From Botryllus schlosseri (Eukaryota): DNA of 64,000 bases. The position numbers were made by a program, and so were the translations under genes. The DNA is taken from NCBI GenBank assembly GCA_051294905.1, contig CM119372.1, positions 35,528,001 through 35,592,000 on the forward strand, written 5' to 3'. Below are positions 1-64,000 of this stretch, piece by piece (position 1 is the first letter of the stretch; every line of letters starts with the position of its first letter). The notes beneath the pieces are model-generated. The model was given only the letters and a program-made list of their open reading frames with translations, was not told the DNA's origin and made no database searches.

Positions 1-108
1 TTTTTTTAGTCAAAACCACTAACTTCAAGTAAAAGGTGTGTAAAACACTAGTCAGACGAAGGTGGTAAAAATGTCCTCCTTTCCCCGTTCCTAAATATGG
101 TAACCCTA
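1..108. mobile_element. Right end of a hAT-like MITE (same family as 33982-34341), cut by the window edge
   Basis: Ends ATATGGTAACCCTA; preceding sequence resembles 34230-34341. Confidence 0.6.
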
Positions 109-333
109 AATAACAGCTTTATACATGTTCCTAATCAGAACAACAGGTTACATCGACACCATTACATGCATATAAACGTTATATGTCAAAAACATACTAC
201 TACGACTTTGAATTTATCCGCAACAACTGCATTTATATGATTCTGTTCATATATTTATTCAAAGTATGTCGCACTATCATCTTAGGGTAGGCATGTGAAC
301 CGAAGGCACCACAGCGACAATAATATTAGATAC

Positions 334-1320
334 TAGGGATGGTGTGAACGTGAGGTTCACGTTCGCGTTCTGTATGTGAACCTCGGAAATTTATAGGTTC
401 GCGTTCACAACAGAACCTTGGTAGGTTCTGCACTGTGAACCTTTTTCATATATTACAATTTTCACTTCAATTTCACTTCACTTCACTTCAATTCAATTTT
501 CATTTCAATTCAACATCTTTCGTTCGAATTTACTGCATTTAAACTGCGGGCCACTCTATGCATGATGCTGGTAGCATCAAAAATCAACACAAAACGAGCA
601 TGCCCATTGACAATCTCAAAAACGTTACTTGCTTTGTTACAAAAGTTTGCTTGAAATATCCAGCCTTCCGGTTGTGAAAATTTAGTGACTCTCTGCTGCG
701 ATATTAGCCGCATTTACACGACATCAAGAGCGAAATACACTACATGTAGTCAAACGAATGATGCTTACCCGACCAACAAATGAGATTGATATTGTTTTCT
801 GATGTAACAAATATAGCAGGTTTACTTTATCATTGGAACCATATCCGTGTGATTGAGGTGTTGGTTACAGCTGTATAACTTGTACTAAAATTTCAAGAGG
901 GAGTAGAAAAACCTATTTTACACTCTGCTCAATATCAATGTAGCAATAATCAGACACCGAAAGCATTGTCCGGTCTGGCCTAAACTTTTAAATCGTAAGC
1001 TTATATTCCCTGGCATGTCCTCGTCGAAATTGTCGGCAAAGCGTCGGAAGATATTTAATTTATGGGATTAATATATAATTTAATTGCCTCAGTTGATGCA
1101 TTTGGCGAAGTTTAAAACGCTGTATTGTGGAATTATGTGGCCCGAGTCGTCGCTAGGTATCGTGTACAAAGCCTATCACTTCATGAAAAGATAGGACTGG
1201 AATTTTAGAAATATGACGTCATGTGACGTCATAAGGTTCACGTTCGTGTTCACACAGAACCTTTCATAAAGGTTCGCGTTCACACGAATCTGAACCTTTC
1301 AGAGGTTCACACCATCCCTA
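334..1320. mobile_element. hAT-type MITE family A (TIR TAGGGATGGTGTGAAC; GTGAAC/GTTCAC subterminal repeats)
   Basis: Terminal inverted repeats at both ends; 8-bp TSD TTAGATAC/TTACATAC; terminus resembles the Ac/Ds TAGGGATG end. Confidence 0.88.
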
Positions 1321-3362
1321 TTACATACTCGCTATTGTTCCCGGATACATATAAATATATATATATAATTAATATGTGTGTATGTGGTGGGTCGCCAAAG
1401 TGTGAATGAAGCAAGTCCTTACATGGCGTCTTGTCTGGTGTGAGATTAATGGAAATTATTATAGCCGCTGGATTCATGCTAATTATATTTTTGAAAAATA
1501 CCGTGTTCCCGAATAGTAATGTCTATAATTCTTTACGAGGAGTCATGTAACAAAGGCGTCTGAACAAAGTCAACATGGGCAGATTTATTTAGCACTTTTA
1601 AGTCATTTTGTGCATCTTGACTGAGTTTTCTTGACGTTTATTGAAATCGCTTCCATACTACTGGGCTACTTTCTCGGAATATTCAGCGATTGCTTAACAA
1701 CTTGTAGCTGCATGCATGCAATCCAATGCACAGTTATCCAGAAAGGAGTTGTGTTAGGCTTACCACATTTAGAATAACTCATTTGGAATTTTTAATATGA
1801 CAAGATGAAATCCTCTTGACAAAAGTTGGTATACTTTACGGAGGTGTCACATTTATTCTAGGCCAGGTTCGTTTGATAGTGGAAAAGTTTTTTTTCCGCA
1901 TTGAAAATACGATATTCACATGATTATATGAGCAAAATTTCTTCACAATTATACTGTAACAAATATAGTAACAGTTCAGTAAATGGTCAGATTAAACGCT
2001 GGTACATCCCGTCAAATTTGTAACATTGACCGGTCATAACCGGTGGAAGGTGATGCTGATATCAATATAATATGTTTCAAATATATTTGCCTGCAGTCTT
2101 CAAAATCTTGGTTAAGCATTGCAGATGAGTAATTATAGGTAATCGCCCCATTCAAACACAAAAAACGCGATCAGTTCGTACGACAACCACTCAACAAAAC
2201 CATGATCAATGTTCAGTATTAATGGAACATCTCACTCTTACTACGATGAGATCTCAGATTAGGATTGTAAGAATGGTGGCATTTAAAACAAAAATTCATT
2301 TAAAACATACATGTTTGAAACAAGGCCCTTGTTTAAAACATTTTTTTATTGTTTTTTAGGCCATTTCACGACTATTCAACTGTTTTAAACAACGATTGGT
2401 TATAAATGAAATTCTAGTTGTAATTGTGAAAACAAAATTCGTGGGCATTTGCATCTGAATGCCATTATTCGTACCGTAGTTATAAGATTTTTACGTTCGG
2501 TTCTATACTGTACCTCATTAATTTCTGCGCTATCGCGTTCACGCGTCATCGCTCCCTAACGATTTGAGAAACTTCCGACACGCATTTAATCACAATTGAA
2601 TATTATCGACGCGATTTAGCTGTCACCCCAGTGAAAGAATTTCCGATGCTTCTCAGCTGCTGATGTGAAGGAAATGTATATAGTGGTCAGCTGATAATAT
2701 ACAGAGCAATCGAAAGAGATTACGAAGCGATGACGAGTTAAGATGAGATTATCGTAAGATGACTTTTTTATCTGACAAGACACACACCATGTACAATGAA
2801 ATGTAATAAGCCGGAAGATGCGGTTGCAGTTGCGGTCTCCTAAACTTGCATACACGTCGGCCTAGCGCCCGGTGTCGCAGTACTTTCTTCGATGCTTTTC
2901 TCTGTTCTGCGGTTCAATTTTTTGCTCTTTTCATGCCTTATATATGTGCTCTTTCACGTGTCATTTTTTTCTCGTTGTAAGTACGGCGACGTGAAGGAAG
3001 AGGAGCCGAGAATAATCTCCGTAACGGAATTGGTCCCGGGCGGCAGGCGTTTATCGCCATCACTACGCTTTCTCCTCGCAAGCGATCGCGATAGTGCAAA
3101 GATTGATTAAGTGCAATAGCATCAACTAGAACAACTAGAAATGAAATTAGAACCGACAGAATATACTCGTTGCGATTGTTCATAACTGACTGAATCGTCT
3201 GCGGCGAATTTAACAGTAATAACATTACAACTACAGTACAGTTCAAGAAAGTATAAACATAAACCCTATATTGTTTTCAGAGCGCTAAGACCAGGCACTG
3301 TAGATCTATGTGTGATTAAATAGGTGTATTATCAGATTTCAACCATAATGTGTGGGTATATA

Positions 3363-4325
3363 GAAGAGATGGTGCGTATCCTGAAAGTTTCTGACTCGTG
3401 TGAACGTGAACCTTTTTGAAGGGGTCTATGTGAACGAAAACGTGAACCTCTGACGTCATGTGATGTCTTATTGCTAATTCTAACCCAACATTTCCGATGA
3501 CTCCGCCCACAATGCTGAAGTACATGCTGATTTTTTATACGTCACTAAATGTATCGGCTAGAAAAGTCAAATCTATAGTAATTACATGAAATCAATATCT
3601 CCCGTCGCATTGCCAACAATCCGGACGAGGACTTGCGAGGTAATAAAAGATTACGTCTTGACGGTGTAGGTTAGACCGCAGCATGTATTCCTAAGACGTG
3701 GTCAGACTATTGTTACATTGAGTTATATCAGAGTGAAAAAACCGATTTTTATAGTTCCGACAAAAACAAGTTATGCAGCAGCCAACACCCCAATCCGACG
3801 GATTTGGTTTTCATGATACAACAACTAAATAAGATCAAGATAGAGTCCGTTCGCCATCTAAGATCTTTTACATTAAACAACGATTCATCCTCTATATAAG
3901 TTTCGTTGATGTCAATGTCAATATATGTGGTTACTACGACTAACTACATGTAGTGTATTTCGTTTTTGCTATTGTTTGAGTACGGGCAGAGCTCACAGCA
4001 GAGAGTCACTAAATCTGCACAATCGGAAAGCTGAACATTTCTAGGAAATAATTTCTAACAGAACAAATACCTTGGGAAATTGGAAAGTTACAAGCTCGTT
4101 TAGTGCTGAATTCCTTTTCATGCTGTACCTACTTCCTGCGGTGAGTGGTTCGAAGTTGGAATGCAAAAAATTCCAACAAAAAATGTTATAATGACTTTGG
4201 AAATTGTAATAGATGAAAACGGTCCACAGTGCAGAGCCTACCAAGATTCGTTGGCGAACGTGACCTCTAAATGTCGGAGGTTCACACAGAACGCGAACGT
4301 GAACCTCAGTTTCGCGCCATCCTTA
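3363..4325. mobile_element. Diverged family A MITE, inverted relative to 334-1320
   Basis: Colinear with 20704-21615; degenerate TIRs (GAGATGGTGCG ... CGCCATCCTTA); boundaries approximate. Confidence 0.75.
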
Positions 4326-4949
4326 GTAATTATGGTCGCTGCAGTTCAGTGGTTGCATCGCTAGTTCTACAGAAAGTCATTTTTTGGTATTTGTCCGTAG
4401 CTATATTCTCAAAAGCTAGCCACATTCCAGGATACAAGGGCCGGCTCCACGCCAATGTGCATGAGCATTATCCATACGGGCAATCCGGGGTCACAGTTTC
4501 ACAACTCTATTATAATCAACTAGTCAATTATGATCAATTCATCACTAAACCCCCTGGTAATCTCATACGTGATGGAATCCGGAAGACGCGTCTTCTCATC
4601 AACGCTGAGTTAAGCACAGGTAGAATGTGATATTGAAACGTGAATCCATGTTGCGGCGAATTATTATACGTTAAACGTTGGACTGTTACGGCTGTGATGC
4701 ATTCAATTCAATGAGGATCCGTCACAACTTTATGATTTCGCAATGCAAGAGTTCTCTGCTTCTCAGTGAACCTTGTAGACTTCATTCTTGTTGACTCTTT
4801 ACTGATTTCGGGTACGGGAACAAACTGAATACACTGAACACACTTCGATTGGATAAAGATTTGAAACCAGCTGTGTTCAATATTGCTCACCGCAAGGATA
4901 GCATACCTTACCTATACCATAAGTACCGATTTCAAATTCATGTTAGCCT

Positions 4950-5440
4950 TGTGATGTGCGAGAGCGAGGAACCTGTAGTCGGTTTTATTGACAATATCTC
5001 GACTGGCGCTGACAATATAAACGGATCGTCCTGCCTCGGTGAGTCGTAGGGCTGGCGGTGCACCGGATTTAAGGTACTTTTCACTGGAAAGCAAACGTAC
5101 ACTTCCTGTGTGAAGAGGTCAAAGCTTATCAAGAAACTTACAAAGGTTTTGCCTAATCACTTCAGTGGTTATGTTTAAGAGTAGGCTACTTCCTTCCACT
5201 TCCCCTTGGCAGCTTTATTCCTCCTTGTGAGGGAAATTAACATAACCTATTTGCACCAATTTGTAATGACATTGGTTATTCTGTGTTACTGGAAAACATG
5301 TACGATGTAAAAGTAAACTGTATTCGGTGAAGTGACCACCTCCGATTAACTGATCAAATTATGCCACACCGAGGCCAAATCTACTTTTTCAAACTAACTA
5401 CTTGGGTACTGTTCGTATCTCCATTATTCTGTTCCTGCTT
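4950..5440 (+). mobile_element. Possible very decayed LINE reverse-transcriptase remnant
   Basis: Frameshifted patches in the expected order: STGADNI, GTFHWKANV, an NYRP-like/TSVVM patch and GTV..SPLF; weak similarity only. Confidence 0.3.
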
Positions 5441-7044
5441 GCTGTAGTTTTGATTTGTCTTTGAAATTTTTAGAAATTAGTAGAAATTTATGGCCTTGTG
5501 CAACTTCATCTTGAATAGCAAGACCGACTACGTTGAACACCTATGGCCTATATGCGAGCCTGCCAGAGCTGACGTAATATGCTGTAGCGGATTACGGACC
5601 TGCTCAAGAATTTAATTCTATGCAGGAGTTCATAAGAACCGTCTTGCGGACGGGTATTCTCCGTTAGTGTTCTCTCGGTTTTCGTGTTGACACTTCCTGG
5701 AGTGTTGAGTAAGAGACGTTTTGCAACCTGGCAAATGGGTATAAAATTACGTTTGGCTAATGCTAATTATAGTATAGAAGCACATATGTAGTGCTGACGA
5801 ATGACGTAACGTACCTTTGCTGAATACTTTCCGGAAACCGTTTAACAAGGTAATACAGTATGTGGATGTCTTTCATTTGTACGTACTTGATTCGATGTGA
5901 GTTTATTCCAACTCAATTAAGCGGTCATTCCACGTACGTCGAGGCATGCGCTCGGTTATGTCTGTCGTGTCGTACATAAATCAGTACAAGCGCATAAATA
6001 ATACCAGTGATTGTGTCACATTATTGTAAAATGCGAATGCTACGGTGATTATTATAGACACGTTGCTGGTTTATTTAGTGGGAGGAGGTCCAACACTTTT
6101 CTGTTTATACAATCAAGTCGTTTTTTTCGTAAGATGGAAGATTAAGGCAATACCGTTCGCCAGACGAGTCGTTACCTGTTTTAAATAACAGACTCTATGG
6201 GTTATTGACAATACCTTTATTGGTTACAGTGAAATACGTTCAATGCAGTAGTGTTCTAGAGGCTCCGTGGTGTTCAAGGAACACAGTCAACTCATTCATA
6301 TGATTTGTGATGATACGCCGGTCTTGGCCCCCATTGGTTGTAGGTATTTAGGCCCGATCAGTATGATCAAATTGTGACTTTTTAGGTGGTACGTCATGAG
6401 CAGTGCCGCGCGCATGGGGGTTGGGGGTTCAAAATCGAAACCTCGTCCTTCTGAAATGATAATTCGAGCGCCATTATTTATAAGCCCATTTATAATTAAG
6501 CAATGGGTACCAATCACGCTGTTGTGCTCCTGCCGAACAATACCACGACAGTTTTGAAGATGAAGCCTCGCATTTCTGAACTGGTGTCTGAAAAGGAACA
6601 GCTGAAGACACATTGATTTGCAATATTCATTGTAATGTGTTCGTTTTGTTTGGGAATTATATTTTATTGCATTTGTTCTAGTATGTTGATGCATATATCT
6701 TTTAGACCTTCAGTAATATGTAGTTTTGTATCAGATGTGTAGTTAGATGTGCATTGTTGTGGACATTTGTTTTTATGACGTTTGGGGTTCAGCGAAGGTC
6801 TGAAGATTAATGTGAGTGTTCAGCGGGTTTTTACTAAGGTTTCATAAATAATGATTTATCTTTTGCCCAGCTGGGCCCCAAATCAACACCTTTTCAGGAA
6901 TGTAGGTTGCGCCCTTACGCATGTCGCACTCGTCACTGGGATCTTAATGATGATTTTCAGGGAAACTTAGCAGTTAGCACCGTATTTCATTCATCCATAT
7001 CGCACTTCCTCACCCTTATTTGTGCAGTTGTGTTAATGATCACC

Positions 7045-7185
7045 ATGAATCTAACTCTGGCCGGAACTGTGGACTATCAAGTTCCTTTTTGGTTGCGAAT
7101 CGTTATCATCATCTATATATCTCTAGTCACGTCTTCGGGAATTGTGATGAATGGGATTGTTATAACTGCCTTTTGGAAAAATAAG
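7045..7185 (+). CDS. Opsin A exon 1 (N-terminus, TM1)
   Basis: caccATG start; MNLTLAG...MNGIVITAFWKNK; donor gttagt at 7186; same 141-nt length as paralogue B exon 1. Confidence 0.85.
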
Positions 7186-10100
7186 GTTAGTTCTGGTAGC
7201 ACAGCGTTTAATCAAATTCATGGATTGAAATCTCTATCTCTACTGCATATCATGGGGGTGTACTTCGGAATTATCAAGTTCACTTAGCTTTACATTGTGC
7301 TAGTAGTGCTATGTGTAAGGCGTTGCATATGAATGCTTTTTTAGAATTAATATCTCGTATTCAAGTATTTCCAGCTCCGATAGGATTCTCGCATTAACCT
7401 GGTTGTAAGGCTTGAAGAAATTACGCGGGCTATCTAGCTGTTCATCTGATCGGCTAAATATCCTCTAGGCTTATGGCAACACTTACTGGTCGGAGGTATT
7501 AGTTTTAAGTTCTGATTGGTTATTTTTTCTTGGGATTCGAAAATTTGCAGATAAAGACTGACCTTACTACTGTCCTAACATATAACATAATATTATGATG
7601 AATGAAGAACTCGATTTTGATTGATTTAGAAACTACGAACGCCGGTGAACTATTTGATTTTGAATCTATGCGTGTCCAACCTTCTCAGCGCTACTGCCAG
7701 CGCATCTTTAATCATTCCAATAAATACGATTGGAGAGCAGTTTTTTGGCAACAAGGGCTGCATGATGTATGTTCTCGTCTGTGGAATATTCGGTACGTAT
7801 CCTCAGGTGGCTATACACGGGTTCACTGGCGACTACGGCTTGGGCACTATAGGGTTGTTCAAATATTTTTTTCAGGATTGCAAGGATTCAATGATTACAT
7901 TGTTGGTTGCATAAAAAAGCGCTTCACCTTCACGCCACATTTGGCTCAATTCCAACGAGTAAAAGCCGAAGCTGATCCTATTGAAGATTTTGAATTATCT
8001 ACAAAAACGACGCAAAATAAAGTTGACGCACTTCCAAGGAGTAGAATCGAAGTTATTCGAGTTTTTACATTGATTATGCAATTTATAAGTCAAAGCCATT
8101 ATCGCAAATACAAAACTTTCAGCCGCAATAACTGCGCTTCTACCGGTTGGAATATTGCAAAAATTGTTATGCGTCGTTATTTTAGGCAGCTCAACAATTT
8201 CTTCGGCTTGAAACTAAAATTATTTAAAAATAAATCCAATAAATTCAATTTTTTCAATTGGATTTGCCTGGGCTTCTATTGATTGTAATTAAGCCTAATT
8301 TGGTGAGAAGCTTTTCCAAGACAGCCTAAAATTCAATCGGTGATCCCCGGAATACGGAAGAAAGTCATTTTGAACAGCCCTACTAGGCACAATCATACGA
8401 GTACTCGAACCTGAATCTAGTGTTATTTCTAATAACTCGAGTCCGAGTAGTAGGAGTGATTTTTTCAGTACGTAAATTATACTCTTCATGCCAGAACAAG
8501 CTCATTTATCAAGGGATATCATAGTTTCCAGCATATCATAGTTTCCTTTAACCTCCATTGATCATGGCGCATCACGGGATCATGTAGCACAAGGCTACGC
8601 ATGTTAGTGGAAATACCATGATCAAACCACATCTTTTGTCACAAAGTGAAATGAAATCGGTATGATGGAGAAATATTCAAATTATGTTTTTTGAGATCTA
8701 GAACTATCACTGCAATCTTTGCGATGAAGGGTCGCAATTCCACGTCATAGATACTGTTGAAGCCAGCGTTGAAGCGACTCGTGTCGCTTTGCAAAAATGT
8801 CTTGAAGTGACATGATTCGACATTTGCAAAATGTAAATTGACTCGAGACTAATTTTTCGTGTCAAGTCCAAGTCATCCTGTAATTGGTGTTGATTTATTC
8901 ACTGCACCTGTATACGTACATGTTCAACACACAATGATATGTCCTGTGTGAGCAAGCAGTCATGTAACGATTGCAAAGTCTTCTATTATTGAGCCTGAGC
9001 AGATATGTCATATCGATATGCATAAGTTTAGATTCAGATCATCTGTGAAATGAGGGAATCTCATTCTCCTGACAGCTGATTTGATTTAAAAAGGCCAATG
9101 GCGTTCATTTCAGGCACAAGTAATTCAAGTCCATCTCAATTAATTTAAAGTTGAATGACAACTCATTCCAGTGATGTTAGGGATGGTGGTCATTTTTGTG
9201 AATAATATTGCAAGTGACTGTTAGGGTTATCCCTGCATTCAAATGCAATGTGACAACTCGCTGATTTTCGTTAAGGTGTGACAAATTTATGTACGATTGT
9301 GGTTCTCTCTATCGCGCATTTCATCGTGATATGCAAGTCCAAGCGTTTCACTCTGAGTCGCCGTCATGTTATCGCAGGTTAGTGTTGAATAAGTATTGTG
9401 TTATTTTCTGGCTAATATGTATTTCAAAAACAGAACGGGATTCACCCAGAATTGAGTTGAGCAACTTTGCTAGTATTAGGAAAAATGACGTAAGCCTGTT
9501 GAATAGCATTCGCCTATGTTTCAACTGAAATCATTTTCCTTATTGGTAGTTGTATAAAAGGTACATATTTGAATTTACTAATTGAATAGATTATGATGAT
9601 AATTCTTCTTATGTATTTCAAGGAATCGTATTCGTCTGGATATGGTCGTCTCTGTGGAACGGGGTGCTCGTTGGTAGCGGGGGCTATGGTACAGACACCA
9701 TCCAATCAGTTTGCGGGATAGTGTGGAATTCAGTCGATAAGAATATAGTCCAATATACCTTGTATATGACGTGTTGCTTCGTATTGCCACTGTCCATTCT
9801 CACGTACTGTTACGGATCCATTATATACGAAATCCGACAGGTAGGCTAATACTGTAACAGGTGACAAGTAGGCTATCTCAGCAACTGTCTTTCTACTGCA
9901 TACACGAGTTGGAAATAACAGACCTACGTCCAACGTTAACGAATTTTACACAGTTAAAAAACTTAAGGTGAAATTTCATCTCCTCTGCCGAACTGATATT
10001 GAAGTATTGAATTTGAACATTTTACAACAAACATTAGGCAATAATTACTTATTACCAACATTGAAAGGTGAATAGATATGTTATAGAAGCACAACCTTAT

Positions 10101-13100
10101 GTACAGGAAGCTAAGCTATCCATATATTTCACAAAAGTGAATCCAGATCAAACGGGACATACGTAAGATGTATATATAACTGACGGTACAACTTCCAAGT
10201 TGTGAGAGTATAATAAGCTCCGTGGCACACTGATCTCGCGGTTGATACGTCACAATTCGACACTGTCTCAATCGAACCGATGGATAAGGTAACGTAGCCT
10301 GGACAGTGACGACAGTCTGTTTCACAGCGTACAAAGGTATCTAGTTTCTCGTCGACATCAAGAGCTGCCCTGCCAGAAGCTGCGAAAATGGTTTTTGTAA
10401 TCATGGTCGCGTTTTTGATTTGCTGGTGCCCGTACGGCTGCGTCGCCCTGCTAAGAATGATCAGACCATCTCACAAGGTTTGCGCTATATCATACGTGAT
10501 CTAACTTCTGTACGGAGATCGCATGTTTGTTGAATTACAGATTCCTATTTTCGTGGAAAGTGCCTTGTCATTTTTCGCGAAATCGTCTTACGTTACGAGC
10601 CCGATCATCTACGTGGCCATGAATAGTCAGGTACGAATAACAGGACTATATAATTGAGATTGAGTTTGCCGTTAAGTTAAACACACCTTTGCTTAAGGGG
10701 ATGACTAACGATCCATATATTTTCAAAATCGTTAATGAAAGTAGAGTCTACGTCAAAAGATAGAAAAAGAAAATAATCATCTAAACCACATTTATGACTA
10801 GAAGGTCAAAGAATTTATCCTAAATAGTTAAGGTCACTCTCTTTTCCACTATAAAGTCACTTTATTGGAACGGGAGAATTTGCAGTCTCGTCCGTGCATA
10901 GGATATTAGCGCTAGCGAGACCAAAATATCTTGCTATTGTGTGATGGATCATTAGATCTCCTGTGAATATATTACATCCGCCATTAATATCTGTTTATTC
11001 GTGAATGCCCGAATTTCTGATACCGCATTTCTGATGTGCGTTCGTTGGTGTTGTTTTCAAATCTGAAATCTCGAGGTTTAAAATTGAACAGTATTTCTTC
11101 ACCTTATAATCATGCCCCACTGTCGGCTTTTTAATTTTTCATTGTGCTGCCCTGTTTTCAATGCTCTATTCGATAAGTCGTCTTGAGGATATTTAAAAAT
11201 TGTTTTAACAGCAAGGGACCTGCGTGAACATAGGGAAAATAGGAACGGCAGAAGTTGGAGTTTTGTTTCTGCGATAAATTGATAGGTACAAACATATAAG
11301 TACAACCTTTTATTAATGGAGTGATGACCTCAGATTATTATTTATTCGAATGTCTGCTACTGTTGTGTCAACTGTGGGTCGGAACGTGCTATTACCGAAT
11401 CCAAGCGCAGGCACATCAGAGATGATGAACTATATCAGGGGTGTTAATCATTCGGTGGGCTTCGATCTAGTTTTACATGTCACCTACCGAACCGCTGATT
11501 AAAATTAAGCTCAAGACATATCTCAGACCTAAATACGATATATTCGCTATGAGTCTGTGTTGGACTTCGACCAAAATATTGTAAACTTAATGTAAGGATC
11601 GGCAAAGTTAATGTTTAGTAAGGATTCACAGTCGCAAGCGTTCTTACGATCTACCGAAATAGCCAAGCGATATTCCTTAAATGACACTGAGTTCCACCGT
11701 AGTTTCCTATAGCTCAGGAGGAAGTCAGCGACGCAAAGCACATGTATATTTCCTATTGTTGCCATACCGATTTAGCACTCTCACTCTCGCCGATCCGCTG
11801 CTTGCTCCTGCCACTTTCTCCTGAGGTGCTGCATCGTTCCCCCAAACGGCATTATCACGTCGTTACGAAAAACTTTTTCATAATGCAACATTCGGGACTG
11901 ATTTCAAAGGGTTCCAGGGCCACGAGCAGAGTAAAATGTCTATGTTACCAATGAGGATACCGCGGTAGCTTTCGATTGACAACCGCTTTATTAAATTTCG
12001 CGATCGGCAAGCCAGTCTAAATATCTCCGAAATTGCCTTTGGTCAAATGGAGCGAATGACGTAGCCCAAACCCAGCAGTGAGCCGTTTGACTTGGTTGTA
12101 TCCACACCACTGTCATATACTGTCAGAGCTGTAACTGCCGCACCTCAAGCCCCCAATTGAGCGCGAGCTCGAAGAAGGCCCTAAATTATTCCGCTAATCA
12201 ACATAAATTACAAAGTATTTTGTGAAAGATTTCGCATAACTTCAAATATTTTTACTTTTAAAATTGGTACTGGCAGTACCCCAAGGAAAAAAATGCGCAT
12301 GATTTTTACAAAGAATTGACAATGCAGCCCCACCATTACGTCCCCATGACGCACCAAGACTTCTGGAGTCTCGGCCCACATGCGAATTCGCGAAGTGTGT
12401 CTATTAAAACCTCGTCCTAAAATGACATCCGCACGTTGGCCGAGAGAACAATCAACATCTATAATCTATTATAGCCTAGTGCTAATTGTCGGGATGCAAG
12501 GAATAGCTTTGCGCTTGCTATCTGAAGTAACCACCGCCGCGACCTCTACCATTAAATCTGATCACATAAACTGGGAGACGATGAAAAATTATTTGCAATA
12601 TATGTAATCACCGATATTATAGAGAAAATCGGATCCTTAGCCTACTATGAAATGTTTTCGCGCGTGGCGCGACTACGCCCACACATAGATATGTGCCCTG
12701 AGACAGAAAAACGTACTTTTCTGTTAGTGGTAAAGAGGGAGTGTTGAAGGCAACCCTGGTCCAAGAAGTTTGACGTATGATCATGTGGGGCTTGGGGTCC
12801 ACGACTAACGTTTGGGGGCTGACGAAGTACTATCTAGGCCCTGGACAATGCATCATGATCGAGGTCATCGCAATGAGCGAACCAGCTCTCGATACTAGAA
12901 TGAGAATAGCTAATAAGTAGCTGCTAATTCATATGTACGTTGTGAGTTGGGTTATCCCCATCGCATATAGGCCTACCTGATTAGTATTGTTGACATCGGT
13001 ACAATGGGAATCTCTGATAACAGAATCTCTAGACATCAAACTGATAAACTGAATGCAACTTTTATACACTGGCTGCATAACTGCATTTTGCAGATGAAAC

Positions 13101-13213
13101 AAAGCGTACTGAAGGTATTTCGACTGCCCTCATCGAGGCGGAATCGATCGTCAATTTCAACGAAAGCAACGCATCTCACAGTCGAAAAATGTGGGGACGG
13201 CATGCGTACCTAG
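7045..13213 (+). CDS. Opsin paralogue A (ciliary-type gene structure, atypical activation motifs), 7 coding exons, 327 aa
   Basis: Exons 7045-7185, 7630-7792, 9276-9377, 9623-9840, 10328-10477, 10541-10630 and 13094-13213. All introns are GT-AG, phases 0,1,1,0,0,0, summing to 984 nt in frame. Motifs: MNLT sequon, KLRTPVNYLILNL, C110, C187, CWCPY and FFAKSS (K296 at 10580-10582). An in-frame ATG at 7036 is an alternative start. Confidence 0.93.
7630..7792 (+). CDS. Opsin A exon 2 (TM2 to start of TM3)
   Basis: tttag acceptor; KLRTPVNYLILNLCVSNLL...GCMMYVLVCGIFG; donor gtacgt. Confidence 0.92.
9276..9377 (+). CDS. Opsin A exon 3 (TM3, ICL2)
   Basis: VTNLCTIVVLSIAHFIVICKSKRFTLSRRHVIA; 102 nt as in paralogue B; donor gttagt. 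Confidence 0.9.
9623..9840 (+). CDS. Opsin A exon 4 (TM4, ECL2, TM5)
   Basis: IVFVWIWSSLWNGVLVGSGGYGTDTIQSVCGIVW...FVLPLSILTYCYGSIIYEIRQ; donor gtaggc. Confidence 0.92.
10328..10477 (+). CDS. Opsin A exon 5 (ICL3, TM6)
   Basis: RTKVSSFSSTSRAALPEAAKMVFVIMVAFLICWCPYGCVALLRMIRPSHK; cag/gt boundaries. Confidence 0.9.
10541..10630 (+). CDS. Opsin A exon 6 (TM7 with Lys296)
   Basis: IPIFVESALSFFAKSSYVTSPIIYVAMNSQ; preceded by a 63-nt intron. Confidence 0.93.
13094..13213 (+). CDS. Opsin A exon 7 (helix 8, C-tail)
   Basis: ttttgcag acceptor; MKQSVLKVFRLP...MRT*; homologous to paralogue B MRKRVLEVFRLR. Confidence 0.85.
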   Translation: MKQSVLKVFRLPSSRRNRSSISTKATHLTVEKCGDGMRT

Positions 13214-13505
13214 CCACACAAGGAAGATGATTACCGACTTCCGGGTTTCGAAAAGAAGAAATTTGGATGCTACCGAAAGAGACTATTATTAAATGGGCGC
13301 CAAGTATGAGCACCATTTGGATAAGGTCACCATACCGGCCGAATCGACCGACAATCGTATATCGTGCATTTATGTATGAAGGAGGCAGAAAGGCATCTCC
13401 GATAATTGTGTTTACGCATCTTGAGAATTCGGAAGTTGTTAACTTTGGTTATGGTACGCCACATTCCAATCCGGAAATATAAACCAATTACCTGAATATC
13501 AAAAC

Positions 13506-13802
13506 CAGCAGTTCTCAACCGTTGGTCTGCGGACCTCTAGGGGTCAGCAAAGCATTTTCAAGGGGTCCGACAAGCCTCTAAATTTGCACAAGGGTTAATA
13601 CCTTAATTTGTATTTCTTTAAATTAGGGAAATAATGGGGCAGTTTCACTTCATCGCTGCTGAAACCTGAATACTCACATCTACAGAATGGACGTTTTGTT
13701 GGGATTTATGGTAAAATATAAAGGTCACAGTCGTGCAGGTCAATCAGAGTGACTTCAAAACGTTTGCAAAACCCAAAAAGACAAAAAGGTTGAGAACCAC
13801 TG
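13506..13802. mobile_element. hAT (Charlie/Buster-like) MITE just 3' of opsin A
   Basis: CAGCAGTTCTCAACC ... GGTTGAGAACCACTG; TSD ATCAAAAC/ATCTGAAC. Confidence 0.75.
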
Positions 13803-14721
13803 ATCTGAACGCTTACATCCAATAATAAAAATGGGAATATTGCTGCTTCTATTTCTCCTGGTTAGCATCAGTAGCAATTTCAACATGTATTTTTGCAGCG
13901 AAAAACTGCAAATGGAAACGGAAAATTCTTTACTATGTGTGTACACGTTTTGAAATGAACAATGTTTAATTAGCAGCACACCTATGAATGTGGCGCGTGT
14001 GAATGCCAGGAAGCGTTTCTTCGCCCGGGTATCGACGTTATCCCGGATCTAAAGAGTGTTTTATGTAATATACATTACCTCTTTACACAGTGATCGGAAC
14101 TCCGTGTGTCTTGTCTAACATTTTCTTCTATAAATGCCGGTAGCTGTGTTCAAATTTACCGCAAGTGGTAAAAATGATAACGTGATATTATTTTATCGCT
14201 TGCTTTGCGTCTACTGCAGAGGTGGCCAACCTGCGGTCGTAGAAGGAAATTTGTGCGGCCGTGGACACGTTATTCAATTTGTATGTGTTGGCGGCTGTCG
14301 ACATGCAATTTTAATTTACGAATAGACTACCGATTTCTTGAGAGATTTTAACTGATCTTGAAATTTATGTCGCGCTTGGCGCGATTCAATGCGACTTAAT
14401 TTTTTTATTTTGATTCATAGTAGCGCCATTTCCAATCATCAGCACAGATTCCAATTTCCAATCATCAGCACAGATTCGAACAGCAGAAGAAAATGCTGCG
14501 CTCCATTTTGAAATACAAACTCGCAATCGTGTGCTCCTCACTATACCGACAATCCTGATGGGAGGTCAAGAAATAACGGCATGCAACAAAGTGACCATTT
14601 GACCAATAACAATTTATAACTTGCCCTAAATTTTAGAAAACACCCCCCTCCATCAACTTTACCAGTGATACCAGTGAATCTGATCACATGGGCTAAGGAA
14701 GGATAATTTTTTTACAGCAAT

Positions 14722-16725
14722 CAGTGTTGGGATCAAGTCACTACCTTCGGGTCACGAGTCATTGCACATTTTGACTCGAGTCACGTCAAGTCAATGGATT
14801 TTCGAAGGTGACTCGAGTCAAGTCAAGTCACTCGAATTTTGGAGATGACTCGAATCAAGTCGACTCAAGTCAAGTCAAGTAACGAGTCAAGTCACAATCC
14901 AAGTCAAGTTGCCTTTTGGAAGTAGGCCTATGAGGCATGATTACGTCATTGCAATTTGATACGTGTCTGAAATACAGATTGAGTGGTCATTGTTATTTTG
15001 AGCCGATGAACGAATATAGAGTAAAATATACACGAAATAAGGCGCTGTTTCGCTCACATATACGCATAATTTCTAACCTACGTGAGTAATTGCATAGCCT
15101 CAGTTTAAAGTTACCAGCCAATCTAGAGAATAGAGAAACTAATTGATAAGATGCAATACATTTTCCATTTACAAATAGATATGATACAATTCGAGCCTGC
15201 GCCAATGGTTGAGGACTATAATAAATAATATTCGAATTCAATTTCAATAAAACAATAGGTTTGGTTAAGGGGCTAAGCTACCCCTCGAATTGCAAAATCA
15301 GTCATACACCTATAACTTCGAAAATAGGAAATCGATCTTTCTGAAATTTGCACACAATGTGCTTCAGTGGATATCCTAACATTGGTTAAAATTTTGTGTG
15401 AAACGGCCAACTATTTTTGACGTTTACCGTGTTTCCGTGATTTTTGAAATCAATTTTAGAAAATCTTTTCGCAGAAAAATTTTTTGGTGAAATTTTTTCA
15501 CGGTGCGATTTATAGATTCTAATTACTCCAAATTACGGACTCAAAAGGTTTTTTGATCATAATGTAAGTTCTTTTCAGGAAAAAAGTTTTTGTTCCGATT
15601 TTTTTTTTAAATCATCAATTTTTGACTTCGATGAACCGAAATGGAGGTAACCCTTACCTAAACGAAAAAATCAACCTTTTCATCCTGTTTCCACGAGGAA
15701 GGTCCATTACACTGTTGACAATTCACCAATGAATTAACAGTGTCCAAAAAAACAAAGCCCACTAGTTGAAAAGTTTCTTCACGGCAGATTTCATCAGTAG
15801 CAGATCTCATATGATGGAATGCCATGACTCTTTTTTCAACTGGGGTTACCTCGACTTCCTTTGGCTTCTTTCTTGTCCCATCACCAATTTTCTTCCCATG
15901 AAATTTCTTTTTTTTACGACCATAAGCTTTTACAGTCGCCTTCTTCCCACCCATCTTGCAAATAATAACCAATCTTTAGTACCAACATGCAGATATCGCA
16001 AAAAATCAGTCACTAAACCTGTCTCTCTGCACACAAAAACCGACTAAAATAGCCAAGCCTGGCTCCCAGCCTGTTGTTTTGATGTTACGCATGACCAGCT
16101 ACACCATAGATACCCGAAATACCAAATTTAGTGACAGAGAACAACGTAGAGCCAAGGAACTTGGGATATTGTCGGCGGCTGTTGCTTGAGATGAGGAGGG
16201 AGGGGGGTTGTATAGGCTCAGAAAATATCGAATTTAACAAAGTTAGGATTATCCAATCATTAAAAGATTTGGATAGATGAAAGATCAAGTCGAATAGAAG
16301 TTATTTTACCAAAAAAAAAGAAAATCGAAATTTTTTCAATTTCGTGGGTAGCTTAGCCCCTTAAGGTAAGAGCAGAGTACAGAAATAGACATTTTGCTAT
16401 TAAATTACTTTACTATACTGATTTACGACAACGTAAGCTGTAAGCTTCGATAACTTCGTTTACGGTCAATTTATTCGTGAGAGAACAATGGAGGCTCACT
16501 AAAACGCACGATCACTGAGCGATTGGTCGCTCTCACGGGTTACACCAGCGTTTCGCGAACAATCCTAACATAAGCAAGATACAGTGATTTTTATCGACAC
16601 TGATTGCTTGATGACTTGAAATTGACTCGTGAATTTTGCTCCGAGTAACGAGTCAATCCACATTTCTTATACGCCGAGTCAAGTCAAGTCATACGAAAAA
16701 GGTGACTCGAGTCATCCCAACACTG
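14722..16725. mobile_element. MITE family B1 (TIR CAGTGTTGGGAT; GACTCGAGTC/AGTCA arrays), interrupted by a TTAA element
   Basis: 12-bp TIRs; TSD ACAGCAAT/ATAGTAAT; colinear in inverted orientation with 18084-18996 once 15269-16364 is removed. Confidence 0.88.
15269..16360 (-). mobile_element. Kolobok-like non-autonomous DNA transposon with a probable transposase N-terminal remnant (15954-15658)
   Basis: TTAA on both sides; 15-bp perfect TIR GGGGCTAAGCTACCC (purine termini, unlike the CC ends of piggyBac); internal ORF MGGKK...GRKKKKFHG...CQQC; empty site CCTTAACC in the B1 copy near 18470. Confidence 0.8.
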
Positions 16726-18083
16726 ATAGTAATATATAAAACTACTAATAATAATGACGAAATTCATTAGTGAAACTGAAAAAAATTTCGCGCTTCTCGC
16801 AATTGTGACCAGTATGTTACATGACCACGCAGACACCACTCTCGACTTTGTTTCGTATAGTAAGCCTGCGTGATTAAATAGCTTAGTTCGGAGTTCCCCG
16901 GAAATGGCCACAGACCAGACACTTTAGCTAGTTCATTTCGACTATCCCCTGGATTGCGGCCGTAGGCTACATCAGTAGACGAAATACAGCCGTGAATCGC
17001 AAAAAGGTTGGTCACCCCTGGTCTATTCGAAAGGATGTGGACTGATGAAGCAATTCATTATCGCTAAAAATTTATTTTGGCGAGTAAATGTTAACTCGTC
17101 GTTTTATGTGGAGCGCTTTGACGGTACAAATATTTACAGCCTGCCTGGGGTCATAATAGTTATGCAAATTGTCGTTTAATTATACGCCAGAGCCATGAAC
17201 AACATATAATCCTATGACATACCCACAGTTCGCTGGAATAATGATACAAGCAAAACTAAGCTTTTAACCACAGTCATATTTTCCCAAATAGCTCTAAAGA
17301 TTTTGCAAACCCCCGGTTCAAAACTTGTTAATTTATTCACAGCTGCTGATTGGACATGCATTGATGGATGTTTTATATTACTATTCATTTTCAATTGCTA
17401 CCAAGATTTTGTATATAGCTCTAGCCGTTCTTTCATAACCTTGTCGGCTGGAATTTTCGGAATTAGCTCTATTTTCACGAACAAGAAGTTCAGCACCATC
17501 TTCCTATGTTTTTCTTGGTTACCGTTAATGATTATTTTATATCACCTGAGCTCAATTACGTAGCGTCATTACGACCATGAGGTTAAATGGGGGTACCCGC
17601 AATAATTGTTGCCCAATTTATCGTATTTGTTGCACACTTTCCATGAAGTATTTGAAAATACAGTGAAAAATTGCTTTTGGTGTTAAGGAACGGCATTTCG
17701 TATAATATACGACGTATGTTATTATTAATTTGCATGAATAAAAAAGAATAAATAATATACCCAATGTACTGCAACCGTTTCGTATAGGCATGCCAAGTAA
17801 GTATAGTCAAGATATATGTGAACATACATCTATACATCTATTCCAAGGCGAGGGAGCCTGCGACTTGCTTTATTAATTTGGCTTCAGTGACTATCTTAGT
17901 CAAGTCTATAGCAAAGCAATAACTTCGAATGTTGGGCGATTTATTTCTAATAAACATACCTGAGCTCAAGTTTATAATTTAGTCGCACTACTTATAACAT
18001 GGATACAATAGATGTCGGATTATTAAAGGTATCATCGTAACGAGTAGACGGAAATATCCGGAACCAGCGTCGTGTGTATTTTA

Positions 18084-18996
18084 CAGTGTTGGGATGACTC
18101 GAGTCATGACTTGACTCGAGTCAGACTCGAGTCACTTTTTTCGTATGACTTGACTTGACTCGAGTCACTTTTCTAAAATGACTTGACTTGACTCGGCGTA
18201 TCAGAAATGTGGATTGACTCGTGACTCGGAGCAAAATTCACGAGTCAATTTCAAGTCATCAAGTAATCGGTGTCGATAAAAATCACTGTATCTTGCATAT
18301 GTTCGGATTGTTCGCAAGACGCTGGTGTATCGCGTGAGAGCGACCAATCATTCATTCAATGATTGTGCGTTTTACTGAGTCTCCATTGTTCTCTCACAAA
18401 TTTAACGTGATTTAAAGTAATTTAAGGTAATTCCATAGCCAAATGTGTATTTCTGTTCCCTGTTCTTGCCTTAACCAATAACCTCTTGTTTTATTGAAAT
18501 TGAATTCGAATGTAGTTTATATAGTCCTCAACCATTGGTGCAGGCTCGAATTGTATCATATCAATTTGTAACTGGGCAATGTATTGCATCTCATCAATTC
18601 GTTTTCTCTATTCTCTATTTTAACTGGTCACTATAAACTGAGGCCATGCAATTACTCTAAGTATTTGTGAGCGATACATCGCCTTCTTGCGTGTATATTT
18701 AACTCTATATATTCGTTCATCGGTTCAAAATCAATAACCGATCAGTCTGTATTTCAGACAGCTAGCAAAATGCAATTACGTTAGCATGCCTCATACTTCG
18801 AAAATGCTATTTGACTTGAACTGTGACTTGACTCGTGACTTGACTTGACTTGACTCGAGTCACCTCCAAAAATCGAGTGACTTGACTTGACTCGAGTCAC
18901 CTTCGAAAATCTATTGACTTGACTTGACTCGAGTCAAAAAGTGCAATGACTCGAGATGACTCGTGACTCGAAGGTAGTGACTTGATCCCAACACTG
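18084..18996. mobile_element. MITE family B1, intact
   Basis: TIR CAGTGTTGGGAT; perfect 8-bp TSD GTATTTTA. Confidence 0.93.
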
Positions 18997-20161
18997 GTAT
19001 TTTACCAGTGTATCACGATACTCAAAATTATCCCGAAACCATTTTGTATAATATGAAATCTATGATGTAAAAAGGAATTTATTTTATTCAGAAACAGCAA
19101 AGTAAAGTATAATCGAAAATAGATTCCGTAACTATCAGCGACAAGACTATTGTTTGCGGTTGCGCATGTTTTAGTTGTTCTCTGTTTGATGTTTTTAAAG
19201 GAATCAGTTTCCAATTCAACTGTCTTTTATTTCCATCTCGCTTTTCTAATCATTCTAATTGACTGATTTTGATCCTGAATATTTAATTATTACTGTTCTA
19301 CTTTCCTATTCTCTTGCCTTTATATTTTCCTCGTGGCCGTTGCATCATTCTCCATTCCATCGAGCAACGGACGAGAAAGCACTATTGCGAATTGTTTCGA
19401 CGCGGCACTGTTGTCAATTGCCAATTTACCAGGCGTCGAATCCTGTCTGCTCAGCTAAATCTGCTTCCCAGACTCAGCAAACCTTGCGTATCAGTCTTGT
19501 ATTTTGCAGCTCGACTAGTAGGAATAACTCTGTAAATGAGTAGTTGCTTTCCACAATGATGGGTATCATGCATACCTATATATATTTGTAGCAGTTATCA
19601 TGTTATTGCATAAACTAACATCCATATACTATTATTACTGATGTTGCCGTTTTGAAATCACACAGTAAAGAATTGTTTTCTCGGAAAGAAAATCGTTGAA
19701 AACGAATTTGCATGTTCGTCGTTGCCTATATACCGCTGTCACTAGCACCAAAGCCATTTGATAGGATGCGTGACTGTCATAATTTATTTTTTATTTCCTC
19801 GCTACGAGACATATTAACGGACTTGGCTTTTGGTGAATGATAGGGAGGGAATTGAGATTGAAAGTAATTAATGACTAATGTGCGACCAAGACATGAGACT
19901 CAGTCACAGTTTGTTACGAAAAAGTCAGTTTTAGGCACAGAAAGTGATATATGTTGCCTTATTGTTGTCGGAAACGCATATTTTATCGCGGAATATAGTA
20001 GTATTTCAAGCCAATTATATCATTAGTTACTTTGCTATATACCCAAAGTTTTCGGGTGTTATGTCATTTTCATTTCCCAAGAAAAACCCTAAAATGAAAT
20101 AATTTACTAAAGATATACCAGATTCGTTATGAACGGGCGATATATCGGTTTTGTTAATCAT

Positions 20162-21615
20162 TAGGGATGGTGCGAACCAGGGTTGTAACCAAGTCACAAG
20201 GCTCCTAGTCCCATGTCAATCTAACTTCTATAGTTTTGACTCGAGTCTAGTCGAGTCATTTTCAATTCACCTTTGAGTCAAGTCCGAGTCCAAGTCATCA
20301 AGCAGAGGGTCGAGTCCGACTTATGGTATTATGACTCGAGTCCGATCACAAGTCATTATGTTGACTGCTCAGTTTCGAGTTAAAGTATTGGTAAACCCAC
20401 TTATATAACTGTGTTAGGCGATATAGAATGGTTCGCATTTATAATATACTAATTTTCCTCATTTTTCGCAATTTTGGTGGCGTTTTCAAGTACCATTACC
20501 AATAGACGAAATCCCAATAGGGTGGTTACTTTACTAATCTTCGAAATTACAATGAAATGTCGGTTTTGACCATCTGAGTCTCGAGTCATATGACTTGGTT
20601 CGAGTCATGCGCAATGACTCGAGTCCGAGTCGAGTCAATACACAGATTGACTCGAGTCAAGTCGAGTCATCAGAAAACCGTGACTCGAGTCATGACAACC
20701 CCGGTGCGAACCCCTGAAGGTTCAGGTTCGTTTGAACACGAACCTTTTTGAAAGGTTCTGTGTGAACGCGAACGTGAACCTTGTGACGTCATATTGCTAA
20801 TTCCAACCCTACATGTCAGCGAAGTGATATATTATCAACTGAAGCAATCAAATGCTATAATAAACCCATAAAATTTATAACTTCTGCCGCTTTGCCAACA
20901 ATTTGGACGAGGACCTGCGAGGGAATATGAGCTTACGCCTTAACGCTTCATTCCAGACCGGACAATGTATTTGGCATCTGACTATTACGACATTGGTATT
21001 GAGCAGAGTGTAAAACGGGTTTCTATACTTAACTGATATTACCCCATAAACGAGTTACACAGAAGCCAACACCCTAATCGCACTGATTTGGTTTTTATGA
21101 TGCTGCAAACATATCAAATCAAGATAGATCCCGTATACCTGCTGGATTTTTCACATTAGACAACGACGTATTCTTTATATCAATTTCAATGATTGGTTGA
21201 ATGAAAAAGCATCATTTGCTGACTACCTACATGTCCAGTATTTCGTTATTGATATTGTGTGATTGCGGGTCATGCTCCCTGCAGAGATTCACTAAATATT
21301 CACAATAGGAAGGCTGAATATTTCGAGCGAACCTTAATAACAATGCAAGTAAAATTTCTGAGATTGGCAAGATGTATGCTCGTTTCGTGTTGATGTTTTT
21401 ATTCTGCCAGCGCCTTGCATAGAGTGGTCTGAAGTTGAAATTGAAAGAATTTAAACCAAAGATGTAATATTTATGTGATAAATTGTAATACATGAAAAAG
21501 GTTCACAATGCAGAACCTACCAAGGTTCGTTTGTGAACGCGAACCTCTAAATATCTGAATATCTTAGGTTAACATACATAACGCGAACGTGAACCTCACG
21601 TTCACACCATCCCTA
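20162..21615. mobile_element. MITE family A with a nested B2 element
   Basis: TAGGGATGGTG ... CACCATCCCTA; TSD TTAATCAT/GTAATCAT. Confidence 0.88.
20178..20703. mobile_element. MITE family B2 (TIR CAGGGTTGT; GACTCGAGTC arrays)
   Basis: Perfect TSD GTGCGAAC (20170-20177 and 20704-20711); homologous to 48504-49087. Confidence 0.9.
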
Positions 21616-22901
21616 GTAATCATAACACATAGTGCTAAATGTTCATGAGACGGATTAGCCGACAATTTCTATTCAGTATTCATATTGCAATCGCGACAAA
21701 CTGGGTGTTTCGGTTCGTGTAGCGATCCCACCGTTACCAATGTCGCGACTTGGGCTCGGTAAATGTAGCGGGCTGAAGAAATGTGGTCATTAGCAATGGA
21801 TGGGTTCCTCCATATATCGCCAAAGATTTATTCGAATAATTCGAAGTATAATGAGATGATTGCTAAAACTTTGGGCTGTGAAGATGTATATCATTGGATG
21901 GAACTAAATGCAGGATTTGGAAACGATAAACAGATTAAAATGAATGAAGCAAGCAATAAACAATAAAGCAAGCATCTTGAATGGTAATACCGATAATACC
22001 GATAGATCTAACGCCAAACTCTTGCGGAAAAATAGTGCATTATACTTGTGTTTCGCTATCCGCATAATTTTTAAACTGCTCTATCCAACGAGGATGACAC
22101 GGAACTGGGATACCTGCTGGCTAAACCCGTTGTCGTGTCAATGGAATTTGGTTTTACAATGAGTTTGAGATTAGTAGTAGGCCTATTATTATGAGGATTC
22201 ATATCGTATATAATGAATGCATTCACCAGTCAAAATGTAAATTGAAGTGATAACTATATGTACCTATCAATATGTAGCTATATCGGAATGATATAATCGA
22301 TATCCCTACGGCCTACACACTGTATTATGGATATTGTTGATTGCAATCACAGTGTGCGGTGTTTATACGGTCAGCGGCACCTCTTCCTCATTAGCAAACA
22401 TGTTTTGATCACTGAGAAGATTGAATTATTCGGTTACTAACCGTTGAACTAATGATTGAATCATGTTATGATCGTAGTGTTCCATTGGCAACTCATAATC
22501 TCTTATTGTAACTTGAACTATTATCCTGCTGTGCTCTATACTCTGTGATCGTATGTCCTATTTTCCTATAATTATTATATGTAATGGGCACGTGGATTAA
22601 TTTCCGAGGCATTTTCTTACAGGTGGTAATGCAGACTGTCGTACACCAAACCATTCTGGTGCTTATAAGCGCCACTAGACTTTTATACAATAGCACCAAT
22701 AATTATACCCGAGTACGCGAGAGCTAATCTAGCTGAAAGATATTTGCTTGTTGTGTGAGTTTTTATAACACTAATCATACCCGATTTTAATTGTAAGCTA
22801 TGATTTTCAGCAAACATATATATATCGGGCATAACACAGCCCCTTGACCATAACACAATTTATACGGTGCGTATATGTCGGATCAATGCTTTGCCAGCAC
22901 T

Positions 22902-23042
22902 ATGAACGAAAGCTTCCACGAGTACGAGGAATATCAAGCTCCTGTTTGGATGCGGGCTGGAATCATAGCTTACATATCGCTGGTTACAATTTCTGGTACA
23001 CTAATGAATGGTGTTGTTATTATTGCCTTCTACAAAAATAAG
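22902..23042 (+). CDS. Opsin B exon 1
   Basis: MNESFHEY...MNGVVIIAFYKNK; donor gtaagt. Confidence 0.87.
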
Positions 23043-26000
23043 GTAAGTAAAGTGTTTCTGCCTGGCGTTACTAAAATTATATCTACAAACAATTTTCAAG
23101 CTGCATAAAACATTAATACTTGAGATTCTCCTATTAGAAAAGTGGATGGTATTATCGGATCTCAGCCTCTGTAACCACGCGATTTGGAAAACGGAAGTAT
23201 AGTTGGCCTATGAACCGTCAAACGTTAGACACCAACATCTCGCAATGTCATAATAAGATTGAAACCGTGGTCGGTGCTAGGCTCAGTATAGTTTAAATCG
23301 TGGTTCCTAAGATATTCTGGTATTTGAAGACGATAAAACAAATATTCAGCGGGAATTTTAAAGCCTGCAGTTTTCGGCCATCATCCGGTGGTAAGGCAAC
23401 AGTGTTTTGGCAATAGGTATGAAGTAATACTCTTATATCAATGTGGCATCGCCATACCTCAATTGCTCAGAATCAATTGTGTTCGAGAACCGGGATGATA
23501 AAATGAACGACTAAGATGTGACCTGCTGACAACAATTTGTCAGTTTTACTGATCAATGATCCAATTCGCCGGTGGTACCACAACGCTGCGCTACAACCCC
23601 ACATTTTATTAGGGCTATCTTAGCAAGTTATCTAACAATCGGGAATAAGGATGCCTCTGTTCCGAAATTTTAATTTTGAAATGTGAATTAGGGTTGTCCA
23701 AAATTTGGAAAATCTTACAAATCCTCCGTTGTAATGTCTTATTTTATAGATTATTGATAAAAAAAACGACACTGGGTCTAAAAGAAGCTCAGAGGAAGGC
23801 CGTTAAGATTTCGTGCAAAGCGTTAGAAAGTAGCTGCCGAAGAATGGGCGTGCCACCGACCATGGAACGGCGAGAATACCAGTAATCACGAAACCACGGC
23901 TCTTGATTGGCTAATCGGCTATGCTTCAATGACCGCGACAGCAGCAGCTTGCTGATTAGGTGATCAAGGAGTCTGCTAACGGCGGCGATTGTGAAAGCGC
24001 ATTGTATGTAGGTTGACAGATAATGATTTAAGATTGATTCAGAGTATGTTGAGGTACGAGATACATGATGAACAAACAACAGCTGCTTCACAAAAACGTC
24101 TGAAGCATGACCGCTTTATAGTGAAGGATACCGCCGTAGCCTATATGCCTTGTTTTCAACGAGGGAAAGCATAGGCGCTTAAGCAAGTGGCGAAAGATTC
24201 CTAGTTTCAGAAAGGATATATCATTTTTGAATACAAATATAAAGCTTAACAACGACACTATAATTTCTGTGATCTTATTGGGCTCAGGTTGTAGTACATG
24301 GTTGAAGTTTTGAATGCTCTAAGGATCGGCTGAATCAGCGGGTTTTGCTTGGCACTTATCAGATGCTCATATCAAAATGTATTCACTTGCAAGTGTTGTC
24401 AAGGTCCTTAATGATGACGCAGAAAAGAGGTGTAAAAGTAAGCACATACTATGCTGGATATGATATGTTAATGATATGGCAATTAAGTCCTTAATAATCG
24501 TGCAGAAAAGGGGGGTAAAGGTAAGCACAGAAAATGCTGCATAGTGCATAGTATCCAGCATAGTTGGTATATTATATCAAACATATTATGTGCTTACATT
24601 TACACTTCTTTTCTACGTCATCATTAGGGACTTTGACAACACTTGCAAGTGAATACAATTTTATGTGAGCATCTGATAAGTGCCAAGTATAACCCGCTGA
24701 TTCAGCCAATCCTTACAGCATTCAAAACTTCAACTATGTACTACAACCTGAGCCCAATAAGATCACAGAAATTATAGTGCCGTTGTTAAGCTTTATATTT
24801 GTATTCAATAATGATATACCAATTCTCAAACTGGGAATCCGTCGCCACTTTTTGTGAAGCAGCTGTTGTTTGTTAGTCATGTATTTCGTACCTCAACATA
24901 CCCTGAATCAATCCTAAATCATTATCTGTCAACCTACATTCAATGCGCTTTCACAATCGCCGCCGTTAGCAGACTCCTTGATCACCTAATCAGCAAGCAG
25001 CTACTGTCGTGGTCATTGGAGCATAGCCGATTAGCCAATCAAGAGCCGTGGCTTCGTGATTACTAGTATTCTCGCCGTTCCATGGTCGGTGGCACGCCCA
25101 TTATTCGGCAGCTACTTTCAAACGCTTTGCACGAAATCTTAACCGCCTTCCTGTGAGCTTCTTTTAGGCCTAGTGTCGTTTTTTTATCAATAATCTATAG
25201 AACAAGACATTACAACGGAGGATTTGTAAGATTTTCCAAATTTTGGACGACCCTAACGTGAATGTCTCTTCCAAAGTGGTTAATTTACCGCCCATGATAA
25301 TGAAGACAGTTAATATTTTAAAACTCGGCTGTTAAACAGAATCTTGTCTGTTTTAACTTCGGTAAATCAACCAAAAGCTTTTTCCTTAATAATTCAATGC
25401 GAGCAGTATGTCTGTAACACAGAATTCACAGATTATCGTCCATTGCCGGGATGAAAGAAACTCTGTTTTCTGCAATTCTTGCAATTTATCATTGAACCTG
25501 ATGGATTCGATTTTTCCGCCGTTATAGAACCCGAAGTGCTTCTCTCACTTTTGCAAGACGAGAGATATATCGATGAAGAAAAATAGTTTTAGTCATTTGC
25601 TTTGTGTCAGCGACAACAACTCTTTGTATTAGATTCAAGATTTGTGACTGGTTTTTGAACTACATAAAAAATACTTTATAATCCACATACAGCCTACCCC
25701 AATCGAAGTGAGTCTGTACTGACTAATAAATGCTTAATTATTACCATCCAATATTTGATGTAGAGATTTGGGTATTTTGAAAATGTGAGGTCTGAACCAC
25801 AACCACTACAGGATAATCAACTGTCTCAATCACGGCGCGTGAATATGTTGTCGAAGTCACATGGGGTCATATCAGCACATTCATTTCATACCTTCGTCTG
25901 AACCTAACTCATAATTATATAGCGATTATAAATCCTTCGTGACTACGTACATACCTCCGTACTTCCGTACCTGCATGTATATAATCTGGATTAAAATGTT

Positions 26001-29000
26001 GTACTCGATTTATACCGCAGTATAATTTGTGGTTTCGTGTAGAATGGGTGTATATTCACATCCGCATATTAGGAGTGGTACACGGGTGGAAAGACGCTCT
26101 ATTCGAAAAGAGTCTACCTATTGGAAACCCATACCTCCACTTCGACCAGAGTAGCGAAGCTGACTATAATTTGACCACTTATGCGTTATTAATGCGCGAT
26201 ATGCCCAAATGTCGACACCCATTCTACTCGCCATTATCCTCACCATTACAGAGCCTTCGCACACCGCTGAACTACCTCATCTTAAACCTGTGCGTATCGA
26301 ACCTACTCGGCACGACTGCGAGCGCGTGCTTGGTCATCCCGGTAAACGCGCTCGGGGAGCAGATTTTCGGAAATTTGGGTTGTATGATTTACGTTTTCAC
26401 CTGTGGAATGTTAGGTGGGTGTTACCGATATATATATGGACAGATAAACCCTTAAGGCAGGGGACGCCAACTCAAAGCGGGTTGTGGTTCACTTTTCCAA
26501 TTTCGCAATGGCCGCGGGGCGCAAGAATGCAATATTGAGAAAAAAGCAACAAGTTTAGCAACCACGTTTTTAAAACTTTACGCCAATACAGCGCTGATGT
26601 GCTCCTCAACATTGGCGACTGTAGTACATTTATAAAAGTAGTACAAATACAACAAGAAACATCGTGATAATCACTATCGTTTTATTTTGAAATATGAGCT
26701 GCGCACGATACCTGACAACAGTTTTCATCGAATAAACACTAAGGAATCAATATTGGGGCTGGCGAGATACGTTACTATAGCTGTATAGCAGAAAGATTGT
26801 CTCCTCCTAAAGCTTTATCATATGTGGGAAAGCCCTATGCCGTTTTCTTTGCGTCTTGGTCTTGGCATTGTCTGGGTCATTAAACTTCGAGGCAATATGC
26901 CAATTGATATCGGCAGATCCTCCCTCGATGGCATGCCGTTGGCAGCGTCGAAGCCGTTTCAGCTAGTGAGGAATATTGATATTTGGCACAGACGAATAGC
27001 TTATTTTGGGACAACAACAACAACCTTTTGGAACAAAAATAAAATTTAGTATTTCAAAATACTTTACTTGTCGTTCTTCCGAATTTCTAAATCAGCTGGC
27101 GGGTGACAAAATATGACCTCGCCGGCCGCGTGTGGATGACTCCTGCCATAAGGAAATATTTAGTAGTAGCGATGCTATGCACGTTCGGTTCATGCTCGTC
27201 TTCGGTATGCTGACATCTTCAATTCCAAGGTTGGCATTTTCAATAAAACTCCCATAACTCATCTTACCCGGTGAATAAGTTGGTGAAATATTATAATTAT
27301 ACAATGATGGTAACATTTTTATAGAAAATTCTTGTACTTCAACTTAATACCGCTCCATGCACGTCGATGACAGAGAAAAATAACATTAGACAAAAAAGTG
27401 AGCACTAATTAGCAAAACACCCTAATATTCTCGAGAATTTTGCTTGCAATAGCACACCTGATTTTGGTTGTAAATGATAGAATTAGTTCCCTTCCGTCAC
27501 GGCTATACGTGCTTTACACATAAAATATATGCAACCGAAAATGATCGCTGCAACAATGAAAATTCAACGACTGTCTCCGGAATGTTATTTCGTGACGCGG
27601 AGTCGTTCTGTCGTGTGTCAGATATTTGTCAATCTGTACTGGCCCGCATTGTGTGTCAATAGTAGCGGTCTTCCGATCGGTAAATTCTCGAAATTAGTTT
27701 TTGCAAAAATAATTGTCGCTAATTTTGTCTACCGCTCGCATCTTCTAGTCCGTGTAGCACCTGGCGTTACTGGCGAAATGCGTCACTCTCTTCTGCAATA
27801 ACAATAACAATAACATGCAGTAAAGCGATCTGTGTTTCAATTGGCATTGTGACGCCGTGCGTTGAAGTTCACACAAATCCACACATTTAGGTGGTTGCAT
27901 CATTGCTACTTGGTAGCATTGAATACCTACGGACTATGTATGTTCAATGACTTTTCTCGACAACCAATAGCTATCCAAATATTATTTTTCTATAATTTTA
28001 TTGGTGTTCTACATCTTTGCTTTTCAAACTGTTGGATGATACGGACGTGCATGGAACAAAAATTCCATCGAGGATGAAAAACGTGGTGCTGATGAAATCG
28101 TGCATATATTTCGTAATTTTTCTGACGTGGAATGATCTAAATAAACTTAATAGCAAATTTAGGTACAGTCAATCCCAAAGTTTTTCTTTGCGACACGAAG
28201 ACTGTAATTTTGGGTCGCGACGGCACCAGAGCGATATTTTAACATGTATGTAATACTTCTTTAATTTCCTGCAAAAAAATATTTCTTCGCGTGATTTCGT
28301 GTGACATAAAGGTATGTCGTTTACGCCGACATGCGGATGTGCAAAGCGCGGTACCAGAATGATCGGTGATGATAAAACTTTAGCCAATATTGACCGTCGC
28401 TGGTGGGTCAAAACCTTCGATATTGATATGCCTAGTTGCCGAAATGGTTGCCACCGATGTATAGCGCCAGCCTTGCAATCTGAATAGACGGTAGGGTCTA
28501 CACATGCAACCTTAGAGAAAAATGATGAACCCAATTTTTAGGGCGGAGATAATAAAGTTGGATTAGCAATGAAATCGATTATCCCGTTCGTCAGGATTTA
28601 TCAACCCAGGATTAAGGAAATCGGTAAATCGCAGCGCATAAAGTTGGTGTTAATCTCATGATTTAACAAACCGGATTAAACTATCGATAACTGCGTACCA
28701 TTCCTACGCAAAAATATTTCCGATAATGACCTACCGATTGTCAACTAGGTAATGGCTTCACCAAACAATCAACGAATTAAGTACCCGCGATTGCAGAGCG
28801 ATATCAATATTCTATAATCCGTTTCTTAGCTGTACCGTACTAATTTGACACGACTTTCGTTTGGCGATGATGATAATTGTACCTATTACAGTGGCAGTAT
28901 GGTTATCAGCAGGATGCTGTTTCATTCAACAAATCGACAACTGCCAGCCTATTACGCGTTTTCGCATTATGATGTAACGGATAACGCCACTTGATTGAAA

Positions 29001-32000
29001 ACTCGGGACATATCGATTAGACGACTAACCATCGCGCGTAACCTTTTCCAACTTCTTGGCGTCGCGATTAGCAGTATTTATTCACGCGATTAGCATTTCT
29101 CCGGATCAGCCAACTTCATTATCTCCGCCTAAAATGCGACCCGATTAGCAGTGTATAATCACATGATTAGCATTCTCCCGGATCAGATAACTTTATTATC
29201 TCGGCTCTTAATCATGCCCTTCATTTATGTTCCCTTGAGCTGCTATTGGCTTGCAGTTAATCATTTTCGGTAGGTTATAGTGCGAACGATGTTTTTTTGC
29301 ATAAAAAGTACGCATAGTGCTCAAAAAGGACTGTTCTATCTCATGCTATCCAACGATTGTTTACGGTGGCGAAAAACAATTTTTGCTCGCCGTGGTCTCA
29401 ATCTCATTTTTATTGCAGAAAATCACAGCTCCCAAGCCCACCACAGAAATTTTATGTAGTCTTTAATTGCGAACCGTTACTTTAACTCGTTTGTGCGCGC
29501 ACGATCTTATGAATTTTGTGTCATGAAAACATTGGAAAGCTTTAAATTATTATCGGAGTTTTAATTTGGGATGTATATCTAGTGATTCAGTGGCTAATAT
29601 CGAGTAATAAGATTTAAATCATTTTGCGCAACGCTGAATCACATATTCGCCATTTTTAGTGTTGAAGCGGTTATATGCTAAGTAAGTTGCGTTGAAGCCT
29701 TTTCTAGTTTTATGCGTGCCAAGACAATGTGCCTCTTGGGTCGTAAATTGACACCCCGTGTTTATGCCAATGCATGCATGTCGGCGCTATAGGGTTGTAA
29801 ATGTAAATTGATCGTACAAGGTAATAGAAACGTGAAATAGTAAATAGCAATATCATACGAAGATCTTGGATGAAAGGACGATTCGAGATTCAGATGAGTT
29901 ATACTTATTCTCTCATCCAATTTCGTCACTCATCACCAATTCGATCTGGTATGGGTTGACGCTATAAATTTTGTCTTACCAGCATACCAAACTAAACCAT
30001 CCAAAATATTTATAGGGGTCGCAAATCTATGGACGATTACGGTGTTGTCCATTGCACATTATATCGTCATATGCAAGTCCAGGCATTTCTCTCTTCGGCG
30101 ACGTCACGTGATCTCAGGTGAGCAGCATAACATCGATTACGTAACCATGAAGACTATAGATTATCGATATAAACCATTGGAAGTCGTGTGCAACTGGGTA
30201 AGTTGATTCCAGTAAACATGATTGTTGCCTTTCGAGTCCCTGTCGCTGACCTCAAGATAGCATGATGACTCGGGTAAGTTGCTCTGGTGTACAGCCTACT
30301 GTGTTGAGTTCTGCTTTTGTAGCGGCCTTCGGAAAGTAAATAGGTCATATTAGCAAAGTGACAATCGATTACTTCGTCTTCGGGGTGCTGTCAAGAATCA
30401 TAAGTCATGCAAATAAACTTGGCGTTGTTCCAATTCCTAAAAATAGCACAATTAAACCAGAAGTATATACTGCATTTTTCGAAAGTAGGTGACTCCCCTA
30501 CTAGGCAAGCCAACTTGCTGTCACTCGGAAGTTGAAATAGCTGTTATGAAGAGAAATTCGTGACGAGCCGATTGACAATTTTCAGTCTCAGATATAAATC
30601 CTCTCTAGAGTGTTATCATCACCTTTTGAAATTTTTTTTCAACTGGTCTCGCTTGTTAGCTGCATCGTGGTCGGTTTTGAAAATTTAGTTATTGCCCTGA
30701 ATTCTTAATTTTAGTCACATCATAGTTAAACATCGCTAACGCAATTATCCAGTCCGAATATATCGGTTAATTAGCGAATTTAAGGACTATAAGGACTATA
30801 ATAATAACGCGGAACGCGTCCGACTACACATATCGGTATGATCGCAACAAATATGACACCAAAATGGACAAACAATTTTTTTTTATCTGGCAGCTTATCT
30901 TGAAATTATTACGGGAAAATCGCTATCTATCACAGTGTTGGAGGAGGAAGTGTTGGAGGTTTACCTAGGCTCCTCCTTGTCTCCTAATCCGCGTAAGCGG
31001 TGTCTTAAAAAAGCCTAGAAGCTGATCGTGCTAAAAGTCGGCTGTTACGGAATAAATATGAAGAATATTAGCCTGGTGTAAATGACCATAGTAGTCGACA
31101 AACACCATAAATACCTCAAAACAGACAAACAAACAGGAAAAAATGGATTGTTGTAAGCATTTCGAAGTCACCGTTATTGACCTTACTCATCTAACTTTTC
31201 TTCCCCACGATCCCCAATTAAAATCTTTAAACAGCAAAATATTTGTATCAGTGGGCAATTTAGTAATTAAAATGGAAGGAAGGAAGGATGGAAGAACGTA
31301 GTTTGTTTTTGTCCTCGATGTTTCTGCGGCATATACACCGACTCATAATATACATACGCACAATCTGTGCATATGCATACCATGTGTTTATGATGTGCAT
31401 ATGCCGCTGGACAAGGAAGGTACAGATATAGCCTTTTACGGCTTTCAAGGTCTTGCACCACCCCTCCATGCTATCCCAATGCATGAGCGCCATCCGGAAA
31501 GTCATGTATACCAGTGTTACTAGTCAGGTCTTTGGTCTGACCCGGCCGGGGATCGAACCCACTATCGATAACTAACCTGCGTAGGTTAGTTATCTATAAA
31601 CCCACGATCTACCGAGCAAGAAGCCGGACTCTTCACCATTACGCTATCTTGTCGGTAAAATGATCTGCCCAGTAGGATATTTCATCTCAGACGGCCATTC
31701 TGTTGATTTGAGCTCTGGATTTGGCTTGGTAACAGATAATTGTCGACGGATACATCAGATGGGTAAATATCGTGTTCCAGGAATTTTCTTCGTCTGGATT
31801 TGGTCCGCCATATGGAATGGCGTGCTTGTCGGCAGTGGTGGATACGGATCCGACAAAATGAAGTCGGACTGCGGAATTGTTTGGAATTCTGTTGATAAGA
31901 AGATTGTCCAATATACGCTGTATATGGTTTGCTGTTTCGTCGTGCCACTGATATTTCTCTCGTATTGTTACGGTTCGATCATCTACGAAGTAAGACAGGT

Positions 32001-35000
32001 ATACAAATATCGGTATAGAGTCGCATCTACATACGTAGGGTTGCATTTAAAACAAAAAACCAATTTAAAACAGACAGGTTTAAATCAAGGCCATTGTTTA
32101 AAACTTTTTTAGGCCATGACGTCATGAATATTTAATTGTGACGTCATAGTGGATTGACATTGACAATTGAAGATATAGGGTAAATATAGCTACTTTGAAG
32201 AAATATCTGTACCATGGCTGTTGAACCGAATATTTTGAGGATTCCAACCATCCCGCATATACGCCAGCTATATCGGGTGATAATTGTCCGTAGGTTCAAA
32301 CAATATGTTTGTTTTTTTCGAAAAGCATTTACACAATTATGGCATAATTTTACAACTTAAAAGTGACACAATTTTTTAAAGGCCCTAGTTTAAAACACTG
32401 TTTAAAACATGATTTAACAGAGTATTTTAAAACACCGTTTGTTTTAAATGCAAACCTAAACAAAAGTATATCGTCGTAATAAGTTCTGTAGTTGTGGCTA
32501 GGGGTGTATATCAACTGGATGATATATGAATAGGGCGACAACTCATTTCAGTGACATAAATACAATAGATTTTAGGTATATAATACTAAGTGTAGGACAT
32601 TAAATCGTTTGAATGATAAACGATGGAGCGAACGAATACTGTTCTGTGGCAAAGACATTGGATATTGGTTTAGAGCGAGACTTTGGCACGTTCCGCTGTA
32701 ATCTCCGAGTATAAATCCTGTCCTAACCAAAGTTGAATTATTCGTAAATCAAATGATGATCACCTGCAACGTTGCGCAATTGAAACTGGCCTCAGCCTGA
32801 ATTATTTGCCACTCGATTATGTTCTTCGGCATTGTCACTCAAATGAACAGTAAGTCAAATAAAATTTTACAGTAAGAGTGATGTTGTCGAAGGATACACT
32901 GGTCATCATTTAGTAGGGTTGACCGGCTATTATTTTCCGCATCTTTGAACAGCAAACAAAGTCGTCCAAAGCGTCCAAAGATGCCCTACCAGAAGCGGCG
33001 AAGATGGTGTTCGTGATCATGGTCGCGTTTCTGGTCTGCTGGTGTCCATACGGCTGCGTCGCTATGCTGACCATGATCAAGCCAAACTATAAGGTATGGC
33101 TATCTTGAACTGGTTGGATTCAGCCAGGTCAGATCGGCTCTATTGATCCGTCTTGCGAAATTTTGTTAGTTCGACGGACCGGTTAGCATGACTGTTTTAC
33201 TTTCGAAATGTGTAATGATCAATTTTGAAGTCGGCAGGTAACATTCCTGCATCGTGTTAATTTATATAATTGCAGCAATTTCCCATTTCAGATTTCCCGT
33301 CGCAAAATGGAAGAGTCGCATCATAAGTACCATTTATGAGACGGCGTCTGCTTTTTAGGGTGACTCTTAACATTGATGAAATTCAGCCAGTTCGCCTCGA
33401 TGCGCTGGAACATTTAGTTACATCCAGTTCTTGTAACTACTTTAGTATCGAAAATTTGGAATAACGTTAACCACAAAATTACTTATATCTCGGAAATCGA
33501 AAATGGCTTGCTATTCGTAAAACGGTGTTATATGGCATATCCATAAATAATATTCGGCCCATTTGCCAGAAAATATGAAAGCTGTACATTTCGACTGACG
33601 AACAATTTCAATCGTATCGATGCTTTCTTCCATTTAGCTGACTTATAATGTTGCCTGCTAACACGACTTACTTGCTTTTCAGACGCCAATTTTCATGGAC
33701 ACTGCGCTGTCTTTCTTTGCGAAATTATCCTTCATCACCAGTCCCGTTATCTATGTGGCTATGAATACCAAGGTATATACCATTCTGATTTAAATATATC
33801 CTACAAATACAACGTGCAGACAAAGAACATCATTCAATTGACCTCAAGCAACCAATACTAAGGTCTGATCGAACGTCATACATTGTTGGTGACCGTTGTA
33901 AGTTCGAGTTGAATGGGGCACTTGGAGTAGCGCCGATTACAGGGCGCAATAAATGCTATCTTTCCTAGTCCTCGTATACATTAGGGTTACCATACCTCCG
34001 CCTTGTCCTCTTTTTTGACTTTTCTGAAAGTGTCCTCGCAAGACGCCCCAAATGTGCTAATTTTTGAGATTTTGTCCTCTTTTTTGAGTTACAGTAAATC
34101 AGCACCGAAGTAACGCTCCGGCGGGTATGTCGGGAACTGAGCCGGAAGGTTTACCTTTTTTTTGTTTAGTCAGCCAACTGATAACGTGAAAGAAAAACTG
34201 TATTTCGGGACTTAAGCTGGAAAGTTTACCTTTTTTTGTTTAGTCAACCGACCACGAGGTGGGTAAAATTTAACATTTTCTCATGATTTTTTTTCCGTTT
34301 TGCAAGTCCTCTTTTCACATTTCCAAAATATGGTGACCCTATTATATATCTGTGTTTTTAAATAAATCATTGCTGTGGCATCCATAAGCATGTCGTGGAT
34401 ATAATATTACGTGACACAAGTTGCAACGTGATGTTGTAAGGTAGATATTCTCCGAAACGTAGATAGTATAGTCTTAAATCTTGTGTTAGCCTTAATCATG
34501 ACGGGGCACGCCTAATGTATTTCAAATGGGTGGTAAACGGCATCAGGAATCGGGTTTGTCTATTTAGTATGAATGAATAAATCAATGAAATGGAGCACAC
34601 TAGGTGCGGTCGCGCATAGTAAACTGCATCTAGCCTATGCTTATGGCCTATATTTGAACACTTTCAGATACGACCAATACGACTGCGGGCATTTCATGTT
34701 AATTTTAGGAGGTTCCATAATTTAGGAGCCATTACTTGTATTCGCTAGATGGCGTATGCTTGACGACGCTTCTTGTTCTGATCTGAGAGAACCTTTCTGG
34801 ATTTAGCTATCATCGGGTACAGTTTGTCAATAGTAATTGGCCCACCAGGCGTTCCCCACTGTATCTACCGATCTTGTTGAGTCAATATCTTATTCGTGCT
34901 ACTGCTGTGTCGTATTATAATTTGAATATAAGGAAACTCGATCAATTAGAACTTCAAGCAATATACTGTTACTACCGTACTCAAAGAACGCGGTTATTAG

Positions 35001-36852
35001 CATCATGAAACTTATAAGACTTTGCGGCGCTGTCAGTTGAAGGGGGGACAGCTTACATATAATCATATAGGCAGTTTAACGACCAATGACGTAATTTTGA
35101 TCAAATCTACTGTCACATTAAATCAACTGACTTAAATTAACCGCTTCTTCTTCATGATATTCCATTTTCAAATCTGAAGGACCTAACTTGCGACATTAAA
35201 TAAATTATTGAGTGACAGACGACGTGACGGATTTCCCGTTGAACATAATTTACTCGTGTGCCTTTCCGTAACACTTCCAATAATATATTGACTCGTGGAG
35301 CAGTGTCAAGATGTTTGTAAGTGTAAATACATAGTTTGCTATGTTTCGCCTTTCCCTTGCGTACACTTTTTGCAACATCATTTTTGAAGTGTACTCACAT
35401 GTGCAGTTCATTCGAGAGGTTTGACCACCCCTGGCCAAGCGAGGTGACCAGTTGTAAACCATCCGCGACCGCATCATTTAAATTGGTGCGAACTTCAGTT
35501 GGACATTAAATTACTTCATAATCTGTAAACCGCGGTGCGCATCGACAGAGTCTTCAGAGTAGACCTGGATAGTCGGGAGTCGCGACCAGCTTCCAGTGTT
35601 GGGATCAAGTCACTACCTTCGAGTCACGAGTCATCTCGAGTCATTGCAGATTTTGAATCGAGTCAAGTCAAGTCAATCGATTTTTGAAGGTGACTCGAGT
35701 CAAGTCAAGTCATTCGTTTTTAGGAGGTGACTCGAGTCAAGTCAAGTCAAGTCACGAGTCAAGTCACAATTCAAGTCAAATTGAATTTTCGAAGTATGAG
35801 TTATGATTCAAAGTCATTACATTTTGCTAGCTGTATGAGAGACAGATTGATCAATCATTTATTTTAATCAAATAACAAATATCCAATTAAATATACATGC
35901 AAAAAGATGGTGTATCGCTCACGCACAGGTAGAACAGCTAATAAAGTACGTGATTAACTGTACAGCTACATACTACAGTCAGTTCTTATCAGCCAAAATT
36001 TAGGACCTAACACGAATCTTTGAGAAGTTGAAACAAATTGATATGGTACATAGCCTACACTACCCATCTACATATCCGTGAGAATATAAACGCACACAAT
36101 ATATTCGTTCGATTTAAATCATACAAGAAGATTGGTAAATGTGAGCATGAGCACTGGGTAACGTAAACATTGAGCCGTCTAAGAAACAGAGACACATTGC
36201 TATTTAGGGTAATTTTCTACTTTGCGGTCAATTTTTTGTGATCTAACAATAGTGGAACCTTTGTAACGTACAATCAGTGAATGATTGGTTGTTCTGACAA
36301 GTGACACCGGTGTATCTCGAACAATCAGAACATACACAAGATACGGTGATTTATTCGACACCGTTTACTTGATGACTTGAAATTGACTCGTAAATTTTGC
36401 TCCGAGTCACGAGTCAATGCACATTTTTGAAGCTCCGAGTCAAGTCATGACTCGAGTCATCCCAACACTGCCAGCTTCTAGATTAGTAAAGCTTTCTATA
36501 GCTAGAATCCCAACAAATATATAACCTGTGTTCGTTTGACGAGGAAACGAATAAACGTGTGTTATATGTATGATCGCGATATAATAAAAGTATCGAATTT
36601 TTGAAACTTCTTCGTGATGTATATTATCAGGCTGTTACATACTATTCCAGTTCACTATTCGTGGTATCACCTACATACGTGATTGCCAACCCATGCTCCA
36701 GAAATGAATTCTGCTTTACTTTGCAGATGCGAAAACGGGTACTGGAGGTATTCAGACTACGAGTGAGGTCTGCTAACAGCGAGTCGACGATGTACAAAGA
36801 GACTCATTCGGCTGTAAAATATCCAAACAAACTGTACAGTGTACAATTGTGA
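22902..36852 (+). CDS. Opsin paralogue B (tandem duplicate), 7 coding exons, 326 aa
   Basis: Exons 22902-23042, 26252-26414, 30016-30117, 31781-31998, 32953-33093, 33683-33772 and 36727-36852, summing to 981 nt. Intron positions and phases are identical to paralogue A. Motifs: MNES sequon, SLRTPLNYLILNL, CWCPY and FFAKLS (K296 at 33722-33724). An in-frame ATG at 22875 is an alternative start. Confidence 0.93.
23689..25255. mobile_element. Foldback element (nearly whole-length palindrome) in opsin B intron 1
   Basis: 23689-24094 is the reverse complement of about 24849-25255, and about 24184-24450 of about 24585-24851. Ends TAGGGTTGTCC/GGACGACCCTA; TSD ATGTGAAT/ACGTGAAT. Confidence 0.92.
26252..26414 (+). 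CDS. Opsin B exon 2
   Basis: SLRTPLNYLILNLCVSNLL...GCMIYVFTCGMLG; 163 nt as in paralogue A. Confidence 0.92.
28538..29210. mobile_element. Decayed TIR element with a duplicated right end
   Basis: TAGGGCGGAGATAATAAAGTTG at about 28539 inverted to CAACTTCATTATCTCCGCCTA at about 29110-29131; a second copy of the end region runs to about 29205. Confidence 0.5.
30016..30117 (+). CDS. Opsin B exon 3
   Basis: VANLWTITVLSIAHYIVICKSRHFSLRRRHVIS; tatag/gtgagc boundaries. Confidence 0.9.
30987..31135 (+). mobile_element. SINE family 1, 3' part
   Basis: Reverse complement of the SINE body at 48404-49140; CAAA-type tail. Confidence 0.7.
31273..31656 (-). mobile_element. tRNA-derived SINE family 2
   Basis: Minus-strand A box TAGCGTAATGG (31646-31636) and B box GGTTCGATCCC (31559-31549); (CCTT)n tail; the 3' part recurs at about 62228-62310. 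Confidence 0.78.
31781..31998 (+). CDS. Opsin B exon 4
   Basis: IFFVWIWSAIWNGVLVGSGGYGSDKMKSDCGIVW...CYGSIIYEVRQ; 218 nt. Confidence 0.92.
32036..32458. mobile_element. MITE with TTTAAAAC subterminal repeats
   Basis: TAGGGTTGCATTTAAAACAAA ... TTTGTTTTAAATGCAAACCTA; related fragment at about 2275-2390; no clear TSD. Confidence 0.65.
32953..33093 (+). CDS. Opsin B exon 5
   Basis: QTKSSKASKDALPEAAKMVFVIMVAFLVCWCPYGCVAMLTMIKPNYK. Confidence 0.9.
33683..33772 (+). CDS. Opsin B exon 6 (Lys296)
   Basis: TPIFMDTALSFFAKLSFITSPVIYVAMNTK; 90 nt. Confidence 0.93.
33982..34341. mobile_element. hAT-like MITE
   Basis: TAGGGTTACCATA ... TATGGTGACCCTA; TSD GTATACAT/TTATATAT; internal direct repeat of about 60 bp. 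Confidence 0.75.
35594..36470. mobile_element. MITE family B1 in opsin B intron 6
   Basis: TIR CAGTGTTGGGAT; perfect TSD CCAGCTTC. Confidence 0.93.
36727..36852 (+). CDS. Opsin B exon 7
   Basis: tttgcag acceptor; MRKRVLEVFRLRVRS...SVQL*. Confidence 0.85.
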   Translation: MRKRVLEVFRLRVRSANSESTMYKETHSAVKYPNKLYSVQL

Positions 36853-39235
36853 ATAAGCGCAAGCTCATGGGCATTGCAGTCAATGCAAAGCTCAATAATC
36901 ATCAATGCAAGTGAAGATCTCCCAATCCTGGATCGAGAAAGCACAAGGAACCTAGATGCCGAGAGTTGTGACGTTTTCAAAATTGAAGACTAAAGAGCAG
37001 ATCAAGGCAGTCCAGGGGGATACATGGACATCGTGCGCATATGAAAAAGTTATCGACTGTTCAGTTGTTTTTATCAAACGACACAGCAAATAATGTAAAT
37101 TGCGTATTCGTGTTTGTGGGGTTTTTCATGACGATACAGGACTATACCTTTGTCGTATCAGAAACATTCTCGTCACAGCACCCATCAGCGTTACACTGTA
37201 ATGTCAATATCTTCCGACTCGGCATTTTCAATGCCTGGACGCTCTATCACCCTTTGATCCTGTAGAATTTACTCTTTCCCTGTCGTACAAGGAAGCTGTT
37301 AGCTTTTTAATATTACATCCAAAAGTTGGTGAAGTACTGAGAGACGCCAGACAAGTAAAGTACTTTACTGCGGTAAAAAGCTACCCGAGAACAAGTGAAA
37401 GTTTGTTCATCCCAATCAACTGCAGGCAATTCAAGTTGATATCAAAATTAAATGTCTATTAGCCTCTAAGTATCAGGGAATGTATTTCAAAGGAAGCTTG
37501 TTGAAGGACACTGGAAACTTACAAAGCATCAAACTTGCATCATCCATCCCTTGTAACTACCAGCGGATGGATAAGATAGCGGTGTGTTGGAAAGTGGTGC
37601 TTTTTTGTCATTTGGTCACATGCTATTGCGTTATTATGAAGCATTCACCCCTAAACACTTATTTTGACATTTTCGATACAGAATAACTTGCGGAATCGGA
37701 GCAGTACGATAAGTCCTTTTGCGAATCATAGGGTTATAAATATGTTTTATTTTTTATTTCATTTTGAACAACAAAAAAGAAACGTTATTTTAATTCTTTT
37801 ATTTAAAAAATGTTGTGTACAGAAATTCAAAGAATAAGTGTTCAAATTGTATAAACGCAACATAGAATAAACTTGATAGTGCATTAGTTAGTTATTAGAT
37901 ATTCAATTGATGTGATAGTTGAGGTTATTTTTGCACCGTATATATGTAATAATTGTTGTTTTGGTGATGGAAAGAGGCAACCGCATGGCATAATGAATAC
38001 CTAAGCCACTAACCACTGGGTTGCTTTATCTTAAGAAATAACGACACACAGTGAATGGACAATTTTTGTGTCACCGTATTTTCTTGTTTTCTAGATTTAA
38101 ATATTTTTCTTCTGTTATAGTGAGGTAAAATTACAGATAATAAATTTCTTTTAATTTTTTCTTGTGTCCTGAAAATACTCATGGCCCCCTAGGGTAGGTC
38201 ATGGCCAACTTGTCGGAAATCTCTGTTGTAACTTTAGCATAGTTTGCTCGTAGGCTATATAAGCCATGCTTGGAGGATAATCATCGCAACATTTACAAAA
38301 TCATTTTATTCAATTTAATAAACTGGTTTATCTTAACGAACTGCCACTTGTTTGTCTCATACACGTGTGGAAATGTTCCCTGGCTGAATTGTAATGTAGT
38401 AGCTTACGAATGCGGTAGCTTATAAAAGCCAACGGAAGTGGGCCATATTACAAGAAGGTAGCTCGAGAAACATAAAAAGTGATATCGGCCAAGTTGTAAA
38501 TGACTATAGTAGTAAAACATCACAAACAGCAACATCAATAACTGCTCTTCATTGGGATATGGGTAGATACATCGAATTTGGATCTCACTCAAATATTAAA
38601 AGATCATGCTTTCCAATAGTCCCCATGAAAATGGCGAATGGAATTGGGGTAAACGTAAACATATGTGTTAGCTAAAGCACGAGTCACTAAAATTGGTGGT
38701 ATAGCATTTCCAAATGACGTCCCGCAATTCATCATCAAATATTATGGTGTTACACACATATGCAGTGCAGTGCTTTTCAACCTTTTTGGGCTCCATTCGC
38801 ACCTTTTTTAAAAAAGAAATTCCATTCGCACCAACCAGCCGGAATTTATTAAACAAAATGAAAATGAAGAAACTTATCACTTTTGTATTCGAAGAGCTTC
38901 TTGGAACTACAGAGCGTATCGTATTATTTATTATCAAGTACCAAAATCACTCAGTCGAAAAAGCACAGGTATAGCATTCCCGTTGTTCTCAAGGTGTTCG
39001 TTGTTTCCAGGGGTACCGAGCAATGATTTCCGTCGAAGCTTAAAGGGCGAATCCAAGAACAATATTCACTCGCACCAATATCAATTTTTCACTAAGTCGA
39101 AATGTTACGTCATCGCGATGTAAATGTGTTCGCATTTAGAACGCACAAAATAGTGAAGCTGCACTAGCACCTTTAATTCATTTTCTGACATCATTCGAAA
39201 AGATGCTTCACCGTAGTAAGGTATGTTAGCCGATG

Positions 39236-39365
39236 GCATGGTACGGTGGGCGGTAAACTCAGGAATGCATTGCTATATAAACCCACACAATCCGAGTATT
39301 GCATGGTACGGTGGGCGTTAAACTCAGGAATACATTGCCATACAAACCCACACAATCCGAGTAAT
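39236..39365. repeat. Tandem duplication, 2 x 65 bp
   Basis: GCATGGTACGGTGGGCG...CCACACAATCCGAGTA at 39236 and 39301. Confidence 0.9.
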
Positions 39366-40293
39366 TGATGACGGTTATTTATGGATTGGCTTAGGCTTTA
39401 TTCCCTTCTTATCTATGCAGTACACAAATCAACATATCTTTCAAGAACAATTTGCGGTATCTTTGTGTTGGCTTTGACAACAAAGCCAACACTTACACCT
39501 TCTTGAATAATTACAACTTGAATAAGATTCAGGATTAACATACAGTTATATCGGCCCGGGTTGCCAACTGCGGGATGGCTCTTAGGGCAATCGTACAACA
39601 TTGGCGAACTGACTGAAATAATGCCAAATTATCTTTATTATCACAAATATCCTTGGACATGAAGAGTACTAAGTTTCAACAGTCTAATTAAGCATAAATT
39701 AGGCTGCAGAAGGAACATCGTAACAGCCACGTCTTGATGGATTAGATTTTGTTCTGCAGAGGGTGCTCAAGCTAAATCGGTAGAGTTCGGAATATTACAA
39801 AGTTTGTAGCACAAAGGCGGTGCGAATACGAACTAGGCAAACTTTTCCTATGGATCAGCAAGCTTAGTTACATCACCAATTAGTTATATATAGGACTATG
39901 CCTCCACGATCTATAGCAGGGGCGGGCAACTTCTCCGGTCGGAGGGCCGGATATGGGAAATGAAGCACTTGGCGGGCCGGATTACATGGTATATACATTA
40001 TTCGCATTTATCCACTTGCATTAGGAATAAATCGTATTTAATGAGACCATTAAGTTTAAAGCATGGACTGGACACCAGTCCAGAACAGAAACCTGTTTAA
40101 TGAGTTTATTACCAGTAGCTGTTGAAGTCAATCGAACATCTGTGGCGGATCAGAGTTGTCAACAAGTTCTTTGGACGCTGGCTGCATGTTGTACGTAGAA
40201 ACCCTTAGTGAAGACTGCACGCTAACATCAGTTATATTTGAACGTGGCCTTGTCTCGTTAATGTTCACGGTCGAAAATATATATACTATATAC

Positions 40294-42741
40294 CAGTGGT
40301 TCTCAACCTTTTTGAGCTCGCGGACCGGTAAAACTTCAAGAAATAGTCGGCGGACCGGTGGATCTTCAAAAATTGAATAAACCCGAAATGCAGTTGCGAT
40401 AAAAGCATGCAACCATATTTTGCAAGAATGCTACTGGAGATTGACATTTTGAGGGTTTCATTTGTATTCATGACGGCGTTCATGAAATTCTGTGGTAGTG
40501 TGTCGAAGGGCGAAGGCCGTGCATTAACCGGCTACACCAGGGATTCTCAAGCTTTTTATGGTCGCGACCTCGAGACACCTAATTCCGATTTGAAAATGTT
40601 CCACGACCCCACCTCTCAATTTGGCGTGCTGACCACAAAAAATGGTGAGCACCCCGCCCAAACCTACGCCTGGTCAATATGGAAAGCTGACGACCATGTG
40701 CAGAGTAATAGCAATTATGCAATTTTGGACGTGTCAATCTCGTTCCCCGTCCAACACTATATACCAATATATCGTTGTTTTTGAACGATTTCTATCTATA
40801 TCGAATCAAAGTAGTCGAGTACTGCTCCCTGAAATTTTGCGTCGCGTGAAATGCAGACAACAATCTATAAGTTTCCCGACCGCGCTCAGCGTGTTTGGTT
40901 GTTCTGTTAACTCCGTGTTTCTTACACTTATGGGAAAACTTCACGAAACGGTCCCTTAGCAATCTTTGGTATGACTCACGGTCCCTTACTCAATTAACAC
41001 AAAACACCCCAAAACGGTGGTCTTGGTCGTCATAGGGCGATCAACTTAATTCCCGGGAAAGAATCCTTCAGACCCCTCTTACCGCTTCCAGTAATTTCAA
41101 CACTACCCTTTATACACCCAATTCATAAACGGTATTACTACGCGATTCACGAACGAGCCGAATTAGCAAACAGCATATGTGAAACTTGTTTTTTTCGGCT
41201 TAGTATAAGCACCAACCAGTGTTATGAAAATCAGTGTACAGCTAGTTTCTTGTCGCGTGAATCGCGAAATTTTTTAAGGAGTAAATTTTGTAAATATTAG
41301 GCTACAGTAATTCATTTGTTGAAGCATGTTGTTATCTCGTGAACCCAGGTAATGATTGTAGCTACTCGAGTAATATAGGAGTCGCTCACACGCAACAGAC
41401 TAAAATAAAGGAAAAATATTCATTTTTCAAGTCGCATTTTAACACTGGGATAATTATTTTCCTTCGCTGGTAGCATTTGTACCGCGCGCGGCTTAGATTA
41501 GGACTATTAGGTGTCGACTATTTCCGTGCCTGAACATATCAATATCGAAGGTTCCGGCCAACATGCCGCCAGTGATCTTTTTGCCAGCGCACTTTCGTGA
41601 AGTCGCGCGTTGGCCAAACCGCTTTATGTCTTGGTGTGTCCTGGCGCGGAATCGTTCAGCGCCGAAATGCCGACAATGCAGAAGCTCTTTACGCGCCCCT
41701 TGATTAAAGTATTTCAGCGGCCTTAAATGATGCTCGCATAATTGCAAATGCAGGAATATTCTTTATATTTCAATTCTTCAAATTTATGCGTATTTTGTTC
41801 CTGGGTGGGCATACGCGCCATAAAATCGAGAAATGCATAGTGACACTAAAGCGCGCGTGGCGAGACTAAAATTTAAAATTGAATAATTTTGCACCAAAAT
41901 ATTCCACTTTAAGTTGATTAATCACCATCGAGTTTGATTTAACAATAATTTTCCTGAATTTTGTTATATTCCAAGAATTAGTTATTTCTAGATAGTTTGA
42001 ATTTATCGGAACGTGCTTCGCGGTCCAAATAATTGTCTGACGGACCCCAAATGAACCTCGGAACCCGGTTTAAGAACCACTATGTTAACTCATAGCGCTA
42101 TCGGTCGCTTGTAGTTTTCCAGGAAGGAAAATTACCATCCCATTGATTTCTAGGCTCACGACATTGTAATTTTAATAGAGGTGGCCAGACACCAACCTTA
42201 TGTTATAGTGGGTGGCGCTTCAGCACGACGCTTCGACTGATCTGATGATACCTTGTTTGCCGAGTTCGCATTTTGCAGAGGTCATTTATAGTTTGCAAAA
42301 TGAACTAAAATATTCAGAAATGAACTGCCGATAGCACCCGGTTCAATGGCATTCTTGTAATGGCCATTGCTATTCCATTTCTGTCTTCGCGACTCCGTAG
42401 AATAAGCTAACTGACCCGTCGGGGTCGCGACCGCTAGGTTGAGAACCCGTGGAATACACCATCTTGAATGTTATTCTTCTATTCGATAATATCGACAAAA
42501 GAAGCGTTTCGGAGTCGGGACAAACATCTTTGCTCATTCCCCACTTCCACCAGACGTACTACGAAATGCGTAGTACGAATAAAATGGGGACGTTTTTATT
42601 CAGTTTTAAATGTGATGCGTCGCGTCTTTTATCAATTAAGAAGCCTTCAAATTATTTTATTTTGCAATTGAAGTATAAAATTACAAAATGTCTGGCGGAC
42701 CGGCAGAACAGTCGTCGCGGACCGGCGGTTGAGAACCACTG
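40294..42741. mobile_element. hAT (Charlie-like) MITE with nested element 40538-42451
   Basis: Perfect TIR CAGTGGTTCTCAACC and perfect TSD CTATATAC. Inner element CAGGGATTCTCAA ... TTGAGAACCCGTG has TSD GGCTACAC/GAATACAC. Confidence 0.85.
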
Positions 42742-42913
42742 CTATATACTATACACCCGATCAGAGCAACTAGTTTCATGTCCATCTATCCCAGGTTGGC
42801 ACTCTTGGATTCCTTTTGTGACGCATAAAATTTGTCAATACTTTTAGATTAAAGAGCTTCTTGAGGGTACAGAACTTCAACATACAATTCAATAGCATAT
42901 TCATATTGAAATG

Positions 42914-42949
42914 TACCCGAATATTTTCGGCTGACACTCGTCAGGGGTA
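42914..42949 (-). ncRNA. Minimal type I hammerhead ribozyme motif
   Basis: Minus strand reads TACCC-CTGACGA-GTGTCAGCC-GAAA-ATAT-TC-GGGTA: complete core, 5-bp helix I, palindromic AATATT at helix III. Confidence 0.8.
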
Positions 42950-43382
42950 ATCGTCAGCAACTAGTAGAGAATTGGAAAGAACATTGTATATCAACAATCG
43001 TATCACAGAATATGACATCATCTACTTGGAATGTTATCCCAAATAAGAGAGCGTTCAATGTATTATTTTAAGATGGTAGACGAGCTCTTTTTCTAGACAA
43101 AGCTTGGGCTGATGTATTTTGATAAAGGTCCGCTCCAAGGCACACAGATGAAAGTGTGAGCGGCCCCTTCCGATGACGCCAAGATTATTGTCTCGATTAT
43201 TTTTTGCACAAGAGGGACTATCCAACAAATGTTTGCCAATGGCGGAGTTTCTGGCCTTTGATCGCTGAGCATCAAGCTTGAGCGGATGAGTCATGGGCGA
43301 GCTTTTCACCAAGCGTGATGCACGTTTACTACCATTGTTTACATACAATGTTCTTTCCTATTCTCTACTAGTTGCTGACGAT

Positions 43383-43418
43383 TACCCCTGACGAGTGTCA
43401 GCCGAAAATATTCGGGCT
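43383..43418 (+). ncRNA. Minimal type I hammerhead ribozyme motif (inverted copy)
   Basis: TACCC-CTGACGA-GTGTCAGCC-GAAA-ATAT-TC-GGGCT; helix I reduced to 3 bp. Confidence 0.7.
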
Positions 43419-46400
43419 CATTTCAATATGAATATACTATCCAATTGTAGTTTCATATTATAATTTCACTTTCACGGTAGAAACTCTCTGCGGGCCGTAT
43501 GTTGCCGCTTCTGATCTAGGCTACTCGACGTGAGATCATCAGTCCAACAACAGGAAAGCGTGTCAAAGCCTAAATGGTGCAGTTCATTTTACAAACACGC
43601 CATTGCAATGGTCGGTAGATAAACTGCCCTGCGACTTATTAATTCGATGTAATGCAAGATAAAGTTTATAGGACGCCGTGGTCGTACATGTAGGCAGGCA
43701 ATGCGGTAAAAATGGTTCATTGTTGCGTTATAAATAAATTGCAGGCGCGCTATACTGCAGTAATTGGCACTGATCGCATGAAACGTAGGAGAGTTATGCA
43801 TTCAGCCTAATTGTATGCACAATATCTGATATCAAGCGATTGAACAGTTACTGAATATTGTAGTGTTGTGTAATAGGCACATTCAGGATTAAAGCACTAC
43901 AGTATTTCTTCAAATATTGCGGTAAGCCAGAGGTCTCAAACACGCGGCCCACGAGAATATTTTGTGCGACCTGCGACGGATTTAAATTGCAAGTATTCTA
44001 CAATGTATTCATGTGTCATATATCTTTTTAGATATAAGAACTTTAAGTTCACCCTAAAACTACTATAAAAATCACTCTCAACATACTTCACTATCACATC
44101 ACTTTTAAAATCTACCATGCGGTAGAAGATCAGCTATTACGTCACATCTCTAGTTCATGATGATAAAACACGATCCGTCGAAGATTCGTGATGGAAAGTT
44201 GTGATATGGTTTGTAAAATTACTCGATTTCAGATTGACTGGGTGATTAAAGAAAAATCGCTTTAGTTGAGTCGTGTCAAACGTTGAAATCAGAGAAGGGC
44301 TTGCGACTCGGAACGGTGACTTGGTAATCCTACGGGCGAAACAATCTATAAAACTGTCACGGGGAATAGTAATATATCAAAAGGCCGTAGCTTGCGTTGT
44401 CTAGAATATATAGCTATATAATCAGGTCAGTATTGCAACCATTGGCATTCTGTGACCGCCGTGACGCATAGTTGGTTACATGCTGGGCGTTATTTGTTCT
44501 CTTTATCCATTTTATTATCAGTGGCGAGTAAGGTACGCTCCACAGCTGTAACACCAATGAATTGTTCGGCGCTTGGACATTTCTATACAAGGGGTTCTTG
44601 ACCAGGTCCTTATAGAGATAGACCACTTAGGGGTACGAAGCACAACACTAGGGTAGGAGATTAATTGTGGAATTAGGCCTATCTGTTGTGGAATATTTTC
44701 GTGACCAATTTATTCAACTATGGAAAATAGTCTTCGCGCTACGCGCGATTTTATGTGAATGGGTTTCTGATTTTAATATTAGTACCATCAGAAATTGTGT
44801 TGAAATGGGACAGGGGGCTACGAGAAATCTTATAGGAAGCACAAGGGATATGGTCGGTAAAGAGGTTAAGAGAGAATGCCATTACTATAGCTCAATAATA
44901 TTTATAGTTAAGTTATTATTGATATGTTCCAATAAATCGAAGGTAAAATCTAAAACTGATTTAATTTGACTTTGGCAATGTCAGTAAAATTAGAAATAGC
45001 CCACTTCTCGCGAGTATATCAAAACCCGGATTAGGCTACACCGCTCAAATCCTCTAATATCAGATTAATCTTCAGTAGATTTCAATATATCCTACATAAA
45101 ATAGCGGAACGTCAAAGGTCCTCTAGCTGCAATATTATAATCCGACAGTTTTACGATGACGTGATGCATCCTCTTTCATGATGTCTATAACTCATTATTT
45201 CAACAAATTATACCCGCCAACAAAACAATATTTTTCAAATATTTGAAAATATGATTTTTTTCGTGTCAAGCGTGAATAGTACAATAGTGAATTACATTTT
45301 CACAATGTTTGTGGAATGCCTGTCTGCTAGGTCCTGTCAAATAAGGCCTACTTGGAAATTGTACATTGAACATCCCCATCATTGATGCCGCGGCCCGCGG
45401 CGTCATCAAAACTAGGAAATTTATCCGCGAGTTCAAAACCTCTGCTGTAAGCCATGCAGGAAAGGCTGAAACGATATTTACAAATCAAAATGCTTTCACG
45501 GACCCGTACGTTTACGCTGCGGCAGTGGCTGAAATAGGGCGTCCTGTCAAGTTTGAATAAATGAACGATGATGCTAATTTTCTTCAAAAGCATTAGCCAA
45601 AAAAATCTATCATTCAGTTATACTAGATCAGGGGTTCTCAGCCTTGTTGTCGATGTGGACCGCTTTTGGACCGTTAAGGACCCCGCCGACTCCACACGTT
45701 TTAGTTAAAATTTAGCTGAATTATCGTATAACCGCTATCTGTCCTGTTATTGGTATTGACTGTAGGATAGTGATTAACACTATAACCAGCCACAAGTTGA
45801 CCTTTTTTGTAAATTACACCATACGATATGCAGAAATTCGGTACTTTTACTATATCAAAGCAATTTCTTAAATTTAGAAATAGAATTTCGATTTCCGACG
45901 ACTGTTCATTCATTGACAGTGACTGTCAACTTCGACTCTAAGATGTTTTGCAAACATTTCGATTTCATCCTGATTGACCTCACCACTCCAACTTTTTTTT
46001 ATTAATTTGTCCGCAAACGCCAACAAAATATCTCTAAAGAAAAATATGTTTGTAAGCTATTGGCAATTAAAATGAGTTCGCACAGTAGGAAATTTCATCT
46101 CAGACGTCTATTCTGTTGATGTGATTCGTGAATTTCCGCAGTTATGAAGCGAAACTGTCTCATAGTTTCCCTATTTCAGATAAACACATATTTTTACATA
46201 TAAATACATATTTTCACTACACGGATCATCTCTGTTTCATCGTCATCCCTCATTTTGTGTTAAAACGAATAAAGCACTGCTTATGTCTACGTAACGAAAC
46301 GATATAAATAGCGAGACTGTGTCCGAATTAAGCGGAGAATTGTTCCAATTAGTCGGTGTTTTTTTAATGTGCCATTATAGAGGATGCAGGATGAAGTGCT

Positions 46401-48403
46401 AACTCTCAAAACTGTGTTATGTATTCATCCGCTTCATCGATAGTAACTTGTTATTTTTTCTTCAAAAAGCGTTATTATGAAGAGTTTATATGACATTCAT
46501 CATTCAAAAGCATCATATGATGTGTACGAAACATCAAAACACATATAGATTACAGTATATTACGTGCATAGTTCGGCGAATAGTTGGCAGACGCAAATGC
46601 CTTCAGAATGGTCACGCTCGACTTAGGCGACTCGCTGTGGTATTGTGACGCATCAAACGCAGTGGTATCGGGTTAGTAAATATTCAATCCACAACCCTAT
46701 TTACGGTTATCCCCTTTCGTTGTAGGTTATTCATGGGACTTGCTGCACGCTCATCATTTGATGAAAAATGTTAGGCGACTAAATAGGATACATAAATTCA
46801 TCTCTGTCCTTAGAAGGTCATAAAGCGCTACCTACAATCCATTCGTGTTTGATGTTATTATCGTCAGCTATCGCCATCGACACGTCGTCTCTGAGGAAAT
46901 TCCTCGACCCTATCGCCCGCTTTCAACAGTACGCGAATGACTAAAATTACTATTAGGGTAGTGCAAACGTTGTCAGCAGTTCAAACCCCTAGTAAATCAC
47001 AGATCGTCTACCAGCCCTGACTCTTCTAATTCGTAAATACTAGTCAGCGCCCGAGATTACTGACCACAATCTCATTTTCCGACCACGCCCTTCGTCGAAT
47101 GCCACCTCTGGATGAGTTACTATTTGGCAATTAAGAATTTAGAGTCAAAGTACAAATATAACATTTTTCTCACATAATTATTTAAAACGATGATAAACAA
47201 GAAACAGCGGTAACTCTTTTTAGTCACACCAACCCAGAAGGCCAGAACCCATTGACACGTAATTCTAATAAGACACCCAATTGTATGAAATGTTGCAGCT
47301 TGGTCACTATCCCGAGCGGTGTGTGGCTAAAATCGTCGTGTTGTTTTGGTAATTTCGATGGCAGGTTTTTCGAATTCGTCTTCTCGCAGCCACAGCCGAA
47401 ATACTGCGTGCTTATGTCATAATCCCGACTTACATTAACCCGTGTTATATCGACTTTATTATCAATATAGATTACGCCAGGGATCGGCTACCTCAGGCAC
47501 GCGTGCCTAAAGTGGCACGTATGATGATATTTCATGGCACTCTAAATGATTTGATGTGCATAATCATGTTTCTTGCGAAAAGTGAAACAAAAATTTTCAA
47601 AATGGAAAAAGCTCGAAAGTGAATCCAAATTATTTGGTAAATCAACATGAATTCGGTTCTTTTGGGACAGATTTCATTTTTTTGTCAAAAAAAAATTGAG
47701 TAGTTCTAGTTCTAGTTCTAGTTGCGCTCCTGAAAATCCAGTAGTTTGTACAAGTCTGCAGAATGCATGGTGTTTTCTCTCCTTCTCACCCCTTACATAC
47801 TACGGCCTCCGAACTTTGAAGAAGGATCTGACTTCGTATTTATCTTTACATCGAGACCGAAAATAGCTACATCCGGAAATTGCACAATTATTGGCCGCAT
47901 TTTTATGTACTTATTGTCTGTATGCGAGATTCGTTATACGTAAATTGCTCCAACTGCAGTTCAGAATTTGTCATTTTGGCGAGTCCCATTATGTGAATGT
48001 AGTTATTCTACCAATAAAACTATGACAGGATGCGGTACCGCAAACTCGTTATTACCTTGACTCCCCTGCCATAGATAGTACAAAAGAGGTGGTCTGCTGT
48101 AACAAATATTACATGGCAAATCCCTAATTAACAACCAACGCCAACTTTCAGCACCTATATTCGCTAAAAACTAACATCTTGATCGCCAAACAATCTCTGC
48201 AGACCTGACGTAAACAATAAATAAGGTAGTGTAGCGAGTCGCCGAAGTCAAGCGTGACCATTCTGAACAGCGAACAATGGGTTTGCACTCCAACCTACTT
48301 CCTCTAGAGTGCCATTTTAACTTTGATTTCTTTTGGAAGCATTTTGGTCGAATAAAGCGATTGTCCGGATTATCAGGAGTCCGAATTAAGTGGATACGAC
48401 TGT

Positions 48404-49211
48404 TGTTGTTGTTGTATTCATGGTGTTTGTCGACTACTATGGTCATTTTCGCCAGGCCAATTTTCTTCATTTTTATTTCGTAGATGCCAAATTGCCGACT
48501 TACCAGGGTTGTAACCAAGTCACAAAGCTCCGAGTCACAAGTCATTCTCACTTTTACGGTTTTGACTCGAGTCAAGTCGAGTCATTTTCAATTCACCACT
48601 GAGTCAAGTCCGAGTCCAAGTCATCGAGCAGAGGTTCGAGTCCGAGTCATGGTATTATGACTCGAGTCCGAGTTCAAGTCATTGTGTTGACTGCTCAGTT
48701 TCCAGTTAAAGTCTTGTTAAAGCCACTCTTATAACTCTGTTTGGTGATATCGAATGGTTCACATTTATAATATACTAATTTTCCTAACTTTTAACAGTTT
48801 CTGGTCGCATTTTCAAGTACTAGTACCAATGGTCGTAATCCCAACAGAGTGGTTACTTTACAGTTCTTCGAAATTACAATGAAATTTCGGTCTTGGCCGG
48901 CTAAATCTCGAGTCATATGACTTGGTTCGAGTCATGCGCAATGACTCGAGTCCACGTCGAGGCAATACACATATTGACTCGAGTCGAGTCGAGTCATTTC
49001 CTTATTTTGAGAAAATGACTCGAGTCAAGTCGAGACATCAAAAAATCGTGACTCGAGTCTGACTCGAGTCGAGTCATTACAACCCTGCGACTTACTGTAG
49101 CACGGCCCACTCTACAAGACACCGCTTACGCGGATGAGATAGCGGTCGGACTCGAACCCGCAACCCATTGGTGTTGCAGCTGTTGATTATACTACTACGC
49201 TATCACGCCAC
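48404..49211 (-). mobile_element. Full-length tRNA-derived SINE family 1 (about 216 bp net), interrupted by a B2 MITE
   Basis: Minus-strand A box TAGCGTAGTAGT and B box GGTTCGAGTCC (49158-49148); (CAA)n tail; 13-bp TSD TGGATACGACTGT at 48391-48403 and 49212-49224. Confidence 0.88.
48504..49087. mobile_element. MITE family B2
   Basis: TIR CAGGGTTGTAA/TTACAACCCTG; perfect TSD CGACTTAC. Confidence 0.93.
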
Positions 49212-49841
49212 TGGATACGACTGTATTTAGTCGCAAATCAAGCAAGACCTCTCGGGGTGAAGTCTATCGAATGATGTAATCGAAAGCAGTGCCTGAGGCG
49301 AGGGAAAGATTTATTCAAGAGTTTATGCTAACGCTTTGGATAACGCTTATTCATGATGCTACCGAGATATTGTAGTCAATAGATATGAATACCATAATTC
49401 CTGTGCCTAAGGCGATTATGGAATTCCTTCGTTGTAATTTTGAGATTATGTAATTGAAATAGGTAAGTGCTGTTGCAGAAACATAACATGTGACACTACA
49501 TTTATGCAAATATGCCCCATAGTATTGATAGAGACGGAAAAGTGCCATGCGGGATCAATTGTAACCCGGGTTCCTAGGCCTGCAAAGGAAATCCGCAATA
49601 CAGCCATGTGGTCTCAAACTCCGTGTTTGGTGATTCCAGAATCTTGAACGCGAATGTTAGTCTAAAGATGACATTCAAGTTTTGCGATTGGCCGCTCTAG
49701 CGCGATCGGTGTATTGAGAAGCTGTGTCGTAAAAGATGTGGCGGAAGTATTAATTGAGATAGTCTCTGAAAAGTAATACTATCCGTTCCAAAACATGATG
49801 TAACCCCTCTTACTCGATAGATAAAAATTATTAGTAGAAAT

Positions 49842-50100
49842 GAAGAGTTTGTTGCAGGTACAGAACTTCAGTGTATAATTGAATACAATGGTATATTCAT
49901 ATTGAAATGAACCCGAAAATTTTCGGCTGACACTCGTCAGCGGTAAACGACAGATACTAGTAGATAATTGGTAATAACATTGTACATCAACAATCATATC
50001 ACTAAATAGGACATCACCAGCTGGGAGTTTCGAACAATCCGGGCGAAGAGATCGCATAGGCTCTATATACTATTTTAGATGGTAGACGAGCTCTCTTTGT
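49842..50100 (-). mobile_element. Second Penelope-like 3' fragment with a degenerate hammerhead motif (49945-49910)
   Basis: Colinear with 42852-43095; core CTGACGA-GTGTCAGCC-GAAA-ATTT-TC intact, helix I mismatched. Confidence 0.75.
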
Positions 50101-50141
50101 TTGCACGGACTTTTTTGGCGCATTTCGATTAAAGTCTATAC

Positions 50142-51332
50142 CAGTGGTTCTCAAAGGGTGGGCCATGGCCCACTGGTGGGCTACAGGAGCATTTGAGGTG
50201 GGCCACAAAGCTATTTGGAAGATTTTAGAATTAATGTAAGTTTAGTTATATCTGTTATATTAATCACTAAAAATATATTCATATAATCTAATTATACGTA
50301 GGCTACGTAAAGCTTTTCACCCGACTCTGATGAGACGTAGTGGCACGCATGGAGTCAGCATGTACATTGTACACGTCGAAAACGGGAGGGAGAAACGGCG
50401 GCTTTTCCACTGGCTATGACAACCTACGGCTAACAGCAACCAAAATAATTTCGAGTGTATAATAACTGGAAGGTAATGCTGACGTAACCAAGTATTCCGG
50501 TTGGGTCATATGTCGTATATGCCGTTGAAAGGGGTGTGCAATAAACTAGGAATGAAGTGTAATTGCGATATAGATATACTGTACCTAGGCAAGTCGTATT
50601 ATTGTAAGATAAAAATAACCATAATCGCAAATTATTAGCAACTTCTGGTGAAGATTTAGCTGAGTGCATTAATCTCTGGAGTCGGTTTAAAATGTTCGCC
50701 CGGAAATCATTGTACATAACGTAAAAGTCTCATGAATTGATTGTATCGTTGGATTGAATATTCTGACATCGCAACTTCAGTTGGTATGGTACAAGACATA
50801 GCCTACAATTAGCATTATACAGCATGCATAATAAATAAATATTTCTCCACTTCTCTGTTGTACCCCATTGACCAATGAAGTTTTTGTAGCCGACCCAGAA
50901 TGATTATATTATTCCCCACAATAGTGGAACTAAAATCCCAATCACACAGCGGATGAGTGGATTTGATCATTGTGTTTCGCGACGCGAATGGAGCAACAGA
51001 CGATCATAATATAGGCCGAGTTTTAGCCTATGATCTACCAGGGCCGTAACTGCCGCACCCAAACCACCAATTGTGGGAGCTCGATGGGGCCCAAGATTAT
51101 TTCGTTAGTCGTTTGTTGGCGGATATTTAAAATACATGAAAATTTTTGTCGCGCTTCGCGTGATTTCATGGGCCGAAAGGTCTACCTTTAAATATCATCA
51201 GTAAAATAAGAGAAAAATGCGCGTCGATTATCACGCATTGAACAGGATTATGACTCCAGGATTAGAGGTGGGCCACAGCACATTTTCAAATCGGAAAATG
51301 GGCCACGGCCAAGAAAGGGCTGAGAACCCCTG
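50142..51332. mobile_element. hAT (Charlie-like) MITE
   Basis: CAGTGGTTCTCA ... TGAGAACCCCTG; perfect TSD GTCTATAC; GTGGGCCA subterminal repeats. Confidence 0.88.
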
Positions 51333-51797
51333 GTCTATACCAAGGCCCCCAATGGAAGTGTGAATGGACTTTTCCAACAACGCGAAATATGTCGTGTCGA
51401 TAATTTTTCGCACAATCATGGTTTTCTGACAACCATTTGTCAGTGGCAGAATTCATGGCTTTTGCCTGGTGTGAATCAAACTCGGGGATGAGATTTGTTA
51501 GAAAACGTGAAAAGCGCTCGAATTAAAGCTCACGATTGACTCATCTAATATTAACGAAGTCAAGAGCTATTATAGCGCTGCTTTTAATTACTATAGTATT
51601 TTACCACACATTACAACAATAAAAACACTCAATAATATCAAATACTATGGACAAATATTCGGTTTTAGACTCAGCATATTCACTTGGAGTATACAATAAA
51701 GCATGAGGACGTATAAGTCAGGGTTGTGCAACCGTCTGCCTGTCAAGAGCATCGTTTACGACCAATTGTCGGAATGTTGATTTTGGTTGATGTGCAG

Positions 51798-52391
51798 TAG
51801 GGCTGTTCAAAAATAACATTTTCTTCCGGATTACGGCGATTCACTAATTAAATTGTTAGGTTGCCTGAAAAAACGCTGTTAAACAAATTTGGCCAAATTC
51901 CAACAAGTAAAAGCGGCCGGAGAGCCAATTTAAATGTTTGAATTCATTATAAAAAAAATTCTAATTTTACTGTCAACCCGTCAAGTTGTTAAGTTGCCTA
52001 CATGAACGACGCATAACAATGCCTGCTCACTTTCAACCAGCAGACGCGAAATTATTACAGCTGAAACTTTTGAATATGCAAAATAGCCTGGACGGCGGTT
52101 AATCCTAGAATTATTGATGTTAAACACAAATGACTTCGCTTCCATGGGTTGAAATTCCGTCAAATTTGTTTTGCATTGTTTTTTGTAGATAATTCCACGA
52201 TTTTATTTGGTTGAGTGTAAAATTAGAAATTTTATTTTTTTATAATGAATTCCTAAATTTAAATTGGATCGGCGGCCGCGTCTACTGGTTGGAATTGAGT
52301 CAAATATTTTTTGCAGCTTTTCTTAGGTAATGTAGCAATTTAATCAGTGAAACCCGGGATCCGAAAAAAAGTTATATTTTTAACAATCCTA
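51798..52391. mobile_element. Long-TIR MITE family C immediately upstream of the lectin gene
   Basis: TAGGGCTGTTCAAAAATAAC terminus; about 180-bp imperfect inverted arms; perfect TSD ATGTGCAG; related right ends finish near 8382, 55505 and 62209. Confidence 0.85.
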
Positions 52392-52871
52392 ATGTGCAGT
52401 CGACAAAACGTCATGCATATCATTGCGTCTAATAAAACAGGAATTTAAGACATTATTTAATTGATTCATTAAAGATTTTTGATGATAATATATACTAGGT
52501 TGCATATGTCGTCATGCTACTCATAAAATTAAAAGTATGTTGGTACTCGAGTGGATTTTCGGATTAATTTATCTATTCAGTCGTACGTCACTGAAGACAA
52601 CTGGAAGTGAAATCTATCCCGTGATGTAATCAATACCAGAGGTATAATTCATGTGCACGGTGGGCGTGATACCCTTAAAACTAAAATTTCCCCATCATTT
52701 TTACGCATCACCCTTAATCATGATTTGATCCATATATTTGAGTGAATCAATGGCGATGCAACTATTTCCCGACCCGGGGCAATCATAAAACACATCTGAG
52801 AGAGTATATAAACTTATGTGCATTGCGATTTTGCAATTGTGTCATTGTCATAGGAGAGCGTCGGTGCAAAA

Positions 52872-52938
52872 ATGAAGTTGATTCTGTTGGTCGGATTGTT
52901 TGTGTTCTCTGCACAGTCGCAGTTCCCTTCAGCTGCAG
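52872..52938 (+). CDS. Lectin exon 1 (signal peptide)
   Basis: aaaATG start; hydrophobic MKLILLVGLFVFSAQSQFPSAA; phase-1 donor gtaagt. Confidence 0.8.
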
Positions 52939-55900
52939 GTAAGTTTGATGTAAGATAGTAGGCACATTAAAGTGAATAATGAAGTTAACTGCTTCAAAAA
53001 TTCTGTGTGAGTTCAAGGACAATATAGCACTCGGGTGGGCGAACTACGGCCCGTAGGTCGCATGCGACCCGCAACACCATTATGTACGGCCCGCAAAAGG
53101 CTCGGTAAACGTATTTGAATATTTACAACATGCGTAGTGAAAATCTAATCACTGCAGGGACTCGATTGAACTTTTTATGAATATATTTCACCAAGATAAA
53201 TATATGTTACATTCTTTCTAAAGTATATTTTTACATCATTCCTGGGCGATGGCCCAGCCTCCTCGAGGCCCACGCATTTAACAAGGCGTCAACTGCTAAA
53301 CATCACAAAAAGTCAAAACGGGAATGACTATTGGATCACAAGTGTGATTTAACATTGGTTACTCCAGCAAGCTAACTACTTTTACTGCTGTACTTGGAAA
53401 AACCGATTCGCGCGTGTGTTAGGTAGATTCGTTCTCTGTATGTGCAAAAGCATTTACATATATAAAATCGATATATTTTAGCGGGAGCGTATTTGATGCA
53501 AACATGATTATGAAGCTGTCAGCATTGTGCGTCCTGGAGTTGATCCAAAAGTAGAATCAGCAAATCTATAAACAGATCACACTGTTCACAGATTCAACTC
53601 GCCATCATGTTCGAAGAATCGGGACAACCGACTCTCATCCCTGTATAGTTTTGAAAATTGGTTATTGAGGTTGACCAGCTTGTGAAACCTCGCAAATGTT
53701 TCTGGCGCGTGCATGATATCATCAAACCAATGGTTGATTTTTTTGAATAAACATCTATAATATTTCAATATCCTCAATAGATAATCAAATATCAATATTG
53801 CGTTTTGGTTTATAATTCCACTTTTATATAGTTCGACCCGCGAATAGATGAAAATATTGAATGTGGTCGTCAGGGGAGAAGTTTATCCAGCCCTGGAATA
53901 GCATATATTTCAGATTCCACACCGTGTCTCACAATGAGAATACCTGGATCTAGATAAAGTAGCCCATAGTCAAGCAGGACAGAATATACGTTTTTTGTTT
54001 AGTGACTTTTATTGCAAATATCAGCGAGTCGATGTCATGATTGATTTGCAAAGGCAAGGGACCTTATCAAATCATCTCCCTCGCTAAATTAGCTTCGTCA
54101 ACACGAAGAGATGACTATCTGGAGGGTGGGTAATCGTTACAGTGACATTCCACGAACTATGGTGCACATGTGAACAATAAATCGGTTTAGTTCCATCAAA
54201 AGAACAGTGATTGTGGGGGGTCACCAGTCCAACATGCGGCCTCCACAATCTTTCAGTGAAAAGCTGGCAAAAGTACCTCTTTTTAAAAATAAGTTGTGGT
54301 ATCTCATAACCTGCCTATGTTCGATATTTTATTTTAAACAATCATGAATTTTCGTCATTGTATGTCCTATATTTAATGTTGTGTAGGTCTCAGGTTCTCA
54401 TAAATATCACATACCGTTTACCATTCTTTTAGCAGGAAGTGTAACAATCTGCGAGCATGGAACGATGAAAATATCTTGTGATAAATCTACGGAGATCCAC
54501 ATAACAGATGCAAGCTACGGAAGACAGGACGGTGCCGAAACGTATGATGCCTTGTTTGTTATATATTCTCACGGGATAGAACGACGGGCTAATCTACTGC
54601 ATAATTATTCTCCAAAAGCGAACAATTATTCGATGACATCGTCCGCGTTACATATATTGTCGTTTTAATGATTTGGTCTTTAGATCTTAAACTCTATTCG
54701 CTATTTCCTATATGATTCGTCAACGCAATGCTGTTATTCTCCAATAGTAACAAAGCAAATGGTGTTCAAGTTACTGCTGATACAATAGCCGTCCATTTCC
54801 AGACATATTGATCTTCATGTTTGACGACGCATGCGGAACAGAGACTTTATCTTGAAATATCCGATCACAACATGCTGAATTATAATTCTATCAACATAGG
54901 TCACTTGAGTAAGTAGCGCTGATAGCCAAAGCCTACCGGAGTACCCCAGAATAGTAGAAGCATACTTCGTTGCACATCACCTGTACAACTACCGCTAGCA
55001 ACTCAGTCTTTAGCCTGACAGTATGCAAATCCATATTGATATTTTAATACGACGTAAGCAATCCGCAGTTCTCATACTCATTGTATGTATTTCAACCTGT
55101 GGAAGCGGAGTTATTGCCGTCGAAAAATTTGGATTTGAATAAAATAGTATTTACGGTGAGCACAACTATAATAAATAAACAAAGAATCGGTCACCGTAAA
55201 TACTATTTTATTCAAATCCAAATTTTTCGACGGCAATAACTCCGCTTCCACTGGTTGGAATTGAACCAAATTTGGTGAGCATCGTTTCTATAGACAGCCT
55301 AACATTTTCATGGAGTGAACAGAAAATTTTCAAATTTTTATTATTTATTTTTATATAATAAATAGAAACTTTCTTCTCCTGTAGCAAAGCGGTTACTGGC
55401 TGGAATTGAACCAAATTTTGTGTTTAGGCTTAAATTAGGTAACCTAACAATTTTATCAAGTAGCCAGTACGATTTGAGAAAAAAAGTCATTTTTGAAGAG
55501 CCCTATTGTACATACATGAAAATTCACCTCGACACTTCTTTCAACTACAGATGCCCGCATCCATCGATCAGGCACAAGACGTACGATTGTCACGCTGAAT
55601 CAAGTGAGCACGTGCTCATGGAGGCCTGCGAAGGAAAGTCGGCATGCCTTGTCGACGCCAAGAATGGTGTCTTTGGTGATCCGTGCCCCGGTATATTCAA
55701 GTATTTGCGGGTGTCATATCAATGCATTGAGCCAACGAGTAAGTACAAAATTACGAGTGATATATGCCTAATATGCGGTAACTGAACAGGCGAAAATGAC
55801 CCGTGACGATGTTCTCTTACGTTTTCGGGTTAGTCAAGTGGATTTTGAAGACTTTGCACTATTTACTAAAGTGGTTACGTTTTGGTTAACTTCTGCTTTC

Positions 55901-58900
55901 ACTTCAAGAGTATTTTAGGCTAATCTACTTGCGTTTAGTACAGGGGAAGGGAAATATACCGGGATTTTGAGCGGGAACCAGGACAGTTTCCAACCTGAGA
56001 AAGACGCCGAATAAACTGTATACTTGTTACTAGGATATACATATATTTGCGTGCGAATATTTCCGTCAATGAACTTTAACTTTATTGACGTTCACGTGAA
56101 GTCTCTGTCATAGGGGTTTGCAGGGACATGCATCCAGAATTCAAAGAACATGTTGACAACTTTGATCGACCACAGATGTTTCGTTGAAGTTACCACCTAC
56201 TGAAGTACATTACGTTGATAAATTCATTAAATACTGCGACTGTATGCTTCAAACTTAAAGTTTATAATAAATACGATTTATTACTTGTATATGTGGATAA
56301 ATACGCGATCAATGTACCAATTCAGGAATCCCATATCAGGCCCGCCAACTAGGAATGTTGCCACGCTTGCTTTAATACTTGGTATCTGGTAAAGTGTGGA
56401 AATAGTATTTCTGTTATGAGTATAGAAATGTCATAGATTTTACATATGGATAACGGTAATAGTAATTTTGCGAAACTGGTTTTGCAATTTCGAAAGTAGT
56501 CGTTTTGTTCACCCAATGAAAACATACGACCTATGCACTCAGTCTACTCCACGAAACTGCTTACCTAGCAGTTTTCATACGATCATATTCTACTTCCGCT
56601 TGAAGTAGGTTTGAAAGGTCTCGTAATTTGGTACCTCTACTTATAGCTGCGTAGAATCCACGTCTACTTGAGTAGAAACGCAAATTATTTTGACTACTTC
56701 TCTGCATTACACAACTATGGTGACATTAAAGATATCTGTTTTTTCTTCCATATCCCTGCCGATCAATAGGTTAAGTATGTCTCCTTGTAGTCCCCCTAGC
56801 CCAGGGGTCATCAATATGCGACCAGGGGGTGTATATCTAGGAACGTATGCACGAACAGATACTGTACGAAACGTTGGAGTTTTTTTAATATTGCAGTGTT
56901 GCTTTGATGACCATGCTATTTAAGATTTTAAACTCGTATAGGGCATACTCCAGCTGGCTGATCCATTTTTGTTACGATCAGATCTAGCCACATGGTGTGC
57001 CCAAGCCCATGATCGTCTCCGCTCCGCTGTGAGTTTTCCATTGCATTCCATTCCATTTAAATTATGCCTTTGTTAATAAACAATACATGGACCTAACGGA
57101 CTGCTCTCTTATGTTTTCAAAGTAAAAAGCGAAACCGTTTGCGAACATAAGAGGATGAACATCGCTTGCGGAGATTACAAGAAAATTAAAATTGAAGGCG
57201 CCAGATACGGAAGAACAGATAATAGAGAAACGTATGTTGGCTACACTCTACCTTCACATGCTCACGGTACATTACTTCAAGACTTAAAAATTCGTGAAAA
57301 TTGTCCTCGTCATTTCCACTGAATCAGTGGTTCCAAACCAGAGTTATTGGGCCGATGTCATCGGTTAGCAGAGTTAATGACATACAGCGACTCATACGGA
57401 ATGAGTCATACTGATTCGCAGTGAATATTTGATACAGGCCTACTGTCTTTCCTTTTGAGTGTGTGTTTTAATGCTATTTTTTGCATTTATCACTGTCATT
57501 GGTGCATAGTTCGTTTCGTACGCTGGTATTCTATAGGAATTCCAAACAATTTGTATTTGGACTAGACAAAAATTAACGTATCGCCAAGGGGTAACCGTGT
57601 GGAAGCCATGAGTTCTCCATATTAGGGAAAATTAAGAAGTACAGCTTCGCATCCACCAGGTGTCCGCATCCCTCAGTCACGTCCAAGACGTATGATTGCC
57701 GCGCTGCGTCAAGTGATCGAGTGCTATTTGAGGCCTGCGAAGGGAAGTCCCGGTGCCATGTCGACGCGACGAATGGTGTGTTTGGTGATCCGTGTCCTGG
57801 CCTATTCAAGTATTTGCGGGTCGCATATCGATGCGTAGTGCCACCGCGTAAGTAAAGCACGGAATTCAGAGTGATTAATGCCTAATATGTGTATTATGCG
57901 GGTAGGTTAGCGGTGCTTAATGCATTGTCAAATGTATCGGGAGTTCGTCACAAATGTAACCAATTCAAATTTTATTAATAATGACTAGGGCAAGTTTTTG
58001 CAACTTTTGCAACTTTTGCAACTTTTTTTACAGCTTCCTGGATACTGAGATTCTATATCTTATGATGATTTAAGCAGTTTGGAGGGATTTTATATTGCAA
58101 CTTTTTGCAACTTTTCTCTATTTTTCCTGACAATTTTTCGTCAAACTTTTATCAAATATTGTGTGAAATTGTAGAGGAGTGATCGAAAAAGATGCTATAA
58201 ACTAATTCCAATATGGTTCTATTATCTTTGATTTGCATAACAAAGAGCTGGGCTACAGCTGCATCTCACTGTTATCTATGACACAATGGCTTGTAAGCAA
58301 GATGTTCAACTACCACTGCCAAGCACGACCGTGCCCGAAATATATATATAGATAGAGCGCTTTATCAATGTTGTCGTTTAAATTTGAAAACAGTGTCCCA
58401 TTTCACGAACGCCCAGGCGAGACTGCCAAAAATTACATTTTCACCGTGTCACCTTTTCCGGACAATTGATTTTGTTAAGGTCGCCAAGAGTGAGTTTTTA
58501 TGTGATGCCTTGGGTCACGTTTGCAGACCTGAGCGTTTGGGTTGTGTTATTCGACTTGTTTTAGAAAGAAGGTATTATCGCTATGCTGGTTGGCTTTAGA
58601 GGGAAATTATTCCCGCATTGCGTAATTTTCTTGCTGTGAGCCGGAAGATGTAGTTTTTGGCGGTCTCATCAGACCGTTAAATGGTGAAGTAACAAATTTG
58701 ACAGATCTGCAGGAGCTAAGTTGTACAACGGAACCTTTCCAGTATCTCATACCCTAATAGTTCAACAAAAATTATGAATGCAACTTTTTACTGCAACTTT
58801 TGTTAAAATTAAATGCAACTTTCTCGCGATTTTAGTGCAACAAAAACTTGCCCTAATGATGACTATAGGGAAACATTTTGATTCTTGTCACCGATACTTG

Positions 58901-61632
58901 TATTTATTGGTATGGACATGTCTAATCTGGATGACATACAAACCAAGGAACGTCATTCGTGCATAAATCATCTATTGAAACAACAAGTTTGTAGATGATA
59001 AACTGGACCTTGACCTTTATATTGAAATCTGTGTAGGCAACGGTGTGTAATAATGATATAATATAAGGTGAAAAACAGAGTTGATCGGCCGAGATGTAGG
59101 GGAGATGTGGTACCGATGAATCAAAAATTGCAAAATGATCTCTGGCCCTCAAATCTTCAGCCGAGAATAGCGGATCATTTGCTGTCTCAACACTTCGATA
59201 CAAGCTCTACCTATCGCGGACATTTATCTGAATATCCGCCTTTTCAAAAAATATTTATAAACGTTTAAAATTTGTTGCTCGAACGTGTCATCGGTCCCCA
59301 CCCGGTGGGTCCAAAGGCACACGACCATGGGACCAATGGGTCATACGCTCAAAAACTCAAATTTGTTAACTTTTTTTGTTGTCTACTGTAATCTAAGCTA
59401 CAGCAAGCCAATGAAGAATGTTTCGTCGCGACCTTCAAGAATAAAATAGATTATATCATCTCAATTGTTGGCATAAAATCATGTTTTGATTTACGCCTAA
59501 ACTTACAAAATTAATGCCACATACATATAACCCGCAAATCGACATTTTGACTTTCAAATACGTCGTAGTAGCGATAAAACACCACATGTAACTATGATTT
59601 ACAGCGTATATATATGTCGGCGAGTTTCTGTTGTTAAGTGATTAGTTGGTCCATCTATTTTACTTGATTTCGCTATGTTACCATGGGTCCCCCACCCCAT
59701 AAATATTGTAATTGACTTGAAAATAGTCCACTCGATGATGGTTTTGATTCAAAAAATATGTGCCATTATATAACCTGATTCAAGCCCTATACTTCACATC
59801 AAAAATTATGACGGGTTTGTTAGTCTGAAAGGTGATATAGAAAAATGTAAATGTCGATCCAAATTTACTTTACACCCCCTAAAACGTAAATCATTCGTCA
59901 CAGACCCCCTAACTCACGCAGGTCGAATTCTTTTGCATGTGAGGAAAGATTCTGTCAGCATGTAATTGTAGACAAATTAACGGAGTGTCATCATGGAATT
60001 ATCATGGAGTATTTTTCAAGTATTTTCGGTCCCAGTGATCCATCGGTACCACATCTCCCCTACTATTACTCTTGGCATTTTTAAGTTCTCTCATCTGATT
60101 AGCTGATAAAAGTATGCAACCACTGGACCAAAAGTAGTTTCTGAAGGTGTATTTGTATCAGAAATCGACGGAACTACATTTACCTTTTATCTCTGCCGTT
60201 CCCCTCTCTTCCTCGTTTTTGTTCCCTTTTTCATTTCCTTACGTTCGTCTCTTTTATATCGATTCATTTTTATCTCTCTCAGAAGCATGATGTTTAGAAG
60301 TGCAACATCGAATAACTGGCATCATGTAGCTTCGCGCTCATGTTCACTACGGCACGAACAATATCATTATTATCGAATACTAATTCGTCTTTCGTTTTCG
60401 ACTATTTCATTGGTCAGTTCATTGCCGTCTTAACTCCCACATATATTCAAGATCGGGTATATCGACTCCCCCTTGTGTTCCTTATGCTGCGTCCCCGATA
60501 ATGTTTCGCATTTACTAATGAGATGTCGTAAATTTGAATTTCATCGCCGCTTTTTGATTAATCATTTTGTCAATGAAAACGTTGTTTTCTCTTTACAAAA
60601 TCTGTTGACCCTCTATTGCTTAACGATACCAGTTGTGGAATTTATTCTCTCCTACGAATAGTTTCTCTAGATTTATCTATTTCCTTTTCTGAACGTTTCA
60701 TTGAGTATATACTGAGCGTGGCGCAAATAACCATCATCGATTGAAAGCGGCACCTATTTTTTTTTCTTCGTATTAATAATCATAATAATGTTTACTACGA
60801 GTTCGAATCCGTAATGCGTTAGCATTCCTTACGTTCAAATTAATTCTACAGCAAAATCCAAGACCGTGTGTGAGCATCAAAGGATGGATATCCACTGTGG
60901 CGAGTCGAAGAAGATTATAATTGAAAGTGCAAGTTACGGCAGAAATGATGGAGAAACGTAGGTCCACTATTGCTTGCCCCGACTAATTGGCGTAGAATAC
61001 TTAACTTGTCATTACTACTGATATCGAGAATCTAACAACTTCATATAATCGAGAGTATATTATCAAGTATTACGTAATTTTGTTGTATACTGCAACTTAA
61101 TTATCATGATCATCAGTAATCATCATATGATACGATATCCCAATAATATAGTGGAAGAAATTACAAGTACTGAGGTGGATTATCTTGGATTGGAAGATTC
61201 GAACTTTGAGATAAATTGGAATATACCTATATAAACAATGTACTCGTCGAGTACAGAGTCTTATGAAGTATGAAAAGCGGCCCGTCTACTCATTTTAATC
61301 CATAGACCTATGATTTATGCTACTAATTCGATACCCTCTAATAACCGATATGATTAATTATATTCGTTTTTTTATTGAGCTAGTTTCAATGTTAACAACT
61401 GTAACTGCGTATTTGTATGCGATATAATTTAACAATGGCATGTTCATTCATCTACAGATGTCCCCATGTATCGATCAAGACCAACAACTGTCATGCCGAG
61501 TCTAGTGAACGCATGGTGTCTGATGCATGCGACGGAAAGTCGCAATGTCACCTCGCGGCTTCGAATTCCGTGTTCGGTGATCCGTGTGGCGGTACATTCA
61601 AGTACCTGCGAGTCAAACATCGGTGCTTCTGA
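52872..61632 (+). CDS. Secreted rhamnose-binding lectin with three tandem SUEL (Gal_Lectin) domains, 7 coding exons, about 313 aa
   Basis: Exons 52872-52938, 54433-54541, 55551-55738, 57123-57231, 57660-57847, 60852-60957 and 61458-61632, summing to 942 nt in frame. Signal peptide MKLILLVGLFVFSAQS. Each domain has CE, AxYGR, FGDPC and KYL motifs plus 8 Cys. Confidence 0.93.
53030..53895. mobile_element. Decayed hAT (Charlie-like) MITE in lectin intron 1
   Basis: GGGTGGGCGAACTACGGCCCG start and ...CCAGCCCTG end; TSD ATATAGCA/GAATAGCA. Confidence 0.6.
54433..54541 (+). CDS. Lectin exon 2 (SUEL domain 1, N-half)
   Basis: SVTICEHGTMKISCDKSTEIHITDASYGRQDGAET; NAGNAG acceptor, so 54436 is an alternative start. 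Confidence 0.9.
55099..55251. repeat. Perfect 61-bp inverted repeat with a 31-nt spacer
   Basis: 55099-55159 is the exact reverse complement of 55191-55251. Confidence 0.93.
55551..55738 (+). CDS. Lectin exon 3 (SUEL domain 1, C-half)
   Basis: CPHPSIRHKTYDC...FGDPCPGIFKYLRVSYQC. Confidence 0.93.
57123..57231 (+). CDS. Lectin exon 4 (SUEL domain 2, N-half)
   Basis: KSETVCEHKRMNIACGDYKKIKIEGARYGRTDNRET. Confidence 0.9.
57660..57847 (+). CDS. Lectin exon 5 (SUEL domain 2, C-half)
   Basis: CPHPSVTSKTYDC...FGDPCPGLFKYLRVAYRC. Confidence 0.93.
57986..58855. mobile_element. hAT-like MITE with TGCAACTTT subterminal repeats, lectin intron 5
   Basis: TIR TAGGGCAAGTTTTTG; TSD ATAATGAC/ATGATGAC. Confidence 0.85.
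59099..60060. mobile_element. TIR element flanked by TA (Tc1/mariner-pogo-like MITE)
   Basis: TA-GGGGAGATGTGGTACCGATG ... CATCGGTACCACATCTCCCC-TA; 20-bp perfect TIR; superfamily inferred from TA only. Confidence 0.8.
60385..60760 (+). mobile_element. 5'-truncated LINE (I/Nimb-like) 3' end with a CCHC zinc knuckle
   Basis: HCRLNSHI/(frameshift)FKIGYIDSPLCSLCCVPDNVSHLLMRC, the Cx2Cx7Hx4C motif typical of the end of non-LTR ORF2. Confidence 0.7.
60852..60957 (+). CDS. Lectin exon 6 (SUEL domain 3, N-half)
   Basis: KSKTVCEHQRMDIHCGESKKIIIESASYGRNDGET. Confidence 0.9.
61458..61632 (+). CDS. Lectin exon 7 (SUEL domain 3, C-half, stop)
   Basis: CPHVSIKTNNC...FGDPCGGTFKYLRVKHRCF*. Confidence 0.93.
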
Positions 61633-61720
61633 AGCGCGGACGAAATTGATGGATATTACGAATCTTTGTGACTTAGTAATCACTTCGTAACATACGGTCT
61701 TTGACTATTATCTTGTTTCG

Positions 61721-61726
61721 AATAAA
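61721..61726 (+). terminator. Probable polyadenylation signal of the lectin gene
   Basis: First AATAAA after the stop codon, about 90 nt downstream. Confidence 0.6.
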
Positions 61727-62689
61727 ACTGTCGAAAAGCAAGACAATCTAATCGTCGAGTCATGAAATCGCTTCGGTTGAGGAGTCAGTCGTAGAACGGG
61801 GCTCGAACACGATGCCAGCATGCTATAGCTACTGCAAATGCATATGCCCTAAAAAAACGCTGTATGTGAGTTTTTCGATGCTAATCCTTGGATTATACTT
61901 GATCGGTGGATAATCCGAGAATTATCAATGAAAAACTCACATAACACCGCTTCTACTGGTCGGAATTGACTCAAATTTGCTTTACACCGTCTTTGAAGAC
62001 AACTCAACAATTTCGTGGGGCTGGCAAAATAATTTGAAATTTATTTTTAAATTTTACCGAATAAATTAAAAATTTTAGTTGGATCTGCATAGTCTTATAC
62101 TTGTTTGAATTGAACCAAATTTGGTGTGCAGCGTTTTTTAGGGTAACCCGACAATTTAATGACTGAATGGATGGAATCCGGGAAAAAAAGTTATTTTTGA
62201 ACAGCCCTAATGCATATGCATAGATCATGTGTATGTATATCAGGAGTCGTTTTATATGCGGCAAAAACATCAAAGACAAAAATGAACTATGTCCTATTCC
62301 TATTCCTACCGCTACCTATATGAAATATGCCTGTCAAAATGATATACCGACACACCAACATATATCATTGATTCTGTATGGTATACTGTATATTTTGTTA
62401 CCAGTCAATTTTATTCTGATAGCTTACCGTTTTTAATCAGTTGGAAAGCACCAGCGAGGGTCGAATTAGTCACTGATGGTACTAAAGTCTCCCGAAAAGC
62501 AGATGAGGTCAAAGAAGTCACCATTGTTACTCAAGTAGTCGAAACAATATTAATACTTCTTCTTTCTACTCAATTCGGCCTCTAGTAGAAACCGCGGCTT
62601 CAAAGGTATTTCTAATCTACTTCAAGCGGAAGTAGAAAAGGAAAGGTCCTCAAAGTACTCATGTTAGTAGTTATAACTAGTCTAATTGG

Positions 62690-62830
62690 TTTGTTTGTGG
62701 TTTTCAGTATGTTAGTCGACTACCATGGTCATTTACACCAGACCAATTTTTTCACTCTTATTCCTTAGCTGCCGACCTGTAGCACGACCCACTTCTAGGC
62801 TTCTGTAACACATCGCTTACACGGATGATA
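62690..62830 (-). mobile_element. SINE family 1, 3' part
   Basis: GTCGACTACCATGGTCATTTACACCAG...CGCTTACACGGATG matches 48429-49137 without the MITE. Confidence 0.7.
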
Positions 62831-63438
62831 TGGCGAGGAGGAGTCGAGAGGTCGCATACTTTTAGCTGTTATTGGGAGGTTACTATACTTACAAAATTGC
62901 AAGATGGATTTTTGCGAAAAATATATTGACATTGATATGACATTGAGCTAAACTGTAATCCAAACTAATTACTGCGTTTTGAAATCCAAAATGCAGAAAG
63001 TAAGTAGTTTTGCTAGAGAAACTGTTGAGTAGCCTACAAAACTTCTAGATATAGTCTGAAAAAGTATCTACCTGACTAACTTATAGTTCATGCAAGCTGA
63101 ACTTGCCTTGGGACTGCAGAAAGTTTAAATTCTTCTGCGCAGACAGGGATGTCAAACTCACTTCGAGTCACGAGCTGGATTCACACCTTTCTATTCCTTG
63201 CGGTCCGGACGATTGTATTGATGCCAAAATGGTACGTTCAAATACATACCTTACTTTATCAGTTGGGCGTTAGTTATCAAGCCTCTACATCAGTGGTTCT
63301 CTTTTTTGGCTGACTCTCATTAGTAGCGAACGTCAGTGATAGGGTGAATCAAATTCCAAATATGAGAACTATTTTATCTGTATGACGTAATAATAACAGA
63401 AACAAACAACTAGTAGACGGGCAATATACCGTAATAAC

Positions 63439-63660
63439 CAGGGCTTTGGAGCAGCCGCAAATTTGCATTGCTCCAGCTCCGACTCCGGAGCTTTTTTCTA
63501 TCATACATTAGCTCCGGCTCCAGCTCCGGAGCCGCATTATCACCACTGCTCCGGATCCAGCTCCGGCTCCGGCTGTGAAAACTATCGAAGGTGTCTGTCT
63601 AAATCAAGGGTGGGCAACCCGCGGCCTGCGAGCCATATGTGGCCCGCGAGAAGGTTTTGA
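63439..63660. mobile_element. hAT-like left end with a GCTCCG repeat array, followed by a Charlie-like end at about 63605
   Basis: CAGGGCTTTGGAGC followed by multiple GCTCC(A/G) units; CAAGGGTGGGCAACCCGCGGCC at 63605. Confidence 0.55.
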
Positions 63661-64000
63661 GTAGCCCGCGAGCTAATTTCCTATTATATTATCGAAATTC
63701 TGTTATATTATCGAAATTGAATTGCTCAGATTGTGAACTTGCAAGGCCAACCAAAAATATGATTAGTATGGCTGCGACACTTGGGATGTTGATGACTAAA
63801 ATATCAGTTCCGACGCATTGGCAGACCCAGGGTCCAGTCACATTTTTAGTAAATCGTCGCACATTACAATAAACTAAAAAAGTAGTAAAATTTTTCTTCA
63901 CACTTCGCGTGTTTAATTTTGACACGATTTCTTTCTCTGTAGCTTACCCCCACCTGAAAATAAAAAAATCCTGATTTAGCCGATTGAGTCTAACTATATT

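Follow-up and report, generated by a model that had tools for sequence, protein, structure and literature searches.

Two opsin genes, A and B, found in a 64,000-nucleotide window of the Botryllus schlosseri genome (contig CM119372.1, positions 35,528,001 to 35,592,000), are intact and expressed as spliced transcripts, they evolve under purifying selection, and the motif that they carry in place of E/D-R-Y is itself conserved. Judged by their sequences, both are animal (type 2) opsins, being class A seven-transmembrane proteins with K296 that are nearer to opsins than to other GPCRs. The explanation favoured here, to which about an even chance is given, is that they represent a selectively maintained clade of putative retinal-binding proteins, a lineage-specific tandem family that would have arisen from ciliary opsins and would no longer activate G proteins canonically. 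A and B may have an unusual way of sensing or handling light.

Structure, expression and selection of genes A and B

Both genes lie on the + strand and have seven exons each, with GT..AG at all 12 introns and reading frames open from ATG to stop. In gene A, exon 1 (7036..7185), which starts at one of two candidate ATGs (7036 or 7045), is an open frame with a GT donor and encodes the N-terminus and TM1 with N55. Exon 2 (7630..7792) contains TM2 with N83 (7678-7680), C110 and Y113, and exon 3 (9276..9377) contains TM3 and ICL2 with A-H-F at 9314-9322; both have phase 1 ends, at codon 121 and codon 156 respectively. TM4, EL2 with D181 (9694-9696) and C187, and TM5 with P215 and Y223 are encoded by exon 4 (9623..9840), which ends in phase 0 after codon 232. 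Exon 5 (10328..10477), whose acceptor at 10328 is set by spliced contigs, encodes ICL3 with L247 (10370-10372) and TM6 with CWxPY. TM7 with K296 (10580-10582), S302 (10598-10600) and Y306 (10610-10612) lies in exon 6 (10541..10630), which ends in phase 0 after codon 312. Exon 7 (13094..13213), located by tblastn with the gene B tail, completes the open model with helix 8, a Ser/Thr-rich tail and the stop codon.

The open model of gene B begins with exon 1 (22902..23042), followed by exon 2 (26252..26414) with N83 (26300-26302), C110 and Y113, exon 3 (30016..30117) with A-H-Y at 30054-30062 and exon 4 (31781..31998) with D181 (31852-31854), C187, P215 and Y223. Exon 5 (32953..33093) carries L247 (32986-32988) and CWxPY; analogy with gene A guided the choice of its acceptor at 32953, and 32962 is possible too. 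Exon 6 (33683..33772) carries K296 (33722-33724), S302 (33740-33742) and Y306 (33752-33754), and exon 7 (36727..36852) encodes the tail, Ser/Thr-rich as in gene A, including the stop codon.

RNA evidence, consisting of contigs from three studies and 2+2 raw reads, covers A, its copy A2 and B. The joint of gene A exons 1 and 2 (7185|7630) occurs in one spliced contig of X3, that of exons 2 and 3 (7792|9276) in contigs of X2 and X3 and in two raw reads of X12, that of exons 4 and 5 (9840|10328) in contigs of X1 and X3, and those of exons 5 and 6 (10477|10541) and exons 6 and 7 (10630|13094) in X3. Five of the six A-type introns, all except the one after exon 3, are thus seen spliced, and contig variants indicate that both A and A2 are transcribed. 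The expression of gene B rests on one of its six introns, the joint of exons 1 and 2 (23042|26252), which is found in a contig of X2 and in two raw reads of X12. The RNA check of splice junctions that the first-pass annotation had proposed succeeded for five A-type joints and one B joint.

The proteins of A and B are 66% identical over 324 codons, with dN of 0.234 and dS of about 2.5, which is saturated. The dN/dS ratio is about 0.09 for this pair, far from 1 and indicative of purifying selection, 0.22 for A and A2, and 0.24–0.43 for pairs of the G-type genes of the same cluster. The exon identities that had been reported earlier, 27/47 residues in exon 1 and 20/30 in exon 6, were reproduced exactly, and the many synonymous differences noted with them are real, since 13 identical residues in exon 1 and 12 in exon 6 use different codons. 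The earlier view of these as intact genes and not pseudogenes is borne out by the open frames, the GT/AG introns, the spliced transcripts and the low dN/dS.

Residue states and the nine-locus cluster

Bovine rhodopsin numbering was fixed by HMMER alignment of single gene B exons. Exon 2 aligns to L68-F115, placing N at 83, C110 and Y113; exon 3 to 124-153, giving A134-H135-Y136; exon 4 to 156-231, with W161, D181, C187, P215 and Y223; exon 5 to 239-273, with L247, E249 and C264-W265-x-P267-Y268; and exon 6 to 285-311, with S292, K296, S302, P303, Y306 and N310. The first-pass annotation had listed K296, C110/C187, P215, Y223, W265-x-P267-Y268 and Y306 as kept and D83N, E247L and N302S as changed, and the alignment agrees on every one; its replacement of E134-R135-Y136 by A-H-F in A and A-H-Y in B holds at the codon level. 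N55, also listed for both genes, is consistent with the ungapped spacing to L68, by which alone it was placed because exon 1 searched singly against PDB gave no match.

The pair had been described as tandem. Both paralogues are real, but this understates the arrangement, since A and B are two of nine such opsin loci within 460 kb of one chromosome arm. The cluster is made up of seven open full models (A, A2, B, G1, G4, G6 and G7), with GT/AG at every intron, one partial gene in which exons 1-2 are not detectable, and one pseudogene with an in-frame TGA and Y306 changed to C. At least three subtypes are present, and identity between A/B and the G type is no higher than 37-44%. All seven full models have N83, AH[YF], L247, [S/C]302-P-x-x-Y, D181 and K296; the partial gene and the pseudogene have the lysine too, and the motif changes are common to all nine loci as far as each is readable. 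The sharing of these changes between A and B, as claimed earlier, is old, and they extend to a subtype 37-44% identical to both. E/D-R-Y at 3.49-3.51, D2.50, the Asn of NPxxY and the acidic residue at 6.30 are all absent, with A-H-F or A-H-Y, N83, S or C at 302 and L247 in their places, while CWxP, P5.50, Y5.58 and Y7.53 are retained. Few features of signalling class A receptors are as strongly conserved as Arg 3.50 and the D2.50/N7.49 network. An unbiased comparison of the seven cluster genes used the 56 columns that are conserved across a set of 25 vertebrate proteins (Opn3, TMT and parapinopsin); 22 columns were identical in all seven, and at 21 columns, including 83, 134, 135, 247, 302 and 313, the canonical residue was missing from all seven. 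Positions 113, 122, 184 and 186, in the pocket and EL2, vary among the subtypes.

Opsin class and ancestry

Pfam 7tm_1 matches six of eight single exons (E 4e-7 to 1e-4), each under the cut-off for whole proteins, since every exon was scanned by itself; two exon 6 pieces of 30 residues each had no Pfam match. Bovine rhodopsin is the top PDB match for exons 2, 3, 4 and 6 (for exon 2 beside a rhodopsin nascent-chain entry) and outscores squid and spider opsins, while the top match of exon 5 is a bradykinin/opioid receptor chimera (E 1.6e-6), above rhodopsin (E 4.2e-5). Full-length phmmer searches returned parapinopsin-labelled proteins as best matches, with 168.5 bits for A and 156.3 bits for B (E 1e-47 to 1e-51). 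In an exhaustive HMMER search covering 1.84 billion representatives, exon 4 alone matched Opn3 first, and no relative above 39% identity was found among them.

Genes A and B have introns at codon 121 (phase 1) and after codons 232 and 312 (both phase 0), which match the three that are reported to be shared by every c-opsin group and to differ from those of xenopsin genes (PMC5648526). Opn3-/TMT-like genomic fragments run from G121 to 232, and the end of a partial Opn3 falls at 312. The exon lengths of human RHO served as an extra check. Two further opsin loci in the same genome keep D83, E113, R135, E181, E247 and NPxxY and have their introns in the same pattern, and one of these canonical opsins shares all five checked intron positions with the cluster. 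The same genome also carries a GT2 + GH6 cellulose-synthase locus, which points to a tunicate. Trees of Opn3, TMT, parapinopsin and own-genome opsins, built with no outgroup, place the cluster with the own-genome canonical opsin against the vertebrate groups at 95% SH-aLRT, at a point where long branches meet, as the program warned. The intron positions and phases, together with the best matches, support the ciliary type assigned earlier. That the cluster belongs instead to another opsin group (tetraopsin, xenopsin or bathyopsin), its c-opsin likeness being superficial, is quite improbable: trees without outgroup opsins and the very long branch of the cluster leave some room for it, but the introns match the c-opsin set and differ from those of xenopsin, the same exon ends recur in the Opn3-/TMT-like fragments, the canonical opsin of the same genome shares the intron positions, and Opn3, TMT, parapinopsin and, in PDB, bovine rhodopsin score best.

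Among the closest known systems are the vertebrate-type ciliary opsins of vertebrates and tunicates, such as parapinopsin and probably Ci-opsin1. In common with the cluster, they have c-opsin introns, K296, a bridge between C110 and C187 and an acidic residue at 181; the cluster is only 30-32% identical to parapinopsin and 34-37% identical to the canonical opsin of its own genome. The cluster has N83, A-H-[YF], L247, [S/C]PxxY and Y/F113 where parapinopsin and canonical c-opsins have D83, [E/S]RY, E247, NPxxY and E113. Opn3 and TMT share the exon boundaries at 121 and 232 at 28-31% identity, and the proteins compared keep D83, ERY, E247 and NPxxY, unlike the cluster. RGR, retinochrome and peropsin resemble the cluster in that they have the retinal lysine but deviate from the motifs for G-protein coupling. 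RGR opsins are reported in PMC6233551 to be without NPxxY, and the starfish RGR and peropsin tabulated there have D83, unlike the cluster. The gene structure and best matches of the cluster are of the c-opsin type, so its likeness to RGR and retinochrome would be convergent, and the intron pattern argues against membership in the RGR/retinochrome/peropsin group.

Possible function and significance

In the favoured explanation, an ancestor would have replaced the cytoplasmic activation network before the family radiated, with N in place of D2.50, A-H in place of E3.49-R3.50, L in place of E6.30, S or C in place of N7.49 and, in the members whose helix 8 is known, M in place of F313. The chromophore site would have been kept, with K296, the C110-C187 bridge, F212, F261, W265 and Y268, the acidic residue at 181 being the only candidate counterion, as would the helix-movement switches CWxP, P5.50, Y5.58 and Y7.53. 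K296, D181, F212, F261, W265 and Y268 suggest that the proteins still bind retinal and absorb light, and they would respond to light without canonical activation of heterotrimeric G proteins; their output would therefore be G-protein-independent. Among the possible outputs, retinal photoisomerization or retinoid buffering, as in RGR or retinochrome, would be slightly ahead of arrestin-engaged or partner-modulating signalling. As counterpoints, a photoisomerase with a housekeeping role would hardly seem to call for eight or more diversified paralogues, and the Ser/Thr-rich tails of A and B resemble those of signalling receptors.

The retained Y223, Y306, CWxP, P215 and N310, together with the conserved substitute His, mean that His could partly stand in for Arg, with some coupling surviving. 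In an unlikely but serious alternative, the proteins are still G-protein-coupled photopigments, in which His 3.50, Y5.58 and Y7.53 form an alternative active-state network, and the cluster is a common kind of sensory expansion in which the microswitches are unusual. Conservation of A-H-[YF] at dN/dS of 0.09-0.43 fits this, as does the variation at 113, 122, 184 and 186, which is of the kind seen in tuned sensory families; against it, five more network residues (83, 134, 247, 302 and 313) are changed alongside R3.50, which PMC7272623 describes as conserved GPCR-wide and crucial for activation, reporting that V2R R137H loses cAMP signalling and couples constitutively to beta-arrestin-2 at a very high level. 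V2R R137H is like the cluster in that Arg 3.50 is replaced. Rhodopsin R135 mutants and atypical chemokine receptors are other receptors with a changed R3.50. These are disease mutants or decoys in other families, whereas the change in the cluster is natural and conserved, lies in a retinal receptor and comes with five or more further changes in the network.

A light-independent role, as chaperone, structural partner or chemosensory or thermosensory receptor to which retinal is irrelevant, is improbable. Loss of signalling motifs with a large tandem expansion would resemble chemoreceptor-like families, but K296, acidic 181, C110-C187 and the aromatic cage F212/F261/W265/Y268 are present in all seven models despite 37-44% identity, and even the pseudogene retains the lysine. 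There is hardly any likelihood that the cluster consists of decaying or recently dead duplicates, to which the pseudogene and the member with no detectable exons 1-2 might point; seven models are open, dN/dS is 0.09-0.43, the A-B dS is saturated and correctly spliced transcripts are seen. For A, A2 and B, this origin is in effect refuted.

Full-text literature searches found no paper on AH[YF] opsins or on a tunicate opsin cluster. At least seven intact retinal-type opsins under purifying selection, among them the expressed A, A2 and B, share a conserved set of replacement motifs, and canonical paralogues in the same genome are built-in controls. It is possible, though we hold it tentatively, that a tunicate opsin family derived from vertebrate-type ciliary opsins gave up G-protein coupling throughout the clade before its members diversified, as arrestin-engaged light sensors or as a second, independent photoisomerase system. 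If true, the cluster would be a natural, selected R3.50-to-His receptor series for G-protein-independent opsin function. If the proteins form pigments, it would be a natural experiment on opsins without canonical G-protein activation (photoisomerase, arrestin bias or partner modulation), situated in the sister group of vertebrates, near the origin of vertebrate visual opsins.

Two seven-exon opsin genes in the window

Stop-to-stop frames and a splice-site listing define two seven-exon opsin genes on the + strand of the window, a stretch of eukaryotic DNA with a G+C content of about 39%. The exons of gene A lie at window positions 7036 (or 7045)-7185, 7630-7792, 9276-9377, 9623-9840, 10328-10477, 10541-10630 and 13094-13213, the last of which was located by tblastn with the tail of gene B as the query. 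Those of gene B lie at 22902-23042, 26252-26414, 30016-30117, 31781-31998, 32953 (or 32962)-33093, 33683-33772 and 36727-36852. The introns are GT..AG throughout, and the spliced frames are open from ATG to stop over 330 codons in A and 326 codons in B. Pfam 7tm_1 was matched by six of the eight exons scanned singly. The first-pass annotation had read A-H-F at 9314-9322 and A-H-Y at 30054-30062, and both were recovered when the codon triplets were re-read; its counts of identical residues between the two genes (27/47 in exon 1 and 20/30 in exon 6) were likewise exact.

Residue numbers were set by HMMER alignment of the gene B exons to the bovine rhodopsin chains in the PDB. Exon 2 corresponds to L68-F115 of bovine rhodopsin (with N83, C110 and Y113), exon 3 to 124-153 (A134-H135-Y136), exon 4 to 156-231 (W161, D181, C187, P215 and Y223), exon 5 to 239-273 (L247, E249 and C264-W265-x-P267-Y268) and exon 6 to 285-311 (S292, K296, S302, P303, Y306 and N310). 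Exon 1 alone had no match in the PDB search, so N55 was assigned by counting back from L68 on the assumption of no gap. With exons 2, 3, 4 and 6 the top opsin in the PDB was bovine rhodopsin, above cone opsins and the squid and spider opsins; with exon 5, rhodopsin was outscored by a bradykinin/opioid receptor chimera.

Intron 1 of gene B contains a nested foldback at 23760-25185, with inverted arms of 337 nt (95% complementary) and 282 nt (91% complementary). The intergenic repeats at 14337-15003, 16338-17004, 17672-19005 and 20340-21673, which include a 199-nt inverted pair (16516-16714 and 18156-18354), are covered at very high depth by RNA reads and by the contigs of all three runs, and probably represent a mobile element or satellite that is present in many copies and transcribed. 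Downstream of gene B, two SUEL-type (rhamnose/galactose-binding) lectin domains on the + strand, at 55366-55782 (E 4e-14) and 57595-57852 (E 1e-14), probably belong to one multi-domain lectin gene.

A nine-locus cluster and its motif set

A genome-wide search with exon 4 across the assembly (495.5 Mb, 219 contigs) gave nine matches between 35.10 and 35.56 Mb on C2, the contig that carries the window at 35,528,001-35,592,000. Genes A and B, previously described as a tandem pair, therefore sit in a larger family. Complete open models, spliced at canonical sites, were obtained for seven loci: A, B, A2 (a copy 97.6% identical to A) and the G-type genes G1, G4, G6 and G7, whose models end at exon 6, no G-type exon 7 being found by similarity. 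Of the other two loci, G3 shows exons 3-6 only within the 14.7 kb of upstream sequence searched, and G5 (C2:35,436,195-35,440,040) is a probable pseudogene: its exon 4 contains an in-frame TGA and Y306 is changed to C, though the TM7 lysine is kept.

All seven full models have N83, A-H-[YF], L247, [S/C]302-P-x-x-Y306, D181 and K296 in common, together with C110/C187, W265-x-P-Y, P215 and Y223, and position 113 is Y or F across them. Since identity between A or B and the G type is only 37-44%, the motif set is older than a deep split within the family. A G-type gene followed by an A-type gene occurs twice, at C2:35,100,788-35,187,887 and at C2:35,499,383-35,541,210, and the second unit reaches window positions 1-13213. 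The pairs G1/G7 and A2/A are 97-98% identical with a dS of about 0.05 each, which points to one recent segmental duplication in which the G-plus-A unit would have been copied as a whole.

An unbiased scan for changed sites covered the 56 alignment columns at which at least 88% of 25 vertebrate c-opsins agree. Twenty-two of these are identical in all seven cluster genes, and at 21 the canonical residue is missing from all seven. Six of the 21 are positions of the activation network or of helix 8 (83, 134, 135, 247, 302 and 313), and the rest are located around the chromophore, within EL2 or close to them (90, 114, 122, 175, 181 with E to D, 184, 202, 207/208, 291 and 299). A paralogue on contig C16 covers 20 of the changed sites and has the canonical residue at 14 of them. 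A full-text literature search, of incomplete coverage, returned no published description of opsins of the A-H-[YF] kind.

Ciliary-type affinity and canonical paralogues

A word-index search with exon 4 of gene B and with an exon of another opsin of the same genome found no protein relatives, and a search of the ESM Atlas gave generic 7tm_1 leads only. With exon 4 as the query, an exhaustive HMMER scan yielded 30 matches, of which two were repeat proteins and the others fragments 29-39% identical; names on four of the 17 clusters looked up were opsin-3 (three) and 'hypothetical' (one). The matched genomic fragments start at G121 and stop at codon 232, followed by read-through, and one partial Opn3 stops at 312, indicating the same exon ends as in A and B. 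The profile search matched at least 120 proteins, and among the matches listed all were vertebrate Opn3, TMT or parapinopsin. Against these listed proteins the best full-length match was parapinopsin-labelled, at 168.5 bits for A and 156.3 bits for B, and the G type reached 90 and 87 bits.

The introns of A and B lie at 121 (phase 1), 232/233 (phase 0) and 312/313 (phase 0), positions that also agree with the exon lengths of human RHO. In the C16 gene introns lie at 121 and 156 (both in phase 1), two others follow 232 and 312, and one falls in the TM6-7 loop, matching the cluster pattern at all five positions checked. According to Vöcking et al., three introns keep their position and phase in every c-opsin group and differ from those of xenopsins (PMC5648526).

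The C16 gene and a locus at 37.135 Mb on C2 both retain D83, C110, E113, S-R-Y, E181, E247, CWxPY, K296 and NPxxY; exon 4 of the C2 locus contains an in-frame stop. Identity of the C16 protein is 42% with parapinopsin, 33% with TMT and 28% with Opn3, and it is 37% with A and 34% with B. In a tree of 33 rows without outgroup the cluster forms one group (100% SH-aLRT), and the cluster with the C16 opsin is separated from the vertebrate groups at 95% SH-aLRT, with a warning from the tool of long branches. Vertebrate-type opsins are reported solely from vertebrates and tunicates (PMC11893379), and an E113-bearing opsin thus fits a tunicate genome. A Logan contig protein (P0005) has an exon almost identical to that of the opsin at C16:14.47 Mb, so that the species or a close relative is represented in the protein collection, in which no cluster gene is present.

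Further c-opsin-like loci are many (C16:14.417-14.509 Mb, C8:19.047-19.056 Mb, C6:13.594 Mb, C14:11.52-11.55 Mb and C2:37.13-37.22 Mb), and the B. schlosseri genome looks unusually rich in ciliary-type opsins. No mitochondrial COX1 was found in the assembly, and amphioxus, starfish and crinoids were weighed as source lineages and set aside. Crinoids have three r-opsins. Amphioxus opsins are reported to be spread over 16 scaffolds (PMC5802833), and starfish c-opsins to retain D83 and NPxxY (PMC6233551). Elsewhere in the assembly, at C9:15,015,149-15,068,854 on the - strand, matches to GT2 cellulose synthase and to GH6 share a strand and are separated by 3.3 kb, and two additional GH6 matches are found close by. 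The GT2-GH6 fusion is not known from animals other than tunicates; the locus is of the tunicate cellulose synthase type and may be duplicated.

Selection, transcription and possible function

The proteins of A and B are 66% identical, with a dN of 0.234, a dS of about 2.5, which is saturated, and a dN/dS of about 0.09 (NG86). The ratio proposed earlier as a check on the paralogues is thus well below 1, with the saturation of dS to be borne in mind. It is 0.22 for A and A2 and 0.24-0.43 for the G-type pairs (NG86), with YN00, where run, giving 0.28-0.39.

Contigs of three runs from three studies, for which the RNA label is a guess, and raw reads of one RNA run were mapped on window positions 7000-26999. 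The run index lists no RNA run for the window, and the evidence of transcription is drawn from this mapping. Exact GT..AG joints were found for five of the six A-type introns (7185|7630, 7792|9276, 9840|10328, 10477|10541 and 10630|13094) and, within the stretch mapped, for one of the six introns of B (23042|26252). The raw RNA run gave just two reads at each of two joints. As the joints are spliced, the contigs represent processed RNA. The confirmation of junctions asked for in the first-pass annotation is obtained to this extent, the joint of A intron 3 not being among those listed. One contig has variants that match A2, and the acceptor at 10328 is present only in A, A2 having CAA at that site; both copies are therefore transcribed.

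The family is shown to be intact, expressed and under selection, and the motifs that replace the canonical ones are themselves conserved. Its proteins would bind retinal through K296 with D181 as the counterion, and the G-protein interface centred on R3.50 could not form. The same change of Arg 3.50 to His in another receptor, V2R R137H, is reported to abolish cAMP signalling and to give constitutive coupling to beta-arrestin 2 (PMC7272623). The main rival, that a non-canonical G-protein coupling survives, seems to us unlikely, at about half the weight of the preferred reading. The NPxxY motif is reported to be missing from RGR opsins (PMC6233551). Judged from residues and their conservation, there is an even chance that the cluster opsins of B. 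schlosseri are photopigments with a G-protein-independent role, among which photoisomerization or retinoid handling is ranked slightly ahead of signalling through arrestin or a partner.
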